Part shown: piece by piece, positions 1 to 64,000 of the stretch
Layout: every line of letters starts with the position of its first letter
Numbering within the stretch: position 1 is the first letter of the stretch
Assembly: GCA_963742415.1 (NCBI GenBank)
Contig: CAVULX010000004.1
Location: forward strand, 256,001-320,000
Direction of reading: 5' to 3'
From: an uncultured Parachlamydiaceae bacterium
GTDB lineage: Bacteria; Chlamydiota; Chlamydiia; Chlamydiales; Parachlamydiaceae
Length of the DNA: 64,000 nt
Made by a program: the position numbers and the translations under genes
The notes under the pieces: model-generated
What the model was told of the DNA's origin: nothing
Seen by the model: only the letters and a program-made list of their open reading frames with translations
Databases searched by the model: none

Positions 1-1452
1 GTCAATGGCTTTGATAGCTTCTTCATAGTTAATAGATTTTTTCGGATGGCTTTCAAGAGATAATTTGTACCCTTTTTTAATGTATGCTTTTAGGCTTGCT
101 CCCCATTCCGCTTCGGTTTGTTGTAAGTGGGCGGCTTCTTTTTGGATGAGATTCATTTCTCGTCGTTCTAGCTGTTCTACAGGATTAGTACTTATATTTT
201 GTTGTGAATTTCCCTCAATCTGAAGAGCTCTTTCATCCAGCGTGCCGTTCTTAGCCTGGAAATATACGGGGAGCTGTTCGACAGGAGCAGCATTTTCGAT
301 AAGCATTGTTAAGGTCGAGTCATCTAGCCTTTTTAAAAATTTCATAAGATCGAGTCTTTTTTCACCCGCAATAGGGCTCTTATGTTTTCCATCAATTAAT
401 TTTGGCTCGGTTAGTTTATCAAAGGCTTTTTGTTCTAATTGTGTTCTTTGTATCCTGATGTTTTCAAGTTTAGCATTTACTGCTCCATTTATAGCGCCAA
501 AACCTGCACCCATTAACATAGCTGGTCCAAGATTTGACTCAAGGTCTCTCCCATCCATTTTATTTCTCGACATGCAAGTTGCTGCGGCTTGCACTCCACC
601 CGCAAAAGCGCCCCGAGAAATACCAGCTTGGATGGTTTTTTCCGCGATCTTTCCTAGAGCAGGTGTAGAGAGAATTTTGCTCGCACTGAAGCCCACCCCT
701 GCTCCTAACGCACCCGATGCCGCTCCCTTCAATATATCCTTACCAGTAAGTTCATCCCCTGATACAATTTTCTCTGCCACTTCAGTAGCTACTCCCGCTC
801 CAGCTTGAGCTGCTACACCTAACAGAGGTACAGCTGCTGCTCCCAATGCTGATGCTGCAACAAAAGGAGCAGCAATAGCACCTCCGGCCATTACGACTCC
901 ACCTGCAGCCCCGCCGACTGCTCCAATACAGACTTTTTCAGCACAATCTTCGTAGCTGAAGTTCGTTTCCGTTGTGTTTATTCCATAAATGACAGCTTTT
1001 ACGCCTGCTCCAGCGGCTGTGCATCCTGCAAAACCAATTGCAATGATACCGGTTGCAGGAGCCCAAAGCGGAGCAGTAACTGCAGCTGTCAGGCCCGCAG
1101 CGGCAACAACACCCCCGAATAAAATAGCGGTAACTTTCTTCCGATATCCAGATGGTTTTTTAAAAAGAATTTGTATTTTATTATCAATCTGAGCGATTTG
1201 AACTTCGAATTTATCTTTTTCAAGTTGTTTAATTATTTTTTTTGAACAATTTAAGTCATTATTATTCTCGTCGAGCAAAATGAATAATTCAGAATTGTGG
1301 AGTGAGTCATGTCTATAATGAAGCTCTTTAAATTTTTCATTTATTAAATCTATTTTTTTTAATTCCTTTTTTTCAAAATCGATATATAGTTTCCATTCAT
1401 CGTTTCCGTTGAATGTATAAGTCTTTTCAATTTCTTTTGTATGATTAACCAT
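1..1452 (-). CDS. Hypothetical protein with long Gly/Ala-rich hydrophobic region; runs off the left edge (partial, at least 484 aa); not in ORF track
   Basis: Hand translation is open from ATG 1452 (MVNHTKEIEK...) to base 1. GGAG lies upstream. Contains segments such as ILFGGVVAAAGLTAAVTAPLWAPATGIIAIGFAG and GAVGGAAGGVVMAGGAIAAP. Confidence 0.85.
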   Translation of the reverse strand, partial: MVNHTKEIEKTYTFNGNDEWKLYIDFEKKELKKIDLINEKFKELHYRHDSLHNSELFILLDENNNDLNCSKKIIKQLEKDKFEVQIAQIDNKIQILFKKPSGYRKKVTAILFGGVVAAAGLTAAVTAPLWAPATGIIAIGFAGCTAAGAGVKAVIYGINTTETNFSYEDCAEKVCIGAVGGAAGGVVMAGGAIAAPFVAASALGAAAVPLLGVAAQAGAGVATEVAEKIVSGDELTGKDILKGAASGALGAGVGFSASKILSTPALGKIAEKTIQAGISRGAFAGGVQAAATCMSRNKMDGRDLESNLGPAMLMGAGFGAINGAVNAKLENIRIQRTQLEQKAFDKLTEPKLIDGKHKSPIAGEKRLDLMKFLKRLDDSTLTMLIENAAPVEQLPVYFQAKNGTLDERALQIEGNSQQNISTNPVEQLERREMNLIQKEAAHLQQTEAEWGASLKAYIKKGYKLSLESHPKKSINYEEAIKAID

Positions 1453-1484
1453 AATTTTTCACTCCAATATTTTTCATTCACAAG

Positions 1485-1513
1485 AAGATAGTTAAAGCTA
1501 AAACAAATGTCAA
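1485..1513 (-). promoter_or_regulatory. Sigma70/sigma66-type promoter for the 1..1452 gene
   Basis: Minus strand reads TTGACA-N17-TATCTT about 30 nt upstream of the ATG. Confidence 0.6.
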
Positions 1514-1585
1514 TGGATAAAACTTTTAATATTTAATGTAAGTTGAAAATTACTGAGTATAATCAAGTTTAAAAAACCTCAGTGT

Positions 1586-1635
1586 TCTCTGTGATCTCTG
1601 TGGTTATTAAAATTCAACCACAGAGATCACAGAGA
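1586..1635. repeat. REP-like hairpin with 20-bp perfect arms built from 9-bp CACAGAGnn units
   Basis: tctctgtgatctctgtggtt / 10-nt loop / aaccacagagatcacagaga. Confidence 0.85.
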
Positions 1636-1768
1636 GACAATAAATTTAATTATTTGCAACTTACGTTATTTAGAGCAAAATAGAATTTTCTCTTCTTATA
1701 GCCAGAGAGATCATTAAGGGGGATGAGATAGGGAGAATTATGCTGCTATCCTCACCGATCTCACTGGC

Positions 1769-3194
1769 TCATAAATCAGCGATATCGATGATACGGTAAA
1801 AATAGCGACTGCTTAATAGAGCATCGGAGACTGGACCTAAATGAAATAGAACAGGCGAAATCCCAAAGCCTTTTGGAAGAGCAAGAGAAGCTATTTTGGT
1901 TTTCATTGCATCGATCACTTCAAGGCCCAATTCACGACGGCGCATTTTGACTTCACAGACAAAAAGGGTGTTGGAATGCATTTGAATCAGATAATCGATT
2001 TGGCATCCTTTTTTGCGACCTGAGGCTTTTTGAAAATAGGGATTATCAATAACGATATCCTGAGCGTGAATTCCAAGTGCCTGGTAAAGAAGAGATCTAT
2101 TTTTCAGCAGAAGATTTTCAAGTTGAAAGCCAAGCATAGGTTCCCATCCAGGCAAACTGGAAAGCGGGACTTCTAAAAACGATCCTTGTTCAATTTTTGT
2201 AAGATTGGGTTCGATATAATGGATATAGAAGCGAAGATAATTATCGGAAAGCCGATACAGAGTCAATTTTCCTGGCTTACCTGTTTTTAAAGACCAGTCA
2301 GGATGTTTGCTGACAAATCCACAGATTTCAAGAGCTTTAAGATGATGGCTCAATGTGCCGCTTGGCGAATAAGCCATTGTCTTTTGCAGAGTAGCTCGAT
2401 CTTTCATGCCTTGACTTAAGTATTGTAATGATCTTCTTATAGATCTCTCCTCTTGAGCTGAAAAGATCATTAAAAATCCGATCAAATTCATGAACCAAAA
2501 GACCATTTTTTTCAAAACAGAGGCGTTTAATATTTTCATCAGCACTTTGATGAGTCTGAATCTGCTCAAGATACCAAGGCACTCCACCAGTCACACTCAA
2601 AATCTTAAAAAAGTCGAGATCTGATCCTTTGAAACCTTGAAGATTCAGTAATTCTCTGCATTGTGGAATCGATAGTTCTGTAAGTTCCAGATAGAGAGAA
2701 ACTCGACCAAAAAAAGCTGTGCTATTGATGATATTTTTATCGATCCAAGTCGAAATAGAGCCGCATAAAATAAGGATAATAGATGGATGGTTTTGCAAGA
2801 CAAGATCCCACCAAACTTTTAACTTAGAGATAAATGTCGGATCTTTTGAACCCATCCACGAAATCTCATCAAAGAGAATGACAGTGGGTTTTGCTGTGAG
2901 ATGTCTTGATAGATGCGCAAAAGCATCACTCCAATCTGTGAAAGTAAAAGGAGGAAGATGAAATAAAGTCGCAAGTTCGCGAGCAAAGGCATCACGCTGA
3001 TCCTGCGCCGTTACCCCTTTAACTGGAGCCAGCCCACTAAAAGGCAAGAAAATCTTATCTTTTCCGAATTCTTCGGCAAGACGACTTTTCCCTATCCGAC
3101 GACGCCCTTTAATGACAACAAGACAGGCTCGACCTGATTTTGATAGGTCTTCCAGTCTCCGTAACTCGTTATCTCTTCCGACAAATGGTTTCAT
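1769..3194 (-). pseudogene. AAA+ ATPase (archaeal-ATPase type) with winged-HTH and C-terminal PD-(D/E)xK-like domain, split by a frameshift near 2415-2420
   Basis: FVGRDNEL, Walker A GRRRIGKS, Walker B ILFDEISW and TGGVPWYL in ORF 2337..3194. QIDYLI...CEVK in ORF 1769..2587. Removing one base joins YKKIITIL to SQGMKDRA. Confidence 0.8.
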
Positions 3195-3234
3195 ATAATC
3201 TATATTAAATGAGCATGATGTTTATGTCAATTCA

Positions 3235-3272
3235 TTATGCTCAAAATCGACATTTGTCAATTTCGAGCATAA
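3235..3272. promoter_or_regulatory. Imperfect palindrome (18-bp arms, 2 mismatches) upstream of the ATPase; possible operator
   Basis: ttatgctcaaaatcgaca-tt-tgtcaatttcgagcataa. Confidence 0.5.
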
Positions 3273-3290
3273 GTGATCGGATAATATTCT

Positions 3291-4799
3291 TTAGGTTTCT
3301 TCGAGGATAGCTTGCGAGGCCAAGGCTGGCTGGTTGGATCGAGAAATCCACGAGAGGCCTGACGCCAAAAGCAATGCGACGCCAAACCAACTCCACCGAA
3401 TCACCATCGGAAGCGACCCGGCTTCGGCAATTTCATTTTGCAGGACGCCGCCCAAAATAACGATAAGCACAGCAAGCATCCATAGACCTATCATCTTGAC
3501 TTTGGCTTCGCTATTCCAACCCAGTTGCAGGGTCATCTCCTGCCTTATAGTCAAATTGCACAAAACAAAATAAACAATCGTCAAAATAGCCACGATAAGC
3601 ATGTTAATGCCTAGCACCATGGGGGCGATGGCCCCTAATAGATGCTGCCCATTCCCCATGCAAAAAAGTAAGGCCAGCATTGTCGAAATGCCCAAAGCGA
3701 TCATGATGGAAGCATTGCGTGAAATGCGAAATTCCTCTTCAATATTTCCAGAAATGCTTTCGATAATTGAAAAAACGCCGGTAAGCCCTTTAAAAATCAA
3801 GCACCCGAAAAAAAGCGCTCCAATGATAGATTTTAAACTTCCAAAGGTATGCAACACTTTAGGGAAGATGACAAATCCCATCTCAAAAGTGGAATCTGAT
3901 TTAACGATTTGATCAAAAGGAGTTTCCGTTGTGTAACTCATATAACCAATACAGGCAAAAATGACGAGTCCAGAAATAAAGGCAATAAACAAATCCCCAA
4001 TAGCCACCCAAAACATCGCCTGGCGCATGTTGATAGTCTGGTTACTGTATCTGGCATATCCTGTAATGATCCCTAATCCCAATGACAAGCTAAAGAAAAG
4101 TTGGCCAAAAACATCCCTCCACAAGCTAAAATTCAGCAGATGGGAAAAGTCAGGAGTCAAAAACCGGCGCACCCCTTCCATAGCTCCAGGCAAAAATAGG
4201 GTAATGATCACAAAGATGCAAATGAGGGAAATCAAGATAGGCATAAAAATGGAACAGACCCTTTCGATCCCTTTTTGAATGCCGCGGGTCATAAAAAACA
4301 GGGTTGCAGCAGCAATCAATAAGGTGGATCCTGCTATAGGCAAAGAAAGAGATCCCCAGGTTGTAAGGGAGCCGCTATCGTGTAAAAAACTAGATTTAAA
4401 AAAAAGGGCGGTATCTGCAGGAATGAGATCGGCGATCGAAAAATAGGTGTAAGCCACAGAAAATCCTGTCAAAACCATATAAAAGGCTCCAATGGTCATG
4501 CATCCTAAGGCAGAAAGCCATCCAATCACCTTGGCCGGGGAGCCCCACTCTTTGCCAAATGCGCTTACAAAAGGAAGCTTCAGTTTTTGCCCAATAATGG
4601 ATTCGAGCATCAACATCGGAATCCCTAAAAGGGTGTAAGCAATCACTAAGGGAATTAGAAAAGCGCCTCCGCCGTTTTTATAACAATGGGCGCTAAAGCA
4701 GAGTAAGTTAGCGAAACCCACAGCAGAACCAAGCAATGCCCACATGTAGCCGCGATTGCTGTGCCAATATCTTGAGGACCCTTCCTCGACCGTCGACAT
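3291..4799 (-). CDS. Sodium-dependent transporter, SNF/NSS family
   Basis: GSAVGFAN, NGGGAFLIP, GQLFFSLSLGLG motifs; about 12 hydrophobic segments. Confidence 0.92.
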   Translation of the reverse strand: MSTVEEGSSRYWHSNRGYMWALLGSAVGFANLLCFSAHCYKNGGGAFLIPLVIAYTLLGIPMLMLESIIGQKLKLPFVSAFGKEWGSPAKVIGWLSALGCMTIGAFYMVLTGFSVAYTYFSIADLIPADTALFFKSSFLHDSGSLTTWGSLSLPIAGSTLLIAAATLFFMTRGIQKGIERVCSIFMPILISLICIFVIITLFLPGAMEGVRRFLTPDFSHLLNFSLWRDVFGQLFFSLSLGLGIITGYARYSNQTINMRQAMFWVAIGDLFIAFISGLVIFACIGYMSYTTETPFDQIVKSDSTFEMGFVIFPKVLHTFGSLKSIIGALFFGCLIFKGLTGVFSIIESISGNIEEEFRISRNASIMIALGISTMLALLFCMGNGQHLLGAIAPMVLGINMLIVAILTIVYFVLCNLTIRQEMTLQLGWNSEAKVKMIGLWMLAVLIVILGGVLQNEIAEAGSLPMVIRWSWFGVALLLASGLSWISRSNQPALASQAILEET

Positions 4800-4865
4800 A
4801 AAAAAACTCCATTTAATACTTGTTTTTAGTTTGATTTAGAAAAATAGAAGTGAGAACGACGGGTA

Positions 4866-4988
4866 TTAACTGCGCGCTGGGCGCAGAAGGAAAAGGGAAA
4901 GGGACAAAACGGAAAAGCCTAAAGAAGTCAAAGAGGCAGCCTCTTTAAAAGCATTTCGAGTTATACTGTTTAACGATATTTTATTCAT
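4866..4988 (-). CDS. Candidate 40-aa leader peptide upstream of the SNF transporter
   Basis: MNKISLNSITRNAFKEAASLTSLGFSVLSLSLFLLRPARS*; the ATG sits just downstream of a predicted -10 box. Confidence 0.4.
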   Translation of the reverse strand: MNKISLNSITRNAFKEAASLTSLGFSVLSLSLFLLRPARS

Positions 4989-4995
4989 AAAACCA

Positions 4996-5024
4996 ACTAT
5001 AATCTATTATTTCAATAAATGCAA
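4996..5024 (-). promoter_or_regulatory. Sigma70-type promoter for the leader ORF and SNF transporter
   Basis: Minus strand TTGCAT-N17-TATAGT. Confidence 0.5.
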
Positions 5025-5169
5025 GCAGTTTTCTGATGGATAGGCCAATAGGTAAGATACGGATTATTAAATAAATTTATCAACTTATAAAAGCAAAAAT
5101 AAAATATATTTAAAAAAATAAAACAAATTGTTAAAATAATGTTCTTTAAAAATTAATACAGAGTAAAAC

Positions 5170-5835
5170 ATGGAACCCTATGGCACTGTGCGAGTTGTTT
5201 GGAGACCCATAGAGGGAGAGGGACAGAGAATCGGAACGGAACATACAGCCCATCTACACCATGAAAATCTAGAAGGCATTCTTAAGACAAAAGATATCGT
5301 CGAACTTCATAACCTATATGCTAAATGCAATCAGGTCTGTTCCCCTTTATTTGCGATTTTTGTCACAGTAAGGGTCGATAAAAAGACAAACTTTTTAAAA
5401 GATTTCTTTCTTCCTCTGACTGCCAATTATGCAACCAAAGTAAAAAATACGGTTTTGCGCTATTTTGCTTATTTAGGATATTTCATTGTTGACGTGATAA
5501 CTTTAATATTTAGAGTGATTACAATCATACCCCGCTTGGCAAAAGTCGATACCTTCGAACATATTCAAGACAAGAAAAAAGGACATGTCATGTTTGAAAG
5601 GCGTGATGGTAATGAGTTTAATGTTCAAAAAAATGGGATTATATTAATAAGTAACGTACTAGAAAAAGAAGAAGAAGAAAATGAAAAGCCTCCAAATCTG
5701 AAACAAGAATTCGGCGATCAAGCTCGACGTATTTTTATCCGTAATGGAACTTGGTACTCCCTGTCTTGGAACCATGCATGTGATATTCCCTCAGAAGGTA
5801 TTTTTGTAGAGTATTCCGGTGACAATTTCTATTAG
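5170..5835 (+). CDS. Hypothetical protein with central hydrophobic segment
   Basis: 221-aa ORF after AT-rich intergenic DNA; no family recognised. Confidence 0.65.
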   Translation: MEPYGTVRVVWRPIEGEGQRIGTEHTAHLHHENLEGILKTKDIVELHNLYAKCNQVCSPLFAIFVTVRVDKKTNFLKDFFLPLTANYATKVKNTVLRYFAYLGYFIVDVITLIFRVITIIPRLAKVDTFEHIQDKKKGHVMFERRDGNEFNVQKNGIILISNVLEKEEEENEKPPNLKQEFGDQARRIFIRNGTWYSLSWNHACDIPSEGIFVEYSGDNFY

Positions 5836-6146
5836 GGCTTTGTTGCACGATTCATGCTTTCCTCCTCCTCAATGTTCTCTCTTAATCCAAGGCAAATATT
5901 AAATATAAAATTTGTATATTAGCCGTATATTGCTGAAATTAATCCTGCTTATCTTGCCGCTTGCGATCCTGCACATCCTGTTACTCTTCCCTATTCCTAA
6001 TACTTGCTACTATCCTGTTATCCGGCTGTTGCCAGCTTCCATCCCATCGCAAAGTCGCAAAGATCTAAAACTTCTGCTTTTCTCTTTAAGGAAAGATATG
6101 GCATAATGTATCTTTCATTATTTCGCATTTTACTAGGTTTTTTTTC

Positions 6147-8111
6147 ATGATCGTTAACATCTTTTACATCGGCTTGGCCGTACTTGGTTTGAGCTTATTG
6201 ATCTTTGTCCACGAGTTAGGTCATTACTGGATGGCGCGCCGTGTAGGAATGTCTGTAGAAGTTTTTTCCATCGGCTTCGGGCGCCCTTTAATCTCCTGGA
6301 TTCGAAAAGGAGTCCGATGGCAAGTCGGATGGCTCCCCTTTGGAGGATATGTCAAAATTAAAGGGCAGGAATTAGAAAAAGGGACAGATCCTTATGAGAT
6401 TTCAGATGGCTTTTTTGGCAAGTCTCCCTTGGACAGAATCAAAGTCGCTTTCATGGGCCCTTTTGTTAATATTGTTTTTGCGCTTGTGGTTTTTTGCGGC
6501 TTATGGATGTTAGGCGGACGGGAAAAGAATTTTTCAGATTTTACCCATAAGATTGGTTGGGTGGATCCCCATTCCGAGCTATATACCTCTGGAATTAGAC
6601 CAGGAGATGAAATCAGTGAATACGATCAACGTCCATTTCTCGGGGCGAAGGATAATCTCTATGCTCCTTTGATCGGCGGGGAAGAATTGGAAGTTAAAGG
6701 TTATCGGGTCAATTATCAAACAGGGGACAAGCAGCCCTTCCAACTGAAAGTTAAATCCTATCCCCACCCCTCTGCCCTTGACAAAGGGGTCAAAACCGCA
6801 GGAATTCTCAATAATGCAAATTATATTATCTATAACAAGCTGCCGAATGGTGCTGATAACCCTTTGCCTGAAGGATCCCCTTTGCAAGGGAGCGGCATTG
6901 AATATGGGGACCGGATTGTTTGGGTAGATGGCGAGAATGTTTATTCAGCTGCCGAACTTAGCCATATTTTGAACGATAATCGCGTCTTGTTGACAGTGGA
7001 AAGGGAAGGGAAGACCTTTTTGAGAAGGGTTCCACGGGTTTATGTTCAAGAGCTTAGGCTGGATTCCCATTTTAAAGAGGAGCTCACAGACTGGCAATTT
7101 GAAGCTCAACTTAACAACACCAAGTTTCAAAAGCTATATGCAATTCCGTACAACCTGAGTAACGAATGTGTCGTTGAGAACGAAGCTAAATTTATTGACA
7201 AAGAGAATCAAGAAGAAGCCTTTCCAAGCCACCCTTTTTCTGACTTGGAATTGCCGCTGCAGCCCGGCGATAAAATTATAGCGGTGGATGGCTTTCCTGT
7301 TTTCCGCTCCTATGAACTGTTAAGTCAAATTCAAACCCATCATGTCAATATCATCGTCAAAAGAAATGCCCAAAAGATTGCAATAGTTCCATATGGAGAG
7401 GCCGACGAAGATTTTGACAAAGATGTAGATTGGAAAGATCTTCAAAAGATAGCCTCGAGCATTGGAACTGCCCACCCTTTGACCCATACTGAAGATTTGG
7501 CATTGCTCAAGCCTGTGATACCAAAAATGAGGACAGAATTTACATTATCACCCGAAAAGCAGGCATGGCTGACGACTGAATTGCTGGAGCAGAAGAAAGA
7601 GATCGAAGCGATCGAAGATCCCGAACGGCGGGCGCAAGCTTTGCATCAGCTGGATCTGCGGGAAAAACAGTTGCTGCTTGGGTTTCCCATGGTGCAAGAT
7701 CGAAAAGTGACATACAATCCGGGACCCATTGAACTTTTTGCCAACGTCTTTCAAGAGATCTGGCGCACCTTAACAGCCCTTTTATCTGGAACAATGAATC
7801 CGAAATGGCTTAGCGGGCCTGTTGGAATAGTCCAGGTGATGACCGATAACTCCATGATCAGCTTAAAGGAATCTTTTTTCTGGTTAGGGGCTATCAGCCT
7901 TAACTTAGGAATCCTCAATTTATTACCAATTCCGGTATTAGATGGTGGAACGATCGTAATGACTTTTGTCGAAATGATCACGCGGCGAAAGATAAACCCG
8001 AAGACCATGGAAAAGATCGTGATCCCATTCGCAATATTATTGGTTGTATTTTTTGTCTTTTTGACATATCAAGATCTGACACGTATTTTTGGCCATTTTT
8101 GGCGGTGGTAA
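6147..8111 (+). CDS. rseP: RIP metalloprotease RseP (M50, PDZ domains)
   Basis: HELGH zinc motif, FSIGFG, PFGGYVKI, NLLPIPVLDGG. Confidence 0.95.
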   Translation: MIVNIFYIGLAVLGLSLLIFVHELGHYWMARRVGMSVEVFSIGFGRPLISWIRKGVRWQVGWLPFGGYVKIKGQELEKGTDPYEISDGFFGKSPLDRIKVAFMGPFVNIVFALVVFCGLWMLGGREKNFSDFTHKIGWVDPHSELYTSGIRPGDEISEYDQRPFLGAKDNLYAPLIGGEELEVKGYRVNYQTGDKQPFQLKVKSYPHPSALDKGVKTAGILNNANYIIYNKLPNGADNPLPEGSPLQGSGIEYGDRIVWVDGENVYSAAELSHILNDNRVLLTVEREGKTFLRRVPRVYVQELRLDSHFKEELTDWQFEAQLNNTKFQKLYAIPYNLSNECVVENEAKFIDKENQEEAFPSHPFSDLELPLQPGDKIIAVDGFPVFRSYELLSQIQTHHVNIIVKRNAQKIAIVPYGEADEDFDKDVDWKDLQKIASSIGTAHPLTHTEDLALLKPVIPKMRTEFTLSPEKQAWLTTELLEQKKEIEAIEDPERRAQALHQLDLREKQLLLGFPMVQDRKVTYNPGPIELFANVFQEIWRTLTALLSGTMNPKWLSGPVGIVQVMTDNSMISLKESFFWLGAISLNLGILNLLPIPVLDGGTIVMTFVEMITRRKINPKTMEKIVIPFAILLVVFFVFLTYQDLTRIFGHFWRW

Positions 8112-8132
8112 CAAGAATGGAGGGGCAGGGGA

Positions 8133-8828
8133 ATGTATAAAGTGTTTATCGGCACTGAGGAGGCCCAATGGCTTCCAACAGAAGTGCTCAAACATAGCAT
8201 TCTTCGCCGATCCTCCTCGTCCTATGAATTTGTAGAATTAAAGAATATCCCCATTAGCTTAAATATTAAAATGTATACGGGGTTTTCTTTTTACCGTTTT
8301 TCTATTCCCGAAACCTGCCAATTCCAGGGAAGGGCGCTTTATTTAGATGCAGACATCGTCGTCCTGTGCGATCTTAAAGAGTTGTTTGAAATTGAGATAG
8401 ATGGTTATGGCGTCTTATCAAGACCTTATCCTAAGATTAATGGATATTTTACCAGTGTCATGATCATGGATTGTGCCAAGCTCACCAACTGGAAAATTCA
8501 TCAATGGGTCACTCTTATCAATGCAAAAATTGCAGGCTATCGTGATACCATGGCTGCAAACCCGCTAGGGTTGTGCCATAAAGAATTTGGGCCATTGGAC
8601 ACGATTTGGAACGACTTTGATCAATGTTCTGAAAAAACAAAAATACTCCACTATACCTATGTTCCCACACAGCCTTGGAAAAAAGCTGGCCACCCTTATG
8701 CCTATATATTCTTAAAAGAGATGAAGTCGGCGTTAGATGCTTCCGTCTTCTCGGCGGACGAGGTCAAAAAGGAAATTGATGAAGGGCACATCTATCCAGA
8801 GATTCTTGCGGATGCTATGAATTCTTAG
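8133..8828 (+). CDS. Glycosyltransferase, GT-A fold (GT8-like)
   Basis: FSFYRF, ALYLDAD (DxD), ILHYT...QPW. Confidence 0.8.
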   Translation: MYKVFIGTEEAQWLPTEVLKHSILRRSSSSYEFVELKNIPISLNIKMYTGFSFYRFSIPETCQFQGRALYLDADIVVLCDLKELFEIEIDGYGVLSRPYPKINGYFTSVMIMDCAKLTNWKIHQWVTLINAKIAGYRDTMAANPLGLCHKEFGPLDTIWNDFDQCSEKTKILHYTYVPTQPWKKAGHPYAYIFLKEMKSALDASVFSADEVKKEIDEGHIYPEILADAMNS

Positions 8829-10095
8829 CACGTGTGCGGGCTAATCTTTGATGAGCCCTTGTGAAATGTTGCGCGCAAATGGCTCCGGTAATCGACAGTT
8901 CCCCTGCCAAAGCTGTGGCTGCGCAGACCTCTGCTAGAGCTTGGGCTTTGCCCGCCCCTGCGAGATTTAAGAGGCGCAGAGCAGCATTTTGAGAAGGAAG
9001 CCCTGTACCACCGCCGACAGTTCCCACCATCAAATTGGGTAAAGTCACTGAGATGTACAGATCTTTTTGAGGGGTTAGCTCAAACCGTGTGACACCTACC
9101 GCAGATTCAGCAACGCAAGCCACATCTTGACCGCAAGCCAAATAAAGGGCTGCAAGGCCGTTAGCATAATGCCCTTGGACTCCAATGGTCCCGCTTAAGA
9201 CCCCCCCTATAGCTGTCATATACCATAGTTTGACCATTTTTTCGGGGGTCGTATGAAGGTATTTTTTGACCAATTCAGCATTCAAATGGACTTCGGAAGT
9301 CACCTTTTTTCCACGCACAGATTGAAAGGACTGCGTGCTCGCTTTTTTATCCCCCGACATGTTGGCTTCGATAAAATAGTGTTGGGGAGCAACAGGGCAT
9401 TTTTCGATGATATAGTTTAAAGCAGCCTCTGTAGCAATCGTGACCATATTTTGTCCGGAAGCGTCACCGGTTATGTACTCAAAAATAATATAGACATGGT
9501 TTCCTTCGATGGTGACCTGGAAATCTTGTAGTTTGGCATACCGGCTTGTGGATTCAGCGGCGGCTTTGATCGTTTGGAGATTCCCTAAGCACCAGTTGAC
9601 GAACAAGCCGACTTCGGAGATGGTTCTGAAAGCAAAACCGGGGGCTCGTGTTATCCCTTCACACAGCAAAGTGGCTGTGCAGCCGCCGGCTTCACTGATG
9701 AGCATCGCTCCCCGATGGTAGGAGGCGACTAGAGCCGCTTCGGTGGTGGCGAGTGGAATATAGAAATCTCCTTGAGCATAGAGGCCGTTAATGCGAAGCG
9801 GGCCAGCCAAGCCGACGGGAATTTTAACCGTGCCGATAAAATTTTCGATGTTATGGTCATATTTTTCCATTAAAGAGGCTGTCTGTGGGTCGAGCAAATA
9901 GGATTTTTGTTCTGCAGGCAAATCAAAAAGGTCCCACCGTTTTTCGACTGAAGAGGGGGTGATCCGGGCGCCCCCTGGAACTCTCGGAGGAAGGGGTGAG
10001 TTTTTTGGAACGAGCCGCTGAAGAAGCTCTTCCTGGGAATGCTTTTCCAGCAATCTTTGCAAATGGTCCTTTCCGAAGCGATAGCCTTTAGTCAT
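8815..10095 (-). CDS. hmgA: HMG-CoA reductase-like protein, class I type
   Basis: ENFIG, PLATTEAALVAS, TGDASGQNM, NMSGDKK cis-loop, RGKKV, ACGQD, GTVGGGT and a C-terminal His (AHQRL). Confidence 0.9.
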   Translation of the reverse strand: MTKGYRFGKDHLQRLLEKHSQEELLQRLVPKNSPLPPRVPGGARITPSSVEKRWDLFDLPAEQKSYLLDPQTASLMEKYDHNIENFIGTVKIPVGLAGPLRINGLYAQGDFYIPLATTEAALVASYHRGAMLISEAGGCTATLLCEGITRAPGFAFRTISEVGLFVNWCLGNLQTIKAAAESTSRYAKLQDFQVTIEGNHVYIIFEYITGDASGQNMVTIATEAALNYIIEKCPVAPQHYFIEANMSGDKKASTQSFQSVRGKKVTSEVHLNAELVKKYLHTTPEKMVKLWYMTAIGGVLSGTIGVQGHYANGLAALYLACGQDVACVAESAVGVTRFELTPQKDLYISVTLPNLMVGTVGGGTGLPSQNAALRLLNLAGAGKAQALAEVCAATALAGELSITGAICAQHFTRAHQRLARTRAKNS

Positions 10096-10254
10096 ATTAT
10101 CTCGTATAAGTTACAAATTTTTAAATAGCTCAGAATGGGAGCCAAATAATAAATGTTATCACCCAAATAGAATTATAGGCAATCTTAACACTAAACTGGC
10201 AAATAAAGGTTTGTTCGTCATTCCCTTCATTCAGAATCATGCAAATATTTGGAA

Positions 10255-10491
10255 AAACAGACTCGAAATGTGCTTTGCCTAAAAACTTTAGTCTCGACAC
10301 ACTTCAGCCTTTAAAATTACCACAGAGCTCACAGAGAACACAGAGAGTGGTCTTATGAATTATTTAATTAATCCAGACATGTCTGATGAAGAAACACCCT
10401 CTCTGTGTTCTCTGTGAGCTCTGTGGTAATTTTAAAGGCTGAAGTGTGTCGAGACTAAAGTTTTTAGGCAAAGCACATTTCGAGTCTGTTT
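10255..10491. repeat. Perfect 93-bp inverted repeat with 51-bp spacer
   Basis: 10255-10347 is the exact reverse complement of 10399-10491; the inner ends carry CACAGAGnn units. Confidence 0.95.
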
Positions 10492-10579
10492 AAAAGATTT
10501 TGAACAGGTTCTAAGTTGATAAAGGAGGCACAATTATGCTACGATGCCGTAGAGGTGAGATGAATCTAATGTTAAGCCT

Positions 10580-11149
10580 ATGAAGATTTATGTGAAAAGG
10601 GATTTTCCTGTATCAAATGTACGCCGGTTTCTTGAGCCTGGCCCCATCGTTTTAGTGAGTTCGGCATGGAAAGATGAGATCAACATAATGACGATGGGAT
10701 GGCATATGATTATGGAGTTTGAGCCATCCTTAGTTGGATGCTATATTTGGACCGAAAATCATAGTTTCAATATGGTGCGAAAAAGTAAAGAATGTGTGAT
10801 TAATATCCCAACGGTTGAAATTGCAACTCAAGTGGTTGGCATTGGCAACTGCTCGGGGCGTGATGTGAATAAGTTTGAAAAATTTAAGCTGACCCCAATT
10901 CAAGGCAAAAAGGTCAAGGCACCGCTTATCAAAGAGTGCTATGCTAATTTCGAGTGCAAGCTCATCGATTCAAGTCTCATTAACAAATACAGTCTTTTTG
11001 TCTTGGAAGTCGTCAAGGCACACGTGGCAGTTTCTCCTAAATTCCCAAAAACAATCCACTATCGGGGCGACGGACTGTTCATGATAGCGGGACCGACAAT
11101 CGCGAAGTATCGCAAATTGTTTAAGCCTGAGATGCTAGACGATCCTTAA
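10580..11149 (+). CDS. Flavin reductase-like FMN-binding protein
   Basis: PGPIVLVSS, NIMTMGWH, GNCSGRDVNKF, APLIKECYANFEC. Confidence 0.88.
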   Translation: MKIYVKRDFPVSNVRRFLEPGPIVLVSSAWKDEINIMTMGWHMIMEFEPSLVGCYIWTENHSFNMVRKSKECVINIPTVEIATQVVGIGNCSGRDVNKFEKFKLTPIQGKKVKAPLIKECYANFECKLIDSSLINKYSLFVLEVVKAHVAVSPKFPKTIHYRGDGLFMIAGPTIAKYRKLFKPEMLDDP

Positions 11150-11204
11150 ATTATGGATCGAGAAGGGGGTCTGGTGGGGGTGATAGATAAATTTTCTGGA
11201 TTCT

Positions 11205-11441
11205 TTATACTAACGCAAGATTTGATGAAATGAGACGTTGCAATTGACTTACTAAATATAGGGGGATTGATAATATTCCGTCATGAAACGATAACGGATG
11301 TTGTGATATACGAATACCACAGGGGGCTTTCTTTTCTGTCAAAAATTGCGCTAAAGATTTAAGAGTACCTGTTGTTCCCGCCTTGACTTCAATAGGAAGG
11401 ATCTTGGATCCTATTTGAATAACAAAATCAACCTCAGCCAT
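11205..11441 (-). pseudogene. C-terminal fragment of an AAA/DUF4143-type ATPase (PD-(D/E)xK tail only)
   Basis: AEVDFVI...PIEVKAG...LKSL...IPLYL; no ATPase domain upstream. Confidence 0.75.
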
Positions 11442-11460
11442 AGAACCGCCTTATCTCGCT

Positions 11461-11661
11461 TTATGGGGGATGTTTTAACACAAAAAGTGCTATTTTATGG
11501 GGGGTGTTTTAACACAAAAAGTGCTATTTTATGGGGGGTGTTTTAACACAAAAAGTGCTATTTTATGGGGGATGTTTTAACACAAAAAGTGCTATTTTAT
11601 GGGGGGTGTTTTAGCAAGAATATGCCATTTTAAGGGAATGTTCCAGCAAAATCTGTATATT
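11461..11661. repeat. 34-bp tandem repeat: four near-perfect copies and two degenerate copies
   Basis: Unit ttatggggg(a/g)tgttttaacacaaaaagtgctatt at 11461, 11495, 11529 and 11563, decaying after 11597. Confidence 0.95.
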
Positions 11662-11702
11662 CGAAATTTACTTTTCTTATTGCACCGTGCCTTGATATAA
11701 AA

Positions 11703-11918
11703 ATGAATTTATCTTACTCTAAAGCAAAAATTTCTCCAGGCACTGAGCTAGATTTTCAAATTGAAGAAGGTGGAATCCTTAAAGTGAGCCTATATGAATC
11801 AAGATGTTTTGAAATTGAAGTGAATGATAAAATCAAAAAGAAGCAAACCTGCTTCCTGGCGTGAAATGAAAAAAGCTATTCGCGATGCTTCTTCCAAAAG
11901 AGCCATGGAATGATCGGC
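11703..11918 (+). pseudogene. Remnant of an AbrB/MazE-fold antitoxin (frameshift plus stop), followed by the first codons of a VapC-like toxin
   Basis: ISPGTELDFQIEEGGILKV in one frame and DVLKLK*MIKSKRSKPASWREMKKAI in another. An ATGA overlap leads into MIG, after which similarity stops. Confidence 0.5.
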
Positions 11919-12025
11919 TGGGCTCAAGTGCCGGGCGCGAAAAAGGGTAAAAAATTAAAAAGTGTTTGAAGGGAAAAGAGGGATAAGCGCACAATTAAAT
12001 CTCACTTTGAGTTTTTTGAGGTTTT

Positions 12026-12727
12026 GTGCAGAGAGAAGCTGTCTATCAAATCAGAGATGTAAAATTTTCCTACAAGCTTGGAACACAATGGATCCAAGCA
12101 TTATCAGGCGTTTCATTGGATGTTCCGGCAGCGAAAGTGATTTGCTTTTCCGGCCCCTCCGGATCAGGAAAAACAACCCTTCTAAATATTTTGGGTCTCA
12201 TCGAACCCATTCAAGAAGGAACCGTGATTTTCTCCGGAGAAGATCTAAGTACCTTAACAGAGTCCCGAAAGAACCATATTCGCAGATATCATATCGGCTT
12301 CATTTTTCAGCAATTCCATTTACTTCCCGTTTTGACCGCCGAGGAAAATGTAGAGTACTTTTTAGTCAGGCAAAAGCTCCCTGCGGATGAACGTCGAGTT
12401 TTAGTTAGAGAATCATTGGAAGCAGTAGGGTTATGGAGCCATCGCCACAAAAAGCCCTTGGAAATGAGCGGTGGCCAAAGGCAGCGGGTAGCTATCGCCC
12501 GGGCCATCGCCAAGCGTCCCAACGTGATCATTGCTGATGAACCTACAGCAAGCCTTGATCAAAAGACCGGACAAGATATCATGGATCTTTTACACCGATT
12601 TACAAAAGAAAGAGAGGTCTCCATTCTAGTCGCGAGCCATGATCTTATGGTTCATCAATATGCCGACCACCACTTCAAAGTCCGCGATGGGCAGCTCTAT
12701 TCCCATTCAGACAAAGGGGAACACTGA
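12026..12727 (+). CDS. ABC transporter ATP-binding protein (LolD/MacB-like)
   Basis: GPSGSGKT, GFIFQQFHL, MSGGQRQRVAIARA, IIADEPT. Confidence 0.95.
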   Translation: MQREAVYQIRDVKFSYKLGTQWIQALSGVSLDVPAAKVICFSGPSGSGKTTLLNILGLIEPIQEGTVIFSGEDLSTLTESRKNHIRRYHIGFIFQQFHLLPVLTAEENVEYFLVRQKLPADERRVLVRESLEAVGLWSHRHKKPLEMSGGQRQRVAIARAIAKRPNVIIADEPTASLDQKTGQDIMDLLHRFTKEREVSILVASHDLMVHQYADHHFKVRDGQLYSHSDKGEH

Positions 12728-13932
12728 TGCTTCTCCTCACAGCTTTCCGCAATTTATTTCGCAACACGCGCCGCACATTGGCTGTGGTTTTGACAGTCGC
12801 TTTTGGCGTGGGAGCTTTATACTGCTTCGATGGGTTTAATGTCGGCATCATGAATCAATATCGAGAGAACACCATCCACTCCCGCTATGGCCATGGCCAG
12901 ATCAATACCCAAGGTTATAGAGACAGAGTTTATGAGAAACCTTGGGAACACTGGATTTCCGATTGGGGAAACCTAAAAACATTCTTGCAACGATTGCCCG
13001 GTGTTCAATATGTCTTTCCACGGGTCAGTTTTTTTGCGCTGTTGACAAACGGAAAAATTACCGTCAGCGGCTTAGGGCAGGGGATTGATGCCCCATCAGA
13101 AGCGGCCTTTTTTACCACTTTGAATGTAGAATCGGGCGTCATCCTATCTGATCAACCCGATGGTGTGATGCTAGGAAGTGGTTTGGCCCGAACGTTAGAT
13201 GTCAAGCCGGGGGATCGGGTGACAATTTTAGCGAATACTATTTATGGAACGATCAATGGGATCGATCTTATTGTCACGGGGATTTTTCACACGGGAACGC
13301 AAGAGTTCGACGACCGGATTTTTCGTTTGCCGCTGCAACAAGCTTTTACTTTGCTTGATACCGACAAAGTGGAAACCGTTTCGTTGGGATTGAAATCGCT
13401 GAAGGATTGGGATCCTGTTGCTAAATCGACTACCAGCGAGTATCCAAACTTGGAGGCGACCCCTTTTGCCGTATTGGACGAGGTGTATTATCAACATTCA
13501 GTCGATTGGCTTAAAGCTCAGTTTGCTGTGATTCAAGTGATTATTCTGACCATTGTTCTTTTGGGGATATTCAATTCGGTTTCCACAGCCATATTGGAAA
13601 GGAAACAGGAAATTGGCAATCTTAGGGCTAACGGGGAATCGGTCATGGATATCCTTAAACTATTAGCTTTAGAAGGGATGACTTTGGGTGTCGTAGGGGC
13701 ATTTTTTGGAATTTTAGGGTCTTTAATTCTCAATTATACTTTGTTGAATCAAGGGATTTTAATGCCTCCTGCGCCAGGATTGACAAGGCAATATCACGTA
13801 TTGGTTGAATTACAGCCCGATATGGCCTTATACTGTTTTATCATGGGTGTCGCTGCCGCTTTAGTCGCCACTTTATTTGCAGGGATCAAAGTGGCTCGAC
13901 TGCCAATAGGGGAAGCGTTGCGATCTGTTTAA
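12727..13932 (+). CDS. ABC transporter permease (LolC/E, FtsX-like)
   Basis: AFRNLFRNTRRT start, large periplasmic loop, ERKQEIGNLRANG, three C-terminal TMs. Confidence 0.92.
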   Translation: MLLLTAFRNLFRNTRRTLAVVLTVAFGVGALYCFDGFNVGIMNQYRENTIHSRYGHGQINTQGYRDRVYEKPWEHWISDWGNLKTFLQRLPGVQYVFPRVSFFALLTNGKITVSGLGQGIDAPSEAAFFTTLNVESGVILSDQPDGVMLGSGLARTLDVKPGDRVTILANTIYGTINGIDLIVTGIFHTGTQEFDDRIFRLPLQQAFTLLDTDKVETVSLGLKSLKDWDPVAKSTTSEYPNLEATPFAVLDEVYYQHSVDWLKAQFAVIQVIILTIVLLGIFNSVSTAILERKQEIGNLRANGESVMDILKLLALEGMTLGVVGAFFGILGSLILNYTLLNQGILMPPAPGLTRQYHVLVELQPDMALYCFIMGVAAALVATLFAGIKVARLPIGEALRSV

Positions 13933-13956
13933 AAAATTCTCCAAAAAGAGGGAAAA

Positions 13957-14694
13957 ATGAAATATTTCACACTGTTGTTCGTCCTTGGATTGAGCTTTTT
14001 ACTGCCTTCTGAAGCCGTGACGGCCTCAGAAGATCCTAAAATATCTGCGAACGAGATCATCAAAAAAGCAGATGCTATCCGGAATCCGGCAGAATCTTAT
14101 TTCCTCGATGTGGAAGTCAAAAGTTCCGATTCCGACCTTCATCAATTCCATGTAGCCATATCCGGTAACGATAAAACACGAATTGAGACTGTTCTTCCCA
14201 AGCGGGACAGGGGGCGAGTGATGCTGATGTTAGGGGAAAATATGTGGGTCTACGTCCCAAACCTTAAAAGAGAGGTACGCGTCAGCCTCAATCAGAAGCT
14301 TACCGGCCAAGCCGCCAATGGGGATATCAGTCGGATGCGGTGGAGTGGAGACTATTCGCCGATGCTTGAATCGGAAGATAGTAAAGAGTGGCAAATTCTT
14401 TTAACAGCCAATAAGAAGGGGCTGACCTATGACAAAATCAGGGTTTGGATCGAAAAAGGGACCTTCCGCCCTTTGCATGCCGAATATTTAACTAATGCAG
14501 GCAAAGTGTTAAAAAATGCGACATATCAGGGGTATGGTCCCATGGCTGGAGCTGAAAGACCCCTTGAAATCAAAATCCAAGATGCGACCAAACCCAGCGA
14601 TGAATCGACCATTATGATCAAGGAGATGAGGGTCAAATCGTTCCCCAACTCGATTTTCAACAAAAGCGAATTAGACTCTCAGCATTTGAATTAA
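13957..14694 (+). CDS. LolA-like outer membrane lipoprotein-sorting protein
   Basis: Signal peptide, IIKKAD, MWVYVP, YDKIRVWIEK; follows the Lol-like ABC genes. Confidence 0.8.
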   Translation: MKYFTLLFVLGLSFLLPSEAVTASEDPKISANEIIKKADAIRNPAESYFLDVEVKSSDSDLHQFHVAISGNDKTRIETVLPKRDRGRVMLMLGENMWVYVPNLKREVRVSLNQKLTGQAANGDISRMRWSGDYSPMLESEDSKEWQILLTANKKGLTYDKIRVWIEKGTFRPLHAEYLTNAGKVLKNATYQGYGPMAGAERPLEIKIQDATKPSDESTIMIKEMRVKSFPNSIFNKSELDSQHLN

Positions 14695-14711
14695 CCTCTA
14701 AAGGAATTTTT

Positions 14712-15809
14712 ATGTCTTCATTAGAAATCAGCGAAAAAGCGGCATTTGACTTTATCCGTTACGCCAGTGTTTGGGAAGATGCCGACATTTTATGCGACGC
14801 TTTAGCTCCTTCTTCAAAAAATGGGCGAATCCTCTCGATCGCATCCTCTGGAGATAATGTGCTTGCTCTATTGACTCTAGATCCTGCCGAGATTGTAGCA
14901 GCTGATTTGAGCGAGGCACAGCTAGCTTGTGTGGAAATAAGGATGGCCGCTTTCAAACTTTTAGATCACCCTGCCATATTGGCTTTTCTGGGTGTCACCC
15001 CTTCAACTTCCCGAATGGAAACATATAAGGCGTTAAGGGAGCACCTTTCCCCTCAGGCTCAAAACTATTGGGACGCCCATTCCAATTCCGTTGAAACCGG
15101 CCTGATCCACGCGGGGAAATTTGAACGGTATCTCCGTCTTTTCGGAACAAAAATTCTCCCTTGGATTGAATCTAAGTGGAAACGAAATGCTCTGCTAAAT
15201 CCAAAAGATCTGAGCGAACAAATCTCCTTCTACGATCATCATTGGGATACTTGGCTGTGGCGCTCATTTTTCAAAGTTTTTTTTAGTCGTACAATCATGG
15301 GGTTCTTGGGCCGCGATCCCTCTTTTTTTGATCATGTCGAAGGTTCTGTTGGAGAAAGAATTTTATCCCGCACACGCCATGCGATGACGGCTCTGCCGAC
15401 GTATAGCAACCCTTATCTTGTCTATATCTTGACTGGGAATTATTTACCCAATGCCTTGCCTCGATATTTAAGGCCGCAATTTAAAGAGGAGATCACTTCC
15501 AGGCTAAATCGGGTGGTGTTATTTCAAGGGCCTATCCAAGCGACAGGCAAAGGAAAATTTAACGGGTATAACCTATCGGACATCTTCGAATATATGAATG
15601 AACAAGAATTTAAATCTTGTTATGAAGAACTTCTCATGCAAGCGGCGCCAAAAGCTAGATTGGCTTATTGGAATATGTTGGTTCCAAGAAAAGTTCCGAA
15701 AGAATTTGAAAATCGTGTACATCCCCTCGAGCATTTGGCGAAAACGCTTCATTATCATGATAAGGCCTGGTTCTATCAAGCCTTTCACGTCGAGGAGGTG
15801 AAAGGATAA
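14712..15809 (+). CDS. DUF3419 / BtaA-like SAM-dependent enzyme
   Basis: IRYASVWED, ILSIASSGDN, GKFERY, LSDIFEYM, YWNMLV. Confidence 0.85.
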   Translation: MSSLEISEKAAFDFIRYASVWEDADILCDALAPSSKNGRILSIASSGDNVLALLTLDPAEIVAADLSEAQLACVEIRMAAFKLLDHPAILAFLGVTPSTSRMETYKALREHLSPQAQNYWDAHSNSVETGLIHAGKFERYLRLFGTKILPWIESKWKRNALLNPKDLSEQISFYDHHWDTWLWRSFFKVFFSRTIMGFLGRDPSFFDHVEGSVGERILSRTRHAMTALPTYSNPYLVYILTGNYLPNALPRYLRPQFKEEITSRLNRVVLFQGPIQATGKGKFNGYNLSDIFEYMNEQEFKSCYEELLMQAAPKARLAYWNMLVPRKVPKEFENRVHPLEHLAKTLHYHDKAWFYQAFHVEEVKG

Positions 15810-15810
15810 T

Positions 15811-17208
15811 ATGGGTGATTTTTTTCCAAATTTGATCTCTTTGCCAATATGGAAAAGCGAACTCTGCCGGCAACTTCTCGTAATCCTTTCTTTTATGGCC
15901 ATTTTTTCTCTCGCAGAGCTTTGGCGCTACCTAGGAGCTCCTTCGGTAGAATGGACGCGCAAGTTTGTCCATCTATCTTGCGGCGTGTTGATTGCCTGCT
16001 TCCATTGGATCTTTGCATCTACCTGGTCCGTTGTCATTCTTGGGGTTCTTTTTGCGGCGGTCATGTTTGTTTCGAGGAAGCTTAAGCTTTTTCCCTCTAT
16101 TTATGGGGTTAAGCGATCCTCTCTAGGGGATATTTATTATCTAATCGCTGTTTTTGTGTTATTTGTCATTTCGTTTGATCTTCCCGTGGTTTACTTTATT
16201 TCAGTGATGACGATGACCGTGTCCGATGCTTTAGCTGCAGTCATGGGAACCACCTACCAGCTCAATGTTTACCGGGTAGAAACCCATAAAAAAAGCTTGG
16301 AAGGGTCGATGGCATTTTTTGTTTCCACCTTCCTAATCGTGCATATCTCATTGCTGCTTATGACCGATATGGACCGTCTGCAAAGCATCATGATTGGGCT
16401 TCAAGTCGCGTTAGTAGTGACTTGCTTCGAAGCCATTTGTCTTAATGGCTTTGACAACATTCTGGTCCCGATTGGCACCTATTACCTTCTCGTTAAACTG
16501 TTGCCGATATCTTCAGAGGTCATTGCTTGGCAGCTTTTAGTGCAGCTTGCCATTTTGTTGATCCTCAATTCTATCGTTTGGAAATTTCAGTTTATGTCGA
16601 TCAGCGGAGCCATTGCAGGGCAATTGTTCTTATTTGGAGCTTATGTCTTTGGAGGCCCCGCTTGGTTTGCTATTTCCCTCCTGTCCCTGGCCATTTTTGT
16701 ATCGGTTTTAGCGGTTTTAATCTATCCACACAAAAGGCCTCCCGATGAAAAAGTCTACCAAGTCATAGCTGCTTTTTACTTTTGCATCGTCCCTACATTG
16801 ATATTTCTTGCCAACAACACTTCAGAACAATACATCCACCTTTCTTTCCACGAGAGTAATCCCCATTACTTTTTTGTCCTGTTTCTTGGAGCCATGGCAG
16901 GTCACACAGCAATCGCCTTATGCAGAATCCTCTGGTTATATTCAAAAAGAATCCGTTTGAATTACCTATGGGTCATTACCATCTCACTCGGATGCTTTTT
17001 TCTTATGGTTCCTTTTGGACTTTGGATTCAGACGGGAAAATTGAATTTGAAGGACGTTTTAGTTGTTTTTTGGATCTTGGCTGTTTCTTGTTTGATCTTC
17101 TATGAATGTTTTAAACGTTATACGAAGTTTCATGAGTTTCCCTGGGAATTTCGGATTCAAGCATTGGCTGTTTTTATCGCCGTTATTTCCATATTGCCGA
17201 TTTATTAG
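15811..17208 (+). CDS. Phytol/dolichol-kinase-like (cytidylyltransferase family) membrane protein with extra C-terminal membrane domain
   Basis: RKFVH, SDALAAVMG, KKSLEGS, GFDNILVP; about 230 further hydrophobic residues. Confidence 0.8.
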   Translation: MGDFFPNLISLPIWKSELCRQLLVILSFMAIFSLAELWRYLGAPSVEWTRKFVHLSCGVLIACFHWIFASTWSVVILGVLFAAVMFVSRKLKLFPSIYGVKRSSLGDIYYLIAVFVLFVISFDLPVVYFISVMTMTVSDALAAVMGTTYQLNVYRVETHKKSLEGSMAFFVSTFLIVHISLLLMTDMDRLQSIMIGLQVALVVTCFEAICLNGFDNILVPIGTYYLLVKLLPISSEVIAWQLLVQLAILLILNSIVWKFQFMSISGAIAGQLFLFGAYVFGGPAWFAISLLSLAIFVSVLAVLIYPHKRPPDEKVYQVIAAFYFCIVPTLIFLANNTSEQYIHLSFHESNPHYFFVLFLGAMAGHTAIALCRILWLYSKRIRLNYLWVITISLGCFFLMVPFGLWIQTGKLNLKDVLVVFWILAVSCLIFYECFKRYTKFHEFPWEFRIQALAVFIAVISILPIY

Positions 17209-17330
17209 ATAATTTAATTTTGTTTATTTAATTGTTTATTATTTAAATAAAAATGCAATCTTTACATTAAATTAAAATTAATATATTATAATTTAATTAT
17301 AAAAATATTAATTTTATTTAGGAGATTGTT

Positions 17331-17675
17331 ATGCAACCTACGCAAAACGGCTTACATACAATAAGTCATGAGCAATTAAGACAAATTGACTATTTTATTG
17401 GTGAGTTTGACTCATTAAAAGAGGAAAACGAAGACTTAAAAAATGAAAATGCTCGATTGAGCAATTATGTAGCTGTATTATCTCAAAATCAGGCCGATCC
17501 AGCCTCGGAAGAAAAGAATCAGGAGCTGCAAAGAAAAGTTAACGACTTAACGCAGGAAATCAATCAAATTAAAGAGGAACAAAAATACAACGAATCGGGT
17601 TTTATCGACCTAGGAATTTGTTCATTTGTTCTATTGACAACTGCAGCTGTTGCCGGCGCTATTATTAATTCTTAA
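17331..17675 (+). CDS. Small coiled-coil protein with C-terminal hydrophobic anchor
   Basis: AGGAG RBS, heptad-rich E/N/Q/L region, C-terminal LGICSFVLLTTAAVAGAII. Confidence 0.75.
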   Translation: MQPTQNGLHTISHEQLRQIDYFIGEFDSLKEENEDLKNENARLSNYVAVLSQNQADPASEEKNQELQRKVNDLTQEINQIKEEQKYNESGFIDLGICSFVLLTTAAVAGAIINS

Positions 17676-17804
17676 TCTTTTTCTCAATTATACAGTAAAA
17701 GTTTGCACACTCTCTATACCTTCGGTGTAAAAGCCAATTTAAACAATTGGCTTTTCTTTTTATACATAATAACGTGTACAACATTGTAGCGAAGGTGAAA
17801 ATTT

Positions 17805-18020
17805 ATGAGAAATGTTCGAATCACTTTAACTTTACCTGAAAATCTAGTTAAAGATTTGCATCTATACATATCCCTTAGACAAATCAGTAAATTTGTGGCC
17901 GAAGTGGTAGAAAAAAGCCTCGAATCGAAAAAGAAAATGCTCGCAAGGGAATTTCGGGAAGCTAGTCAAGATGCCGAAAGAAATGCTGAAATCGAATTAT
18001 GGGACACACTGAGCGATTAG
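17805..18020 (+). CDS. Ribbon-helix-helix (CopG-like) antitoxin-type protein, no toxin partner
   Basis: RITLTLPENL...ISKFVAEVVEKSL and an acidic C-terminus (EIELWD). Confidence 0.65.
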   Translation: MRNVRITLTLPENLVKDLHLYISLRQISKFVAEVVEKSLESKKKMLAREFREASQDAERNAEIELWDTLSD

Positions 18021-18107
18021 ATCATGGTTACTAAAAAACAAATAAAACTATAGACGAACTCATCGACACTGGCTTAGTGAATCTTAAAATTATTCCCCCA
18101 TTTCAAA

Positions 18108-18126
18108 AGTCGATTCCGAATCGACT
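18108..18126 (-). terminator. Hairpin just after the phosphotransferase stop codon
   Basis: agtcgattc-c-gaatcgact, followed by a T run on the minus strand. Confidence 0.5.
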
Positions 18127-18133
18127 CAAAAAC

Positions 18134-20818
18134 TTATAATATTTTAATTGTACCGGCTTTGCCATCCATTTGCACTTTCATGCCGGTCTGCAATTTTTTC
18201 GTTAAGCTTGGAATCGATACAATAGCGGGGATCCCCATTTCCCGGGCGACGATAGCAGAATGGGACAGCAAGCTTCCCCTTTCGACTAAGAGTCCGGAAA
18301 TGCTGGGATAAAGGGGAACCCAACCGGGATCGGTGCGGTGAGTCACCAAGATTTCTCCGTTCAATGTCAAATCATCATCGGGAGAAGACACGACTTTAAT
18401 GATCCCTTCCACGATCCCCGGGCAACAGGGTAATCCTTTCAAATCATAATCGCCGTTTATTTGCTGTTGAGGAGGGGGCTCTTCTTCAACTAAACAGCGG
18501 TTATTCCAATATACAGGGCCGCGCGTCATAAAGCGGGGTTTTACTTCCTCATCCTCGAATTTGGCATAATCTTCTTTTCTCAATTTCACGACAGGGGTGA
18601 GGTTGAAAGAGGTCAAAGTGCCATACTGGATTCCAAACACTTCATCCATGGTCAGATAAAAAATATCGTCGGCTCTTTCTAAGATCCCTCTGTTGGCCAA
18701 ATCCTCACCCATGGCTTGGAACATGGTCCTGGCAATGCCGTAGATGCGGGTCCGGGCAAAGCGGGTGTTTTCCCTGTTGCGCACCGCTTTGCGGGCATGT
18801 TTCAAGACCCAAAAGTAGAATTTCTGCTTCCATCCTTTCAAATGTCCAGAAACTTGCTCTTCGGCTTTTAAGCGCAATTGCTTCTCTCTTTGCTCATAAG
18901 CCACGAGGTTGGTATAGCCGGAACGGAGGTAATTCTTCAAACAGACAAAAAGATAGGATGGATCGGCGATAAGATCCCGCGCTTCTAATTTCATTTCGCT
19001 CATGCAGCGGAAGCCAAAACGGTCTAGATACTGATTGACTTGTTTAAAAAATTTGAGATGGGAAGACCTGGACAAGGCTTCATAAGTATCTTCGGCCGGT
19101 GTGGTTTCGATCAACGCCTTCAAGGCTGGATCTTTCGTAATGTCGTCCGCCATTTTAATCAGAACTTTTGTGGGCTCTGCGCTTTCGAGGTTGCCTTCCC
19201 CTGCGATCAGATCATTTTGAACGTTGGGATCCAGGTCGGACAGCCACTGTGTTGTTAACTTGCGCAGAAGGCCAAAGTGGACCATGCATAAAAAGTCGTT
19301 GATGATCGGGGCATGCCAACGGTTGAACATGTTCCGTTCCAATTCTAGATAGACCCGCAAGATCTCATCGCTCCGCATCTGGGCGTAATTTTTTTTCCGG
19401 TAGTTTTGATATTCTCGATCAAAATCGTGCAGAAAACGATCCACCTTTCTTTGAATGGTGAAGTGGTAATAGAGAAATTTAAGACCGGTGCAAAATTTTC
19501 TCCATTTACCTTTCCCAGTTTCCCAAGAGGGGTGGGGTTTAATCCGCTGTGCAATTTCTTCTGAGAGGCTTTCGGATACTCCCATCATCGTTTCCATGAA
19601 TTCCCGATTTTGCTTAAAACCCGGCAAAACTCCGACGAGCTTATACCAATTGTACAAATTGTAATAGACCCGGCCGTGAATGCAGCCGAGCATATGGGAG
19701 AGATAGTCATCCATTTCCCTGACGATTGAGGGGGGAACGCTTAATATTTCGCAAAACTGTTGGTAGACATTGTGGTAGTTCCGCAAGGCGAAAGTAAACG
19801 AGAGTGGAAGGGTTAATCCCCCATAGCTTTCGACAATGTTGGAATTATCCCAAAGGTTTGGATAACCCTGCGGATTTTGATCCAAGGTTGTAACGGGGCG
19901 TGTTTGGAGCAAGTAGAGGGTTCCATTTTCGAAGGCCCATTCGATATCTTGGGGAAAACGGTAGTATTTATCCACTTGTTGCCCTAGCTTGTAGAGCATC
20001 GTCAATTCAACGTCATGCAATGCAGGTGAGCCCTGCTGTGCTTTATCTACAGGCTTTCGGACAACATGTCCGGCTTCTCCACGCCGCATCGCTTCCGTTT
20101 TGTTTGCGATTTCAGTTTTGGTAACGGAGCCGGTGATGGCATCGAGCCAATAATTGTCTGCATCCAAGGCCCCGGAAACCAGCCCTTCGCCGACGCCGTA
20201 GACGGCTGAAATCAAGTATCGATTGGTTTTTTTTTCGATAGGATCGCAGGTAAAAAGCACTCCGGCGCGGTCAGCATCTACCATCCGTTGAAAAATTACC
20301 GCGACAGCTGCTTCTAAAGGATCCAATCCATTTTCCCGCCGATAAATCAAGCACCGCTCGGAAAATGTCGACGCCCAACATTTTTTTAGGAATAGGCACG
20401 CCTCATCCACATTGCTCACATATAAAAAGCTGGAAAGCTGGCCAGCAAAGGAGTGGTGAACTCCGTCTTCATCGGCGGCTGAAGAACGGACGGAGAAAGT
20501 CCCTTCATTCCCGACTGTTTTGACAGCTTCGGCTACGGCTACAATAATGTGAGGGGGGAGTTCTTGAGCTAGAAATAGTGCTTCGATGGTATGTGAGATT
20601 TCGGCCGGGGAGATCATCCCTTTTTTCATTTCGGTTAGTAGATCTTTGAGTTTTTGGTCTAACCCGGTTTTTGCGAGAAACGTTTCAAAATATCTGCGCC
20701 CTAAAATCACCCAGGGAGGGACAGTTAGCCCTTGATTTGACATCAGATAAAGGTTATATCCTTTGCCTCCGGATTCCCTTCTTGCAAAGTTTTGTGACGA
20801 TTCTTTTGTGACTAACAT
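18134..20818 (-). CDS. PEP-synthase-family phosphotransferase (ATP-grasp, substrate domain, phospho-His swivel; rifampicin-phosphotransferase-like architecture)
   Basis: GGKG, VRSSAADED, SFAGQ, QDIEWA, LQTRPVT, TDPGW, GSLLSHSAIVAREMGIP. Confidence 0.9.
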   Translation of the reverse strand: MLVTKESSQNFARRESGGKGYNLYLMSNQGLTVPPWVILGRRYFETFLAKTGLDQKLKDLLTEMKKGMISPAEISHTIEALFLAQELPPHIIVAVAEAVKTVGNEGTFSVRSSAADEDGVHHSFAGQLSSFLYVSNVDEACLFLKKCWASTFSERCLIYRRENGLDPLEAAVAVIFQRMVDADRAGVLFTCDPIEKKTNRYLISAVYGVGEGLVSGALDADNYWLDAITGSVTKTEIANKTEAMRRGEAGHVVRKPVDKAQQGSPALHDVELTMLYKLGQQVDKYYRFPQDIEWAFENGTLYLLQTRPVTTLDQNPQGYPNLWDNSNIVESYGGLTLPLSFTFALRNYHNVYQQFCEILSVPPSIVREMDDYLSHMLGCIHGRVYYNLYNWYKLVGVLPGFKQNREFMETMMGVSESLSEEIAQRIKPHPSWETGKGKWRKFCTGLKFLYYHFTIQRKVDRFLHDFDREYQNYRKKNYAQMRSDEILRVYLELERNMFNRWHAPIINDFLCMVHFGLLRKLTTQWLSDLDPNVQNDLIAGEGNLESAEPTKVLIKMADDITKDPALKALIETTPAEDTYEALSRSSHLKFFKQVNQYLDRFGFRCMSEMKLEARDLIADPSYLFVCLKNYLRSGYTNLVAYEQREKQLRLKAEEQVSGHLKGWKQKFYFWVLKHARKAVRNRENTRFARTRIYGIARTMFQAMGEDLANRGILERADDIFYLTMDEVFGIQYGTLTSFNLTPVVKLRKEDYAKFEDEEVKPRFMTRGPVYWNNRCLVEEEPPPQQQINGDYDLKGLPCCPGIVEGIIKVVSSPDDDLTLNGEILVTHRTDPGWVPLYPSISGLLVERGSLLSHSAIVAREMGIPAIVSIPSLTKKLQTGMKVQMDGKAGTIKIL

Positions 20819-20838
20819 AGTTTATATTTCCTAATGTG

Positions 20839-21066
20839 TTATGCCGTCCTTACAGGACTCCATCTTTGTATAATTCCCACCCAGGCCTTCGCTTCGCTCG
20901 ACCTGGGCTATAATATTTTGGCCTTTCAGGCCTCCTATAGCTCCGAAGGCGTTTTTTCGTAACTAGTTTCACGGCCCAGCGGGCCGAAATACCATAGCCC
21001 AGGTCGAGCGAAGCGAAGGCCTGGGTGGGAATTATACAAAGATGGAGTCCTGTAAGGACGGCATAA
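20839..21066. repeat. REP/REPIN-like element: perfect 73-bp inverted arms with internal hairpins
   Basis: 20839-20911 is the reverse complement of 20994-21066. Each arm contains gtcct-tac-aggac and cccagg...cctggg stems. Confidence 0.92.
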
Positions 21067-21074
21067 AAAATCAC

Positions 21075-21944
21075 TCATTGCAACATAATAGCAAAAAAAT
21101 AAAGGAGAAAAAGGGTGCTCATGTTTCGAAACACCTTTGCAGAATTCTTATCCTTGACAATACCTAGGTAGAGACTGGCCGCCAATAAAATAAGGAGTCC
21201 TACGCAGAGTAGCGGCAAGCTTGAGGGGAGCATCAACCCAGCAAGCAGCGTTCCGACCAAGGCTTGGCTCAGGCTTAAAGCAAGAGCTCCCCAAACTCCA
21301 TAAAGGGAAGAATAGCTTTCCACATCAGACCTTTCTTCTCCAGGAGCAAAGGTTTTTCGAGCGAATTCAAATAAATTGAACAGGCTCCAATTCATCAATC
21401 CTGTCAGAAGCAAAAGGGGAGGAAACTGCCAGATAGGCTTTGAGATGATGATTGTGATCAAAGCATAGCCTAAGAAGGCAGAAACCAAGGTGTGCGTAAT
21501 GGCGTAGAGCGTCAAGTGGGGGCGCAGCCATTTTCCGATAAAAAATTCCTTGTACATCAGGAGGCTGTACCCAATGGCCACGAGTTGCGTGAACAGCGCG
21601 TAGATTCCAATCCAACCGGCCAAAATCACTTCGAAGGCGATGAGATATAAACTGCTGTTCCAAACTTGCCCTGGGGTTAAAACCCCGCGTGCCAAGGGGC
21701 GTTGAGGATTATGCTTAAGGTCGGTTTCATAATCTTTAATTTCATCATAGAACCGGAGCCGGAGAAAAAAGGAGAGGGCGAGGACAAAAGCTGCTGCATA
21801 AGAGAGCCAAGAAGTTTTGGCCCCAGTCAGGTGTTGCGCAATCACTCCATTCCCCCCGACAAAGAAAAAGATCATCGGGATCATCGCTAGAGGGGGAAAC
21901 CGCTCTTTGATAAAAGTCCACCAATTTGAATTAAGACAAAGCAT
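21075..21944 (-). CDS. UbiA-family prenyltransferase
   Basis: Asp-rich YDEIKDYETD, NPQRPLARG, multiple TMs. Confidence 0.85.
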   Translation of the reverse strand: MLCLNSNWWTFIKERFPPLAMIPMIFFFVGGNGVIAQHLTGAKTSWLSYAAAFVLALSFFLRLRFYDEIKDYETDLKHNPQRPLARGVLTPGQVWNSSLYLIAFEVILAGWIGIYALFTQLVAIGYSLLMYKEFFIGKWLRPHLTLYAITHTLVSAFLGYALITIIISKPIWQFPPLLLLTGLMNWSLFNLFEFARKTFAPGEERSDVESYSSLYGVWGALALSLSQALVGTLLAGLMLPSSLPLLCVGLLILLAASLYLGIVKDKNSAKVFRNMSTLFLLYFFAIMLQ

Positions 21945-23646
21945 CCACGGTATCCTCTTTGAGTAATTTTTCCCGCAAAATGGTGTATTCTACTTTGCTG
22001 TGATGGCGTGGATCCATCGGGATGGCATCGACAAAATAGATAGAATCAACCGGGATCTTATTTTTAGCAAAAACCCTTTTAATTTCTTGGGTGGAAAGAG
22101 CTTCATCACTTCCTGGCTGCAGCACCACCGCCACGGTATTTCGTTCATTTAATACAGGATCTGGCATCCCCAAGAAAGCAGCTTGTTTAACAAACGGAAA
22201 TCGTTTTAAGATGACTTCTGCGGTCACGGGAAAATAGTATTTATTTTCCCGGATGATCACATTATGGATCCGGCCGACAATCCAAAGGCACCCCTTCTTA
22301 TCCTCAAAAGCAAGATCGCCCGTGCGGTGCCAGATTTTCCCTTTTTCATCCACAATTTTGGCGCGGCGAAAGGCTTCTTCGTTGTTGTAGTAATCGCGGC
22401 AGACATGATCTCCCGTTACAATAAATTCCCCCACTTGCCCTTTGGGGACTTCCAAGTCGCGCAGATGGATTTTGGTACCATCAATGGGGTTTTTGTTTAT
22501 TTTCAGAAATTTGTATTCGAGGTCGTCGCTAATATGGCCCACATTGACCCCTTCTTCTACGATATCAGGATCGGAATGGGAAGTGACCGATAACATCTCT
22601 TTACCTTCAATGTGTGCCATCGGCTCCACCTCAGTAGAACCATATAAAATCCAAATTTGGGCATGGGGAGCTATTTCATAAAAGGCTTTAACATCATCAC
22701 GGCTGATCGGGGCCCCTCCCGTAACTACCCGTCGCAAAGTTTTTAGGGTCAGCTGATGTTCTTTGCAATAAGCGGATAAATGATTGAACATCGATGGGGA
22801 AAGCGTAGCGCAGGTTACCCCTTCATTCAGGATCTGGCAAGCTAAGAGGGCTGAATCTTTATCTGAAGGTTGGGCCAAATTCAATGCAGGAAGAATCGTG
22901 GTCACTCCGGCAGCCAAATTATTCAACGAAAAAATGGGGAAGGCAGGGAGGTCTCTATCTTTTTCGGTATAGGGAATCACTTTATCCAAAGCTTCATGCT
23001 GTGCTGAAAGGAACCGATGGGTCCGGTTTGCCCCTTTAGGCTTCCCTGAACTTCCTGTTGTAAAAGTGATCAAAGCTGTAGTTTCCGATTGAACGGGGGC
23101 AATTGGGGCTTCGCGGGGTGTCCCCATCAATTTCTCTAGCGTCGCGTCATAATGCTCTTGGGGACCAGGACCTGCTAAGATCCGATACTTTAAGCTCTTA
23201 AATTCAGGGATATTCTGAATAAGATCGAAGGCCGCTTGGTGGCTAATCATGCCGACAGCTTGAACACATTCTGCGGTGGCTCCAAGGTGGTGTGCGCGAG
23301 CCCAAGAGTCTAAAAATACAGCGATAGCTCCGATCCGCTGGACAGCAAACATCGCGGCATACATTCCGAGACCCATCGGTAAAAAAATGATGATCCGATC
23401 CCCCTTTTTAACACCAAGCTCCAGCAATCCTTGAGCTGTGCGGCTGATTAAAATGGCGAAATTATGGTAATTGACCGAGTGGTGCTGGAGTTTATCACGG
23501 GGATTTCCATCCCAAGAGGAGAGGGCTTTTGCGTCTGCCCAGCTAAGTGCTAGCCGTTCAGGAAAATCTTTAAGATGTTGTTCCATGTAAGTGATGACAT
23601 TATTCAAAACGCTTTCGCCTGACTGATAACCTATTCTGGCATTCAT
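21931..23646 (-). CDS. AMP-dependent ligase, OleC-like
   Basis: FTTGSSGKPKG, YGSTEVEP, WHRTGD, C-terminal PMDPRHHSKV. Confidence 0.88.
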   Translation of the reverse strand: MNARIGYQSGESVLNNVITYMEQHLKDFPERLALSWADAKALSSWDGNPRDKLQHHSVNYHNFAILISRTAQGLLELGVKKGDRIIIFLPMGLGMYAAMFAVQRIGAIAVFLDSWARAHHLGATAECVQAVGMISHQAAFDLIQNIPEFKSLKYRILAGPGPQEHYDATLEKLMGTPREAPIAPVQSETTALITFTTGSSGKPKGANRTHRFLSAQHEALDKVIPYTEKDRDLPAFPIFSLNNLAAGVTTILPALNLAQPSDKDSALLACQILNEGVTCATLSPSMFNHLSAYCKEHQLTLKTLRRVVTGGAPISRDDVKAFYEIAPHAQIWILYGSTEVEPMAHIEGKEMLSVTSHSDPDIVEEGVNVGHISDDLEYKFLKINKNPIDGTKIHLRDLEVPKGQVGEFIVTGDHVCRDYYNNEEAFRRAKIVDEKGKIWHRTGDLAFEDKKGCLWIVGRIHNVIIRENKYYFPVTAEVILKRFPFVKQAAFLGMPDPVLNERNTVAVVLQPGSDEALSTQEIKRVFAKNKIPVDSIYFVDAIPMDPRHHSKVEYTILREKLLKEDTVDALS

Positions 23647-23659
23647 CGTTCACCTCAAT

Positions 23660-24379
23660 TTATTGAAATATTTTTACAATTTCTTCGATGACTTTGTTGG
23701 GATGGGTCCACGGAAGGGCGTGGCCGGCTGTAGGAATATTTTTCACATTGACATTGCCCAATTTACTTAAGATTGCCATTTGCTTTGCAGGGGGAGCGGA
23801 TTGGTCCTTTTCCCCGAAAAGAACTCTGATGGGGGTGTTGGATTTCGTTAACTGAACTGAAAGAGGATTTGCGAGCATAAGTTTTTTATAGGCGGCTCCA
23901 GCTCTCCATACTTGCGCATGGGACAAATAAGTTTTAAGTTGATTTCCCACTTCTTCCGAGGGGATCTCAGGCTCAAAAGTTTTTTGTATAAAAGCCGCGG
24001 CCATCTTGCGGCTGCGCATTTTTAAAGCGAGGGTTCCGAATAAGGGGATTTTTAAAGCTGTGGTCAAACAGTTAGGCAGCGGTTTTTCGTCTATCAACAG
24101 GGGATTCACTAAGACCAAACCGGCCACATTTTCAGGAAAGCGGTTCAGATAGGCCATGGCAAGATAGGCACCCCAAGAATAAGCCGCAATTCCAAAAGGG
24201 CCTCCTCCCGAAACTTTAGCTGTTGCGTTGATACTTTGAATTAAAGATTCCAATTTGCAATTTTTTAATAATCGTTTGTGGATGATCGGGTTAATCCCTT
24301 GGGCTTGTAAAGGGGCGATCAAAGGTTCAAACTCTTGCCCTTGCAAAGGGTTGCCATGCAGGCAAATCAACATTTTCAT
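23660..24379 (-). CDS. Alpha/beta hydrolase
   Basis: HGNP oxyanion motif, AYSWG nucleophile elbow, GEKD, GHALPW. Confidence 0.85.
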   Translation of the reverse strand: MKMLICLHGNPLQGQEFEPLIAPLQAQGINPIIHKRLLKNCKLESLIQSINATAKVSGGGPFGIAAYSWGAYLAMAYLNRFPENVAGLVLVNPLLIDEKPLPNCLTTALKIPLFGTLALKMRSRKMAAAFIQKTFEPEIPSEEVGNQLKTYLSHAQVWRAGAAYKKLMLANPLSVQLTKSNTPIRVLFGEKDQSAPPAKQMAILSKLGNVNVKNIPTAGHALPWTHPNKVIEEIVKIFQ

Positions 24380-25113
24380 AATAAGAGTCCTTTTAGTCTA
24401 AAAGACTTGATATCTTTAAACGAGGGCGTCTTTCGCATTTTTATTTCACCGGTAGAGATGTTTGGGGTCCCTTCCGGCATTCCATTTGTTTCAATTTGGC
24501 TTAAAAGTTTTTTTAAGGTCTCGCATTCGAGGCGAGAGGCCTTGTGAATATAATCGATAAAATCATTTTCCCCATTTTTCGAAGCAACGACCCTCTCCAA
24601 TATTTTTCCATCATCGATTTTTTGGTTCATCTTGTGGATTGTAAAACCCGCGGGCTGGTTTTCAGCCAAAGCCCACAAATCACACATCAACCCCCGTTGC
24701 TCAGGCAATAAGCCGTGATGAATATTAAGGCATCCAAGCGGCGGTTGTTTTAAAATTGGTTCCTTATAAAGGTAACGTGTGCGGGCGTTAACGACAAGAT
24801 CAAACTGATGATTACGGAGGAGAGCCAAGGCTTGTTCGCAGTTAATCGTATCCAAAAACCAGACGGGTTTATTGAGTGCATTGTAAGTCTTTAACCGTTT
24901 CGATGAACGGGAGAAGGAGTTGCGGATCAATGTCTTACCAAAGCGAGGAGCTCCTGCCAAGATGAGCGTTAGCCCCTTAAAGAACAGCTTAAGATTGCCA
25001 TTGCGGAGAATTAACAATCCCCCTATTTGGGGGCAGTCGGCCATGCCGCAAATCATTTCATCATAATTGTCCGGAACAAAGGTTATTTCGGACGTAACCA
25101 AAAGAGTTTTCAC
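24376..25113 (-). CDS. Formyltransferase-family protein
   Basis: LNIHHGLLPEQRG and GFTIHKMNQKIDDG (Asn/His/Asp triad). Confidence 0.85.
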   Translation of the reverse strand: MKTLLVTSEITFVPDNYDEMICGMADCPQIGGLLILRNGNLKLFFKGLTLILAGAPRFGKTLIRNSFSRSSKRLKTYNALNKPVWFLDTINCEQALALLRNHQFDLVVNARTRYLYKEPILKQPPLGCLNIHHGLLPEQRGLMCDLWALAENQPAGFTIHKMNQKIDDGKILERVVASKNGENDFIDYIHKASRLECETLKKLLSQIETNGMPEGTPNISTGEIKMRKTPSFKDIKSFRLKGLLL

Positions 25114-25120
25114 AAGAGCC

Positions 25121-26374
25121 TCAATAGTAGTGGGTCAGCCAAACAAAAATGCGGTCTTTTTTTCGATAAGGGCCAATATAACCACTGGTAGGGGTTCCCG
25201 ATCCAATGACCCCGGCTAAAATATCGGCTCTCAACTCTAATTCCCATGAATCTGAAATTTCCCAAGAAAATTTTGGCTGAATCCAACAATCGTAATTATT
25301 TAAACCATGATACAGGAAAACATCAATTTTGTATTGTTTATCTTTTCCAAATTCTTGGTAATATCTAAAGGAAGCGAAATAAAGGGTTTTTTCCCTCCAA
25401 TAATCGCTATGCAATTGAGCCCCGATCGAGGTCCCTTCATCGGTCGTATAATCTAATCCTAGAATGGTGCGCCAAACATTGCGCAGGCGCACGATGCCAA
25501 AGCGATGCACGGTCCACGGCTCATGCAGGTGAAAAACGGTGTCTCCTCTGAGGACGATTTTTTCAAAGGCTTTGCTAATGGTTGCTCCAAAAGTGCTGAT
25601 ATGCTTGAGTTCAGGTTTAACAACCGGCTTGCCGTCATGGGGTCCCACTTTATAGGCCGGATTTCGGTTCCAATGCCGCAGGTAAAAAACGGAAATATCA
25701 ATCCCAGATTCAAATAAATAATTTATTTTTATGCCGTATTCGACATCCTTTCCCCAGCGCCAAACAGAGAATTTGGAAGGGCCTAACAAGGGAAGGGCAT
25801 GGAAAGGTTCAGGAATCACATCGAAAGGGGAGTTTTTACCCGGGTAAAGATTGTTCATGGGAATAGGGGTCACTATGAGTTGCACTGTCCAAGGCTCATG
25901 GAAATATTGCCCATTGAACATGCAAACAGGGATCCGAATCCACCCCAAATCATTTAAAAAGGGGTCGGTATAGTCGCGGGGGTTAACTAAGTCAGCGATA
26001 TAAAGTCCAAAAGTTTCCCCCCAGGCGACTTCTTGAAAGCCGATCTTAATGCTCCAATTGTCGGTATTCCGCTCATAAAATAAAGAGCGGATCTCAAGAT
26101 CTTTTTTGTGCCCTCGGAAGTCATACCAGAGGCGAAACGAGGCTTCGTATAAGTTTAAGGAAGAACAAGCTGGATCTTCTTCGCTGCATTCGCTGCTATA
26201 AGATCCTTTGCCATGGAGATAAGGGCGGCTGCGGGTCATCCCATTTTCTTCAAAACCGCAGGCAAACTGATATCCCGAGTCGAATTCAGTTTTTACATCT
26301 TTCCATTCGAATCCTTCGCAGGGGCAAAAACTTAAAGCAAATAGGATGGTGATTTGAAATAAAAAGCAAAGCAT
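25121..26374 (-). CDS. Putative outer-membrane beta-barrel protein (DUF1302-like)
   Basis: Signal peptide, IGFQEVAWG...DLVNPRD, aromatic amphipathic strands, terminal aromatic residue. Confidence 0.7.
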   Translation of the reverse strand: MLCFLFQITILFALSFCPCEGFEWKDVKTEFDSGYQFACGFEENGMTRSRPYLHGKGSYSSECSEEDPACSSLNLYEASFRLWYDFRGHKKDLEIRSLFYERNTDNWSIKIGFQEVAWGETFGLYIADLVNPRDYTDPFLNDLGWIRIPVCMFNGQYFHEPWTVQLIVTPIPMNNLYPGKNSPFDVIPEPFHALPLLGPSKFSVWRWGKDVEYGIKINYLFESGIDISVFYLRHWNRNPAYKVGPHDGKPVVKPELKHISTFGATISKAFEKIVLRGDTVFHLHEPWTVHRFGIVRLRNVWRTILGLDYTTDEGTSIGAQLHSDYWREKTLYFASFRYYQEFGKDKQYKIDVFLYHGLNNYDCWIQPKFSWEISDSWELELRADILAGVIGSGTPTSGYIGPYRKKDRIFVWLTHYY

Positions 26375-26378
26375 GTTT

Positions 26379-27995
26379 TTATAGATCTAAAGACTTCCAA
26401 AGTGAAATTAAAAATTTAAAACCGGACAATGCTTTAAGACTTGAGGTTGCTCCATGTTGCAGCCAATAGTTGTAATACGACTGACGGTAATGACGGTATC
26501 GCATTGCAATCATTTCTTTATCTGAAAGTAGGCTTGTATAGCCATTCAAATCATCGCAGTAATGCTTCACCCCATCCTGCCATCTAAAAAAACCATTTAT
26601 TAGAAATCCATCAAAAGTCCTCTCATTGGTATCGTCAATAGGATGAAGAGACAGGGTGTCTATTTCCCATGCAAAGCTATATTTGCAAGTTTGTGTTATT
26701 GCATTTTTCGTAGTTTTCCAACAGGCCCACATAGGAAAACGTTGCTCAAGGAGGCGTTCTTCACACATAAAAATCCATAGCATGCTGATATGGGTAAAAA
26801 AAAGCTCGTTTCTTTTTGATTCAACATTGTATCTGCGCACGCGGAAGGATTTCGTAACGATAGGTAAAAATTCTCGAAGGAAATGTCTCTTGTTCCAGAC
26901 TTCATCCTCTCTCAACTCATCTTCACATAAAAAGCCGATGATTTCACTCTCTTCATAGTAAATATCATCTGCTTTTAGAGCTTTGGTTAGATTGCTGATC
27001 TCCTCTTCATAACAAGTGATAGAGGCAGCGGGAGGGGTATCCCCTGGCGCATAAGTCCAATCGACGAAGTAGGGACCTCTTTCGTATGAAACGACGCGGG
27101 AAATAGCCAAATCGCGTGGTGTCATGATTTCTAAGTAAGCATTCAAAGAATTTAAATAAGTCATTGCTCTTGCGTGCGCTTGTCCTTTTGCTTCAGGCGT
27201 TTTTGTAGTCACATCAAGCCAGGTCCTTGCTGTACGAACAACAACTTCTGCTATACTCTCCGGCAATGAACTAGAAGTTGGGTTGCAAGGAATCAAACTC
27301 ACGTCACGATTTAGTTCGGAAGATAAGAATAGCAAAAGATAATGGATATTGTCTAAAAAAAGCTGCTGATCAACCTGAGGCTTGTTTAATGCAAGCGCAT
27401 CGAGAATGAGGGATGCATGCTCGTCTACAAATTTAGATCGCAATTCTGCCCACTCCTCCTCAGGTTGGATCCACTTGGGAGGAGGATCGCAAACAAATTG
27501 GGAGACCTCCTCATTTGTAGCGTTATGATTTTTTGCGATCGCGGTCTCCTTTAAAACAACGAAATCTCTAGCGCAAGAAGGGGATGAATCGGAATTATTT
27601 TTAAAATTCCCGGGTGGTTTAGAAGATTGTGAAGGGAGAGGCGAAGCGGAATTTGAGGATAGATTTTGGAGCGATAATCCGTGGATGACAGTGGCGTTGT
27701 TGCTTGTGTTGTTTGTGGAGCTGCTGGTTGTGCTGTTGATGGTCTTTACGTAAGTATGCGAGTTTATTCTTGTAGGCCTTGCAGCAGCTCCGGCTGCGCT
27801 GCCTAATAAAAATAGAAGAAAACCGACTTTTACCAAATCCGCGGTTGTAATTTCATTTTGAATGGGACCTGAGGATAATAGTTGCAAATTTTTATTATCA
27901 ATATTCCGGCCATTCCATTTTTTTCCTCTTTTAACAGGGCGCTTATAACCGCTTTGATTGAAATCACCTCTCTGTACACGCTGCGAAGGATCCAT
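26379..27995 (-). CDS. Hypothetical protein (N-terminal TM, Ser/Thr/Asn-rich linker); effector candidate
   Basis: 538-aa ORF with GGAG RBS; no family recognised. Confidence 0.75.
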   Translation of the reverse strand: MDPSQRVQRGDFNQSGYKRPVKRGKKWNGRNIDNKNLQLLSSGPIQNEITTADLVKVGFLLFLLGSAAGAAARPTRINSHTYVKTINSTTSSSTNNTSNNATVIHGLSLQNLSSNSASPLPSQSSKPPGNFKNNSDSSPSCARDFVVLKETAIAKNHNATNEEVSQFVCDPPPKWIQPEEEWAELRSKFVDEHASLILDALALNKPQVDQQLFLDNIHYLLLFLSSELNRDVSLIPCNPTSSSLPESIAEVVVRTARTWLDVTTKTPEAKGQAHARAMTYLNSLNAYLEIMTPRDLAISRVVSYERGPYFVDWTYAPGDTPPAASITCYEEEISNLTKALKADDIYYEESEIIGFLCEDELREDEVWNKRHFLREFLPIVTKSFRVRRYNVESKRNELFFTHISMLWIFMCEERLLEQRFPMWACWKTTKNAITQTCKYSFAWEIDTLSLHPIDDTNERTFDGFLINGFFRWQDGVKHYCDDLNGYTSLLSDKEMIAMRYRHYRQSYYNYWLQHGATSSLKALSGFKFLISLWKSLDL

Positions 27996-28058
27996 GGGTT
28001 CTCCTTTTAAAAAAAGTTAAAAACGTTTTTACAATATTTATGAATAAATCAAAACAAA

Positions 28059-28115
28059 TTTTTGAAAGACGTCAATACTAATATTAAAATCTGCAATAAA
28101 AATCTTGAAAAAAAA
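28059..28115 (-). promoter_or_regulatory. Upstream block shared with 30149..30205
   Basis: 46/57 ungapped identity, including an identical 21-mer aataaaaatcttgaaaaaaaa. Confidence 0.65.
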
Positions 28116-28160
28116 TTGTTTACAGACATCGAGAGCTAGATGGGGTCTTTTGACGCTTAC

Positions 28161-28190
28161 TAAGCAAGAGGTTCGTAAACCTCTTGCTTA
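28161..28190. terminator. Hairpin after the LRR gene
   Basis: taagcaagaggtt-cgta-aacctcttgctta, 13-bp perfect stem. Confidence 0.65.
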
Positions 28191-28199
28191 TGATGCGTT

Positions 28200-30125
28200 T
28201 TATTTAGATCTTAAAGATTGAGCTTGCAACAATTGATCAAAAGCTCCATCTGTTTGACCACTCACATTCTCCCAAATGAAATCGGCAGGCGTTGTCTTCA
28301 CTAGTTCCCAGTACTGGTCGTCTGTAAGAACATCGTTGTTATACATTATAAGAATCTTAAGATTAGGAAATTTGATGAGTTTGCTCATCAGATCGTAGGG
28401 GATTCGGAAGTTGACCAGAGCTAACCCTTTGATATTTTTTCTGATAAACTCATTACTCACAAGTGCTATGGCCGCTTCTGCATAGGGCATCCCATTGCAG
28501 TCAATAAGTCCTAATGTAGACAAATTGGAGAACTGGGAAAACAACTCAAAGGATTGCACCGTTAAGGCATTGTCTCTGATTTCAAGTGATTCAAGGGTTT
28601 TTGCTAAGTCTGTTTTTGCTAAAGAGGCTAAGGTCGTGTCATTAAAATATCTGCAGTTTCGTACTTGCAAAGCTGTTAAAGGGAATTGGCCTAAAAATTC
28701 ATATTCCTCGCTTTGAATATCTTCGCAATTAATCCCACTTAGACATAGCGATTTTAATGTTGAAGTTAAATTTTGCCCTTTTTCAGCAAATTTATTAAAC
28801 CCATTTAGCGATAGGGGATCGCTTGATGCAAAGTTGAGTTCCAGATCGTTTATTTTCAAGACGGCTAATTGTTTCAATTGGGATTCCCCAAATCCATCGC
28901 AAGCCAGGAATTGAATAGGTTGATTAAGTTTATCAAGTTTAAGAGTCGTTAAAGATATCATTTTGTCGAGAGTATTAAAACCACCTTCTTGGACCCTGCC
29001 GCAATCCCATACGATAAGATTTTTTAAACTTACCGTACAAAGAATGGATTGCATCATTTCAGTACTGACGGGAACATTTTCACCTAGGTAAAGCTGATCT
29101 AAGGGATGTTCTCCTAAAAATTGCTGGAAGTTACAAAGCTTAACATTCCAAGTGCCGCTGCCATCTGGTAGCGGCGCTTGGGGAATAAGAGTACACATTT
29201 TAAGCTCGGTATATGCAGACAGTGATTTTATGATGTCATCGGAAATCTCTATTACAGCCTCCAGACGGAGATCTTCAAGCGTGGATTTGAAAGAGCCGCT
29301 GTTAAGAATTTCAACCAGAGATGAGCTATAGGATTGATTTTCACCGCTGATAGTTAAAGTTTTGAGATTTTTATAATCTTTAATAGGAGATTGCCAAGGA
29401 GTTACTCCATAATCAAGAAGTTGTATGCCTAGATGCTTAATATTATTGGCAAAGCTTGGTTTTGACAGCATTTGATTAAAATCTTGTCCGCTAACTTCCA
29501 TAGTAGCCGTAATTATGAGGGTATTTAGTTGCATTAGTTTTCCAACCTGCTCCAAGCCCTTATTTGTAACAAAAGGCCAAAGATCGGTCCCATCAATATA
29601 AGTAAAGCTAGTTAAATTATTGGCGCATTTTTCCGCGATCAATTGCAAAAGGTCATCATCGGCCAGATCGATAAAAATCTCTTTATAATTTTGACCCTGT
29701 TCTTTAATGATTTGCTTCATCACTTTTAATGATAGGCCCACCCCATTGAATTTTGTGTTATCTTCTTCTTTTTTCTCCTCCGGACGTTCGGCTGGAATTC
29801 CTCTGTTTATCATTTGGATTTCCTGAGGCCGCCCTGGGATTTTTTTAAAGACACTATCTCCTAGATAGGGTGGAGAGTCTTTTTTCTTTTCAATTAATTC
29901 AGCGATTTTTGTAAAAGTTGAATCACCTGTCCTATTTCTAATTCGCAAATATTTTCTTAGATTTTTCAGATCCTTGAGTCGGCAAACCTCCAAAAAACCC
30001 GCTTTTTGCAGCTTTTGCTCAATAGTTTTGACTTTGCTTGCAGAAAGATTTTGATATTGCAGTGATGGGGCTAAGGCTGTATCTGTCGCTGTTGAGCCTC
30101 GCCAAAGTCCGCTTAAGTAATACAT
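28200..30125 (-). CDS. Leucine-rich-repeat protein; effector candidate
   Basis: Recurrent LxxLxL motifs (LKTLTI, LEDLRL, LTTLKL, LESLEI, LSTLGL, LKILIM). Confidence 0.8.
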   Translation of the reverse strand: MYYLSGLWRGSTATDTALAPSLQYQNLSASKVKTIEQKLQKAGFLEVCRLKDLKNLRKYLRIRNRTGDSTFTKIAELIEKKKDSPPYLGDSVFKKIPGRPQEIQMINRGIPAERPEEKKEEDNTKFNGVGLSLKVMKQIIKEQGQNYKEIFIDLADDDLLQLIAEKCANNLTSFTYIDGTDLWPFVTNKGLEQVGKLMQLNTLIITATMEVSGQDFNQMLSKPSFANNIKHLGIQLLDYGVTPWQSPIKDYKNLKTLTISGENQSYSSSLVEILNSGSFKSTLEDLRLEAVIEISDDIIKSLSAYTELKMCTLIPQAPLPDGSGTWNVKLCNFQQFLGEHPLDQLYLGENVPVSTEMMQSILCTVSLKNLIVWDCGRVQEGGFNTLDKMISLTTLKLDKLNQPIQFLACDGFGESQLKQLAVLKINDLELNFASSDPLSLNGFNKFAEKGQNLTSTLKSLCLSGINCEDIQSEEYEFLGQFPLTALQVRNCRYFNDTTLASLAKTDLAKTLESLEIRDNALTVQSFELFSQFSNLSTLGLIDCNGMPYAEAAIALVSNEFIRKNIKGLALVNFRIPYDLMSKLIKFPNLKILIMYNNDVLTDDQYWELVKTTPADFIWENVSGQTDGAFDQLLQAQSLRSK

Positions 30126-30148
30126 AGAGATTCTCCAGTGATAAAAAG

Positions 30149-30205
30149 TTTTTGAATGACACTATTATTAATATCAACACCTCAAATAAAAATCTTGAAA
30201 AAAAA
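30149..30205 (-). promoter_or_regulatory. Upstream block shared with 28059..28115
   Basis: 46/57 ungapped identity to the block upstream of the neighbouring gene. Confidence 0.65.
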
Positions 30206-30431
30206 CAACGGAAAATCTAAAACCTTGCAGCTAGTCTTAACAGGAAAAAGGACAATAATGCCATTGAAATCATGATGAAAGCCGATTACGAAAAAGTGCT
30301 CTCTGAATGTAACCAGAGAGTAACAAGATAAAATAAACAGGATAGTCAGGATCGTAAACGGCAGGATAGGCAAGATTAGAATAAATTTAATAAGGCAGCT
30401 TGACGGTTTTGACAGTTGCCTAGGTTATTCC

Positions 30432-31223
30432 CTAGGTTTGTTTTCCAGTGAGAACATTTTCTATATCTTTAGAGATTACCCCGCACGAAAGTGCTAGCTG
30501 CTCCTTGAGATTAATAAAATACAGCATAGGGCGTATGTGTTCTTTATGTCTTAATTCTTCAAAAGGTCTATCGTTTGTCATATGAAAGTTTTTCCGTTTT
30601 AGACATCCCTCATCGTCGCAAACGAATAGAATAAGAGTTTTTTTATTTTTTAGTGCACCAATATCAAGGTCCTTAGGCAGACATCCGTCGGAATTATTTA
30701 ATATAACACCTTGTGAACTCGTAAGTGTTGTGACGATAATTTTATCATATGCTGACTCTTCTTGTAATTTAGAAAGAGAAGCAAAAAGTTTATAGGCTTC
30801 ATCGCCATATCGCAGAATAAGTCTACAATCAAAAACAAAGTTATTCTTTATGAAATCGATCCAATAGTTTTTATCGTCTGCGTATTTTGCTTTAATGTAA
30901 TCAAAATAATGATCTCCTTTACGAGGATAAAGTTGCGTAAATAAACTCAAGATCCATCTTTTAATCCTGTTTATCAGACCTCGCTTATAGGAAGAATGAT
31001 AAGCTTCCGCAATATCAACCACTTTCTTTGTATTTAGAGAATTTAGATCAACATCATTGCCGGGAAAAGCTATGCATGCCAACACTTGGGTGATTTTTTT
31101 ATTAGTAAGGCCGTCTGACTCAACTTGAAAACTATCATTTTTCATAGAAAAAGGTTGAAGATTCTGAGGATCAAGATTACTAATTAATGTATTAAAATCC
31201 ATTTTATTCATTACAATCACCAT
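30432..31223 (-). CDS. Hypothetical protein
   Basis: 263-aa AT-rich ORF with a consensus promoter upstream; start codon uncertain. Confidence 0.7.
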   Translation of the reverse strand: MVIVMNKMDFNTLISNLDPQNLQPFSMKNDSFQVESDGLTNKKITQVLACIAFPGNDVDLNSLNTKKVVDIAEAYHSSYKRGLINRIKRWILSLFTQLYPRKGDHYFDYIKAKYADDKNYWIDFIKNNFVFDCRLILRYGDEAYKLFASLSKLQEESAYDKIIVTTLTSSQGVILNNSDGCLPKDLDIGALKNKKTLILFVCDDEGCLKRKNFHMTNDRPFEELRHKEHIRPMLYFINLKEQLALSCGVISKDIENVLTGKQT

Positions 31224-31251
31224 TAAAAAAATTTAACATTTTTAAAAGATA

Positions 31252-31281
31252 ATTATAACATTTTTATTAATATTATGTCAA
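31252..31281 (-). promoter_or_regulatory. Consensus sigma70-type promoter
   Basis: Minus strand TTGACA-N18-TATAAT with a TG extension. Confidence 0.65.
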
Positions 31282-31392
31282 TTGAAAAATTTGTTAAAAT
31301 TAATATTGAAATAGCGTTAGTAAATGAATCGTAATATGCTTATTATTTTAATGTTTTTATCTTGCCTATCCTGTTTCTTTTTTTGGCTGTGC

Positions 31393-32154
31393 CTACAGCC
31401 AAGAGGCTGCATCCTTGTCGAGGATCCATAAGGCTTTATGCTCTTCTGATCCGACCCGTTGGACGGGCAGTTCATCAGGCTGATAGGGCCCCAGTAGGAC
31501 ATTTTTGACCATTTCGGCTTTATTTTTTCCAAGCACGTAGATCACGGTATTTTTAGCTTGGTTGATACAGTCGTACGTTAAGGTGAGCCTCCATGTATCT
31601 TTCTGAGGAAGAAAATTGGCCACGGCTAGCCGCTCCCTAGTGTGCAGAGCGTGTGTCTTAGGGAACAAAGAAGCGGTATGCCCGTCTTCGCCCATTCCCA
31701 ACAATATCAAATCGAATTGTTGATGGGGCACTTTTGCTTTGATCAGATGGTCATAAGCCAAGGCGCCTTCTTCGACATCTCCCTCTGCTTGCATCCTGTG
31801 GATGTTTTCAGCCGGAATGTGCAATTTGCTGAAACCAGCTTCCATGGCCATGTGATAATTGCTTTCAGGATGATAGGGAGGGACGCATCTCTCATCGCTC
31901 CAAAAGAGCTGCATATTCTTCCAGCGGATAGCTTGAGGATAAGGAGGGGAGCATAAGCCCTGATAAATTGCTTTTGGTGTGCTTCCCCCTGAGAGGGCTG
32001 CAAAGCAGTTTTCATTTTGGGCAATGGCCGTCTGGGAAACGTGCACAAAATGCTCGATGCAAAAATGTAAAGTGGCTGCAGTATCACCGGGAATGGCAAT
32101 ATCGCGTCGGCTGTCAAAAAAGTGGATGATTTGTGCAAAATTGATGCTCGTCAA
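31393..32154 (-). CDS. pgl: 6-phosphogluconolactonase
   Basis: ALSGGSTP, FWSDERCVP, LGMGEDGHTASLFP. Confidence 0.95.
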   Translation of the reverse strand: MTSINFAQIIHFFDSRRDIAIPGDTAATLHFCIEHFVHVSQTAIAQNENCFAALSGGSTPKAIYQGLCSPPYPQAIRWKNMQLFWSDERCVPPYHPESNYHMAMEAGFSKLHIPAENIHRMQAEGDVEEGALAYDHLIKAKVPHQQFDLILLGMGEDGHTASLFPKTHALHTRERLAVANFLPQKDTWRLTLTYDCINQAKNTVIYVLGKNKAEMVKNVLLGPYQPDELPVQRVGSEEHKALWILDKDAASWL

Positions 32155-33254
32155 CTGTAACCTCTTGTTTTGTATTGGGCTGTCATTTCCAACATGCTTT
32201 TGTATTGCTCGCTCGTTTTGCGATAAAAAATTTCATTCATGAATGTAGATGTCGACTTGAGCTCATTCAAGGGTAAAAAAAAGGGCATTTCACATTTGTC
32301 TCTGGTTTCGATATAAATAGCGACTTGCTGCTGATTTTCTTTTCTTGTGATGAGGAATGAAGTATCGTCCCGAGCCACAACATGCACAGAAGCAATCCCC
32401 CCTGCAGGGATTTCCGGGATTTCTTTTGGGATAAGCGCTACCTCGATCCGCTGCCCCCCATTTTCATAATAGAAACGGTGATTTCTTTCATCTGCCTCTG
32501 AGCCGCGATAGGACCATCCGAAACGGGCTGCTATCCAAGCCTGCAAGTAGATCGAGGGGATTTCGGTATGGGAAACAAACACCGACTTTCGTTGGTTGAA
32601 GGCGATTTGTATATAGTGGCAATTTCTTAAGCAATCCACTTTCTCAGGGGTGTCGAAAGTGTGGTATAATATTTCTCTCCATCCTCCTAAGGCCGCCCAT
32701 TTGACATCCCTGAGTTCTACATCAGTGGTTTCGAGGAGCTTAAGAATTTTTTGACTAAAACTTGGTAAATCTTCTGCAGATTCGGAATCAAAAATTAAGC
32801 GGGAAGCATAGCGTTGAAGGTGAGGGAGGACAATATTTTCGGAAGTGGGATTTTGCCCCCATGCAAGAAAAACCGGCAAATCGGGGACTAAAAGAGGAAG
32901 AACCACAAAAGGGACGCGAAAGAGTTGGTTGACGCTTACGTCGATGTTGATTTGGTCGCAGACAATAGAGACATCGCCTTGGGTGACAATGGCATTGCTG
33001 ACTGTAGCGCGCAGAAATTCTTCGGCAGAGTCTTTCACTGCCTGGATGAAGATGATGCGGCAAGGGAATTTTTCCAAAATCGCTTGAACGATTTGATAGA
33101 GGTAAGCAGCCCTTCGGGGATCCTGAGAAAAGATAATCAAATTAAAAAGACAGGCTCTGATCTGGTTGTTTTTTTGCTGGGCTTCCCAAAGAAGGGTAAG
33201 CTCTTGCTCGATGTTGCCGACTTGGATTTCGATGGGGTGGGAAGCCGTTGTCAT
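32151..33254 (-). CDS. opcA: G6PD assembly protein OpcA-like
   Basis: PCRII, LLVPDLPVFLAW, RLIFDS; lies between zwf and pgl. Confidence 0.85.
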   Translation of the reverse strand: MTTASHPIEIQVGNIEQELTLLWEAQQKNNQIRACLFNLIIFSQDPRRAAYLYQIVQAILEKFPCRIIFIQAVKDSAEEFLRATVSNAIVTQGDVSIVCDQINIDVSVNQLFRVPFVVLPLLVPDLPVFLAWGQNPTSENIVLPHLQRYASRLIFDSESAEDLPSFSQKILKLLETTDVELRDVKWAALGGWREILYHTFDTPEKVDCLRNCHYIQIAFNQRKSVFVSHTEIPSIYLQAWIAARFGWSYRGSEADERNHRFYYENGGQRIEVALIPKEIPEIPAGGIASVHVVARDDTSFLITRKENQQQVAIYIETRDKCEMPFFLPLNELKSTSTFMNEIFYRKTSEQYKSMLEMTAQYKTRGYS

Positions 33255-34811
33255 TTAGGGCAGCCTCCATGCGCGGCCGTCTTTACCGATCATTTGGTCA
33301 GCGGCTTCGGGTCCCCAAGTTCCGGAGGCATAATTAGGAAAGTTTTGCTGTTTTTGCTCTTTCCACCGATACAGAAGAGGGGTGAGAAGCTCCCAAGAAG
33401 AGATCACTTCATCGATTCTCGCGAAAAGGGTGCTATCGCCTGCCATGCAATCGCAAATGAGCCTTTCATACGCTTCCGGCGGCGTTGAACCGAAATAGGA
33501 GCCATACCGGAAATCCATCTTTACAGGCTGGATTTGCGTGCTCATCCCCGGAATTTTGCAATTCATTTTCAAGGCGATCCCTTCATCTGGCTGAATGCGG
33601 ATCACAAGGGTGTTCTGTTCGTTCTGCCTGCCGTTAAGTTGAAGGAGAAAGCCTGGCGCATTCTTGAATGTAATGGCTATCTCGGTGGTTCTTTTTGGCA
33701 GCCGTTTCCCTGCGCGCAAATAGAAAGGAACACCGGCCCATCGCCAATTGTCAATGAAAAGTTCCAGGGCCACATAAGTTTCTACATTGGAATCACGGGC
33801 CACATTTTCCTCTTGGCGGTATCCGGCAACGGCTTGTCCGTTGATAAAACCAGGACCATATTGGCCTCGAATGGCATACTGGTCTAAATTTTTGAGGTCG
33901 ATGGGGCGGATGGAGGCCAAGACTTTGACTTTTTCATCGTGGATAGAGGAGGCTTTTAAGTTGATGGGGGGTTCCATGGCTACGAGGGATAGAAGCTGCA
34001 TCATATGATTTTGAACAATGTCCCGCAGCATGCCGGCTTCTTCCCAAAAACGGCCCCGCGTACCGACGCCGATTTCTTCGCTGACGGTAAGCTGGACGTG
34101 GTCGATGTGGTGGTTATTCCAGAGAGATTCAAAAATCGGATTGCTGAAGCGGAAGACGAGGATGTTTTGGACCGTTTCTTTGCCTAGATAGTGGTCGATC
34201 CTGTAGATTTGGCTTTCATCAAGGTGTTGGGTGATTTGCTTCTGGAGGTGGCGGGCAGAGTCGGTGTCCTCGCCAAAGGGTTTTTCAATAATAATACGGC
34301 TCCATTTATCGTGGACTTGATTGACATTATACGTCAGGCGGTGTTCTTCAAGTTTTTCGATAACGAGAGGAAAAAAGCTCGGCTGAACAGAGAGATAAAA
34401 AAGGCGGTTGCCTTTAGTCCCATATTTGGCATCGAGCTCTTTAAGTAAAGAGCTTAGGGATTCATACCCTGTGTCTTCGTGGAATTCGGCTTTGTGATAA
34501 AAAAGTTGCTGACTGAAAGATTTCCAAAGCTGTTCATCGATAGGTTTAACGCGGGAATATTTGGCAATGGCTTGATGCATCTCTTCCCGGAATTGGTCAT
34601 TGGTTTTATCTCTGCGAGCGAAGCCGACGCAAGCGAAGTGGGCTGGGAGCTGTCCATCGCGGGCTAAATTGTATAGAGCTGGCAAAAGCTTCCGTCCAGT
34701 CAAGTCTCCCGTCGCGCCAAAAATCACAATGATGCAGGGATCCGCCACTTTGGTGGCTCGGGTGGATTCTTCCAACGGATTCGGGCTTAATTCCGGTAAG
34801 GTTATTTGCAT
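33255..34811 (-). CDS. zwf: Glucose-6-phosphate 1-dehydrogenase
   Basis: GATGDL, EKPFG, RIDHYLGKE. Confidence 0.97.
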   Translation of the reverse strand: MQITLPELSPNPLEESTRATKVADPCIIVIFGATGDLTGRKLLPALYNLARDGQLPAHFACVGFARRDKTNDQFREEMHQAIAKYSRVKPIDEQLWKSFSQQLFYHKAEFHEDTGYESLSSLLKELDAKYGTKGNRLFYLSVQPSFFPLVIEKLEEHRLTYNVNQVHDKWSRIIIEKPFGEDTDSARHLQKQITQHLDESQIYRIDHYLGKETVQNILVFRFSNPIFESLWNNHHIDHVQLTVSEEIGVGTRGRFWEEAGMLRDIVQNHMMQLLSLVAMEPPINLKASSIHDEKVKVLASIRPIDLKNLDQYAIRGQYGPGFINGQAVAGYRQEENVARDSNVETYVALELFIDNWRWAGVPFYLRAGKRLPKRTTEIAITFKNAPGFLLQLNGRQNEQNTLVIRIQPDEGIALKMNCKIPGMSTQIQPVKMDFRYGSYFGSTPPEAYERLICDCMAGDSTLFARIDEVISSWELLTPLLYRWKEQKQQNFPNYASGTWGPEAADQMIGKDGRAWRLP

Positions 34812-34990
34812 AGGAAATCCTTATCATCTATCAACCGTAGAATACAAGGACGATTAAAATATGAAAACAGAAATTCCAGAGGTCTCGGAAGAATAGAGCA
34901 GAGGATCACCGGTTGCGGCAGATTAGGAGGAAAAAAATAATGTGGTTAATTGATAAAACAAATTATTTGGGGTTTGGGTAGCAATGGAAC

Positions 34991-35014
34991 AGTTATGCGA
35001 AGCTTCGCATAACT
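34991..35014. terminator. Perfect 24-bp palindrome abutting the DUF2442 stop codon
   Basis: agttatgcgaag|cttcgcataact. Confidence 0.55.
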
Positions 35015-35365
35015 CTATAGTTTGGATTTTTTTGGACGTTTCTTTGTCATTGCATGAGCTGTTTGGTGCTTATATTTAGCTTTACGTGGTACATGAGGCT
35101 TGAGATCCTTTTCCTGAACATCTTTACCAATACTATATAAGATATCGGGACATATATCAGCATCATTAGGCCAACATATGCTGGCCGGATATTCATCATC
35201 ATCTAATTTAACTTTTTTAAAGTACTCAATATCCCTAAGAGGAATGAAGTAAACGCTCTCACTTTCAATTATAATAGGTTCCATATCGACAATTTTAGTT
35301 TTACTGTCGCTAAATAGAATTTGTAGTTTGTAGCCTTCAAGATATTCAACTTTTTTTACTCTCAT
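35015..35365 (-). CDS. DUF2442-family antitoxin-like protein
   Basis: VEYLEGYKLQILFSD...ICWPNDADICPDILY. Confidence 0.8.
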   Translation of the reverse strand: MRVKKVEYLEGYKLQILFSDSKTKIVDMEPIIIESESVYFIPLRDIEYFKKVKLDDDEYPASICWPNDADICPDILYSIGKDVQEKDLKPHVPRKAKYKHQTAHAMTKKRPKKSKL

Positions 35366-35367
35366 GA

Positions 35368-35448
35368 CTACACCAATGGGTTTATTTTTTTTATTGATTT
35401 GTTGTCTCGCAACCTATTCCAGTTGTCTAAAAGTTCTTTTTGGATAAC
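35368..35448 (-). pseudogene. C-terminal remnant of a DUF4160-family partner toxin
   Basis: Startless frame VIQKELLDNWNRLRDNKSIKKINPLV* ends 2 nt before the DUF2442 ATG. Confidence 0.6.
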
Positions 35449-35450
35449 TA

Positions 35451-35918
35451 CTACTTACTCTCTTGCCTATTTTTTTTGTAATCGAGGTAGCTTTGAAGGA
35501 TAATGATTGCGGCGACGGTATCGGCAGAGCGGGCGCGCTTCTTTCGGGAGACATTCCCCTCTCTCATCGAGCGATCAGCTTGCACCGAGGTTAACCTTTC
35601 ATCCCAGGTAACAATAGGATAGGAAACATGCTGGCGCAAAATTTCGATAAAATGTTTCACTTCGTCAGCAAGAAAACCCACTTTTCCGCTCATCATCAAA
35701 GGGAGTCCGACAACGATCTCTTCAATATTATATTGATAGACCTCTTGATGCTTGGACAACTCCTGGAGAAGTTTTGCTACCGTCTGCTCAGATTTCTTCT
35801 CGGCAGACATCGTCATTAAGGGGCTTGCGATCGTCTTGCTTTCGTCCGACAGGGCAATCCCTAGCCGAGCCAGCCCATAATCAACTGCTACAATGCGACT
35901 CCCTTTTGGCCTAGGCAT
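35451..35918 (-). CDS. ruvX: RuvX/YqgF nuclease
   Basis: AVDYGLARLGIALSD, VVGLP, WDERLTS. Confidence 0.93.
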   Translation of the reverse strand: MPRPKGSRIVAVDYGLARLGIALSDESKTIASPLMTMSAEKKSEQTVAKLLQELSKHQEVYQYNIEEIVVGLPLMMSGKVGFLADEVKHFIEILRQHVSYPIVTWDERLTSVQADRSMREGNVSRKKRARSADTVAAIIILQSYLDYKKNRQESK

Positions 35919-35928
35919 ATTTACCCTA

Positions 35929-37549
35929 TTATTTTTTACTCTTTTTATGGGAAATCATCGCTTGAACAAAATCTCGGAAAAGAGGGTGGGGAGCAATCGG
36001 CTTGGATTTAAATTCCGGATGATATTGGGTTCCAATCATCCAAGGATGATCATTAATTTCAGCAATTTCGCATAAAAGCCCGTCGTCTAAAGTTCCTGCC
36101 ACAATAAAGCCATGTTTTTCCATGGGCTCTTTGTATTTGTTATTGAATTCGTACCGGTGCCTATGCCTTTCTTGAATGACATCTTGACCATATGCTTTGC
36201 GGGTTTTAGTATCGGGTTTAAGTTTACAAGAATAATTTCCCAAACGCATGGTTCCACCCAGATCTTGAACGGCCTGTTGTTCACTCAATAAAGAAATAAT
36301 CGGGTCTTTAGTATAAGGATCGATCTCAGTAGAATTGGCTTCGGGAAATCCTGCAACGTGGCGGCCAAACTCCACGGCCATCACCTGCATTCCCAAGCAA
36401 ATTCCAAAATAGGGGATTTTGTTCTCACGGCAGTATTTAGCAGTCATGATTTTGCCCATCCATCCTCTTTCCCCAAAACCTCCCGGCACAAGATAACCAT
36501 CGCAGCCGGCGATCGCTTTTTCCACAGATCCACCTTCTAAAATTTTATCGGCTTCGAATTTTTTTATCTCAATTTTATAGCCTGCTGCAATAGCTCCATG
36601 TTGAAGAGCCTCAATGATAGATTTGTAGGCATCTTGGTGTTGAACGTATTTTCCTACCAGCCCGACTGTGACTGTCCCTTTTGGATGCTGAATGGCTTCT
36701 AAAATCCGCTCCCATTCTCTCAAGTCGGCTTTTTTTGTAGGGAGCTTTAACAAGGTCGCAAATCATGTCGTCCGCATTTTGCTGGTGGAGTTGCAAGGGG
36801 ACCTCATAGATGCTGTTCTTAACATCGACCTCTTCGATGACTGCTTGACGGGGGACGTTGCAGAAAAGGCTGATTTTATCTTTGACATCGTCGGCAAGGG
36901 AGGCTTCACACCGGCACAAAATCATGTCGGGAAAAATGCCGATAGCACGCAGGGCTTGGACAGAATGTTGAGAAGGCTTTGTTTTGACTTCTCCTGCAGC
37001 TCGGAGGTAAGGGACATAAGTTAGGTGGATATTCAGGCATGAGCCTCGATGTTCATTACAAAATTGTCTAATGGCTTCAAGAAAAGGCAAAGATTCGATA
37101 TCGCCGACAGTCCCCCCAATTTCTACAAGGACGACGTCGATATTGTTTTCTTGCTTTGCACAATTAAGGATCCGTTGTTTGATTTCATCTGTGACATGGG
37201 GAATCACTTGGACTGTTTTACCGAGATAATCACCCTGTCTCTCCCGGCGGATGACAGTGTTGTAAATTTGTCCTGAAGTGGCATTGGAAGCTTTGGAGAG
37301 GGGGGAGTTGGTATAACGGTAATAGTGCCCTAAGTCGAGATCAGTTTCCGCGCCGTCGTCGGTGACGTAGACTTCACCGTGCTGGTAGGGGCTCATGGTG
37401 CCGGGATCCACATTCAGATAAGGATCGAACTTCAGCATCGCAATTTTCAGCCCTTTTTGTTCTAAGAGCATTCCGAGTGAAGCGGCTGTCAATCCTTTGC
37501 CTAAAGATGAACAGACCCCGCCTGTGATGAAGATGTATTTTGTTTGCAT
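35929..37549 (-). pseudogene. pyrG: CTP synthase split by a one-base frameshift near 36754 (possibly an assembly error)
   Basis: Synthase domain ([25 protein letters not shown]) in 36611..37549; glutaminase domain (GICLGMQ, RHRHRYE, QYHPE) in 35929..36753. Confidence 0.9.
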
Positions 37550-38286
37550 AATAGTTGCTCAACTTTTTTTATATCTTCCGGGGTATTAACATCCATGCAT
37601 TCACATTCAACGATGGCGGCTTTTATCCGGAATCCATGTTCTAAAACTTTTAACTGCTCTAAATCTTCTGCCAGTTGTAAGGGGGTGGGGGACAGTTCAG
37701 CATAATGGAGAAGGAAATCGAGTCTGTATCCATAAATCCCTAAATGTTTGTAATACGTGACTTCAGGGTCGTACTTTAACATTTTATTTGAAGGGATAAG
37801 TCCCCGGCTGAAATAAAGGGCATACCCTCTTTTATTGATGACACATTTGGTGACTGAAGGGTTGCGGGCTTCTTCCTCTGACGTTATTTTGATGATGGCG
37901 GTCGATACGTCTGCAGATGGATCTTGTTGAAGCACTTCCACAACTTTTTGAATGACGGCAGGGTCCAACATCGGCTCATCGCCCTGAATATTGATGATGA
38001 TTTTTGCTTTGGAAAATAGGGGATATCGTTGCACAGCTTCTGCTAGCCTGTCTGTCCCTGTCAAACATGAGTCGGAGGTCATGACGGCTTGACCCTGAAA
38101 TTGTTGAACGTGATCAAAAATCCTTTGGTCATCTGTGGCAATGACGACTTGATCAAGAACCTTGCACCGTTTTGCATTTTCGTAAGTGCGTTGGATGAGG
38201 GTTTTGCCTAAGATGGGTGCAAGAAGCTTTCCCGGAAATCGGGTGCTTGCGTACCTTGCAGGAATGATCCCAATAACTTCAGCCAT
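37501..38286 (-). CDS. kdsB: CMP-KDO synthetase
   Basis: [29 protein letters not shown]. Confidence 0.95.
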
Positions 38287-38481
38287 GAAATAAAATTACG
38301 TTAACTAATCACTCTTTTACAACGGATGCATTGTAAATGAATAAGAAAATAAAAGCAATTGCAAAGAATTTATCACCGAGTGGCTCAGTGGTTATTTGCG
38401 ATGGTTATTTATGTGCATCACCGAAAATAATTGCTAAAAAACATATAATTTCCTTAGAATTTGCTACTAAATTATTTATAA

Positions 38482-40548
38482 ATGGCGGTGGAAATGCTTA
38501 AAGACAAAATTCTTTTGCTTGGATTCTCTTTTTTCTTTTTCTTTTTTAACTTTGTTGATGGATCGGAACAATCAACCAAGGAGCGGATGAAGGGGGATTT
38601 GGATATCATTCGAAATGTGTTTGAAGTTGGATATGCTCCAAAAGAGTGGAAAAAAATTTGCTTTGGATGGGATCTTGAAGATGAAATTAATAAGGCGAAA
38701 GCAAAAATAGATGGCGCTTCCCCCATCACAATTAAAGCCTACCATAACATTGTCCGAGATTTTTTTCTTTCTGTTAACGACTACCATGTAAATGTCTTTT
38801 TTTGGTCTACAGAAGAAGCCCACCTCCCTTTTTTGATCCAAAGTGTGAATAAAAAATATTTTATTACACATGTAGATAATGAAAGGTTGAGTTCTTCTAC
38901 CTGCCCTTTATCCACGGGGGATGAGATAGTTTCATTTAATGGTCAACCTATTCACGAGGCGGTTCAAGCCTTTAAAAAACTTGAAATGCGCGATGCAAAC
39001 GATACGACAGATAATACCTTTGCCGAATTATTTTTCACTCACCGTTTAGGTGTCATGGGTCATCGTGTTCCCCGAGGCCCTGTAATGGTAGGGATCAAAT
39101 CCTCGGCAAAAGTTCGCAATCATCAATTAATTTGGCACTACATTCCTGAAAAGATGTCCAATGGGCTTAAATCGGAGGGGCAAAAAAAGGATAAAATTAC
39201 CCAAGGAAAAACAAAGGATCTGCTTTTAAAAGCGATTGATGAAAAAAAGATGATTTCACCCTATTATGAGTTTGTCAAAAATAGGTTGTTTCTTTCTCGG
39301 TGCTATCGAGATTCCGATGACGACTATGAGGGAGATTCCGAGGATGATGATTTGGAAGACTTAGACCAAGAACAAGGGCTTTTGGGTACGCGGAAAGGTT
39401 TTCTTCCTGAACTTGGTCGCATCTGGTGGGAAAGTGATCCCAAGAGCTTTTTTCATGCTTATATTTACGAAAATGAAGATCACCATCTTATTGGGTATGT
39501 GCGCATTCCCCATTATTTAGGAGATAATAAGGAGATTAAAGAGTTTGCCAAAATAGTCGACACGTTTGAAGAGCGGGTTGATGCAATGATGATAGACCAG
39601 ACAAATAACCCTGGGGGATCGCTGTTTTTTGCTTATGCCTTGGCTGCAATGCTCACAGAAGAGCCTTTAGTGACTCCTAAAGATCGGATGGCTATCACGC
39701 AAGCGGATGTGGTTATTGCCCTGGAGATCATTAAAGACTTGGAAAAGATCTCGACAGATAACCAGGCTAAAAAAGTATTAGGCAGGTCATTTTTTGGATT
39801 TCCTGTGAACCACCAATTAGTGCAATTCTTCCTTGAATATTTTCGCTTCATCGTTTCCGAATGGAGCCGGGGTCATACCCTCACAGATCCCCATTATGTT
39901 TATTGTGTCGATCAGATCAATCCTAACCGACAAAGTCGGTTCACAAAACCCTTGATCATCCTAATTAATAATATGGCGATCTCTTGCGGTGATCTATTTC
40001 CTGCGATTATGCAAGATAATAAAAGGGCTATCCTAGCAGGGCAAAAAACTTCAGGAGCGGGGGGCAGCTTAAGCGGAATGATGTTTCCCAACCGGTATGG
40101 GATACAGTATTTTTCTTATACAGGGTCGATTTCAGAAAGAATCGACTCCGGTCCGATTGAGAATACTGGTGTGGTGCCCGATGTCCCTTATGCGATTACG
40201 GAAGATGATGTTAAAGAGGGTTATTGCGACTACGCTAAAGCATTAAATAAAATGGTCAAAGATATGCTGGACCGTAAGCTTACCCCAGATATAGTAAGAA
40301 AGGGCAATGATGAAAAAGAAGCCGAAGAGATGCTTGAATTGGCAGAATTGAACAACGACCTTGAAAAAGCGGCAGAGGAGCGTTTTAAAGAAAGCCCGCA
40401 AAGCGAAAATTCGGCGGTGGAAATCGAAGAGATTCAGGGGGAAAACTCCAGTGGCAGCGAGGCTTTGACAATCATAAAAACATTGGATTTAGAAACTATT
40501 GCTTTATTACGGATTCTCTGCCAAAATGTATTCAACAATATTACGTAA
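38482..40548 (+). CDS. cpaF: Chlamydial protease-like activity factor (S41 protease)
   Basis: Signal peptide, YAPKEWK, NDYH, DQTNNPGG, ISCGDLFP catalytic Ser, TSGAGG, IENTGVVPD. Confidence 0.88.
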   Translation: MAVEMLKDKILLLGFSFFFFFFNFVDGSEQSTKERMKGDLDIIRNVFEVGYAPKEWKKICFGWDLEDEINKAKAKIDGASPITIKAYHNIVRDFFLSVNDYHVNVFFWSTEEAHLPFLIQSVNKKYFITHVDNERLSSSTCPLSTGDEIVSFNGQPIHEAVQAFKKLEMRDANDTTDNTFAELFFTHRLGVMGHRVPRGPVMVGIKSSAKVRNHQLIWHYIPEKMSNGLKSEGQKKDKITQGKTKDLLLKAIDEKKMISPYYEFVKNRLFLSRCYRDSDDDYEGDSEDDDLEDLDQEQGLLGTRKGFLPELGRIWWESDPKSFFHAYIYENEDHHLIGYVRIPHYLGDNKEIKEFAKIVDTFEERVDAMMIDQTNNPGGSLFFAYALAAMLTEEPLVTPKDRMAITQADVVIALEIIKDLEKISTDNQAKKVLGRSFFGFPVNHQLVQFFLEYFRFIVSEWSRGHTLTDPHYVYCVDQINPNRQSRFTKPLIILINNMAISCGDLFPAIMQDNKRAILAGQKTSGAGGSLSGMMFPNRYGIQYFSYTGSISERIDSGPIENTGVVPDVPYAITEDDVKEGYCDYAKALNKMVKDMLDRKLTPDIVRKGNDEKEAEEMLELAELNNDLEKAAEERFKESPQSENSAVEIEEIQGENSSGSEALTIIKTLDLETIALLRILCQNVFNNIT

Positions 40549-41177
40549 TGGAGATAAAAATGAACCATCTTATGCCAGTAGTTAAATATGTCAACAGCCA
40601 TCTACCGGTTTTAATGCCAATGATGCAGTATATGCAAAGACACCAAGGGGCTCCTACAACGCTTGTAGCCAGTTCCATATGTGGTATTGCAGCTGTAGAA
40701 ATGGTTGCAAGACTTGTTTTTGAAGATATTCCGGGAATTTTGGATAAAAAGTCTCAAAAAAAAGAACTAGAGACCCATCGGTGGAATGCGTCAAGCAATT
40801 TGGGCGGGGCTATATTTTATGGCCTCTGCAGTTTAAATATCATCCCTGGTTCAGCGATCATCGGGGGGATTTTCTTTTCGGGTTATTCCTATATTTCTGT
40901 CTCTGGGGGAGAAAAAAATCCTTATCACACCTCAAAATTGCTAGCTCCTATCGTAAATCTTGGAGTGGAGACGCTTGACTTCGCTTGGAAGAAAATCATT
41001 TATCCAATTTTAAAAGTTGTTGGTAGAATATTTAAACAGATAGGAAATCTTCTTTCTATGATTTCACTTCCTAAACATCCCATTTGGTATGCAGTGATTC
41101 TTTCTGTTTCTTGCATTGTATGTTATAAAGTGGCTATCGGGGCTGGCTTGATTCATAGAAAAGTAGACATGTCATAA
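40548..41177 (+). CDS. Hypothetical membrane protein
   Basis: 209-aa ORF with several hydrophobic segments, coupled to the cpaF stop codon. Confidence 0.7.
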   Translation: MEIKMNHLMPVVKYVNSHLPVLMPMMQYMQRHQGAPTTLVASSICGIAAVEMVARLVFEDIPGILDKKSQKKELETHRWNASSNLGGAIFYGLCSLNIIPGSAIIGGIFFSGYSYISVSGGEKNPYHTSKLLAPIVNLGVETLDFAWKKIIYPILKVVGRIFKQIGNLLSMISLPKHPIWYAVILSVSCIVCYKVAIGAGLIHRKVDMS

Positions 41178-41189
41178 TGGGGGACACAA

Positions 41190-41546
41190 ATGGATAAAAA
41201 TCTTCCAAAAGGGGAGCCTTCTCCCTTAAGAATTTTTTTGAAACATTTTGTCCGCAACCTTGTCATAGGGTTTGCTTCGATGGTCGTTATTTTGCTAATC
41301 GGAATGATCGGCTATCGGTATTTTGAGCATTCAGATTGGGTGGATAACTATGCCAATGCAGCCATGATTATTTCTGGTGTAGGAACTTTATCAGATCCAA
41401 AAACGGAAGAGGGGAAAATTTTTGTTGGGACCTATTCGATTTTTGGAGGAGCCTCTTTTTTACTCGTTGTTGCGGTTGTGTTTTCTCCCATTTTCCATTG
41501 GCTATTCCGCCAGGTCAAAGTTGAGGATAGAGAGCACCTCAAATAA
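41190..41546 (+). CDS. Small two-TM ion-channel-like membrane protein
   Basis: TM, pore-helix-like segment (WVDNYANAAMIISGVG), then EGKIF and a second TM; no GYG filter. Confidence 0.65.
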   Translation: MDKNLPKGEPSPLRIFLKHFVRNLVIGFASMVVILLIGMIGYRYFEHSDWVDNYANAAMIISGVGTLSDPKTEEGKIFVGTYSIFGGASFLLVVAVVFSPIFHWLFRQVKVEDREHLK

Positions 41547-41624
41547 ACAGTGGTATCAAGGAAGTCCATTTGTGTTTTTCTAAATTATGTTGTATGATCC
41601 ACTTTCAGTGTTCATGGAACAGAT

Positions 41625-43157
41625 ATGTATTGCATACACATTGCTTCTGAATTGGCTCCTGTTGCAAAAGTTGGAGGGCTAGCGGATGTCCTCTTAGGAT
41701 TATGTCGAGAATTGTCTTGGAAAGGGCATGATGTCGATATTATAATCCCCAAATATGATTGCATGGATAGCAATGATGTCCGCGATCTGACAATCGACTA
41801 TTTGGACCTGAAGTCCTTTTATGAAGGGGAGTGGTATTCCAATACTATTTGGGTGGGATGGGTTGAAAATCTAAAAGTCTATTTCATCGATCCCCATCAT
41901 CCCCGTCTTTTTTTTAATCGCGGCTGCTTTTATGGATGTATTGATGATATCGAGCGGTATTTGTATTTTTCCCGCACCGCGATGGAGTTTTTGTATAAAA
42001 AGCAACTGCGTCCTGATGTGATCCATCTGCATGATTGGCAAACAGCGGTTTGCGCCCCCCTGTACTACGATATGTATCAACCTTTGGGATACAATTACTC
42101 TAAAATTGTGTTCACGATCCACAACATTGAATATCAAGGGAAATGCGCTCCCAGTAATTTGGATCAAATCGGCCTCTCTTCAAAAATCTACATGGTCCCG
42201 GAAAAGTTGCAAGATAACCAATATCCCACCTCTGTGAACCTTTTAAAAGGGGGAATTGTCTATTCCGATTTTATCACGACAGTTTCTCCCAATTATGCCA
42301 AGGAAGTAAAAACAGCGACAGGAGGGAGGGGATTAGATAAGACTCTTCTTAAGTACGAAAATAAGTTCAAAGGGATTTTGAATGGGATCGATTACTCTTA
42401 TTGGAATCCCGAAATAGACCGGTATCTTCCGGCCCATTTTTCCTCAAGGGAAATGCCTGCAAATAAAAAAGATCGCAATACGTTGGATAAAAAAGCCTAT
42501 ATCAAAAAGATTATGCGCGAGCGGTTTTTGTTAGAGGAGGTGCATCGTCCTATTGTGGGTTGCATTTGCCGTCTTGTTCCTCAAAAGGGGATCGATTTGA
42601 TCATTCATGCTTTAAAATATTGTTTGCAGAATAACGGTCAGTTTGTCCTATTGGGTTCGAGCCCCATTCCCAGCATTAATGAGGAATTCCACGAAGTAAA
42701 ACGGCAATACATGGATAATCCTCACGTTCATCTTACATTGCACCACCAAGAAGATATTGCTCATTTAATTTATGCCGCTTCAGATATGTTCATTGTACCC
42801 TCCCTTTTCGAGCCGTGCGGCTTGACCCAAATGATTGCACTCAAATATGGGGCGATTCCTATTGTACGCAAAACAGGTGGTTTAGCCGATACGATTTTTG
42901 ATGTGGACTATTCCGGAAAACCATTTGAACAAACAAATGGATATACATTCGATTTCCCGGATGTACAAGGGATCGAATCGGCTCTGAAGCGAGCCTTTGA
43001 ATGCTGGTTTCATGATCCAAACAAATGGCGAAAAATGGTGATTAATGGGATGAATATAGATTTCAGCTGGAACGCCCCTTCAAATCAATATTTGGAGGTT
43101 TATACTCAAATAACGTCTAAAAATGGTTTTTCGGCTGCTCCAAAGCCGGAGATTTGA
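41625..43157 (+). CDS. glgA: Glycogen synthase
   Basis: KVGGLADV, HLHDWQ, NGID, PSLFEPCGLTQ. Confidence 0.96.
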   Translation: MYCIHIASELAPVAKVGGLADVLLGLCRELSWKGHDVDIIIPKYDCMDSNDVRDLTIDYLDLKSFYEGEWYSNTIWVGWVENLKVYFIDPHHPRLFFNRGCFYGCIDDIERYLYFSRTAMEFLYKKQLRPDVIHLHDWQTAVCAPLYYDMYQPLGYNYSKIVFTIHNIEYQGKCAPSNLDQIGLSSKIYMVPEKLQDNQYPTSVNLLKGGIVYSDFITTVSPNYAKEVKTATGGRGLDKTLLKYENKFKGILNGIDYSYWNPEIDRYLPAHFSSREMPANKKDRNTLDKKAYIKKIMRERFLLEEVHRPIVGCICRLVPQKGIDLIIHALKYCLQNNGQFVLLGSSPIPSINEEFHEVKRQYMDNPHVHLTLHHQEDIAHLIYAASDMFIVPSLFEPCGLTQMIALKYGAIPIVRKTGGLADTIFDVDYSGKPFEQTNGYTFDFPDVQGIESALKRAFECWFHDPNKWRKMVINGMNIDFSWNAPSNQYLEVYTQITSKNGFSAAPKPEI

Positions 43158-43188
43158 TTATCAATTAATAGAAAGAGTAGGTGATTTT

Positions 43189-43800
43189 GTGAGCCTAGCA
43201 AATTATTTAACGTTTATTCGGATCTTTATCAGCCCTATCTTCCTCGTTGTGTATCTCGAATATAGCTATCTGCAAATCAGTCCGGTTTGGCTGCCCTATA
43301 TCCTGATGTTTTTATTAGGAGTTTCCGAACTTTCAGATGCTTTCGATGGGTATATTGCACGGAGATATAATCAGGTCACGGATTTAGGCAAAATTTTAGA
43401 TCCCATGGCAGATAGTATTGCCCGCATTTCTGTGTTCTTGACATTCACACAAGGGCCTGTACAGCTTCCCATGCTGCTTGTTTTCGTGTTTTTATATCGG
43501 GATTCTGTGGTTAGCACCCTGAGAACAATTTGCGCTTTAAAAGGATTTACTCTTGCTGCGAGATTAAGTGGAAAAATAAAAGCCGTGGTTCAGGCTGTTG
43601 CAGCCTTTGTCATTTTATGTTTAATGATTCCCCACTCCCTTGGGCATATGTCCACTGCCACGCTTCATACGGCGAGCACATGGGTGGTGGCAGCTGCGGC
43701 GTTGTACACAGTTTTTTCAGGCATTGATTATATCTATGCAAATCGGGTGTATATCAAAAAGATATTGGTTCAGAAAACCTCCTCAAATGTTAGTGTGTGA
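43189..43800 (+). CDS. pgsA: CDP-alcohol phosphatidyltransferase (PgsA); GTG 43189 preferred as start
   Basis: DAFDGYIARRYNQVTDLGKILDPMAD signature. Confidence 0.9.
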   Translation: MSLANYLTFIRIFISPIFLVVYLEYSYLQISPVWLPYILMFLLGVSELSDAFDGYIARRYNQVTDLGKILDPMADSIARISVFLTFTQGPVQLPMLLVFVFLYRDSVVSTLRTICALKGFTLAARLSGKIKAVVQAVAAFVILCLMIPHSLGHMSTATLHTASTWVVAAAALYTVFSGIDYIYANRVYIKKILVQKTSSNVSV

Positions 43801-43805
43801 AAAGG

Positions 43806-43865
43806 ACCAAGGAGACCTAGGACATCGTCCTTGGTGTCCTTAATGTCTTTGGTGTCCTTGGTGTC
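43806..43865. repeat. 9-bp-period repeat/hairpin (GTCCTTGGT units)
   Basis: accaaggag acctaggac, then gtccttggt gtccttaat gtctttggt gtccttggt. Confidence 0.7.
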
Positions 43866-44018
43866 GTTTTCGCGTTTCTCGGCGATTTCATGTTTTTTTA
43901 TTTGGACTTTTAATAGTTCCAATTTTAAATTAACGCAAAAAGTGTTTACAAAGCGTGTCTAGAGGATTTGTAGACCAACTTTTTGCATATGCTACCTATA
44001 TAAAAAAAGGATAAAGCC

Positions 44019-44867
44019 ATGAATACGCCAACAGTCGGTGCAGCGTCATCAATTTTGTGTTCGCAACCAGATAAAGCAAATATAATTCAAACCGTTTCAA
44101 ATAAAGTTCTAGAAATCATTAACGATTCCAGCAGCAAGGTGAGGGATTTATATACTTTGCTTTCGCATAGTGATGATCTCAAAGAAAAAATGACCAAAAA
44201 ATGGAATGATTTGGTTAAAAACAATGCAATCATCGAAAAGGTTGAGAGCAAGGATGAGAAACTCTGCTATCATGGTTTGCTCGCAGTATTCGAATATGCA
44301 TTAGCTGAATTGCTGAACGAAAAAAAAATCCAAAACGTTGTGGGTGTAACTTTTTATCCAAAGCCTGACACCGCACTCTGCTTGGATGAAAACTGTCAAG
44401 TGGAAGAAGATTCCTCTTTAGCAGTGGATAAGGCAAGGGGAGATATTATTGATTATTATCTCTATGAAGGAGGGGAACTCGATGTGGTTTATCCAAAAAA
44501 AGGATTTTCTGCGATGGACGAAAAGCAACGGGAAATATACCAAAAGACTGCAGAAATTCAAGGCTATCGCCTTAAAGATGTGGAATTGAGTCGCGATGCA
44601 GAGGCAAGTTTACATGGAACTACTTATACCTTTGAGGACGAAGAAGGAAACGTATATGCATTTTTAATAAAAAGGGGGGAATCGCAAGCTGACGATGCTA
44701 ACGAAAAAGCCGAATTTGGGCTTTGGTTTGGTCTATCTAATCAACCAGAAGTTAAAGATAGGCTCGAATTGTTGCAGAATTTTTTCAGCCAACATGCTTA
44801 CACACCTGTTGGGATTTTTAGGAATCCTGGAAAAAAGGATATTGGTGGAGCAGGCTTATCCGTTTAG
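44019..44867 (+). CDS. Hypothetical acidic protein
   Basis: 282-aa ORF with AAGGA RBS; no family recognised. Confidence 0.75.
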   Translation: MNTPTVGAASSILCSQPDKANIIQTVSNKVLEIINDSSSKVRDLYTLLSHSDDLKEKMTKKWNDLVKNNAIIEKVESKDEKLCYHGLLAVFEYALAELLNEKKIQNVVGVTFYPKPDTALCLDENCQVEEDSSLAVDKARGDIIDYYLYEGGELDVVYPKKGFSAMDEKQREIYQKTAEIQGYRLKDVELSRDAEASLHGTTYTFEDEEGNVYAFLIKRGESQADDANEKAEFGLWFGLSNQPEVKDRLELLQNFFSQHAYTPVGIFRNPGKKDIGGAGLSV

Positions 44868-44918
44868 CCGCGCCGCAAAAAAAACTGGGGCGCAAGGCCC
44901 CAGGTCATTAAATTAAAG

Positions 44919-45947
44919 CTATGATCGCCAGTCGAGAATGACTTTGCCCGATTGTCCAGATAACATCGCTTTGAAACCACTTTCATAATCATCAATGGCA
45001 AAATGGTGGGTAATGATGGGGTGGAGATCTAAGCCGCTTTCGAGCAAATGGATCATTTTATACCACGTAGAAAAAATTTCTCTTCCGTAAATCCCTTTTA
45101 TCACTAGCATTTTAAAAATCACGAGATTCCAATCGATGGTTGTATTTGGAGGTAAAATCCCCAATAGGGCAATTTTTCCACCGTGCTGGCAGTTTTCAAG
45201 AATGGTATTTAAAGCTTGAGGGCTTCCCGACATTTCCATGGCTACTGTAAAGCCATAGTCAAGGCGAAGGGATTTCATGACATCGGTTAAATTTTCTTTG
45301 GAAATATTGACTGTTCTAGTGGCGCCCATCTTTTTAGCAAGTTCAAGGCGGTAATCATTTAAATCGGTGATTACAACGTGGCGGGCTCCCGCTTTACGGG
45401 CGATTCCCGCGGCCATAATTCCAATTGGGCCAGCCCCGGTGATAAGGACATCTTCACCGGCAAGATCGAAAGAAAGGGCGGTATGGGCAGCGTTGCCGTA
45501 AGGATCTAGGATTGCGCCAACTTCACTTGGGATGCTATCCGGAAGTAAATAAAGGTTTTCTGCGGGAAATGGGAAATATTCAGCAAAACAACCTGGAATA
45601 TCATAACCAAACCCTTTTACTTGCATGCAAAGGTGCTTGAGACCTTTTCGGCAAGGGGGGCATTGGTTGCAAACAATATGCCCTTCGCCGCAGACCCGGT
45701 CTCCGATGTTAAAACCTTTGACGCGGCTTCCCAATTCGACAATTTCCCCTGCAAACTCATGGCCGATGATCATTGGGGTAGGAACTCTTTTTTGAGCCCA
45801 ATCATCCCATTTGTAAATATGGATATCTGTTCCGCAGATCGAGGTTTTGTCTGTTTTGATTAAGACCTCATCCTCTTTGATGGTTGGAACGGGTGACTCT
45901 TCCATCCAAAGGCCTGGAGAGCGATGACGTTTGACTAGAGCTTTCAT
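44919..45947 (-). CDS. tdh: L-threonine 3-dehydrogenase
   Basis: [38 protein letters not shown]. Confidence 0.96.
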
Positions 45948-46174
45948 GAAATCCCTTTTTTGTAGAATTCAGGTTGACTGCTTGTAAAGAGCTATATTAT
46001 AGCCGAACGAAAAATTTTTATGAAAAACAAAAAAATTCAAAAAAATATTTTAAAAAATAATCGCAATTATTTATTATAAGAAGTGTAGTAGCCATCAAGT
46101 TGACACTACATCATTTCGAAAATTGTGGTGTGATTTTCGAAAAGCTTTTTCAAATTTTTTACCGGAGGCATCCA

Positions 46175-46213
46175 GTGGTAAAAAAAGCTAAAAAAAGTAA
46201 AACGAAAAAGTAA
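46175..46213 (+). other. Candidate 12-aa Lys-rich mini-ORF (MVKKAKKSKTKK) within a structured short transcript
   Basis: GGAGG at 46164-46168, GTG at 46175, TAA at 46211, terminator 10 nt later. Confidence 0.4.
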
Positions 46214-46222
46214 ATTCGTTTA

Positions 46223-46256
46223 ACCCCGCTCCCAGCAATGGGGCGGGGTGCTTTTT
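46223..46256 (+). terminator. Intrinsic terminator
   Basis: accccgctcc-cagcaat-ggggcggggt followed by gcttttt. Confidence 0.7.
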
Positions 46257-46339
46257 CCCTCCATTTTGCGCTCTTCTATCTTTTCCTTTACAAAGAAAAA
46301 AAAGACCCCTATCAAAAAGATATAAAATAAATTTTAAGG

Positions 46340-48250
46340 ATGGATCGAATGGATGAAAAGAAAATTCCTACAGATGAACCCGCAGTGATGGCAACTTTCA
46401 GCAAAAATGAGAAATCGCGCCAAGCGATGGAGATAGCTGAAGAGGCGAGACAGAAAGAATATCTCCACCCAAGTTTTGCTGCGCAGCTTTTTATGGGATC
46501 ATTTCGCCCCGACTTATTGCATCCGTTTCCTATCCAGAGTGAGGAAGACAAAAAAATCGGCGATGAATATGTGGAAAAAATAAAAAAATTCATTTCTGAA
46601 AATTTGGATCCTGAAGAGGTGGATACGACAAGGACGATACCAAATGTAGTGATTGAAGGTTTGGCAAAAATGGGAGCCTTTGCGTTGAAGGTTCCGAAAG
46701 AGTATAACGGCTTAGGTTTTTCCCAAGTGAACTACAATAGGGTGGTCGCAGCCGTCAGTTCTTACTGTGCTTCAACAGGGGTCCTTTTATCCGCCCATCA
46801 ATCGATTGGTGTTCCGCAGCCTTTAAAAATGTTCGGCTCTGAAGAACAAAAGAAAAAATTTTTTCCCCGCTTTAGGGAAGGATCAATATCCGCTTTTGCC
46901 TTGACAGAGCCGGATGTGGGATCTGATCCTGCGCAGATGTCTTCCGAAGCAAAATTATCTGAAGATGGAAAATTTTATATTCTTAATGGAACCAAGTTAT
47001 GGTGCACCAATGGGGTTTTAGCCGATATCATTATTGTTGCAGCGAAAACAGCACCTAAAATTATCAAAGGGAAAGAGAAAAAGCAGATCACGGCATTTAT
47101 CTTGGAAATGAACACTCCTGGAGTGGAAGTGGTCCATCGTTGCGAGTTTATGGGATTAGGGGGGATTTATAATGCTGTGATCAAGTTTACTAATGTCAAG
47201 ATCCCTGTAGAGAATAGATTGTCGGATGAAGGGAGAGGATTGGCCATTGCTCTTGCAACTATCAACGTGGGGAGGTTGACCCTTCCTGCAGGATGTGGTG
47301 CAGGGGCTAAACAATTATTATCCATTGCGCGGCGGTGGGGGGCCAAGAGAGTTCAATGGGGGCAACCTATTGGTTTGCACGAGGCAGGCAGAGAAAAAAT
47401 TTCTTTTATTGCTGCGTCAACACTGGCTATAGAGGCGGTGGCATGGTTGACTAGCAGTTGGCAAGATCAAGGGGATGTTGATATCAGGATTGAAGCAGCC
47501 ATGGCCAAGTTTTATTGCAGCGAGGCCTTGTGGAGAATTGCGGATGCGACGATGCAACTACGTGGAGGTAGAGGCTATGAGAAAGCACGTTCCCTAAAAG
47601 CTAGAGGAGAACCCCCCTATGCTGTTGAACGTGTGATGCGCGATTGCAGGATTAATCTGATTTTGGAAGGATCTACCGAGATTATGAAATTGTTTCTTGC
47701 ACGTGAAGCGATGGATCCCCATCTCAAACGGCTTGGCGAGCTGATCTCCAGAAAGTATTCATGGGGGCAGAAGGTGGTTTTGGGGTTGAAGTCGCTGGGG
47801 TTCTATTCACTTTGGTATCCGAAGCAGTGGTTGGCTTCTTTGGTAACATCGTCTTATTCAGATATGGGGAAGCTTGCGCAACATTTTAAATTTGTCGAGC
47901 GCACATCTCACAAGTTAGCGAGAAATTTATTTTATTACATGATGGTTTACAGGCAAAAATTAGAAGCACGGCAGCACATTTTAGGACGTTTAGTGGATAT
48001 AGGGACTGATTTGTTTGTCATGAGTGCAACTTGTTCTTATGCAGTTCATCTTCAGAAAGAAAGACAAGATGATACCCCTATAGAGTTGGCTAATTACTTG
48101 TGTTTGATGATGAGGAGGCAAATCAAAAATAACTTTCGTGCTTTATCCGATAACGATGATCGGGCGGGCAATGCCCTTGCCAAAAGTGTAATTCAAGGGA
48201 ACATGAAATGGCTCGAAGAGGGGGTCATTTGGGTGGGACCGAAAGAATAG
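46340..48250 (+). CDS. Acyl-CoA dehydrogenase (long, VLCAD/ACAD9-like)
   Basis: AFALTEPDVGSD, LNGTKLWCTNG, RINLILEGSTEI. Confidence 0.93.
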   Translation: MDRMDEKKIPTDEPAVMATFSKNEKSRQAMEIAEEARQKEYLHPSFAAQLFMGSFRPDLLHPFPIQSEEDKKIGDEYVEKIKKFISENLDPEEVDTTRTIPNVVIEGLAKMGAFALKVPKEYNGLGFSQVNYNRVVAAVSSYCASTGVLLSAHQSIGVPQPLKMFGSEEQKKKFFPRFREGSISAFALTEPDVGSDPAQMSSEAKLSEDGKFYILNGTKLWCTNGVLADIIIVAAKTAPKIIKGKEKKQITAFILEMNTPGVEVVHRCEFMGLGGIYNAVIKFTNVKIPVENRLSDEGRGLAIALATINVGRLTLPAGCGAGAKQLLSIARRWGAKRVQWGQPIGLHEAGREKISFIAASTLAIEAVAWLTSSWQDQGDVDIRIEAAMAKFYCSEALWRIADATMQLRGGRGYEKARSLKARGEPPYAVERVMRDCRINLILEGSTEIMKLFLAREAMDPHLKRLGELISRKYSWGQKVVLGLKSLGFYSLWYPKQWLASLVTSSYSDMGKLAQHFKFVERTSHKLARNLFYYMMVYRQKLEARQHILGRLVDIGTDLFVMSATCSYAVHLQKERQDDTPIELANYLCLMMRRQIKNNFRALSDNDDRAGNALAKSVIQGNMKWLEEGVIWVGPKE

Positions 48251-48291
48251 AATAACCCCAATCACCGAATTTTAGAAATTTGCAATAGCCT

Positions 48292-48633
48292 CTAATGCTT
48301 AGCTTTTATCGCTTTTTTTGGTCTGATTTTTCGAGCCTTTTTCTTCGAACTGGGACGATGGCTGTAATCTTGGACCTTATCGGAGAGCCCGTGATAGATT
48401 TTATTTAATTGAGTTTGTATTTCTTTGCGGGTTCCATTTGAAAAAAACATCGCAGTCCCTGCTCCGGCAAGGAGACCAAGAACACTTCCGGTTAGGAAGG
48501 AATGATTTTGCGCTTTCTCTTCAGTTTGGAAAAAATTATTTTTTGTCTTTGGATATAAAAACATACTGAGTGATCCCAAGGCTGTCCCTAACAAAGTACC
48601 GACTAGGATTTCTTTGGTATGATTCATTTTCAT
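48292..48633 (-). CDS. YtxH-like protein
   Basis: Two GxxxG hydrophobic motifs (LVGTLLGTALG; FLTGSVLGLLAGA). Confidence 0.7.
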   Translation of the reverse strand: MKMNHTKEILVGTLLGTALGSLSMFLYPKTKNNFFQTEEKAQNHSFLTGSVLGLLAGAGTAMFFSNGTRKEIQTQLNKIYHGLSDKVQDYSHRPSSKKKARKIRPKKAIKAKH

Positions 48634-49178
48634 CTCCTTTGTTTATAACTTTGGTATGCACGGAAGCCTATATCAGCCAGTTGGAACAAATTATTAAAAT
48701 GATCTGAATTTGATTTTTTAGTCTTTTTTTCTTCTAAGGAATCTGAAATTCTATCGACAACTTGCATGGCGCACTTGACCCAATTGGCTCCTTTTGAAAA
48801 ACTTCCGTTAAACTTCTGGGAGGCACCTGAGCCATTTCTACGATGGATCGCATAAGCGCTAGCAGCACCTAACAATCCTCCAAGAATTCCTCCAACTAGA
48901 AGAGGGTGATTGGTAAATTCCACTGTTTCAGGGATCCATTCTTGAAATTTGCTATAAATATCAGATCCTTGATCGATTAAATTCTCTTTAATTTCACCAG
49001 TTCTGTTAGATAAATCCAGGTAGGCATTGTATAATTCCCCTTTTAATCCCATCGATTTTTTAGGAGCTATAAGGATACCAAGTCCAAGTCCGAACAAACT
49101 ACCTGCAAGGACCCCAGTCAAAATTTTTTGGGTATCATGATTAAGAGGGATGTATGTCTTGATTTTTGATTTTTTCAT
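48630..49178 (-). CDS. YtxH-like protein (start 49178 preferred)
   Basis: GVLAGSLFGLGLGILIAPKKS; VGGILGGLLGAA. Confidence 0.7.
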   Translation of the reverse strand: MKKSKIKTYIPLNHDTQKILTGVLAGSLFGLGLGILIAPKKSMGLKGELYNAYLDLSNRTGEIKENLIDQGSDIYSKFQEWIPETVEFTNHPLLVGGILGGLLGAASAYAIHRRNGSGASQKFNGSFSKGANWVKCAMQVVDRISDSLEEKKTKKSNSDHFNNLFQLADIGFRAYQSYKQRR

Positions 49179-49594
49179 TACTTCTCTCTCCTTCTTTTTA
49201 TTTTTTGCCATAACATCAGGCCTGCCGTGGCTAGCTCTAGCCAATCTTCACTACGATGGCGGCAACCGTACTCATCTTCCCTTTCCTCTTCGCAAAGACT
49301 TGTGGCACAACAAGATCGGGTGTTCTTTTCCAGAGCTTTTCCGAGGTTGGATACAGAATCAAATAAAGGGTCAAGTTTTTCAGATTTATCAACAATGTCG
49401 CTAAGTAATTCATTTGAATTACTCAGTAATTTGGCTGTTTCCGGATTTACGGCAATGAGTAGAAGATCTAGATTCGATAAAACCCGATTTGTTTTATTTA
49501 AAGTTTTGCGTACCGAAACTAGGGTGATGATAAGATAAATAGTTAAAAGGACGAAGGCGAGGGCAATGATTGTTAAGCATATCTCAATAATCAT
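49178..49594 (-). CDS. DUF948 (YoxC/YtxG-like) protein
   Basis: IIALAFVLLTIYLIITL followed by coiled coil; upstream of the YtxH-like genes. Confidence 0.75.
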   Translation of the reverse strand: MIIEICLTIIALAFVLLTIYLIITLVSVRKTLNKTNRVLSNLDLLLIAVNPETAKLLSNSNELLSDIVDKSEKLDPLFDSVSNLGKALEKNTRSCCATSLCEEEREDEYGCRHRSEDWLELATAGLMLWQKIKRRREK

Positions 49595-49814
49595 AGAGTT
49601 GCCTCATTTGTAGTTTGAAAGAGCAATATGCCCTTTTTTCTCCTACAACCTCAAGTTAGCTTATCTGCTAAATACTGTAAATAATTTATTTAAATTATAG
49701 AGGAATAATAAAAAAAATCACTCCAAAGGCTTTATGTAATTTTGTGGTGTGCTTAATTTCATTGATGTTTATAGTGCTGAAATCAGTGCCTAAAACTTAC
49801 ACAGGAGTTTTCAA

Positions 49815-50666
49815 ATGGGAGCTGTAAATTTAGATCCAAATTATAATATCCACAATTTATGCCTGGAATGGACTCTAGATGAGGAGTTGCCTTCAACCGA
49901 AAAAATGCAAGAAATGAGCCGTTTGATTAGTACCCATGCTGCATACCTAAATTTAGCTGACATCAGAAATTTGAATGGTGTTCAAAGCAGAATAGGGGTG
50001 CGAAGTCCTCAAAGTTTAGAACGGGACGATTTACTAAGTCGCATCGATAATGCCAGGTCCCAAGTGCACGACCTGGTCCGTTTCATTTTATTTCCCGATA
50101 AACCGATCGCCGATTTGCTTAAGATCTGGGCTGCCATAGAATTCCCTTATTATACAATTGCTGAAATGAAAAAGATAGGTGAAATAATAACAGCAAACAA
50201 GAAGAAGGTTAAAATTTCAGATATTACACCGATTTCTGCCATTTTGAGTCATGCGATGATCTGTTGCACCAAAAGTCCTGAAAATGACTCGCTCTGTAGA
50301 TGCATTGGAGAAATCCTTAACAAAATCCATGGCATGATTGACAAAGAGTTATTCAAAGAAGAAAATATTAGTTTGTTGTTGAAGGTCTGGGTAAGTGAAA
50401 AACGGCCAAATTTTACGAATGGAGAACTGCAAAAAATGTTCAATATCATTGAACAAACAAAAATTGAAGTTTCAGACTTTAATAACTTAATTAAGCTTTC
50501 TCAAAAAATTACAACTCGGAGCATATGGTGCCAGGCAAGTGCTCCCCTTGTTTCCATGATAGGCTTAAAAACAATCGGCGCGCAGTTGAACAACCTCCAG
50601 CAAAATGAGGATGTGAAAAAGAAAATGGCATGGGCAGAGAAAGAAAGTCTGAAAAGCAATCTCTAA
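49815..50666 (+). CDS. Hypothetical helical protein with weak internal repetition
   Basis: AGGAG RBS; similar blocks IADLLKIW...YTIAEMKKI and ISLLLKVW...FTNGELQKM. Confidence 0.75.
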   Translation: MGAVNLDPNYNIHNLCLEWTLDEELPSTEKMQEMSRLISTHAAYLNLADIRNLNGVQSRIGVRSPQSLERDDLLSRIDNARSQVHDLVRFILFPDKPIADLLKIWAAIEFPYYTIAEMKKIGEIITANKKKVKISDITPISAILSHAMICCTKSPENDSLCRCIGEILNKIHGMIDKELFKEENISLLLKVWVSEKRPNFTNGELQKMFNIIEQTKIEVSDFNNLIKLSQKITTRSIWCQASAPLVSMIGLKTIGAQLNNLQQNEDVKKKMAWAEKESLKSNL

Positions 50667-50694
50667 CTCAAACCTAAATTAGGGCGAGGCAAGC

Positions 50695-51882
50695 CTATAA
50701 AATGTTCAATTCTTTTCCAACGGCCGCAAACGTTTCGACGGCTTGGTCTATCTCTTCATGTGTATGAGCAGCAGACATTTGAGTTCGAATTCTTGCCTTT
50801 CCCATGGGAACTACGGGATACGAAAATCCAATCACATAAATCCCTCTTTGGAGGGATTTTGCCGCAAAATCTTGTGCAAGTTTGGCATCTCCGAGCATCA
50901 CCGGAATAATAGGATGGTTTCCCGGAACCAGGGAAAAGCCCAGCTTGGTCATTTTTTCCCTGAAATAGCGGCTGTTCCCATGCAATCGTTCCCTCAATTC
51001 GGGGTGGGATCCAATCATGTCAAGCACATGAATAGAAGTTGCGGCAATGCAAGGCATGAGGGTGTTTGAAAATAGGTAGGGGCGGGAGCGTTGCCTAAGC
51101 CATTCCACAATTTCCTTTCTTCCTGAAGTGTATCCTCCTGAAGCTCCCCCTAAAGCTTTGCCTAAGGTTCCTGTAATAATATCGACCCTCCCTTCGACGC
51201 CGCAATATTCAGGGGTTCCCTGTCCATTTGGTCCCATGAATCCAACGGCATGACTATCATCGACCATGACTAAAGCATGATATTTATCTGCTAACTCGCA
51301 AATGGCAGCCAAGTTGGCGATAATTCCATCCATGGAAAAAACCCCATCGGTGACAATCAGTCGAAATCTGGAGGTTTGGGCTTCTTTTAGCTGTTGTTCA
51401 AGATCAGCCATGTCGTTGTTATTATAACGAAGGCGTTTGGCTTTGGAGAGGCGGATCCCATCGATGATGCTGGCATGGTTGAGCGCATCGCTGATTATTG
51501 CATCTTCAGCCCCTAATAAAGTTTCAAATAATCCTCCATTAGCATCAAAACAAGAGGAATACAAAATGGTGTCATCTGTTTTAAGGAAAGAGGAAATTTT
51601 CCGTTCTAGCTGTTTATGAATCGTTTGGGTACCACAAATAAAACGGACGGAGGACAATCCGAACCCATATTTGTCCATGCTTTGTTTGGCTATTTCAATC
51701 AATTCTGAATTGTTGGCTAAGCCTAAATAATTGTTGGCACAGAAATTAAGGACCTGCTTGCCGTTAAGGAGTTGAATTTCAGCTTGTTGCGGTGAGACGA
51801 TCTCATATTCAGGTTTATATAAACCGGAGGATTTTAATTCGGCAATTTGTGTTGTAAGATAATCTGTAAAAGGCTTGTTCAT
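50695..51882 (-). CDS. kbl: 2-amino-3-ketobutyrate CoA ligase (start 51882 preferred)
   Basis: [46 protein letters not shown]. Confidence 0.95.
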
Positions 51883-51913
51883 AGGGTGAGGTTCTCCATT
51901 GTTTTTTGATATT

Positions 51914-52954
51914 TCAATCCGCTGCTTTGACTCTGTCCCAGGCTTTGTTGTAAAACCTGATGGCATCACCGACATTTTTGATGAGTTCGGCGTTTTTCAA
52001 AACATCTTCGGGAGGAAAAAAGATGGTATTGTTTTTTAATTCGGGAGGTAATTTTTCATAAGCTGGGATCGAAGGGCTCAGATAAAGTGTAAAAAGCATA
52101 TTCTCAGCCGCTACCTCCGGCTCTAAAAGGAAATTCACAAAAGCGTGGGCCAATTCAGCCTGTTGGGCTTCTTTGGGGATGACGGCATAGTCGATGGACA
52201 TCATGGAGCCTTCTTTGGGATAATCAAAGGCGACTTCATTATTTTCCTGCATGACCTGGAGAATATCCCCCGCATAGGCTTGAACGACGAGATATTCTGC
52301 GCTTGCAATTCCATTTTTGTATTGTTCGCTTTCAAATTTGGCTAGGTTTCGTTTCCATTGGATTAAGAGTTCTGCTGCCTGATTGATTTCCGCAAGATGA
52401 ACTGTATTGACGCTGAACCCAAGAGTGATTAAGGATGCGCCAAAAGCTTCCCTCATATCATTGAGCATGGTCATTCTTCCCTTGAGAGCTTTTCGATTAA
52501 AAATGTTCCAGGAAGAGATAAAATCTTTCACCTTATCTCGACGATAGGCAATGCCGGTGTGGCTTATGAGATAAGGAATGGCATAATTGAGTGTGTCCTT
52601 ATCGATCCCCTGCAAATAGCGGGCATCAATATTTCGTGAATTAGGAATTTTCATCGGGTCGATTTTTTGCAGCATCCCTTGCTGGATCATCAGATCTAAA
52701 TAATAATTGCTGGGAAAGACGACATCGTAATCGGAGACTCCTAGCTTGATTTTGGCATACATCGCTTCATTAGAATCAAAGGTATCCATGACGATGCGGC
52801 AATGGTATTTGGTCTCAAATTGTTCGATCACTTCCGGTTTGATATAGTCGCTCCAAATAAAGATATGGAGCTCAGGCAGGGAGGAGCGTTGGCAGGAACC
52901 TGCAAAAAGGCATAGGAAAAAAAGTGTGAAGTTGATACTTAGCCCCTTCATCAA
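51914..52954 (-). CDS. potD: Spermidine/putrescine ABC substrate-binding lipoprotein
   Basis: Lipobox-like [24 protein letters not shown]. Confidence 0.9.
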
Positions 52955-53721
52955 GATTCATCCTTTGTCATGGATTGCGTAAACCAAATGATCACAAAGG
53001 TAATCAATAAGATAATCGTAGACAAGGCATTAATGACAGGCGTAGAACCAAATTTGATCATGCTGTAAATGTACACCGGCAGCGTGGAAGACCCATGCCC
53101 CGCCACAAAAAATGTGATGACAAAGTCATCGATAGATAAGGTAAAGGCTAAAAGCGCTGCGGCCGTAATGCCTGGAGCTAGAAGAGGAAGTAAAACTCTC
53201 CTTGCAACCGTCCACGAATTTGCTCCAAGATCTTGAGCGGCTTCGACAATGGAAAAGTCAAAAGTTTGCAGTTTAGACAGCATGACCATGGTGACATAGC
53301 TAACGCAAAAAGTTGTGTGGGCAATGAAGATGGTGAACAGGCTCAAGCGGATATTAAGAACAACAAAAAAAAGGAGCAGGCTGATCCCCATTAAAATATC
53401 GGGGATCACAAGCGGGGTATAGATCAAACTATAGTGAACTTTTTGCAGCTTGGTTTTGTAGCGATGCAAGGCAAAGGCTGCAAAGCTTCCAAGGATGGTA
53501 GAAACAACCGTTGCTGAAATAGCGATAATCAAGGAGTTCTGCAAAGCCTGCCACATCGCTTTTTCTTGGAATAACCGTCCATACCACTTCAATGTAAACC
53601 CAGACCAAACACCCCCAAAGCGGGATTCATTAAAAGAACTGATGACAAGCATGATGATGGGCAGATACAAGAAAATAAGAACCAAAAGTGTAATAATGAA
53701 ACAACGTTTGCTGCGCTTCAT
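52951..53721 (-). CDS. potC: Spermidine/putrescine ABC permease
   Basis: FLYLPI, EAAQDLGA, FTLSIDDF. Confidence 0.92.
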   Translation of the reverse strand: MKRSKRCFIITLLVLIFLYLPIIMLVISSFNESRFGGVWSGFTLKWYGRLFQEKAMWQALQNSLIIAISATVVSTILGSFAAFALHRYKTKLQKVHYSLIYTPLVIPDILMGISLLLFFVVLNIRLSLFTIFIAHTTFCVSYVTMVMLSKLQTFDFSIVEAAQDLGANSWTVARRVLLPLLAPGITAAALLAFTLSIDDFVITFFVAGHGSSTLPVYIYSMIKFGSTPVINALSTIILLITFVIIWFTQSMTKDES

Positions 53722-54629
53722 TCTTTATTTCTAGCCTCTTCTTCAATTTTCTTAGCTCTTTTGGTCAAAAGGGTAATGGCGAGGACGGGGATAAGGACAG
53801 CCAGAGCTAAGAGGGCAGATAAAGCACTTGCTTGAGGAAGGTTTCTTTCAACGAAAGTCCTCTGCGCAATTTTGTTGCCGATCATTTCGCTGTTTGTTCC
53901 GCCCACAAGATCGGGAATCACATAAGCTCCAATGGCAGGGATGAAAACCATCATGAGGCCTGTTAAAATTCCTTTACGGATTCCAGGGACAAAGATTTTA
54001 AAAAAAGCTTGACGCCTTGTGGCTCCAAGGTCCATGGCCGCTTCAATAAGATGAAAATTGAATTTTGAGGCTGCCGCATAAATGGGGAAAACAGCGAAGG
54101 GGAGATAGGTATAAACCATGACAAGCAGTACTGCAACCGAATTGTACAGAAGCGTGGTATCGGGGCTGATGATGTGTAGAAAAACGAGAAACTGCTTGAA
54201 AGAGCCTTCCGGATGGAGAACTGTTTTCCAGGCAAAAATGCGGATAAGAAAACTGCTCCAAAAAGGGACAACAATCATTAAGAGCAAGAAATGGCGCCAC
54301 TTGTTTGAGGTTGTGGCAAGCTGATAGGCTACAGGCAAAGCAAGGCATAAACAAATAAACGTTGTCAAAGCGCTAAGCCATAAAGTTCGCCAGATTAAGA
54401 TGTAATAGTTGGGATCGGCCAACGTTTTGATCGTCTCTAAGGTCCACCCCTTGCCAACACCCCCATAAATATCGCTGGGTTTAAAACCATAGGCAAAGAT
54501 GATAAGTGTAGGGATGAAAAAAAAGAGGAACAACCAGATGAAAGAGGGGGCCGTGAAAATGGATTCGTAGAGAGTCTCTTTTTTTTTGTCCATGGCTCTA
54601 AACATCATTTTGCTGGGGAGTAATTTCAA
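53718..54629 (-). CDS. potB: Spermidine/putrescine ABC permease (start uncertain)
   Basis: PFWSSFLIR, YTYLPF, EAAMDLGA. Confidence 0.9.
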   Translation of the reverse strand: MKLLPSKMMFRAMDKKKETLYESIFTAPSFIWLFLFFFIPTLIIFAYGFKPSDIYGGVGKGWTLETIKTLADPNYYILIWRTLWLSALTTFICLCLALPVAYQLATTSNKWRHFLLLMIVVPFWSSFLIRIFAWKTVLHPEGSFKQFLVFLHIISPDTTLLYNSVAVLLVMVYTYLPFAVFPIYAAASKFNFHLIEAAMDLGATRRQAFFKIFVPGIRKGILTGLMMVFIPAIGAYVIPDLVGGTNSEMIGNKIAQRTFVERNLPQASALSALLALAVLIPVLAITLLTKRAKKIEEEARNKE

Positions 54630-55746
54630 TCTCCCGTTCTTCCGGCCTTTTATACCTTTCTAACATAAACCCATCGTCGGGATGCCACCAGATCCAAACT
54701 TTGTCGGTCCAACGGATCGGTTTTTCATCTAAAAGAAAACGGCTATGTTGTTGAGTCACAGAAATCTTATGCCCTTCTATCCTGACGCCGAAATGGGTGT
54801 GGTCCCCTTTATAAATGACATCTTCGACAATGCCATAAAAGAAATTGGGGTGGGGTTTCTCTTGAGGGGGTTCCCGTGAAATATGGATTTTTTCTGGTCT
54901 GACGCTGAGATGGACAGGATCCCCAACGTTTATCTGTTTGTCGTTGAAGCAGAGGACATTAGGAAAATTGTGCAACTCAATCAAGCTATAGTCTTTTTGA
55001 ATCATTTTTGCGACAACCCCATCGAGGAAATTTGTGTCTCCAATGAAATCAGCTACAAAACTGCTTTTAGGAGCTTCGTAGATTTCGATGGGGGTCCCGA
55101 TCTGCTCAATTTGTCCTTTATGGAGCACGCAGATCCGGTCGCTGACAGCCATCGCTTCTGTTTGGTCGTGGGTCACGAAAAGAAAGGTAATTCCAACGTC
55201 GTCATGGATCTGATCTAAATCCAAAAGCATTTTTTGACGAAGCTTTAAATCCAAAGCGGCTAGAGGTTCATCTAAAAGCAACACCTGGGGATGATTGACA
55301 AGGGCCCTGGCAAGAGCTACGCGTTGTTTTTGTCCACCGCTGATGTTGTCAGGCATCTTGTGGGAATGTTCGGTCATTTGGATGAGGTGTAACATTTTTT
55401 CAACTTCATTTTTTATTTCTTTTTCCGGGCGTTTGGCAATTTGAAGGCCGAAAGCGATGTTTTCCCAAATGTTAAGATGGGGAAAGAGGGCATAATTTTG
55501 GAAAACAGTATTGACTGGTCGTTTGTGGGGAGGGAGCTTCGTGATATCTTTACCATCCAGAAGAATGCGCCCGGCATCCGGTTTTTCAAATCCGGCTAAG
55601 ATCCGCAATAAGGTTGTTTTACCGCATCCACTTGGGCCAAGGAGGGAAAAAAATTCCCCCTTTTTAATGGAAAATGATACATCGCATAAGGCTTTACTAA
55701 TGCCATATTGTTTGGAGACATTTTCAAAGACAACGCTGTCAACCAT
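54598..55746 (-). CDS. potA: Spermidine/putrescine ABC ATP-binding protein
   Basis: GPSGCGKTT, VNTVFQNYALFPH, LLLDEPL. Confidence 0.94.
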   Translation of the reverse strand: MVDSVVFENVSKQYGISKALCDVSFSIKKGEFFSLLGPSGCGKTTLLRILAGFEKPDAGRILLDGKDITKLPPHKRPVNTVFQNYALFPHLNIWENIAFGLQIAKRPEKEIKNEVEKMLHLIQMTEHSHKMPDNISGGQKQRVALARALVNHPQVLLLDEPLAALDLKLRQKMLLDLDQIHDDVGITFLFVTHDQTEAMAVSDRICVLHKGQIEQIGTPIEIYEAPKSSFVADFIGDTNFLDGVVAKMIQKDYSLIELHNFPNVLCFNDKQINVGDPVHLSVRPEKIHISREPPQEKPHPNFFYGIVEDVIYKGDHTHFGVRIEGHKISVTQQHSRFLLDEKPIRWTDKVWIWWHPDDGFMLERYKRPEEREIEITPQQNDV

Positions 55747-55904
55747 GCTTTTTCCCCAACTTTGCTACGCCTATGAATTTTCTACTGGGAACTAGTGTAT
55801 CTTTTTGCGGTTTTGCTGACAAACGCTATCATCATTTATAACGAAGAACACTGAAAATTTGGCAAATATTCAGTGTTCTTCAGCATATTTCAATGTGAGA
55901 GGGC

Positions 55905-56426
55905 TTATTTTGGAGTGCTCCAGGCCAAGCTTAGAAGTGAGCAGCCAAAGAACAGCATATTAATGCCGACTAACAGGCCCATCACCCACAAAGCTGTTCC
56001 AGGCCATCCGGAAATAATTAAAGCCCCTAAGGCGATGGAGATCAATCCGCTAAATAGGAGCCATCCCCATCCACTCATATCTTTTAAAGTAATAGATAAA
56101 GCTATTTTGCAGAATCCTTCGATAATGAAATAACAGGTCAGGAGGAGCGTTAAAGTGATGATGCCAGCCAGGGGCTTAGTGATTAACAAAATACCGATGA
56201 TAAGGCTTAAAATAGAGCTCAGCAATGTTGTCCAAAAACTTGTGCTTCCCCAAAATCTGTAGCAACGGTAAGCCTGAATTATACCTCCGATTACAAACAG
56301 CCATCCGATCAGTTGTTCTACTCCAAAAGTAAACACAACTGGCAAAGCGATGGCTGCGATGCCTAAGATGAGGAAAAGGATCCCCTCAAAAATGATTAGG
56401 CCCCGATTTTCCCTGACTAGATCCAT
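55905..56426 (-). CDS. HdeD/DUF308 membrane protein
   Basis: Six short TMs; GWGWLLFSG...WPGTALW...VGINMLF. Confidence 0.85.
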   Translation of the reverse strand: MDLVRENRGLIIFEGILFLILGIAAIALPVVFTFGVEQLIGWLFVIGGIIQAYRCYRFWGSTSFWTTLLSSILSLIIGILLITKPLAGIITLTLLLTCYFIIEGFCKIALSITLKDMSGWGWLLFSGLISIALGALIISGWPGTALWVMGLLVGINMLFFGCSLLSLAWSTPK

Positions 56427-56440
56427 AATTCAACTCCTTT

Positions 56441-57526
56441 CTATTTTAAAATTTTTCCTACCATAAAATGATAAGCGAAAGAGCGGTCTTCTCGTTGAAG
56501 CTGCTCTTCTAGAGCTAATTCTCGAGAAAAATAAGGTTTTAAACCCTCAGGCAATTTGTAGTTGGTCATCAACTGTCTGAGGCAAAATCGCGCTTCGGGC
56601 TTGGCTGCGCGGTATATCCCTTTTAATAGCTGTAGAAAATGATCATAGTCGAGATAAGAGGGGACATCTGAAAGGGAAAACCTATCTATGCTGTTTTCTG
56701 GAACCGTATTTAAGTAAGAAATGATATCAGTGGTTTTCCAAGATAAGCGGTCTAACCTTTTCCTGATCCTATCGAGATGCTCCACGTGCAGGTAGGGTGG
56801 AAGGGCTTCAGTTGGAACTTTGCCTATAAAAACGAGAGCAATTAAAGCACAATGTCGAGCCAGATGGTGGTTAAGAGAGTCGATCAATCTCTGATAAAAA
56901 TATTCACCGGGGTTAGCCGATTTGCCCGCATAGGCTGCATAGACGCCGGGGTCTTTGAAAAAAAGCTTGCAAAACCAACGGTTCAAACACAAGTTAATCC
57001 CCGTTTTCCACAAGCGATGATTCCACTCTTTATCCAAGAAGGCTTTTTGTTCATCGATATCGGTCATAGAGAATAGAGTTTGGATTTCTCGACTACGGAC
57101 CAAGCGCAACAAAAATGAGAAATGGCGCGCCCATTTTTCAGTTGCTCCTTGATAGATAACTCCATCATGAATGAGGCGGTCCCTCTCTTTCCAATACTTA
57201 GCCGCTTCAACAGTTAAGAGCGGAGAGAGGGATCTTAACGTTCCTTTGCGGCCAAGACTTGGTGAAACACCTAGAAAGGAGCTGTAAGCTTCATCATCCA
57301 AGTGTTTTAAAGCGGTTGCTTTTAGATCCAAAAGATAATTTTGAATAGGATTTGCATCAATGGCGATGATCTCTTGGCAATCCTGTGTCAGTAGATTTAA
57401 GGGTCTATCGCCGCTAGCAGTAATACAAACAACACGGCTGTCGGGTTTTACTTGCAAGGCTTTGTATTCCGTCAACCAATCTTCATTTCCAAAACTATAA
57501 CTCAATCGCGAAAAAAACGGAGACAT
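56441..57526 (-). CDS. Second DUF3419/BtaA-like SAM-dependent protein
   Basis: YSFGNED, CITASGD, IDANPIQ, FSLSDVPSY. Confidence 0.8.
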   Translation of the reverse strand: MSPFFSRLSYSFGNEDWLTEYKALQVKPDSRVVCITASGDRPLNLLTQDCQEIIAIDANPIQNYLLDLKATALKHLDDEAYSSFLGVSPSLGRKGTLRSLSPLLTVEAAKYWKERDRLIHDGVIYQGATEKWARHFSFLLRLVRSREIQTLFSMTDIDEQKAFLDKEWNHRLWKTGINLCLNRWFCKLFFKDPGVYAAYAGKSANPGEYFYQRLIDSLNHHLARHCALIALVFIGKVPTEALPPYLHVEHLDRIRKRLDRLSWKTTDIISYLNTVPENSIDRFSLSDVPSYLDYDHFLQLLKGIYRAAKPEARFCLRQLMTNYKLPEGLKPYFSRELALEEQLQREDRSFAYHFMVGKILK

Positions 57527-57578
57527 GTTTAAAATTGACTCTCTTTTTGTTTAAAATTGCTCTTTGGCTCAAATTTTT

Positions 57579-58277
57579 TTACATGTTGTATCTATTCGTT
57601 TCCCCGATAGGAGGTACGTTTTTGATTAAAACGGAGACTAATTCATCCCAATTTTTTTGATAGATACTGGGAAACAAGAGAGCGGAGTTAACTTTTACTG
57701 TTGCAGCAAAGGCTTCAAGATGGGGAACGAGGTTATTTTTACCGCTTTCTTCTGTCAGAGTGTCATACAGCCCTTTTTTGAATTCTCTCCAAACCAATTT
57801 ACGTTCTGTCACTGTAATGATGCATGGAAGCAACTCTTTGTTAGTGAAAATGTAGCTCAAAAATCGGAATGGATGCAGATGATTAATCTTATCCCCTTTT
57901 TTTCTTAATTTTGTTTCTTCCTGCCAAAGCCTTGCCGGTGATTTTTTCGCTAGTGTCGTAAGAATATAGGTGATGTTGCTTTTTTCCGTTTCAGCTAAAG
58001 GGGCTTGATAATTTCTCTCTACAACGTTAGAAGCTTTTCTGTTTCTATATATCGTCACTTCACTTGGTTTATAATCCATCCGAAATTGACTGAGCGATGA
58101 CCCTGTGCCGAGCTGCTCGCCGATTTTTTCTACGACCACACAAAATGGTTCGTTTGGATTAACATCGATAGTAATATGTTCTCCAACGGGGATCCTCACC
58201 ACGATTTCTTCAGTTTGGGCATAGGCAATTGTTAAAACTGATAGGGCTAAAAAGGAAGAGAAGATCATTTTTTGCAT
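57579..58277 (-). CDS. Secreted hypothetical protein
   Basis: Signal peptide (…IAYAQ); GDKINHLHPFRFL motif. Confidence 0.75.
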   Translation of the reverse strand: MQKMIFSSFLALSVLTIAYAQTEEIVVRIPVGEHITIDVNPNEPFCVVVEKIGEQLGTGSSLSQFRMDYKPSEVTIYRNRKASNVVERNYQAPLAETEKSNITYILTTLAKKSPARLWQEETKLRKKGDKINHLHPFRFLSYIFTNKELLPCIITVTERKLVWREFKKGLYDTLTEESGKNNLVPHLEAFAATVKVNSALLFPSIYQKNWDELVSVLIKNVPPIGETNRYNM

Positions 58278-58543
58278 TGTTTTGTCATGTCCTTATGTAA
58301 AAGTTGTTTAAGTTCACGTTCACATTCCAAAAGAATATTTCAAGCCTATTGAGCATATAGGTGAAATAGCCGATGATTACAAGAAAAATTTTAGTATTAA
58401 CTTTAACTTGTTTTCACCACTGAGCCAGTGAGATCACTGAGGTAGCTTGAGATCGGTGAGGGAGTCAATTCGCTTTTTCTAAACATTTTTTAACGAAAAG
58501 GTGTGGAAAAATATTCAGAGTTACAATTAGTGAGGTCTAATGA

Positions 58544-58634
58544 TTAACGCAGAGGCGGGAAGTCGGGGAGACGCAGAGATAAGTCATTTTCTCGATTATC
58601 TCTGCGTCTCCCCGACTCCCCGACTCTACGTTAA
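58544..58634. repeat. REP-like hairpin with 39-bp arms (36/39) built of about 8-bp units
   Basis: ttaacgcagaggcgggaagtcggggagacgcagagataa pairs with ttatctctgcgtctccccgactccccgactctacgttaa. Confidence 0.85.
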
Positions 58635-58855
58635 ATTCATTTAAAGATAGACTTATTCTGCAATTAAATTTTTATTTCATGCTTATGGATTCCAGCAATG
58701 AGGTTGAACCATAAACCAAATCGTTTTCTCCTGTTTCTATATCTGTCACTTATAATTTTTGTTTTTTTGTTTTTTTAAAAGATGCAACACTCTTGGAATT
58801 GACAAATACCTATCGATTACTCATAATCAATTTTTTGAATTTTTCATTTGGTTTT

Positions 58856-59641
58856 ATGATTCTGCTTAAGCATCCCTTTTTTTTATCGTTTTTTTTCCTA
58901 TTATTACTGGTTGAAGGCCACGGGGCTTCCTGCTACGGGAGGCATCAGTTTGCTTTCGGTCCCGAATTTTACCATCTGAAACGGATAAGAAAAGGGGGCA
59001 CCGAACAAACAGGATATTTGTATGGGGTGAGATTGAACTATGACCACATAGGGCGTTACCTCATCTATTGGGGACTTGAAGCCGCCTATGCAAAAGGAAC
59101 TTTACGGGGAGAAACGGGGAGGGATGACGATCTGAAATCCCGTTTTTCCGATCAAAATATCGAAGCAAGAGTAGGTTACACATTTCAAAGTGAGTCGGGC
59201 TGTTGCGCTTCCTTTACACCTTTTACAGGGGTTGGGTACTTCATCGAAAAGAATGAATATGTTCACCCTTCTCCTGCGACTTACCATTTTCGCAATACTT
59301 TTTATTACGCCCTTTTAGGGGCTTTGACAAAAGCATACCTTAATACCAAGTGTACTATAGGGCTCAATGTGGCTGCCATGTTCAGCATGGATGGAAAAGT
59401 CAAGGTGTCCCACGATTCCGACAAAGGCAATAACACTTTGCGCTATGAAAATAAAATTCTGTGCAGGGCTACTTTGCCCATTTGTTATTCGGGTGAAATC
59501 TGCGGGTGTCCGGGTGAGTTTTGTTTGAAGCCTTTTTATGAATACAGGCAATATGGCAGGCACCACAACATTCCTTACGATTTCCCCGATACAAAAATCA
59601 AAATTTTTGGAGCGGCTTTGGAATATTGCCTTTATTTCTAA
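58856..59641 (+). CDS. Putative outer-membrane beta-barrel protein (start 58856 preferred)
   Basis: Signal peptide, Tyr/Gly-rich strands, terminal Phe. Confidence 0.7.
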   Translation: MILLKHPFFLSFFFLLLLVEGHGASCYGRHQFAFGPEFYHLKRIRKGGTEQTGYLYGVRLNYDHIGRYLIYWGLEAAYAKGTLRGETGRDDDLKSRFSDQNIEARVGYTFQSESGCCASFTPFTGVGYFIEKNEYVHPSPATYHFRNTFYYALLGALTKAYLNTKCTIGLNVAAMFSMDGKVKVSHDSDKGNNTLRYENKILCRATLPICYSGEICGCPGEFCLKPFYEYRQYGRHHNIPYDFPDTKIKIFGAALEYCLYF

Positions 59642-59642
59642 A

Positions 59643-61178
59643 TCAGTCTGTGTATAACTCTTCAAATTTTTTGGCGACTGCTGCGGCGCATTTCTTTCCA
59701 CCGCAGGCTGTACAGGCGATCGATGTTCTTCTTTCAAACCAATCTGCCGGTAAAACAGCTTTTTCATGCTGAATAGCATGAACGAGTTCTGCATAGAGAT
59801 GGGGGTGGCAAGGGCAAATTTGCACCCCTTCTTGAGGCGAGTTTGAGATAATCTCAAAGATTTGATAGCAGGCTTTTCCATATTGGTTTACGATTCTTTC
59901 CACTTGTGAAAGGGGGAGTTGAGTTTCAAGAGAGACTTTTTCCATTTCATTTTTATCTATTGCAAAACTGCAAAGAGGAAGATCTTTTGTGCTACAGAAG
60001 GGAGGGTTTGGGGTGCCCAAATATTTTAAGACAGCATCAACGGTTTTTTCTGCCATGAGGCGATATGTGGTATATTTACCACCCACAAGCGTAATTAAAC
60101 CTGTCGATGACACATCGAGAAGATAATCTCTGCTGATCCGGGAAGGTCCTGCACCCCCTTTTTTGAGAAGGGGGCGCAATCCCGCAAACTTGGCGACAAT
60201 GGAATCTCGGCTTAGGTTTGAATTTGGAAAATAATGTGAGATGGCTTGAAGGAGATAATCCTCATCCTCTTTTAAAACGGATATAGCCTCAAGGTCCCCC
60301 CCATAAGGAGTATCTGTCGTGCCTAAAAGGGAATATCCGTTCCAAGGGATCAGAAAGAAAAAACGGTTGTCTTGCGGAGCGGTTAAAAGGAGGGCATGGG
60401 TTGGATGAAGGGGGGGCAAGACGAGGTGCACCCCTTTTGTGGGATAAATTTCAAAATTTTTCTTACTATTATTAAAAGACAAAATTGAATTGGTCCAAGA
60501 TCCTGTGGCATTGACAACAGATTTTGCAAAAGCGGCATTTTCAGATCCATATAATGTGTTTTTATATCTCACCCCGCCCACTTTGCCGCCTGAAGATTTT
60601 AATAACCCGATAACTTCAGTATAATTTAATAAAAGGGCGCCTAAAGAATCCGCTTCCCGCATGTTTTCAATGACTAACCGATTATCCTGCATTTGAGCAT
60701 CATAATACAGGCACCCCCCCTGCAAGTGATCTTTTTTTAAGAAAGGAAATAGAGAGAGAACATTGTCCAGGGAAAGATTGGAATGAGGGGGCATTTCGCT
60801 TCGGCTAAAGAAATCGTAAAAAGTTAAACCCAGTTTAGTCATCCAGGCTGAAGGGGACATCCCTTGATACAAAGGGATGACAAAGGGGAGGGGGTGTACG
60901 AGATTGGAGGCTGTCTTCATTAAGATAGAGCGTTCTTGAAGAGATTCTCGAACAATTTTAAATTGAAAATTTTGAAGATAACGCAACCCTCCGTGGATGA
61001 GTTTTGAGCTCTTCGAGCTTGTTCCGCCGGCAAAGTCCCCCTTTTCGAAAAGGATCGTCTTCAATCCTCTCAAAGCGGCATCGCGAGCAATGGCTACGCC
61101 GTTGATTCCCCCTCCAATGACAGCTAAGTCAAAGAGTTCATGTGCCTGCGAAGCGGACTGCATAAATGATTCATTCAT
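59643..61178 (-). CDS. glpD: FAD-dependent glycerol-3-phosphate dehydrogenase
   Basis: IGGGING, GTSSKSSKLIHGGLRYL, GTTD, GGKYTTYR. Confidence 0.93.
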   Translation of the reverse strand: MNESFMQSASQAHELFDLAVIGGGINGVAIARDAALRGLKTILFEKGDFAGGTSSKSSKLIHGGLRYLQNFQFKIVRESLQERSILMKTASNLVHPLPFVIPLYQGMSPSAWMTKLGLTFYDFFSRSEMPPHSNLSLDNVLSLFPFLKKDHLQGGCLYYDAQMQDNRLVIENMREADSLGALLLNYTEVIGLLKSSGGKVGGVRYKNTLYGSENAAFAKSVVNATGSWTNSILSFNNSKKNFEIYPTKGVHLVLPPLHPTHALLLTAPQDNRFFFLIPWNGYSLLGTTDTPYGGDLEAISVLKEDEDYLLQAISHYFPNSNLSRDSIVAKFAGLRPLLKKGGAGPSRISRDYLLDVSSTGLITLVGGKYTTYRLMAEKTVDAVLKYLGTPNPPFCSTKDLPLCSFAIDKNEMEKVSLETQLPLSQVERIVNQYGKACYQIFEIISNSPQEGVQICPCHPHLYAELVHAIQHEKAVLPADWFERRTSIACTACGGKKCAAAVAKKFEELYTD

Positions 61179-62091
61179 TCAATGAATTGAAAATTTCATC
61201 CAATTTCCCTTCGATAGAAGAGAGAATTTCTGCATAATATTTTGGGTGATGGGCTCTAATCCACCGTCCAAATCTTTTATGGGCAATTTTTTTTAAGTCC
61301 TTTTTAAATTTTTCAGAGTCTTGCATTTGTTGATTTAATGCAAGTCTTCCGACATCGATATGGATCGCTTTATTACCTACAAAACCTGTATTTGACATCA
61401 CGTTGTGGTCGCTGTCAGTTAATCCCTTTTTATATTCATCAGCATAAAGTTCAAAAATATGATTGATATACAGTTTGGCCGTTTCAACTTCGTGGCGGTT
61501 GAGGAGAGTTTTAAGCACATCTTTTGTCATTACGGCCTTTCGTTGAAGGATGAAAAAGGTGTTATCTAAATCGATGGGATGCTTCAGCCCATACCGGTCC
61601 TTAACGACGATTTGATTGTATAGATTTTTTGTTTTGGATAGATGGGTCCAAACAAGGCCTGTATTGTCAGCATCCTTTTCAAAGGCAAGACGATACCCTG
61701 CAAAAATGCGTAAAAACCTTTTTTGTTTCCATTTTTCATGTCGAAGCTTGAATTGGGTAAAGGGAAAAGTGTTTGGGAGCTTGTCTATGAAAGAGGTCTT
61801 TAGATAAGTAAATTTGATGAACTTTAAGACATAGTCTTGATCTTGACTTACAAAAGCATACGTTTGATGCCCTTTGCCAAGATAAAAAAAGGGTTTGGCT
61901 AGGATTTCTTGAATCTCTTTCGGTGGTTGAGAAAATAGCGCAAAGTCGTCTGCAGGAGGAGCGGCGAGTTCATAAGAAATGTTATTCAGGTTGAATTCAT
62001 CCTGAAGAAACCTATATAAAAAGAAAGAAGAGAAGAGAGTTGATAAGCAGATGGAAAAAATGATTACATACCGCATAAAACAAATGCCCAA
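61171..62091 (-). CDS. Membrane-anchored protein-kinase-like-fold hypothetical protein
   Basis: N-terminal TM, LGKGHQTYAF...VLKF, DSDHNVMSNTG, HIDVG. Confidence 0.6.
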   Translation of the reverse strand: MGICFMRYVIIFSICLSTLFSSFFLYRFLQDEFNLNNISYELAAPPADDFALFSQPPKEIQEILAKPFFYLGKGHQTYAFVSQDQDYVLKFIKFTYLKTSFIDKLPNTFPFTQFKLRHEKWKQKRFLRIFAGYRLAFEKDADNTGLVWTHLSKTKNLYNQIVVKDRYGLKHPIDLDNTFFILQRKAVMTKDVLKTLLNRHEVETAKLYINHIFELYADEYKKGLTDSDHNVMSNTGFVGNKAIHIDVGRLALNQQMQDSEKFKKDLKKIAHKRFGRWIRAHHPKYYAEILSSIEGKLDEIFNSLNE

Positions 62092-62217
62092 AAAATGAAA
62101 GAGGTAATGTTATCAGATTATCCCTATTTTGTTAAATTTAGTATTTTTTGTGGATTTTTTTCAGAAATGTGATGTACAATCTCAGATTATTTTTTGTTTA
62201 AATGAGTTTGGAGGAAT

Positions 62218-62961
62218 ATGTGGACGACAGATACGAGCTTTCTTAGGGAATTATCGAATTTATCAAGTAATACCGATTTCACTAGCTTTGACAATATTTT
62301 TGGCAATAATGAGAAAGAACAGGATCGCTATTCTCAAATCTGGGAAGGAGCTTTCAATACGCCGCCAGTTGTTGCTGAAGTTTCGTGTCTTTCCAACCGC
62401 AACATGTTTCCAATCAATGGAACTCAGGGGGAAAATGACGATTATAAAAGAAAAGAGGAAGAAGGCAATCCCTATGTGCTTACAGACAATCAGACTAACT
62501 CGAATCTAAATGAATTGAAGAGTACAAGTGAAAGTAATTCCCACAATTCGGCTCTAAAAGAAGTTAAAATAAATTTGTCGCTAAACCAAAGAAAAAAAAA
62601 TTTATGGACTATAGATGAAGATGAGAAGTTAAAACAAGCAATGGAAAAAAGCCACCCGAGTGGTAGCGTGAGTCAAAGACGTGCAGGGGATTGGAAGAAA
62701 ATAACAGACATTTTCCACGGAAGGCGAACTGTAGCTGCGTGTAAAAAAAGGGGAGAAGTATTAAAACTCAGAGGTGGGACAGAAAAAAAAACGAAACGAA
62801 ATTGGACGGATCAAGAAGATATGAAATTAAAGGTAGCCATGCAATACCACCTTTCAATGAGAAATTCTCAGCTAAAGCAGGAAGAATGGGAAAAGATAGC
62901 AAAAAGTTTAAATCGAACAGTGAGTGCATGTAAAAATAGAGTAACGAAATTGAAATATTAA
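62218..62961 (+). CDS. Myb/SANT-repeat protein (two repeats), eukaryote-like
   Basis: WTIDEDEKL...DWKKI...RTVAACKKR and WTDQEDMKL...EWEKIAKSLNRTVSACKNR; GGAGG RBS. Confidence 0.85.
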   Translation: MWTTDTSFLRELSNLSSNTDFTSFDNIFGNNEKEQDRYSQIWEGAFNTPPVVAEVSCLSNRNMFPINGTQGENDDYKRKEEEGNPYVLTDNQTNSNLNELKSTSESNSHNSALKEVKINLSLNQRKKNLWTIDEDEKLKQAMEKSHPSGSVSQRRAGDWKKITDIFHGRRTVAACKKRGEVLKLRGGTEKKTKRNWTDQEDMKLKVAMQYHLSMRNSQLKQEEWEKIAKSLNRTVSACKNRVTKLKY

Positions 62962-63359
62962 AACTAAAAGCAATTACGTACCTTCAAAGTTCTCTACGCA
63001 TGTAGAAATCCGGTCGGGATCAAATGCAGGGGAAATTATAACGGGGACAAGCAATAATTTCAAAAGAAGCCTCTTGTAAATAGCAGTATGCGTAAAACGC
63101 AAAGGACTCAAAAATAGAAAATTTCATAAAAAGTACGGAATCAGGCTATTCCCATTGTAGGATGTTCTACAGAGAATCACATAGCGATACCATTTTATCC
63201 TTTTTTTTAAATTTAGTATTTTTATAGATTTTTTTTATAAACGTTTAATAAAATGCCAATTCTTATGCCGAAAGTGACTCAAAAATTGGGATTTTGAAGC
63301 GTTCCAAATCGCAATTTTTGAGAAACCTTCGGTATAAATTGGTTTGGAGGATTGGAATT

Positions 63360-64000
63360 ATGGGAGAGGTCAATTTTGGTTTTTCATTTATATCGGCGAC
63401 TGCATCTAATTTCGACTTTGGCAGCGGCAAAGATTGGGACAGTAATAGGGAAATCCCAACCTCAGAAATTTCCCAAATTTGGAATGAATGCGTGGGAAGA
63501 CGTGACGTAGAAACTCCGCTCAACAGCGAACCCCAAATTTTGTCAAATTGTTCCGATTCTGTCCCTTTTACACCATGGAATGGGGATGAACGTCCTCAAC
63601 ATTCTGTCAAACAACTAACAGAGACAGAGCATTCGACCTTCTATACAACTTTTAAGCTGGCTAATACCCGTGCAGGTGAAAGTCATCCAGAAGATGACTT
63701 GGTTGAAAATAAGGTCGAGCAAGATTCGCAGTCAAAAAGAAAAATTTGGACGGAGCAGGAACATAAAAAGCTAGAGCAAGTAATGAAGAAATATGGCCCA
63801 GACAGAGGCAAAATTGGAAGAACTAAAAAACAGTGGAAGAAAATTGCGTGCGAAATGAGGCGCCCCCCAGAAGCGTGTAAAAAAAGGTGGGAAATTTTAA
63901 AAGGACAAAATCCACGGCTAGAAAAAAAACTGAAATCACGAGCTTGGACTCCTCAAGAGGAAAAGGTTTTAAAAACATCTTTGGCATACTTCCATTCACA
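63360..64000 (+). CDS. Second Myb/SANT-repeat protein, partial at the right edge; not in ORF track
   Basis: GGAGG then ATG 63360; the frame is open to the end. Contains WTEQEHKKLEQVMKKYG...QWKKIACEMRRPPEACKKRW and then AWTPQEEKVL. Confidence 0.85.
   Translation, partial: MGEVNFGFSFISATASNFDFGSGKDWDSNREIPTSEISQIWNECVGRRDVETPLNSEPQILSNCSDSVPFTPWNGDERPQHSVKQLTETEHSTFYTTFKLANTRAGESHPEDDLVENKVEQDSQSKRKIWTEQEHKKLEQVMKKYGPDRGKIGRTKKQWKKIACEMRRPPEACKKRWEILKGQNPRLEKKLKSRAWTPQEEKVLKTSLAYFHS

Follow-up and report, generated by a model that had tools for sequence, protein, structure and literature searches.

The window, meaning the whole stretch of 64,000 nucleotides analyzed here, carries a group of twelve genes, all full-length and intact as judged from ORF calls and searches of Pfam and NCBIfam, and every gene named in a first-pass annotation was recovered at its position. 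The host of these genes is a member of an obligately intracellular lineage. The genes and one further feature are as follows.

8815-10095, minus strand: HMGR-like gene (PF00368, 385.8 bits)
12026-12727, plus strand: ATPase of an ABC exporter, DevA/LolD-like (PF00005)
12727-13932, plus strand: FtsX/MacB-type permease with periplasmic domain (PF02687 and PF12704)
13957-14694, plus strand: periplasmic LolA-like carrier (PF17131, 122.9 bits)
14712-15809, plus strand: DUF3419 (BtaA-family) SAM-dependent transferase, type "a" (PF11899, 214.3 bits)
15811-17208, plus strand: polytopic membrane protein of 465 aa (no Pfam match)
17729-17755, no strand assigned: possible terminator hairpin (consensus scan)
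18134-20818, minus strand: PigC/Rph-type phosphotransferase (PF01326, PPDK_N, and PF00391, PEP-utilizers)
21075-21944, minus strand: UbiA-fold intramembrane transferase (PF01040, 39.2 bits, cut-off 34.2)
21931-23646, minus strand: AMP-forming acid ligase (PF00501 and PF13193)
23660-24379, minus strand: alpha/beta hydrolase (PF00561/PF12146)
24376-25113, minus strand: N-formyltransferase, Formyl_trans_N (PF00551)
25121-26374, minus strand: DUF1302-family outer-membrane protein (PF06980, 25.9 bits, cut-off 23.2)

The spacing of genes within the plus-strand operon ranges from one shared base to 24 nt, and the HMGR-like gene is 1.93 kb away from the ABC gene. This spacer had been described as decayed mobile debris, and repeats and a remnant ORF are indeed present: a perfect inverted repeat of 93 nt (10255-10347 and 10399-10491), a 34-nt tandem repeat at 11460-11629 read as about five units (reported by the program as four overlapping 68-nt copies at 34-nt spacing), and an 81-aa remnant ORF that we take to be DUF4143-like. 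The description does not fit the intact flavin-reductase ORF at 10580-11149. A 351-nt query across the inverted repeat gave 75 genome matches, its own site on both strands included. The hairpin between the two convergent operons (11 pairs followed by a T tract) is a possible terminator, but is treated as a lead only, because terminator-like sites across the whole region were no more frequent in the consensus scan than in shuffled sequences.

The proposal that both operons belong, with the HMGR-like gene lying at a distance, to one conserved functional unit was supported by co-occurrence in other genomes. More than 100 loci, assigned to at least 12 phylum-level labels and with several gene orders among them, carry genes of the cassette together, and the grouping is therefore not due to chance. 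Because cluster genes served as seeds for these loci, the counts hold for the subfamilies concerned and not for DUF3419 genes at large. For the window's DUF3419 (type "a"), 61 related genome loci were found; it shares only 22-23% identity with type "c", which heads the operons of a second form of the cluster. In the first form, represented by 22 loci in which the DUF3419a gene is flanked by 8 kb or more on both sides, the phosphotransferase and the ligase are present in all 22, the membrane protein adjoins DUF3419a in 21, the HMGR-like and UbiA genes are present in 19 each and GNAT in 17, all within 7.4-11.8 kb. Locus L001 carries the pair of DUF3419a and membrane protein alone, on an 11.8-kb contig.

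The second form, mostly from Bdellovibrionota, is represented by 80 loci seeded by DUF3419c, many of them cut by contig ends, with the ligase in 51, UbiA in 46, the phosphotransferase in 45, the LolA-like carrier in 29, the formyltransferase in 27, the ABC ATPase and the hydrolase in 25 each, DUF1302 and the permease in 23 each, and GNAT in 17. Neither HMGR-like nor kinase-like genes were found in any of these 80 loci, and HMGR was not found in any of five whole genomes of the second form. A total of eight second-form loci (four metagenome and four genome) carry nine genes (formyltransferase, hydrolase, ligase, UbiA, phosphotransferase, ABC ATPase, permease, LolA-like carrier and DUF1302) on one strand, and the predicted link of export with biosynthesis is thus borne out. 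This count leaves out one metagenome locus with a ligase at 29% and mixed orientation, and further loci beyond the eight are cut by contig ends. In a third context, an AAR/PigE-like protein (thioester-reductase-like, but a different one from HMGR) and DAGK_cat lipid kinases stand beside DUF3419c.

These comparisons show a constant core of five enzymes that keep company across many phyla: DUF3419 enzyme, N-acyl capper (GNAT or formyltransferase), AMP ligase, UbiA-fold protein and PigC/Rph-type phosphotransferase. One accessory module consists of the HMGR-like reductase and the kinase-like membrane protein, and the other of the ABC ATPase, MacB-type permease, LolA-like carrier and DUF1302 protein. 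The window is a hybrid, with both accessory modules and the formyltransferase version of the core.

The distribution is patchy: a UbiA match was found in three of 300 scored genomes of the phylum, the DUF1302 gene in one of 301 searched, that of the window itself, and carriers within Sphingomonas and Sulfitobacter are isolated species. The phosphotransferase, UbiA, ligase and formyltransferase of the window are closest to Bdellovibrionota and Victivallales versions, and its DUF3419, membrane protein and HMGR to first-form versions. In the phosphotransferase tree, the window falls in a set of 13 rows (10 second-form and two Victivallales rows besides its own) with SH-like support of 100. For five cassette proteins in 20 loci, pairwise identities correlate (rho 0.51-0.83, 999 permutations), host relatedness contributing. 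By these sequence comparisons the histories of the genes in the window are mosaic, a point against the linear chain of the first-pass annotation.

With respect to export, the ABC ATPase gave 198.6 bits against TIGR02982 and 188.6 bits against TIGR02211, both under the cut-off, and is 50-61% identical to cluster-linked second-form ABC genes. The permease (96 bits against LolCE, cut-off 362) is 39-67% identical to cluster-linked permeases, and 50-67% within colinear operons. In another chlamydial genome, ABC (59%) and permease (55% identical) genes are located inside the cassette, beside HMGR. A MacB/LolCE-type permease with a periplasmic carrier is a design for extracting lipid-anchored cargo. 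The LolA-like carrier, with a signal peptide but no lipobox, is 41-60% identical to second-form homologues encoded between the permease and DUF1302 genes, the LolA-like gene in these operons being followed by DUF1302. The DUF1302 protein has a signal peptide and a C-terminal aromatic residue, and 12 of its 18 relatives in the protein collection match PF06980. Pairing of DUF1302 with a LolA-superfamily protein is known in hydrophobic monoterpene efflux (PMC6394551).

The HMGR-like protein is predicted to be a soluble NADPH thioester reductase of class I type whose substrate pocket is altered. The closest PDB match is archaeal 6hr7, and the score against TIGR00533 is 329, below the NCBIfam equivalog threshold of 441.8. 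E84, K250, D324 and H415 are kept in 42-43 of 43 cluster-linked homologues, and R128, D249, K250, K251, H309 and N312, the HMG-binding positions of the human enzyme, are also retained. Glu243 aligns to human Ser684 (Glu in 34 and Asp in nine of the 43 homologues), and together with Gln215 is invariant in 120 of the 120 nearest clusters; Ser and Met occupy these positions in all three distinct class I HMGRs of known structure for which an alignment was printed. Since the serine binds the HMG carboxylate, its replacement by Glu suggests a substrate other than HMG-CoA. The polarity of the conserved pocket (R128, K251, K/R263 and E243) favors as substrate an acyl group that is small and charged, though no particular one.

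The 465-aa protein had been called phytol-kinase-like. It and its 21 homologues (22 sequences) gave no Pfam match, and D139, A143, G146, E164, G165, E207, D215 and N216 are invariant. The AF2 model (pLDDT 88) matches CarS 5guf over residues 120-232 at Z 6.2, which is noise level; its motif aligns to the CdsA of the host genome with an hhalign E of 0.36; and a 215-aa relative bears the JGI name "phytol kinase". The N-terminal half may thus resemble CTP-dependent lipid kinases or cytidylyltransferases, a likeness that is statistically weak.

The ligase gave 362 bits against PRK09274 (cut-off 478), with 4-coumarate-CoA ligase, FadD13 and LC-FACS as the best PDB matches (about 100 bits); K551 is conserved, and identity to second-form ligases is 47-62%. 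Its designation as OleC-like is valid at the level of superfamily, but not of family (204 and 197 bits; cut-offs 850 and 900). Ligase and UbiA form a single ORF in three Planctomycetota loci, and their genes overlap by 4-16 nt in five further loci and overlap in the window too. In the UbiA protein (AF2 model, pLDDT 93.8) the first motif, D67-E68-x-K70-D71-x3-D75, is invariant, and the second is E193-x2-R196-K197...E204, in which Glu, Arg and Lys replace the second Asp-rich motif; the donor therefore may not be a prenyl diphosphate. UbiA chemistry requires an ionizable donor. The phosphotransferase, composed of ATP-grasp, a central substrate domain and a C-terminal phospho-His swivel, was previously taken for a PEP-synthase-type kinase, but the Pfam search listed no PEP-utilizers_C match and the protein aligns over its full length with RedH (396 bits) and PigC (366 bits), which makes it by sequence a PigC/Rph-type enzyme and not a PEP synthase. 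It gave 1170 bits against NF004881, and H853 (the phospho-His) and the ATP-grasp residues are kept in at least 90% of 42 sequences.

The N-formyltransferase lacks a C-terminal domain, retains N130-x-H132 and D167/D168, and matches best ArnA, sugar N-formyltransferases and Fmt. Its gene occupies, upstream of the ligase, the operon slot of GNAT in most other loci. GNAT was detected by tblastn in 38 of 63 loci searched, with no homologue in the host genome of the window, and in one chlamydial genome GNAT and the N-terminal domain of the membrane protein share one reading frame. This exchange at one position suggests that the product contains an amine, in place of the formylation as late tailoring only that had been assumed. 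The hydrolase (Ser68 in AYSWG) has second-form counterparts, 23-30% identical and located between formyltransferase and ligase, in 25 of the 80 loci, against 27 for the formyltransferase.

The cluster has no PKS/NRPS core, no description of it was found in the literature, and the gene set matches no described pathway, as claimed; the predicted product is most likely membrane-bound and shipped to the outer membrane. The reading we favor, at slightly better than even chance, is that a single modular cluster, gained by horizontal transfer, makes up the region, and that it would serve to make a membrane-bound amphiphile and export it to the outer membrane. A lipid, probably prenyl-based, would be built or anchored by UbiA and the phosphotransferase; DUF3419 would put a SAM-derived 3-amino-3-carboxypropyl group on a lipid hydroxyl; the new amine would be formylated and the formyl group might later be removed by the hydrolase; the ligase would activate a carboxylate, which might be the one on the added group, and the resulting CoA thioester would be converted to an alcohol by the HMGR-like enzyme. 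Extraction of the product from the inner membrane would fall to the Lol-like machine, and delivery to the DUF1302 barrel to the LolA-like protein. The order of the biosynthetic steps is pure inference on our part. Against this scheme, the ligase may use a different acid, and DUF3419 might instead transfer a methyl group or have a substrate that is not a lipid. The reduction is not needed for a core product, since in five of five second-form genomes the ligase is retained and HMGR is absent.

The linear assembly line of the first-pass annotation (ligase to acyl-CoA, HMGR to alcohol, two phosphotransferases to a diphosphate donor for UbiA, then DUF3419 and formyl tailoring and export) is unlikely. 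Neither the first form nor the window lacks any of the required enzyme types, and these are inherited together; the catalytic residues of HMGR and the phospho-His are conserved, and a membrane protein with a CdsA/phytol-kinase-type motif is included. In the second form, however, ligase, UbiA and phosphotransferase stay together without HMGR or kinase-like protein, and HMGR is therefore not an obligatory link between ligase and UbiA; these two, being fused or translationally coupled, should be adjacent and not three steps apart. Moreover, a UbiA donor has to ionize, which a saturated primary alkyl diphosphate would fail to do, and the pocket of HMGR is polar.

A secreted small molecule (signal, metallophore or antibiotic-like), with ABC, LolA-like and DUF1302 proteins as efflux route, is similarly improbable. 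The patchy distribution is typical of horizontally spread accessory clusters, nicotianamine-type metallophores contain SAM-derived aminocarboxypropyl groups, the phosphotransferase and the AAR/PigE-like reductase resemble enzymes of pigment pathways, and the monoterpene efflux pairing is of this kind. Such a product is, however, at odds with two polytopic membrane enzymes in the unit, one of them fused to the ligase, with a permease and carrier suited to lipid-anchored cargo, and with the DAGK_cat lipid kinases of the third context. A genuine HMG-CoA reductase, as the source of mevalonate for a short, non-canonical route to an isoprenoid that UbiA transfers, is very doubtful: the PF00368 match is strong and the human HMG-binding positions are kept, but Ser is replaced by Glu in all 120 clusters, the score is under the equivalog cut-off, the second form works without HMGR, and in the host genome (estimated completeness 84%) HMG-CoA synthase was not found, a single GHMP kinase and the MEP-pathway enzyme IspH being present. 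That the genes are neighbors by chance or island assembly is hardly credible, for although the window copy is mosaic and repeat-flanked with HMGR 1.9 kb from the rest on the opposite strand, the recurrence across phyla and the identity correlation, even with host kinship contributing, speak against it.

This orphan cluster of an environmental chlamydia shares its gene combinations with many other bacterial phyla. BtaA adds 3-amino-3-carboxypropyl to diacylglycerol, and DUF3419 of the window is proposed to act likewise; the hydrolase may follow the Arn pathway, in which a formyl group is later removed. The phosphotransferase aligns end to end with the condensing enzymes PigC and RedH. For the UbiA model, Foldseek placed DGGGP synthase (7bpu/6m31, E 1e-5, TM 0.62) first, followed by ApUbiA, AfUbiA and UBIAD1, and the closest structural relative is thus an ether-lipid enzyme.

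All genes named in the first-pass annotation were recovered by the listing of open reading frames (ORFs) and by Pfam and NCBIfam scans. The twelve genes of the cluster form a plus-strand operon, in which the intergenic spacing ranges from one shared base up to 24 nt, a set of minus-strand genes converging on it, and a separate HMGR-like gene. The lengths of all twelve match those of their homologues.

Genes of the cluster (position in the window, strand, assignment)
8815-10095, minus, HMGR-like enzyme, 1.93 kb upstream of the ABC gene
12026-12727, plus, ABC ATPase, LolD/DevA-like
12727-13932, plus, FtsX/MacB permease, LolCE/MacB-like
13957-14694, plus, LolA_like protein (PF17131)
14712-15809, plus, DUF3419 protein (PF11899)
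15811-17208, plus, 465-aa polytopic protein, no Pfam match
20818-18134, minus, PPS-like protein (PPDK_N and PEP-utilizers mobile domains)
21944-21075, minus, UbiA-family protein
23646-21931, minus, AMP-forming ligase
24379-23660, minus, alpha/beta hydrolase
25113-24376, minus, formyltransferase, Fmt (PF00551)
26374-25121, minus, DUF1302-like protein (PF06980)

The spacer between the HMGR-like and ABC genes had been described as decayed mobile debris; repeats and a short gene remnant are found there, but so is an intact flavin-reductase ORF. A perfect 93-nt inverted repeat (10255-10491, with a 51-nt gap between the arms) looks like a MITE-like element, and a 351-nt query across it gave 75 matches in the genome including its own site, mostly palindromic pieces of 27-40 nt. 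Just upstream of the ABC operon lies a 34-nt tandem repeat of about five units (11460-11629; listed by the tool as four overlapping 68-nt copies, 34 nt apart). The 81-aa ORF at 11205-11450 on the minus strand, which we take to resemble the C-terminal end of a DUF4143-type ATPase, is probably a gene remnant. Promoter- and terminator-like sites were not more frequent than in shuffled sequences. A 538-aa orphan ORF stops 4 nt ahead of the DUF1302-like gene, and was left out of the cluster because none of the loci examined contains a relative.

The host genome consists of 2.69 Mb in four contigs with 42% G+C, and the cluster genes have 44-47% G+C. Host markers within the window include a CPAF-type protease (PDZ_4 and S41 domains), kdsB beside pyrG, zwf with opcA, and glycogen synthase; the CPAF-like protein has its best matches in metagenome-assembled genomes (MAGs) of Parachlamydiaceae (55% and 46% identity). 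CTP synthase is present as two minus-strand ORFs within 35929-37549 (CTP_synth_N, 36611-37549; GATase, 35929-36753) overlapping by 143 nt; possible reasons are a split gene, a frameshift, or an error in sequencing. An ORF at 62218-62961 on the plus strand carries Myb/SANT DNA-binding repeats, a eukaryote-like domain.

By setting the cutoff at E <= 1e-10, a UbiA match was identified in three of 300 phylum genomes scored, the window's own and two others, and only one of these two, G173 (another chlamydial genome), carries the cassette described below. Of 301 genomes searched, the window's own was the only one with the DUF1302-like protein. Based on these two counts, the cluster is a rare accessory within the phylum, probably acquired horizontally.

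Every locus came from a search seeded with cluster genes; many are metagenome bins, whose taxa were taken from record titles. Scanning with DUF3419, at one genome per species, gave 61 loci, assigned by title to Gemmatimonadota, Planctomycetota, Verrucomicrobiota/Lentisphaerota, Fibrobacterota, Acidobacteriota, Bacteroidota, Actinomycetota, Methylomirabilota, Eisenbacteria, Cyanobacteria, Bdellovibrionota, and Alpha- and Gammaproteobacteria. Co-occurrence across phyla, as the first-pass annotation implied, was thus borne out: a cassette of seven genes, for the HMGR-like enzyme, UbiA, PPS-like protein, DUF3419, 465-aa-type membrane protein, a GNAT acyltransferase (approximately 330-345 aa), and ligase, recurs in loci of many phylum-level labels. 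Where at least 8 kb of sequence flanks DUF3419 on either side (22 loci), every locus has PPS and ligase, 21 have the membrane protein, 19 HMGR, 19 UbiA, and 17 GNAT, all within spans of 7.4-11.8 kb; by tblastn, GNAT was detected in 38 of 63 loci searched. Since it is present in 19 of these 22 well-flanked loci, the HMGR-like gene is a regular member of this first form, and in Planctomycetota and Victivallales it is located directly before the genes for DUF3419 and the membrane protein. No substitute reductase was found beside the cassette in first-form loci lacking HMGR. The flanks vary between loci, and clustering of all ORFs in first-form loci gave no further recurrent gene family beyond close relatives. 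Pairwise identities of five cassette proteins are correlated over 20 loci (rho 0.51-0.83), to which shared host ancestry contributes.

The second form was met first as colinear metagenome operons (described below), each headed by a third type of DUF3419, hereafter DUF3419c, with 22-24% identity to either DUF3419 of the window. A DUF3419c seed identified 80 loci in genome_contigs, mostly Bdellovibrionota by title. Many of these end at contig ends, and the counts (ligase 51, UbiA 46, PPS 45, LolA-like 29, Fmt 27, ABC 25, hydrolase 25, DUF1302 23, permease 23, GNAT 17) are to be read accordingly. Neither HMGR nor the membrane protein was found in any of the 80 loci, and HMGR was absent from all five whole second-form genomes; short relatives of the N-terminal half of the membrane protein are located elsewhere in three of these five.

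As judged from sequence likeness, the window is a hybrid of the two forms. The window's PPS, ligase, UbiA, and Fmt share 47-62% identity with their second-form counterparts and only 22-41% with first-form ones, whereas first-form type is seen in the HMGR, DUF3419, and membrane protein. Identities to a locus of Victivallaceae (L016) are 59-60% for PPS, 60% for ligase, 44-50% for UbiA, and 46% for Fmt. In a FastTree analysis of 84 PPS sequences, the window belongs to a set of 13 rows, including ten second-form and two Victivallales rows, with support 100 (SH-like local support only). Both DUF3419 types occur with both kinds of amine-capping enzyme, GNAT and Fmt, indicating that the modules combine freely. 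A third context is seen in L246 (6934-13126) and L291 (5987-11071). DAGK_cat and a 704-aa protein, of which the C-terminal part matches PigE and acyl-ACP reductase, lie beside DUF3419c, LolA_like, and DUF1302, and in a Chlamydiales MAG, genes for PPS-like protein and DAGK_cat precede DUF3419c. With this context, the neighbours of DUF3419 come to include a lipid kinase and another kind of thioester reductase.

The ABC ATPase and permease score below the NCBIfam cutoffs for LolD (188.6 vs. 307.75) and LolCE (96.1 vs. 362.45), and LolA families match the carrier at E 2e-5 or weaker, below their cutoffs; the cutoff of PF17131 (LolA_like) is reached. The DUF1302-like protein gives a partial match to PF06980 (25.9 bits; cutoff 23.2), which is also precomputed on 12 of its 18 relatives. 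Single-protein scans with it gave no relatives in genome_contigs or metagenome_contigs, and an alignment query of 14 sequences (the window's protein and 13 of those 18 relatives) identified 54 metagenome loci. In three of the 54, genes for Fmt, hydrolase, ligase, UbiA, PPS, ABC, permease, LolA-like, and DUF1302 are aligned in this order on one strand; a fourth metagenome locus keeps the nine-gene order with the hydrolase not detected. Except for hydrolase and DUF1302, the proteins of the colinear metagenome operons are 47-67% identical to those of the window. In G173, ABC and permease genes are located inside the cassette, between ligase and HMGR. The proposed joining of export and biosynthetic genes is thus supported by both arrangements. 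The gene membership of the unit, its constant parts, and the inclusion of the outer-membrane export module are established by these data.

Several enzyme names given at first pass required revision. The "PEP-synthase-type kinase" proved to be of another type: only PF01326 and PF00391 were found in the PPS-like protein, without the PEP/pyruvate-binding TIM-barrel domain of PpsA; TIGR01418 scores 280.9 against a cutoff of 739.75, split over two stretches; and the protein aligns end to end with RedH (396.5; cutoff 1350) and PigC (366.4; cutoff 1300), with the phospho-histidine retained. It matches NF004881 at 1170 bits, whose NCBI name, "PEP synthase," is not a tested function. The name "OleC-like" for the ligase goes no further than the superfamily, as OleC beta-lactone synthetase models score 204.3 (cutoff 850) and 197.2 (cutoff 900); the enzyme is akin to CoA ligases that act on aromatic and fatty acids. 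In three Planctomycetota loci (L028, L032, L054), the ligase and UbiA-fold enzyme are encoded by one ORF of 860-932 aa. The UbiA-family model (AF2, pLDDT 93.8) matches DGGGPS, ApUbiA, AfUbiA, and UBIAD1 in Foldseek (probability 1.00; TM 0.57-0.64), with DGGGP synthase closest (E 1e-5, TM 0.62). Canonical UbiA proteins carry the motifs N-D-x2-D-x3-D and D-x3-D; the first is present here as D67-E68-x-K70-D71-x3-D75, and the second Asp-rich motif is altered (E193-x2-R196-K197...E204).

The 465-aa protein, named "phytol-kinase-like" at first pass, carries a CdsA-like motif (D-x2-A-x3-G...K-S-x-E-G-S...E...D-N) in its conserved N-terminal half, but the profile and structure matches behind the name are statistically weak. 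An hhalign comparison with the genome's own CdsA aligned the D-x2-A-x3-G...K-[ST]-x-E-G motif at E 0.36, a wide VIA structural search gave only helical-bundle noise (CarS at Z 6.2, within the noise), and no PDB entry was matched by Foldseek at E <= 0.001. Neither the protein nor any of its homologues (22 of 22 sequences) has a Pfam hit, and three short relatives likewise have none, chance-level rows aside. Atlas feature scores were 0.91 for a cluster with DUF92 in 30% of members and 0.85 for a named phytol kinase family, and JGI gives the name "phytol kinase" to a short relative. The closest relatives of the window's DUF3419 and membrane protein (64% and 51-52% identity) are found as a pair alone (3044-5538) on an 11.8-kb contig, L001, of a chlamydia-like MAG; the MAG also encodes an ankyrin protein and IspH and, on another contig, has a CPAF-like gene. 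Apparent fusions of membrane protein and GNAT in Sphingomonas were rejected as long open frames in GC-rich DNA. Only L066 (another chlamydial genome) has both in one frame (7072-8724, 550 aa), with the N-terminal kinase-like domain present and the C-terminal membrane domain absent.

Among solved structures, the HMGR-like enzyme is closest to archaeal class I HMGR 6hr7 (about 50% identity, estimated from the printed alignment). Its catalytic residues E84, K250, D324, and H415 are shared by 42-43 of 43 homologues and by 120 of 120 nearest sequence clusters, and it also retains R128, D249, K251, H309, and N312. Ser684 of human HMGR, in the cis-loop S-G-N...D-K-K, binds the HMG carboxylate. In alignments with HMGRs of solved structure, from which equivalence to human residues was read, this position is Glu243 in the window, with Glu in 34 and Asp in nine of 43 homologues and Glu in 120 of 120 nearest sequence clusters, and the Met of D-A-M-G-M-N-M is Gln215, invariant in the same 120; in archaeal, human, and plant HMGR structures, the two positions are Ser and Met. 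TIGR00533 matches at 329.4 bits, below its equivalog cutoff of 441.8. HMG-CoA synthase (PF01154) gave no match in the host genome (estimated completeness 84%), in which one GHMP kinase and IspH are present. Of 8000 candidates scored, at least 7991 sequence clusters fall in the subfamily at E <= 1e-20, and every one with a source name is annotated as HMG-CoA reductase. The names HMG-CoA reductase and PEP synthase are probably wrong for the HMGR-like and PPS-like proteins, and would mislead metabolic reconstructions, for instance by implying a mevalonate step in organisms of the MEP pathway. In a protein collection, an HMGR-like protein (P0018, 69% identical) and a DUF1302-like protein (P0134, 52% identical) each have a longest contig of 10424 nt and may share it, in a closer relative of the window's cluster.

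Taking these features together, we lean slightly toward a modular cluster that would make a membrane-bound amphiphile and export it to the outer membrane. A membrane-bound product is inferred from the two intramembrane enzymes, from the fusion of the ligase to one of them, from the Lol-like design of the exporter, and from lipid kinases that accompany related loci. Alternatively, the product may be secreted, and a DUF1302 protein together with a LolA-superfamily protein is part of a monoterpene efflux cluster, according to PMC6394551.

The head-group chemistry proposed for this amphiphile is tentative and less likely than not to be right. DUF3419 matches PF11899 at 214.3 bits (cutoff 28.2). 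The DUF3419 enzyme BtaA catalyses SAM-dependent transfer of a 3-amino-3-carboxypropyl group to the hydroxyl of a lipid (diacylglycerol), and a further step modifies the amine so introduced. Through the BtaA-family enzyme, the aminocarboxypropyl group of SAM would likewise be the source of both amine and carboxylate here. DUF3419 may instead methylate. No methyltransferase domain that could mark a partner like BtaB was found by Pfam scan among the cluster genes. A second DUF3419 gene of the window (56441-57526, minus strand; PF11899, 212.7 bits; 25% identical to the cluster copy and 24% to DUF3419c) adjoins a DUF308 protein and a family-less 232-aa ORF, with no adjacent methyltransferase. A capped amine is argued for by the exchange of two unrelated N-acyl transferases at one operon position, since Fmt holds the place of GNAT, which Atlas also reads as an N-acetyltransferase. 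Fmt (PF00551, 45.7 bits; cutoff 26.1) is closest to ArnA and sugar N-formyltransferases, and its N130, H132, and D167/D168 fit the catalytic Asn-x-His...Asp motif. In the proposed order, the amine would be capped first and the neighbouring carboxylate then activated by the ligase, as in arginine biosynthesis, where an amine is capped before activation of a neighbouring carboxylate; in HMGR-bearing forms the activated carboxylate would be reduced. The ligase may, on the other hand, act on another acid. Transfer of a mevalonyl group, known from the fungal siderophore enzymes SidI, SidH, and SidF, was rejected because Fmt replaces GNAT while the ligase stays, and because a source of HMG-CoA is lacking.

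In its fullest version, which we regard as possible though rather improbable, the five-enzyme core (DUF3419, Fmt or GNAT, ligase, UbiA, and PPS-like protein) would make a new class of bacterial envelope lipid, anchored by a prenyl or alkyl chain. Its SAM-derived aminocarboxypropyl head would be N-formylated or N-acetylated and, in the HMGR-bearing form, reduced to an amino alcohol, and the lipid would reach the outer membrane by a dedicated Lol-like route. If so, the HMGR-like enzyme would be the first of its family with a demonstrated natural substrate that is not HMG-CoA, and Lol-like lipid delivery would occur in environmental chlamydiae, in predatory Bdellovibrionota, and in members of at least ten further phyla. 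A dedicated route of Lol type for cargo other than protein would matter for the understanding of lipid movement to the outer membrane of diderms. The cluster ties four widespread families of unknown or doubtful function, DUF3419, the 465-aa membrane protein, the PigC-like phosphotransferase, and the DUF1302/LolA-like pair, to one testable pathway, and its carriers include cultivable Sphingomonas and Sulfitobacter, in which knock-outs and lipidomics are routine; record titles of first-form loci name Sulfitobacter undariae DSM 102234, Sphingomonas gei ZFGT-11, and Sphingomonas deserti GL-C-18. All twelve genes have stayed intact in a chlamydia of obligately intracellular life, which suggests that they have a role where envelope and host meet.

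A description of this gene set was not found in open-access papers and bioRxiv, and an earlier account in a subscription journal is possible; the Lipocone paper (PMC12419801) mentions a UbiA-linked operon and an HMGR-linked operon, and both differ from this gene set. With class I HMGR, the HMGR-like enzyme shares the fold and the catalytic Glu, Lys, Asp, and His, but differs in the Ser-to-Glu and Met-to-Gln changes of the pocket, invariant in its subfamily as represented by the 120 nearest clusters, and in its genetic linkage to DUF3419 instead of mevalonate-pathway partners, which are absent here. Likeness to archaeal ether-lipid enzymes lies in the fold of the UbiA model (DGGGP synthase), which differs in the second Asp-rich motif, and in the weak structural match of the conserved part of the 465-aa protein to CarS; sequence identities are only 13-18%, and GGGP synthase and G1P dehydrogenase are not in the cluster.

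The export genes resemble the Lol system in the ATPase, permease, and periplasmic carrier, but differ in the absence of LolB, in the use of DUF1302 as the outer-membrane partner, and in their location inside a biosynthetic operon. The pairing of DUF1302 with a LolA-superfamily protein is common to AmeABCD-type efflux, in which the inner-membrane pump is RND, whereas it is ABC here. Prodigiosin and tambjamine synthesis likewise combines a PigC-type enzyme with an acid ligase and a thioester reductase. The PPS-like protein aligns over its full length with PigC/RedH, and a reductase like AAR and the N-terminal part of PigE adjoins DUF3419c in the third context, but the PigC/RedH scores are far under the family cutoffs and the pyrrole-forming genes are missing from the cluster. 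The Arn pathway (ArnA, ArnC, and the deformylase ArnD) employs transient N-formylation ahead of membrane transfer. A stand-alone N-formyltransferase, a hydrolase, and a polyprenyl-type membrane transferase are found alike in the cluster, but the hydrolase is of alpha/beta fold instead of ArnD type, the transferase is UbiA-fold instead of GT2, and sugar-nucleotide enzymes are absent. With DGTS synthesis by BtaA/BtaB, the cluster shares a SAM-dependent enzyme of the DUF3419 family; four further core enzymes have no counterpart there, and while DGTS synthesis includes a BtaB-type methyltransferase, the putative modifier of the amine in the cluster is a formyltransferase or GNAT.

Follow-up and report, generated by a model that had tools for sequence, protein, structure and literature searches.

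The window analysed here, a stretch of 64,000 nucleotides from a Parachlamydiaceae bacterium, ends in two adjacent genes whose products resemble eukaryotic Myb proteins, which raises the question of whose DNA such proteins would bind, that of the bacterium or that of its host. The original prediction, made from the letters of the window, read them as secreted mimics of host transcription factors. We followed these genes beyond the window end, established what their repeats are, and weighed the host-directed reading against three others.

An array of four Myb-repeat genes

Both same-strand genes exist as open reading frames on the plus strand (M1 and M2, 38% identical in the four-paralog alignment), and the suspicion that the array might continue past the window was borne out by two more paralogs downstream, M3 and M4, so that the window shows only the first two of four same-strand Myb-repeat genes (Table 1). 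All four reading frames are intact, and in each a GGAGG ribosome-binding site precedes the ATG. The second gene had been described as absent from the list of open reading frames; the gene itself is real and ends outside the window, and its missing entry is probably explained by its running off the window end, while the frame that is listed for M2 opens at a TTG (63294). The ATG at 63360 is most likely the true start, since GGAGG lies 9 nt upstream of it and the N-terminus that it opens aligns with those of the paralogs.

Table 1. Features of the Myb-repeat array. Plain numbers are window positions; C4 marks contig coordinates.
Feature	Position	Strand	Remarks
M1 upstream region	62127..62217	+	44-nt block also conserved before M2 (direct repeat families D6, D14); GGAGGA ribosome-binding site
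M1	62218-62961	+	247 aa ORF; N-terminal half acidic and disordered, followed by K/R patches and two Myb repeats
M1 shared N-terminal motif	62329..62358	+	YSQIWEGAF, W42; four-paralog alignment
M1 Myb repeat a	62599..62763	+	aa 128-182; pI 9.7
M1 Myb repeat b	62797..62958	+	aa 194-247; pI 9.8
M2 upstream block	63202..63245	+	family D6; 73% identical to the block before M1
Palindrome, 36-nt arms	63263..63337	.	just upstream of M2; inverted repeat I2; small dispersed repeat of the genome
M2	63360..64000 in window	+	252 aa; 213 codons inside the window; end at C4:320118 (window position 64118)
M2 shared N-terminal motif	63465..63497	+	EISQIWNECVG; alignment; sole helix predicted in the disordered half
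M2 Myb repeat a	63738..63905	+	aa 127-182; three Trp; pI 10.3
M2 Myb repeat b	63939..64000, runs past window end	+	aa 194-252; Pfam-matched stretch
M3	C4:320285-321148	+	paralog past the window end
M4	C4:321208-321855	+	paralog past the window end

The array sits in a 1.34-Mb contig with ordinary bacterial genes on both sides. The GC content of its genes (0.37-0.41) is near that of the genome's long ORFs (0.429 ± 0.051), so they are not recent arrivals. We rejected contamination or a chimeric assembly as the source of the array: it lies deep in its contig, its ribosome-binding sites are bacterial, and the genome's own dispersed repeat flanks it. The palindrome just upstream of M2 has copies at C3:196151, C3:509961 and C4:828159 (76-85% identity, both strands matching), a MITE-like repeat follows directly after M4, and the array region is bordered by dispersed repeat elements. 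A scan for the sigma-70 consensus gave no plus-strand site before the array genes, and the total number of sites equalled the shuffle expectation.

M1-M4 are known from one assembly only, and for that reason conservation among orthologues cannot serve as support. A search for RNA data found no run listed. Two identical 151-nt contigs (depth 2) from a soil metagenome run span the upstream region and N-terminus of M2; as this run may be the source sample, they are not independent support.

M1-M3 carry eukaryote-type Myb repeats

Pfam recognises two Myb stretches in M1 (PF13921, 2e-12; PF00249, 7.8e-11; 47.5 and 42.4 bits) and two in M2 (PF00249, 2.8e-13; 50.2 and 41.0 bits), and M3 scores 31.1 and 28.3 bits; E-values for the three proteins range from 2.8e-13 to 2.7e-7, and all three lie above the curated Myb cut-offs (22.9 and 24.4 bits for PF00249 and PF13921). 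Set against solved structures, the repeat profile matched 26 chains at E≤1, all of them eukaryotic Myb/SANT proteins, led by c-Myb (1.1e-7), Reb1 (1e-6), SNAPC4 (4e-5) and Cef1 (5.5e-5). The ESM Atlas likewise returned eukaryotic Myb clusters only, at 0.78-0.82, a level good for leads only. M1-M3 are confirmed as eukaryote-type Myb-repeat proteins, well beyond chance, and the Myb/SANT identity that had been assigned from sequence patterns is upheld by Pfam, by the profile matches and by the predicted fold. M4 is without a Pfam Myb match: its repeat is degenerate, with two Trp positions lost, and its membership of the array rests on homology of its N-terminus and on alignment to repeat b. Neither M3 nor M4 has the first repeat, and the four paralogs presumably arose by local duplication, with M3 and M4 keeping the second repeat only.

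The first repeat of M2 does have all three tryptophans claimed for it (W130, W159 and W177), and no other repeat has three; elsewhere the W-W pair is followed by G, V or T, or in M3 by F. Of the four repeats in M1 and M2, three have another residue in place of the third Trp. The first two tryptophans stand 28-29 residues apart, farther than in c-Myb, because 9-10 residues that c-Myb lacks are inserted between helices 1 and 2 of each array repeat. With a pI of 9.6-10.3 in all four proteins, the repeats are basic, as expected of DNA-binding Myb rather than SANT domains, pI serving here as a proxy for the domain surface. The original prediction also called the repeats R2R3-like. Their tandem two-repeat arrangement stands, but since the profile aligns about equally with R1R2 (22.0 bits) and R2R3 (19.7 bits) of c-Myb, the label can denote a tandem two-repeat Myb only.

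The AlphaFold2 model of M2 contains two confident three-helix bundles (helices at residues 132-144, 156-166 and 170-181, then 198-212, 221-231 and 235-251), with 10-residue block means of 85-96 pLDDT across residues 131-252 and 64 in the inter-repeat linker (181-190). Its best structural match (VIA) is the tandem Myb of CDC5L (Z 8.0, 100 residues aligned, rmsd 11.0), in line with the fold proposed at the outset; homeodomains tie in the same search (Z 7.5-7.9), which means that the fold by itself does not single out Myb, and Foldseek E-values are weak (best 0.038). M1 and M2 resemble c-Myb R1R2R3 (PDB 1h88/1h89), S. pombe Reb1 (5eyb), SNAPC4 (7xur) and Cef1/CDC5L (6jui, 7dvq_L) in that two three-helix repeats stand side by side, each with a W...W...(W) core and a recognition helix of the basic form C-K/R-x-R-W. 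They differ from eukaryotic Mybs in the mostly replaced third Trp, in their place on a bacterial chromosome with bacterial translation signals, and in that no eukaryotic orthologue is named for them.

An acidic N-terminal half shared by the array

An acidic, low-complexity N-terminus with an SQIW motif had been noted in the two window genes and is present in both (pI 4.5, rich in S, T, N and Q); across the four paralogs these halves have a pI of 4.1-4.5. In the AlphaFold2 model of M2, residues 1-125 are disordered, and the motif forms a helix (residues 34-45) at low confidence (pLDDT about 53). All four N-terminal halves have (S/C)(Q/R)IW in common, its Ile and Trp (I41 and W42 in M1) being invariant in 4/4 paralogs. 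The linkers are not conserved among the paralogs, whereas the N-terminal motif and the recognition-helix region (A-C-K/R-x-R/K) are, and the keeping of short modules while linkers diverge indicates selection on separate modules.

This pattern bears on whether the array does anything at all, since it could be the leftover of a eukaryotic gene transfer, locally duplicated and now drifting, with a function directed neither at a host nor at the bacterium itself. Such decay would fit an M4 repeat that lacks two Trp and fails Pfam, the missing first repeat of M3 and M4, the unconserved linkers, the dispersed repeat elements at the borders and the restriction of the proteins to a single assembly. However, four intact frames, each with its ribosome-binding site, a base composition that speaks against recent arrival, and a motif and recognition-helix region kept constant while the linkers diverged weigh against drift, and we judge this explanation improbable.

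Within this genome, an HMM built on the N-terminal 75 aa matches the four array members only (M4 at 3.3e-35), and the module is absent by this N-terminal profile from 72/72 other genomes of the family. No match covers it among 1.84 billion representatives, none of 37 foreign HMMER hits spans query residues 1-82, and the ESM Atlas gave nothing for the N-terminal part of M3. Among the first 30 residues of each of M1-M4, S, T and N together account for 8-14. No hydrophobic segment is present, and neither a Sec signal nor a membrane segment occurs in the full proteins (maximum 19-residue Kyte-Doolittle value 0.84 or less).

Clusters of K and R flank the repeats, and the basic patches that the original prediction had named (QRKKN, KKTKRN and SKRKI) are all present. 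Classical nuclear localisation patterns are fitted by KKRKR and KRKKR in M3, the strongest case, and by KKTKR in M1. An NLS-like pattern occurs in 30/46 chlamydial Myb ORFs as against 168/1220 (14%) of this genome's open frames of 150-350 aa, a comparison to be read with the caveat that paralogs do not count as separate observations and that DNA-binding proteins are basic in any case.

Patchy distribution and distant relatives

Within the phylum Myb domains have a patchy distribution and occur in 21 of 301 genomes, this one included, with 10/32 in its own family against 10/268 elsewhere. Bacillus subtilis, run as a control, was positive for PF00249. M2 itself is matched in just 1/40 relatives, and each of the 37 foreign HMMER hits is less than 50% identical to every chlamydial ORF compared. 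Two other genomes, G211 and G288, contain separate tandem Myb arrays; either array has a conserved N-terminus and a K/R motif particular to it. An F-box/LRR-like gene (by-eye reading of its product) lies about 3 kb from the array in G211, and in G288 an IS insertion interrupts a Myb gene.

A tree of single repeats (341 repeats, 44 columns) places four of the five array repeats next to one another, with everything else at least 1.25 substitutions per site away; being built on so short a domain, it names no donor lineage and does not separate one acquisition from several. The neighbouring glpD-like gene has its sole usable relative, at 51% identity, in a MAG labelled Parachlamydiaceae, with which no other gene of the array region is shared.

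The original prediction had named ordinary bacterial or phage HTH regulators as closest homologs among the outcomes that would refute it. For bacterial families this did not materialise, as NCBIfam matches none of the four proteins at E≤0.1; on the phage side there is a weak counterpart, phrog_323 ('transcriptional regulator, D5-like'), which matches the Myb region of M1 (6.2e-7) and M2 (8.6e-7) and leaves M3 and M4 unmatched. Taken with the MITE-like repeat after M4 and the insertion in the G288 array, this match would suit M1-M4 as transcription regulators of a phage or other mobile element. The match is partial, however (profile positions 85-189 of 319), and falls five to six orders of magnitude below the Pfam Myb matches; the repeat profile finds no relative on viral contigs; the 28 kb around the array contain no integrase, transposase or phage structural gene, in a by-eye reading of translations, and do include a glycerol-3-phosphate-dehydrogenase-like gene and a membrane transporter; and the G288 element breaks a Myb gene rather than carrying it. 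We hold a mobile-element origin of their function to be very improbable.

Candidate nuclear effectors of an intracellular bacterium

The genome encodes two FHIPEP export-gate proteins, which score 842 and 722 bits, together with secretin-domain ORFs 1103 and 912 aa long, the genes from which the type III apparatus was scored, and it has four TLC nucleotide transporters (ATP/ADP translocases), of which 14 control genomes have none. These parts are marks of lifestyle: the bacterium is obligately intracellular and chlamydia-like.

A lineage-specific N-terminal module, a patchy distribution of Myb domains and separate arrays in different genomes together suggest effector-like evolution. On this sequence evidence we favour secreted nuclear effectors, that is, injected regulators of host transcription or chromatin, as the best reading of M1-M4, and put the chance that it is right at about even. 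The polar N-terminus, judged by its composition, would act as a type III secretion signal. Nuclear localisation signals would be supplied by the K/R patches that adjoin the repeats, of which M3 has the strongest (KKRKR...KRKKR); host DNA would be the target of the Myb repeats, the amphipathic (S/C)(Q/R)IW helix conserved in the acidic half may recruit a host cofactor, and M1-M4, once injected into a protist host, would act on its transcription or chromatin. Certain observations weigh against the effector reading: K/R patches next to a DNA-binding domain could be no more than arms that contact DNA, bacteria too make use of Myb-like HTH domains, as the B. subtilis control for PF00249 illustrates, and there remain the phrog_323 match, the low-confidence N-terminal helix, an M4 that Pfam does not recognise, structure searches that do not tell Myb from homeodomains, the restriction to a single assembly and a tree that names no donor.

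Use at home would be an alternative role for such domains, with M1-M4 as regulators or nucleoid-associated proteins that apply a Myb-like HTH to the bacterium's own chromosome and are never exported. Basic HTH domains make up the repeats, bacterial ribosome-binding sites precede the genes, an export signal of proven kind is missing, and the small palindromic repeat upstream of M2 could be an operator. Myb-like domains do occur in bona fide bacterial proteins, the same control being one instance, and the RsfA family of Bacillus consists of bacterial Myb-like regulators. A Myb-like HTH in a bacterium is common to RsfA-type regulators and M1-M4; the latter, however, add K/R patches and a long acidic disordered half, which at roughly 125 residues is unusual for bacterial regulators, and they match no NCBIfam family. 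The N-terminal profile finds no orthologues in the 72 same-family genomes, M2 has its single match among 40 relatives, and a lineage-specific tandem expansion fits host-interaction families better than core regulators. We consider own use unlikely.

Comparison with known systems

The nearest functional parallels to the effector reading are nucleomodulins that mimic host nuclear factors, such as the TAL effectors of Xanthomonas and the SET-domain effectors NUE (Chlamydia) and RomA (Legionella). Their logic combines delivery by type III or type IV secretion, a nuclear localisation signal and a domain directed at DNA or chromatin, and TAL effectors also carry an acidic activation region. Most known nucleomodulins either alter chromatin or recognise DNA by means that bacteria themselves invented, for example TAL repeats. 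The logic proposed for the array proteins, whose delivery is likewise a proposal, is alike, but the DNA-binding fold differs. Should the effector reading be true, the array proteins would mimic a transcription factor directly, pairing a Myb domain borrowed from eukaryotes with NLS-like patches and an acidic region. Their targets would be protist hosts, in which little is understood of how bacteria manipulate the host.

A bolder version has M1-M4 injected to switch on transcription at specific DNA sequences, as a chlamydial answer to TAL effectors that is made from a eukaryotic Myb domain; in it the IW helix would be an activation or cofactor-docking motif and each paralog would read different host promoters. 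We offer this activator version tentatively and regard it as doubtful; were it true, the G211 and G288 arrays would be host-specific toolkits that help to set the protist range of each lineage.

Amoeba-associated chlamydiae, as Domman et al. are said to have described in 2014, have expanded eukaryote-like families (F-box, BTB, LRR and ubiquitin-related). The Myb arrays share with F-box, BTB and LRR families a patchy, lineage-specific tandem expansion in the same group of genomes, while the Myb domain is a predicted sequence-specific DNA binder and not a module for protein interaction or ubiquitination.

In a nucleomodulin review, the sole mention of Myb is a reference title on the host target MYB30 (PMC7819608). 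'Myb-like transcription factors' are listed, in the Myb-mentioning passages of another paper, for endosymbiotic Clostridia of termite-gut protists and read there as acquired from eukaryotes; the same passages state that eukaryote-like proteins of this kind occur in Legionella and Chlamydiota, and contain no analysis of chlamydial Myb proteins (PMC10579323). The termite-gut Clostridia in those passages are, like the bacterium studied here, intracellular in protists; the present array has four genes and an N-terminal module of its own. The searchable literature gives chlamydial Myb proteins one passing sentence, and subscription journals and pan-genome supplementary tables, which lie outside that search, may list them. 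The survey suggests that this array is no one-off, given Myb genes in 10/32 same-family genomes and tandem arrays in three genomes.

An array of four Myb-repeat genes

The original prediction described two adjacent genes on the same strand at the end of the window and suggested that the array might run on beyond it. Both genes (M1 and M2) are real, the second ORF overrunning the window end, and two further paralogs (M3 and M4) follow in the source genome (2.69 Mb in four contigs, with the window at C4:256001-320000; see table). All four ATGs are preceded by GGAGG, a bacterial translation signal. For M2, we prefer the ATG at window position 63360 to the TTG at 63294 of the ORF list, because a ribosome-binding site is present there and the N-terminus read from it aligns with those of the three paralogs. 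One upstream block is conserved between M1 and M2 and another between M3 and M4 (direct repeat families D6, D14, and D5), a pattern that fits local duplication of whole gene units. Directly upstream of M1 lies an ORF whose product has a hydrophobic N-terminus, and a Pfam search with it returned zero families at E<=0.1.

Coordinates of the array and of related features (C1, C3, and C4, contigs; L009, L034, L035, L037, and L038, extracted loci; source genome unless G211 or G288, related genomes, is named)
Feature	Window or locus position	Contig position	Strand	Description
Upstream ORF	window 61171-62091		-	306 aa
M1	window 62218-62961	C4:318218-318961	+	247 aa
Palindrome upstream of M2	window 63263-63337			36-nt arms, 83% complementary, 3-nt loop
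M2	start at window 63360	C4:319360-320118	+	252 aa
M3		C4:320285-321148	same as M1	287 aa
M4		C4:321208-321855	same as M1	215 aa
MITE-like repeat after M4	L009 5890-6280	C4:321890-322280		about 380 bp; internal inverted arms of 98 nt, 90% complementary
Diverged MITE-like copy	window, about 20839-21068	C4:276839-277068
Four-repeat canonical Myb protein	L037 2161-3066	C3:202161-203066		PF00249 1.6e-28; PKRKRE patch
Tandem Myb pair	L038	C3:887168-888391	-	small paralogs, own shared N-terminus
G211 Myb array	L034	C3:70001-86000
G288 Myb array	L035	C1:1209001-1229000
Insertion in G288 array	L035 15248-17013			splits one Myb gene

Alignment of the four paralogs revealed a common modular plan. The N-terminus is polar (M-[W/G]-x-[V/T], then one invariant Asn) and leads into a short (S/C)(Q/R)IW motif, whose I and W are invariant; beyond a variable linker come K/R-rich patches (strongest in M3, where KKRKR and KRKKR are separated by a 9-residue gap) and the Myb repeats, of which M1 and M2 have two and M3 and M4 the second alone. 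The N-terminal halves are acidic (pI 4.1–4.5) and the repeats basic (pI 9.6–10.3), and no hydrophobic segment able to form a signal peptide or membrane span was found in any of the four.

The domain is Myb

Both genes of the original prediction matched the Pfam Myb profiles above curated cut-offs (M1, PF13921 2e-12 and PF00249 7.8e-11; M2, PF00249 2.8e-13 and PF13921 2.1e-10), as did M3 (PF13921 2.7e-7, PF00249 1.9e-6); M4 had no Pfam Myb match, and its repeat is therefore degenerate. A profile of the repeat region, compared with solved structures, retrieved at E<=1 only eukaryotic Myb/SANT proteins (26 distinct sequences), led by c-Myb (1.1e-7), Reb1 (1e-6), SNAPC4 (4.1e-5), and Cef1 (5.5e-5). 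The repeats fit R1R2 and R2R3 of c-Myb about equally. Relative to c-Myb, each array repeat carries a 9–10-residue insertion between helices 1 and 2.

An AlphaFold2 model of M2 (alignment of 22 rows) contained two three-helix bundles, with 10-residue block means of 85–96 pLDDT over residues 131–252 and 64 in the inter-repeat linker (181–190); residues 1–125 were disordered save for a low-confidence helix (34–45, pLDDT about 53) over the SQIW motif. In structure searches, the best Foldseek matches were Cdc5, Reb1, and c-Myb (weak, best E 0.038), and VIA-align placed the model on the tandem Myb of CDC5L (Z 8.0, 100 aligned, rmsd 11.0), but single homeodomains tied (Z 7.5–7.9) and the fold search was not decisive. 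It is thus the sequence profiles that identify the domain as Myb, in agreement with the fold search.

A patchy, lineage-specific expansion

When 5.8 billion proteins were searched by word index, matches were confined to the source assembly's own proteins (1 of 167 candidates with M2, 3 of 3234 with the four-paralog profile). Exhaustive HMMER with M1 against 1.84 billion representatives gave 39 proteins at E<=1e-3. Apart from M1 and M2 themselves, these comprise 37 proteins whose top-scoring segments all fell inside M1 residues 83–246 and which therefore match the repeats only. The nearest were multi-repeat Myb proteins. A profile of the N-terminal module found the four array members and no others in the source genome, and had no match in 72 other genomes of the family; among 40 related genomes, M2 had one weak relative, a 221-aa two-repeat protein in G003 (2.7e-4). 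NCBIfam had zero families matching M1–M4. The phage family phrog_323 matches the M1 and M2 repeats at about 6-9e-7, and that the four are mobile-element regulators strikes us as highly improbable.

Atlas matches for the Myb proteins were eukaryotic clusters, to be taken as leads only, and in a single-repeat tree four of the five array repeats grouped together, far from everything else. The GC content of the array genes (0.37–0.41) lies near that of the genome (0.429 ± 0.051), so they are not recent arrivals; that they are drifting remnants of a transfer we regard as improbable.

Across the phylum, PF00249 matched in 21 of 301 sampled genomes, source genome included (17 above cut-off), with 10/32 genomes in the organism's own family vs. 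10/268 in all others. The source genome has three more Myb genes outside the window: the canonical four-repeat gene and a tandem pair encoding 168 and 161 aa from the first Met (open frames of 178 and 171 aa). In G211, a separate tandem array of about eight genes encodes small two-repeat Myb proteins that share an S-x-S-F-S-x-x-I N-terminal motif and P-x-K-R-Q-K patches; about 3 kb away is a gene for a 365-aa protein that by eye reads as F-box/LRR-like. The array of G288 has at least seven genes, with products of up to 825 aa and up to 13 canonical repeats (iterated HMM); common to these products are the N-terminal sequence MNIGISNHY and a PLKKFKK patch, and the insertion in one gene encodes, by eye, serine-recombinase-like and TnpB-like proteins. 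Of 46 chlamydial Myb ORFs inspected, one had a doubtful Sec signal and none a clear one, and 30 had an NLS-like K/R pattern vs. 168/1220 (14%) of the source genome's 150–350 aa open frames, a comparison made rough by the non-independence of paralogs and the basic nature of DNA binders.

Possible roles

We regard the organism as an environmental chlamydia that lives inside host cells, putatively one of the Parachlamydiaceae: the genome encodes type III secretion parts (two FHIPEP export-gate proteins, and secretins) and four TLC nucleotide transporters (vs. none in 14 control genomes), and the nearest named record for the glycerol-3-phosphate-dehydrogenase-like (glpD-like) neighbour of the array is a MAG labelled Parachlamydiaceae (51% identity). 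We reasoned that M1–M4 would leave the bacterium most likely by type III secretion, that their K/R patches might direct nuclear import, that the basic repeats would bind DNA, and that the conserved helix of the acidic N-terminal half may dock a host factor, with a putative effect on transcription. The original prediction of two secreted nucleomodulins stands in its observation, now extended to four genes, and its host-directed interpretation is plausible. The reading best supported, to which we give about even chances, is that the bacterium produces these eukaryote-type Myb proteins to act inside its host, via putative secretion and nuclear import. That they instead regulate the bacterium's own genes seems to us rather unlikely.

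The array would belong to a known kind, that of eukaryote-like effector candidates or nucleomodulins. The eukaryote-like proteins of endosymbiotic Clostridia of termite protists include Myb-like transcription factors, and passages of the same article state that such proteins are present in Legionella and Chlamydiota (PMC10579323). In a nucleomodulin review, the sole mention of Myb is a reference title on a host target (PMC7819608). Among the full texts searched, none described chlamydial Myb-repeat proteins; subscription journals and the supplementary tables of chlamydial pan-genome papers may list the domain.

Dispersed repeats around the array

Directly after M4, just past the window, lies a MITE-like dispersed repeat, with no adjoining transposase seen. 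A genome search returned 110 matching pieces, full or partial and many 85–96% identical, with tandem sub-repeats at C3:244065-244551 and C4:172845-173434; one diverged copy lies in the window. The palindrome just upstream of M2, possibly a terminator, an operator, or a small mobile repeat, recurs in similar form at C3:196151, C3:509961, and C4:828159 and in part at C4:436300 and C4:318127.
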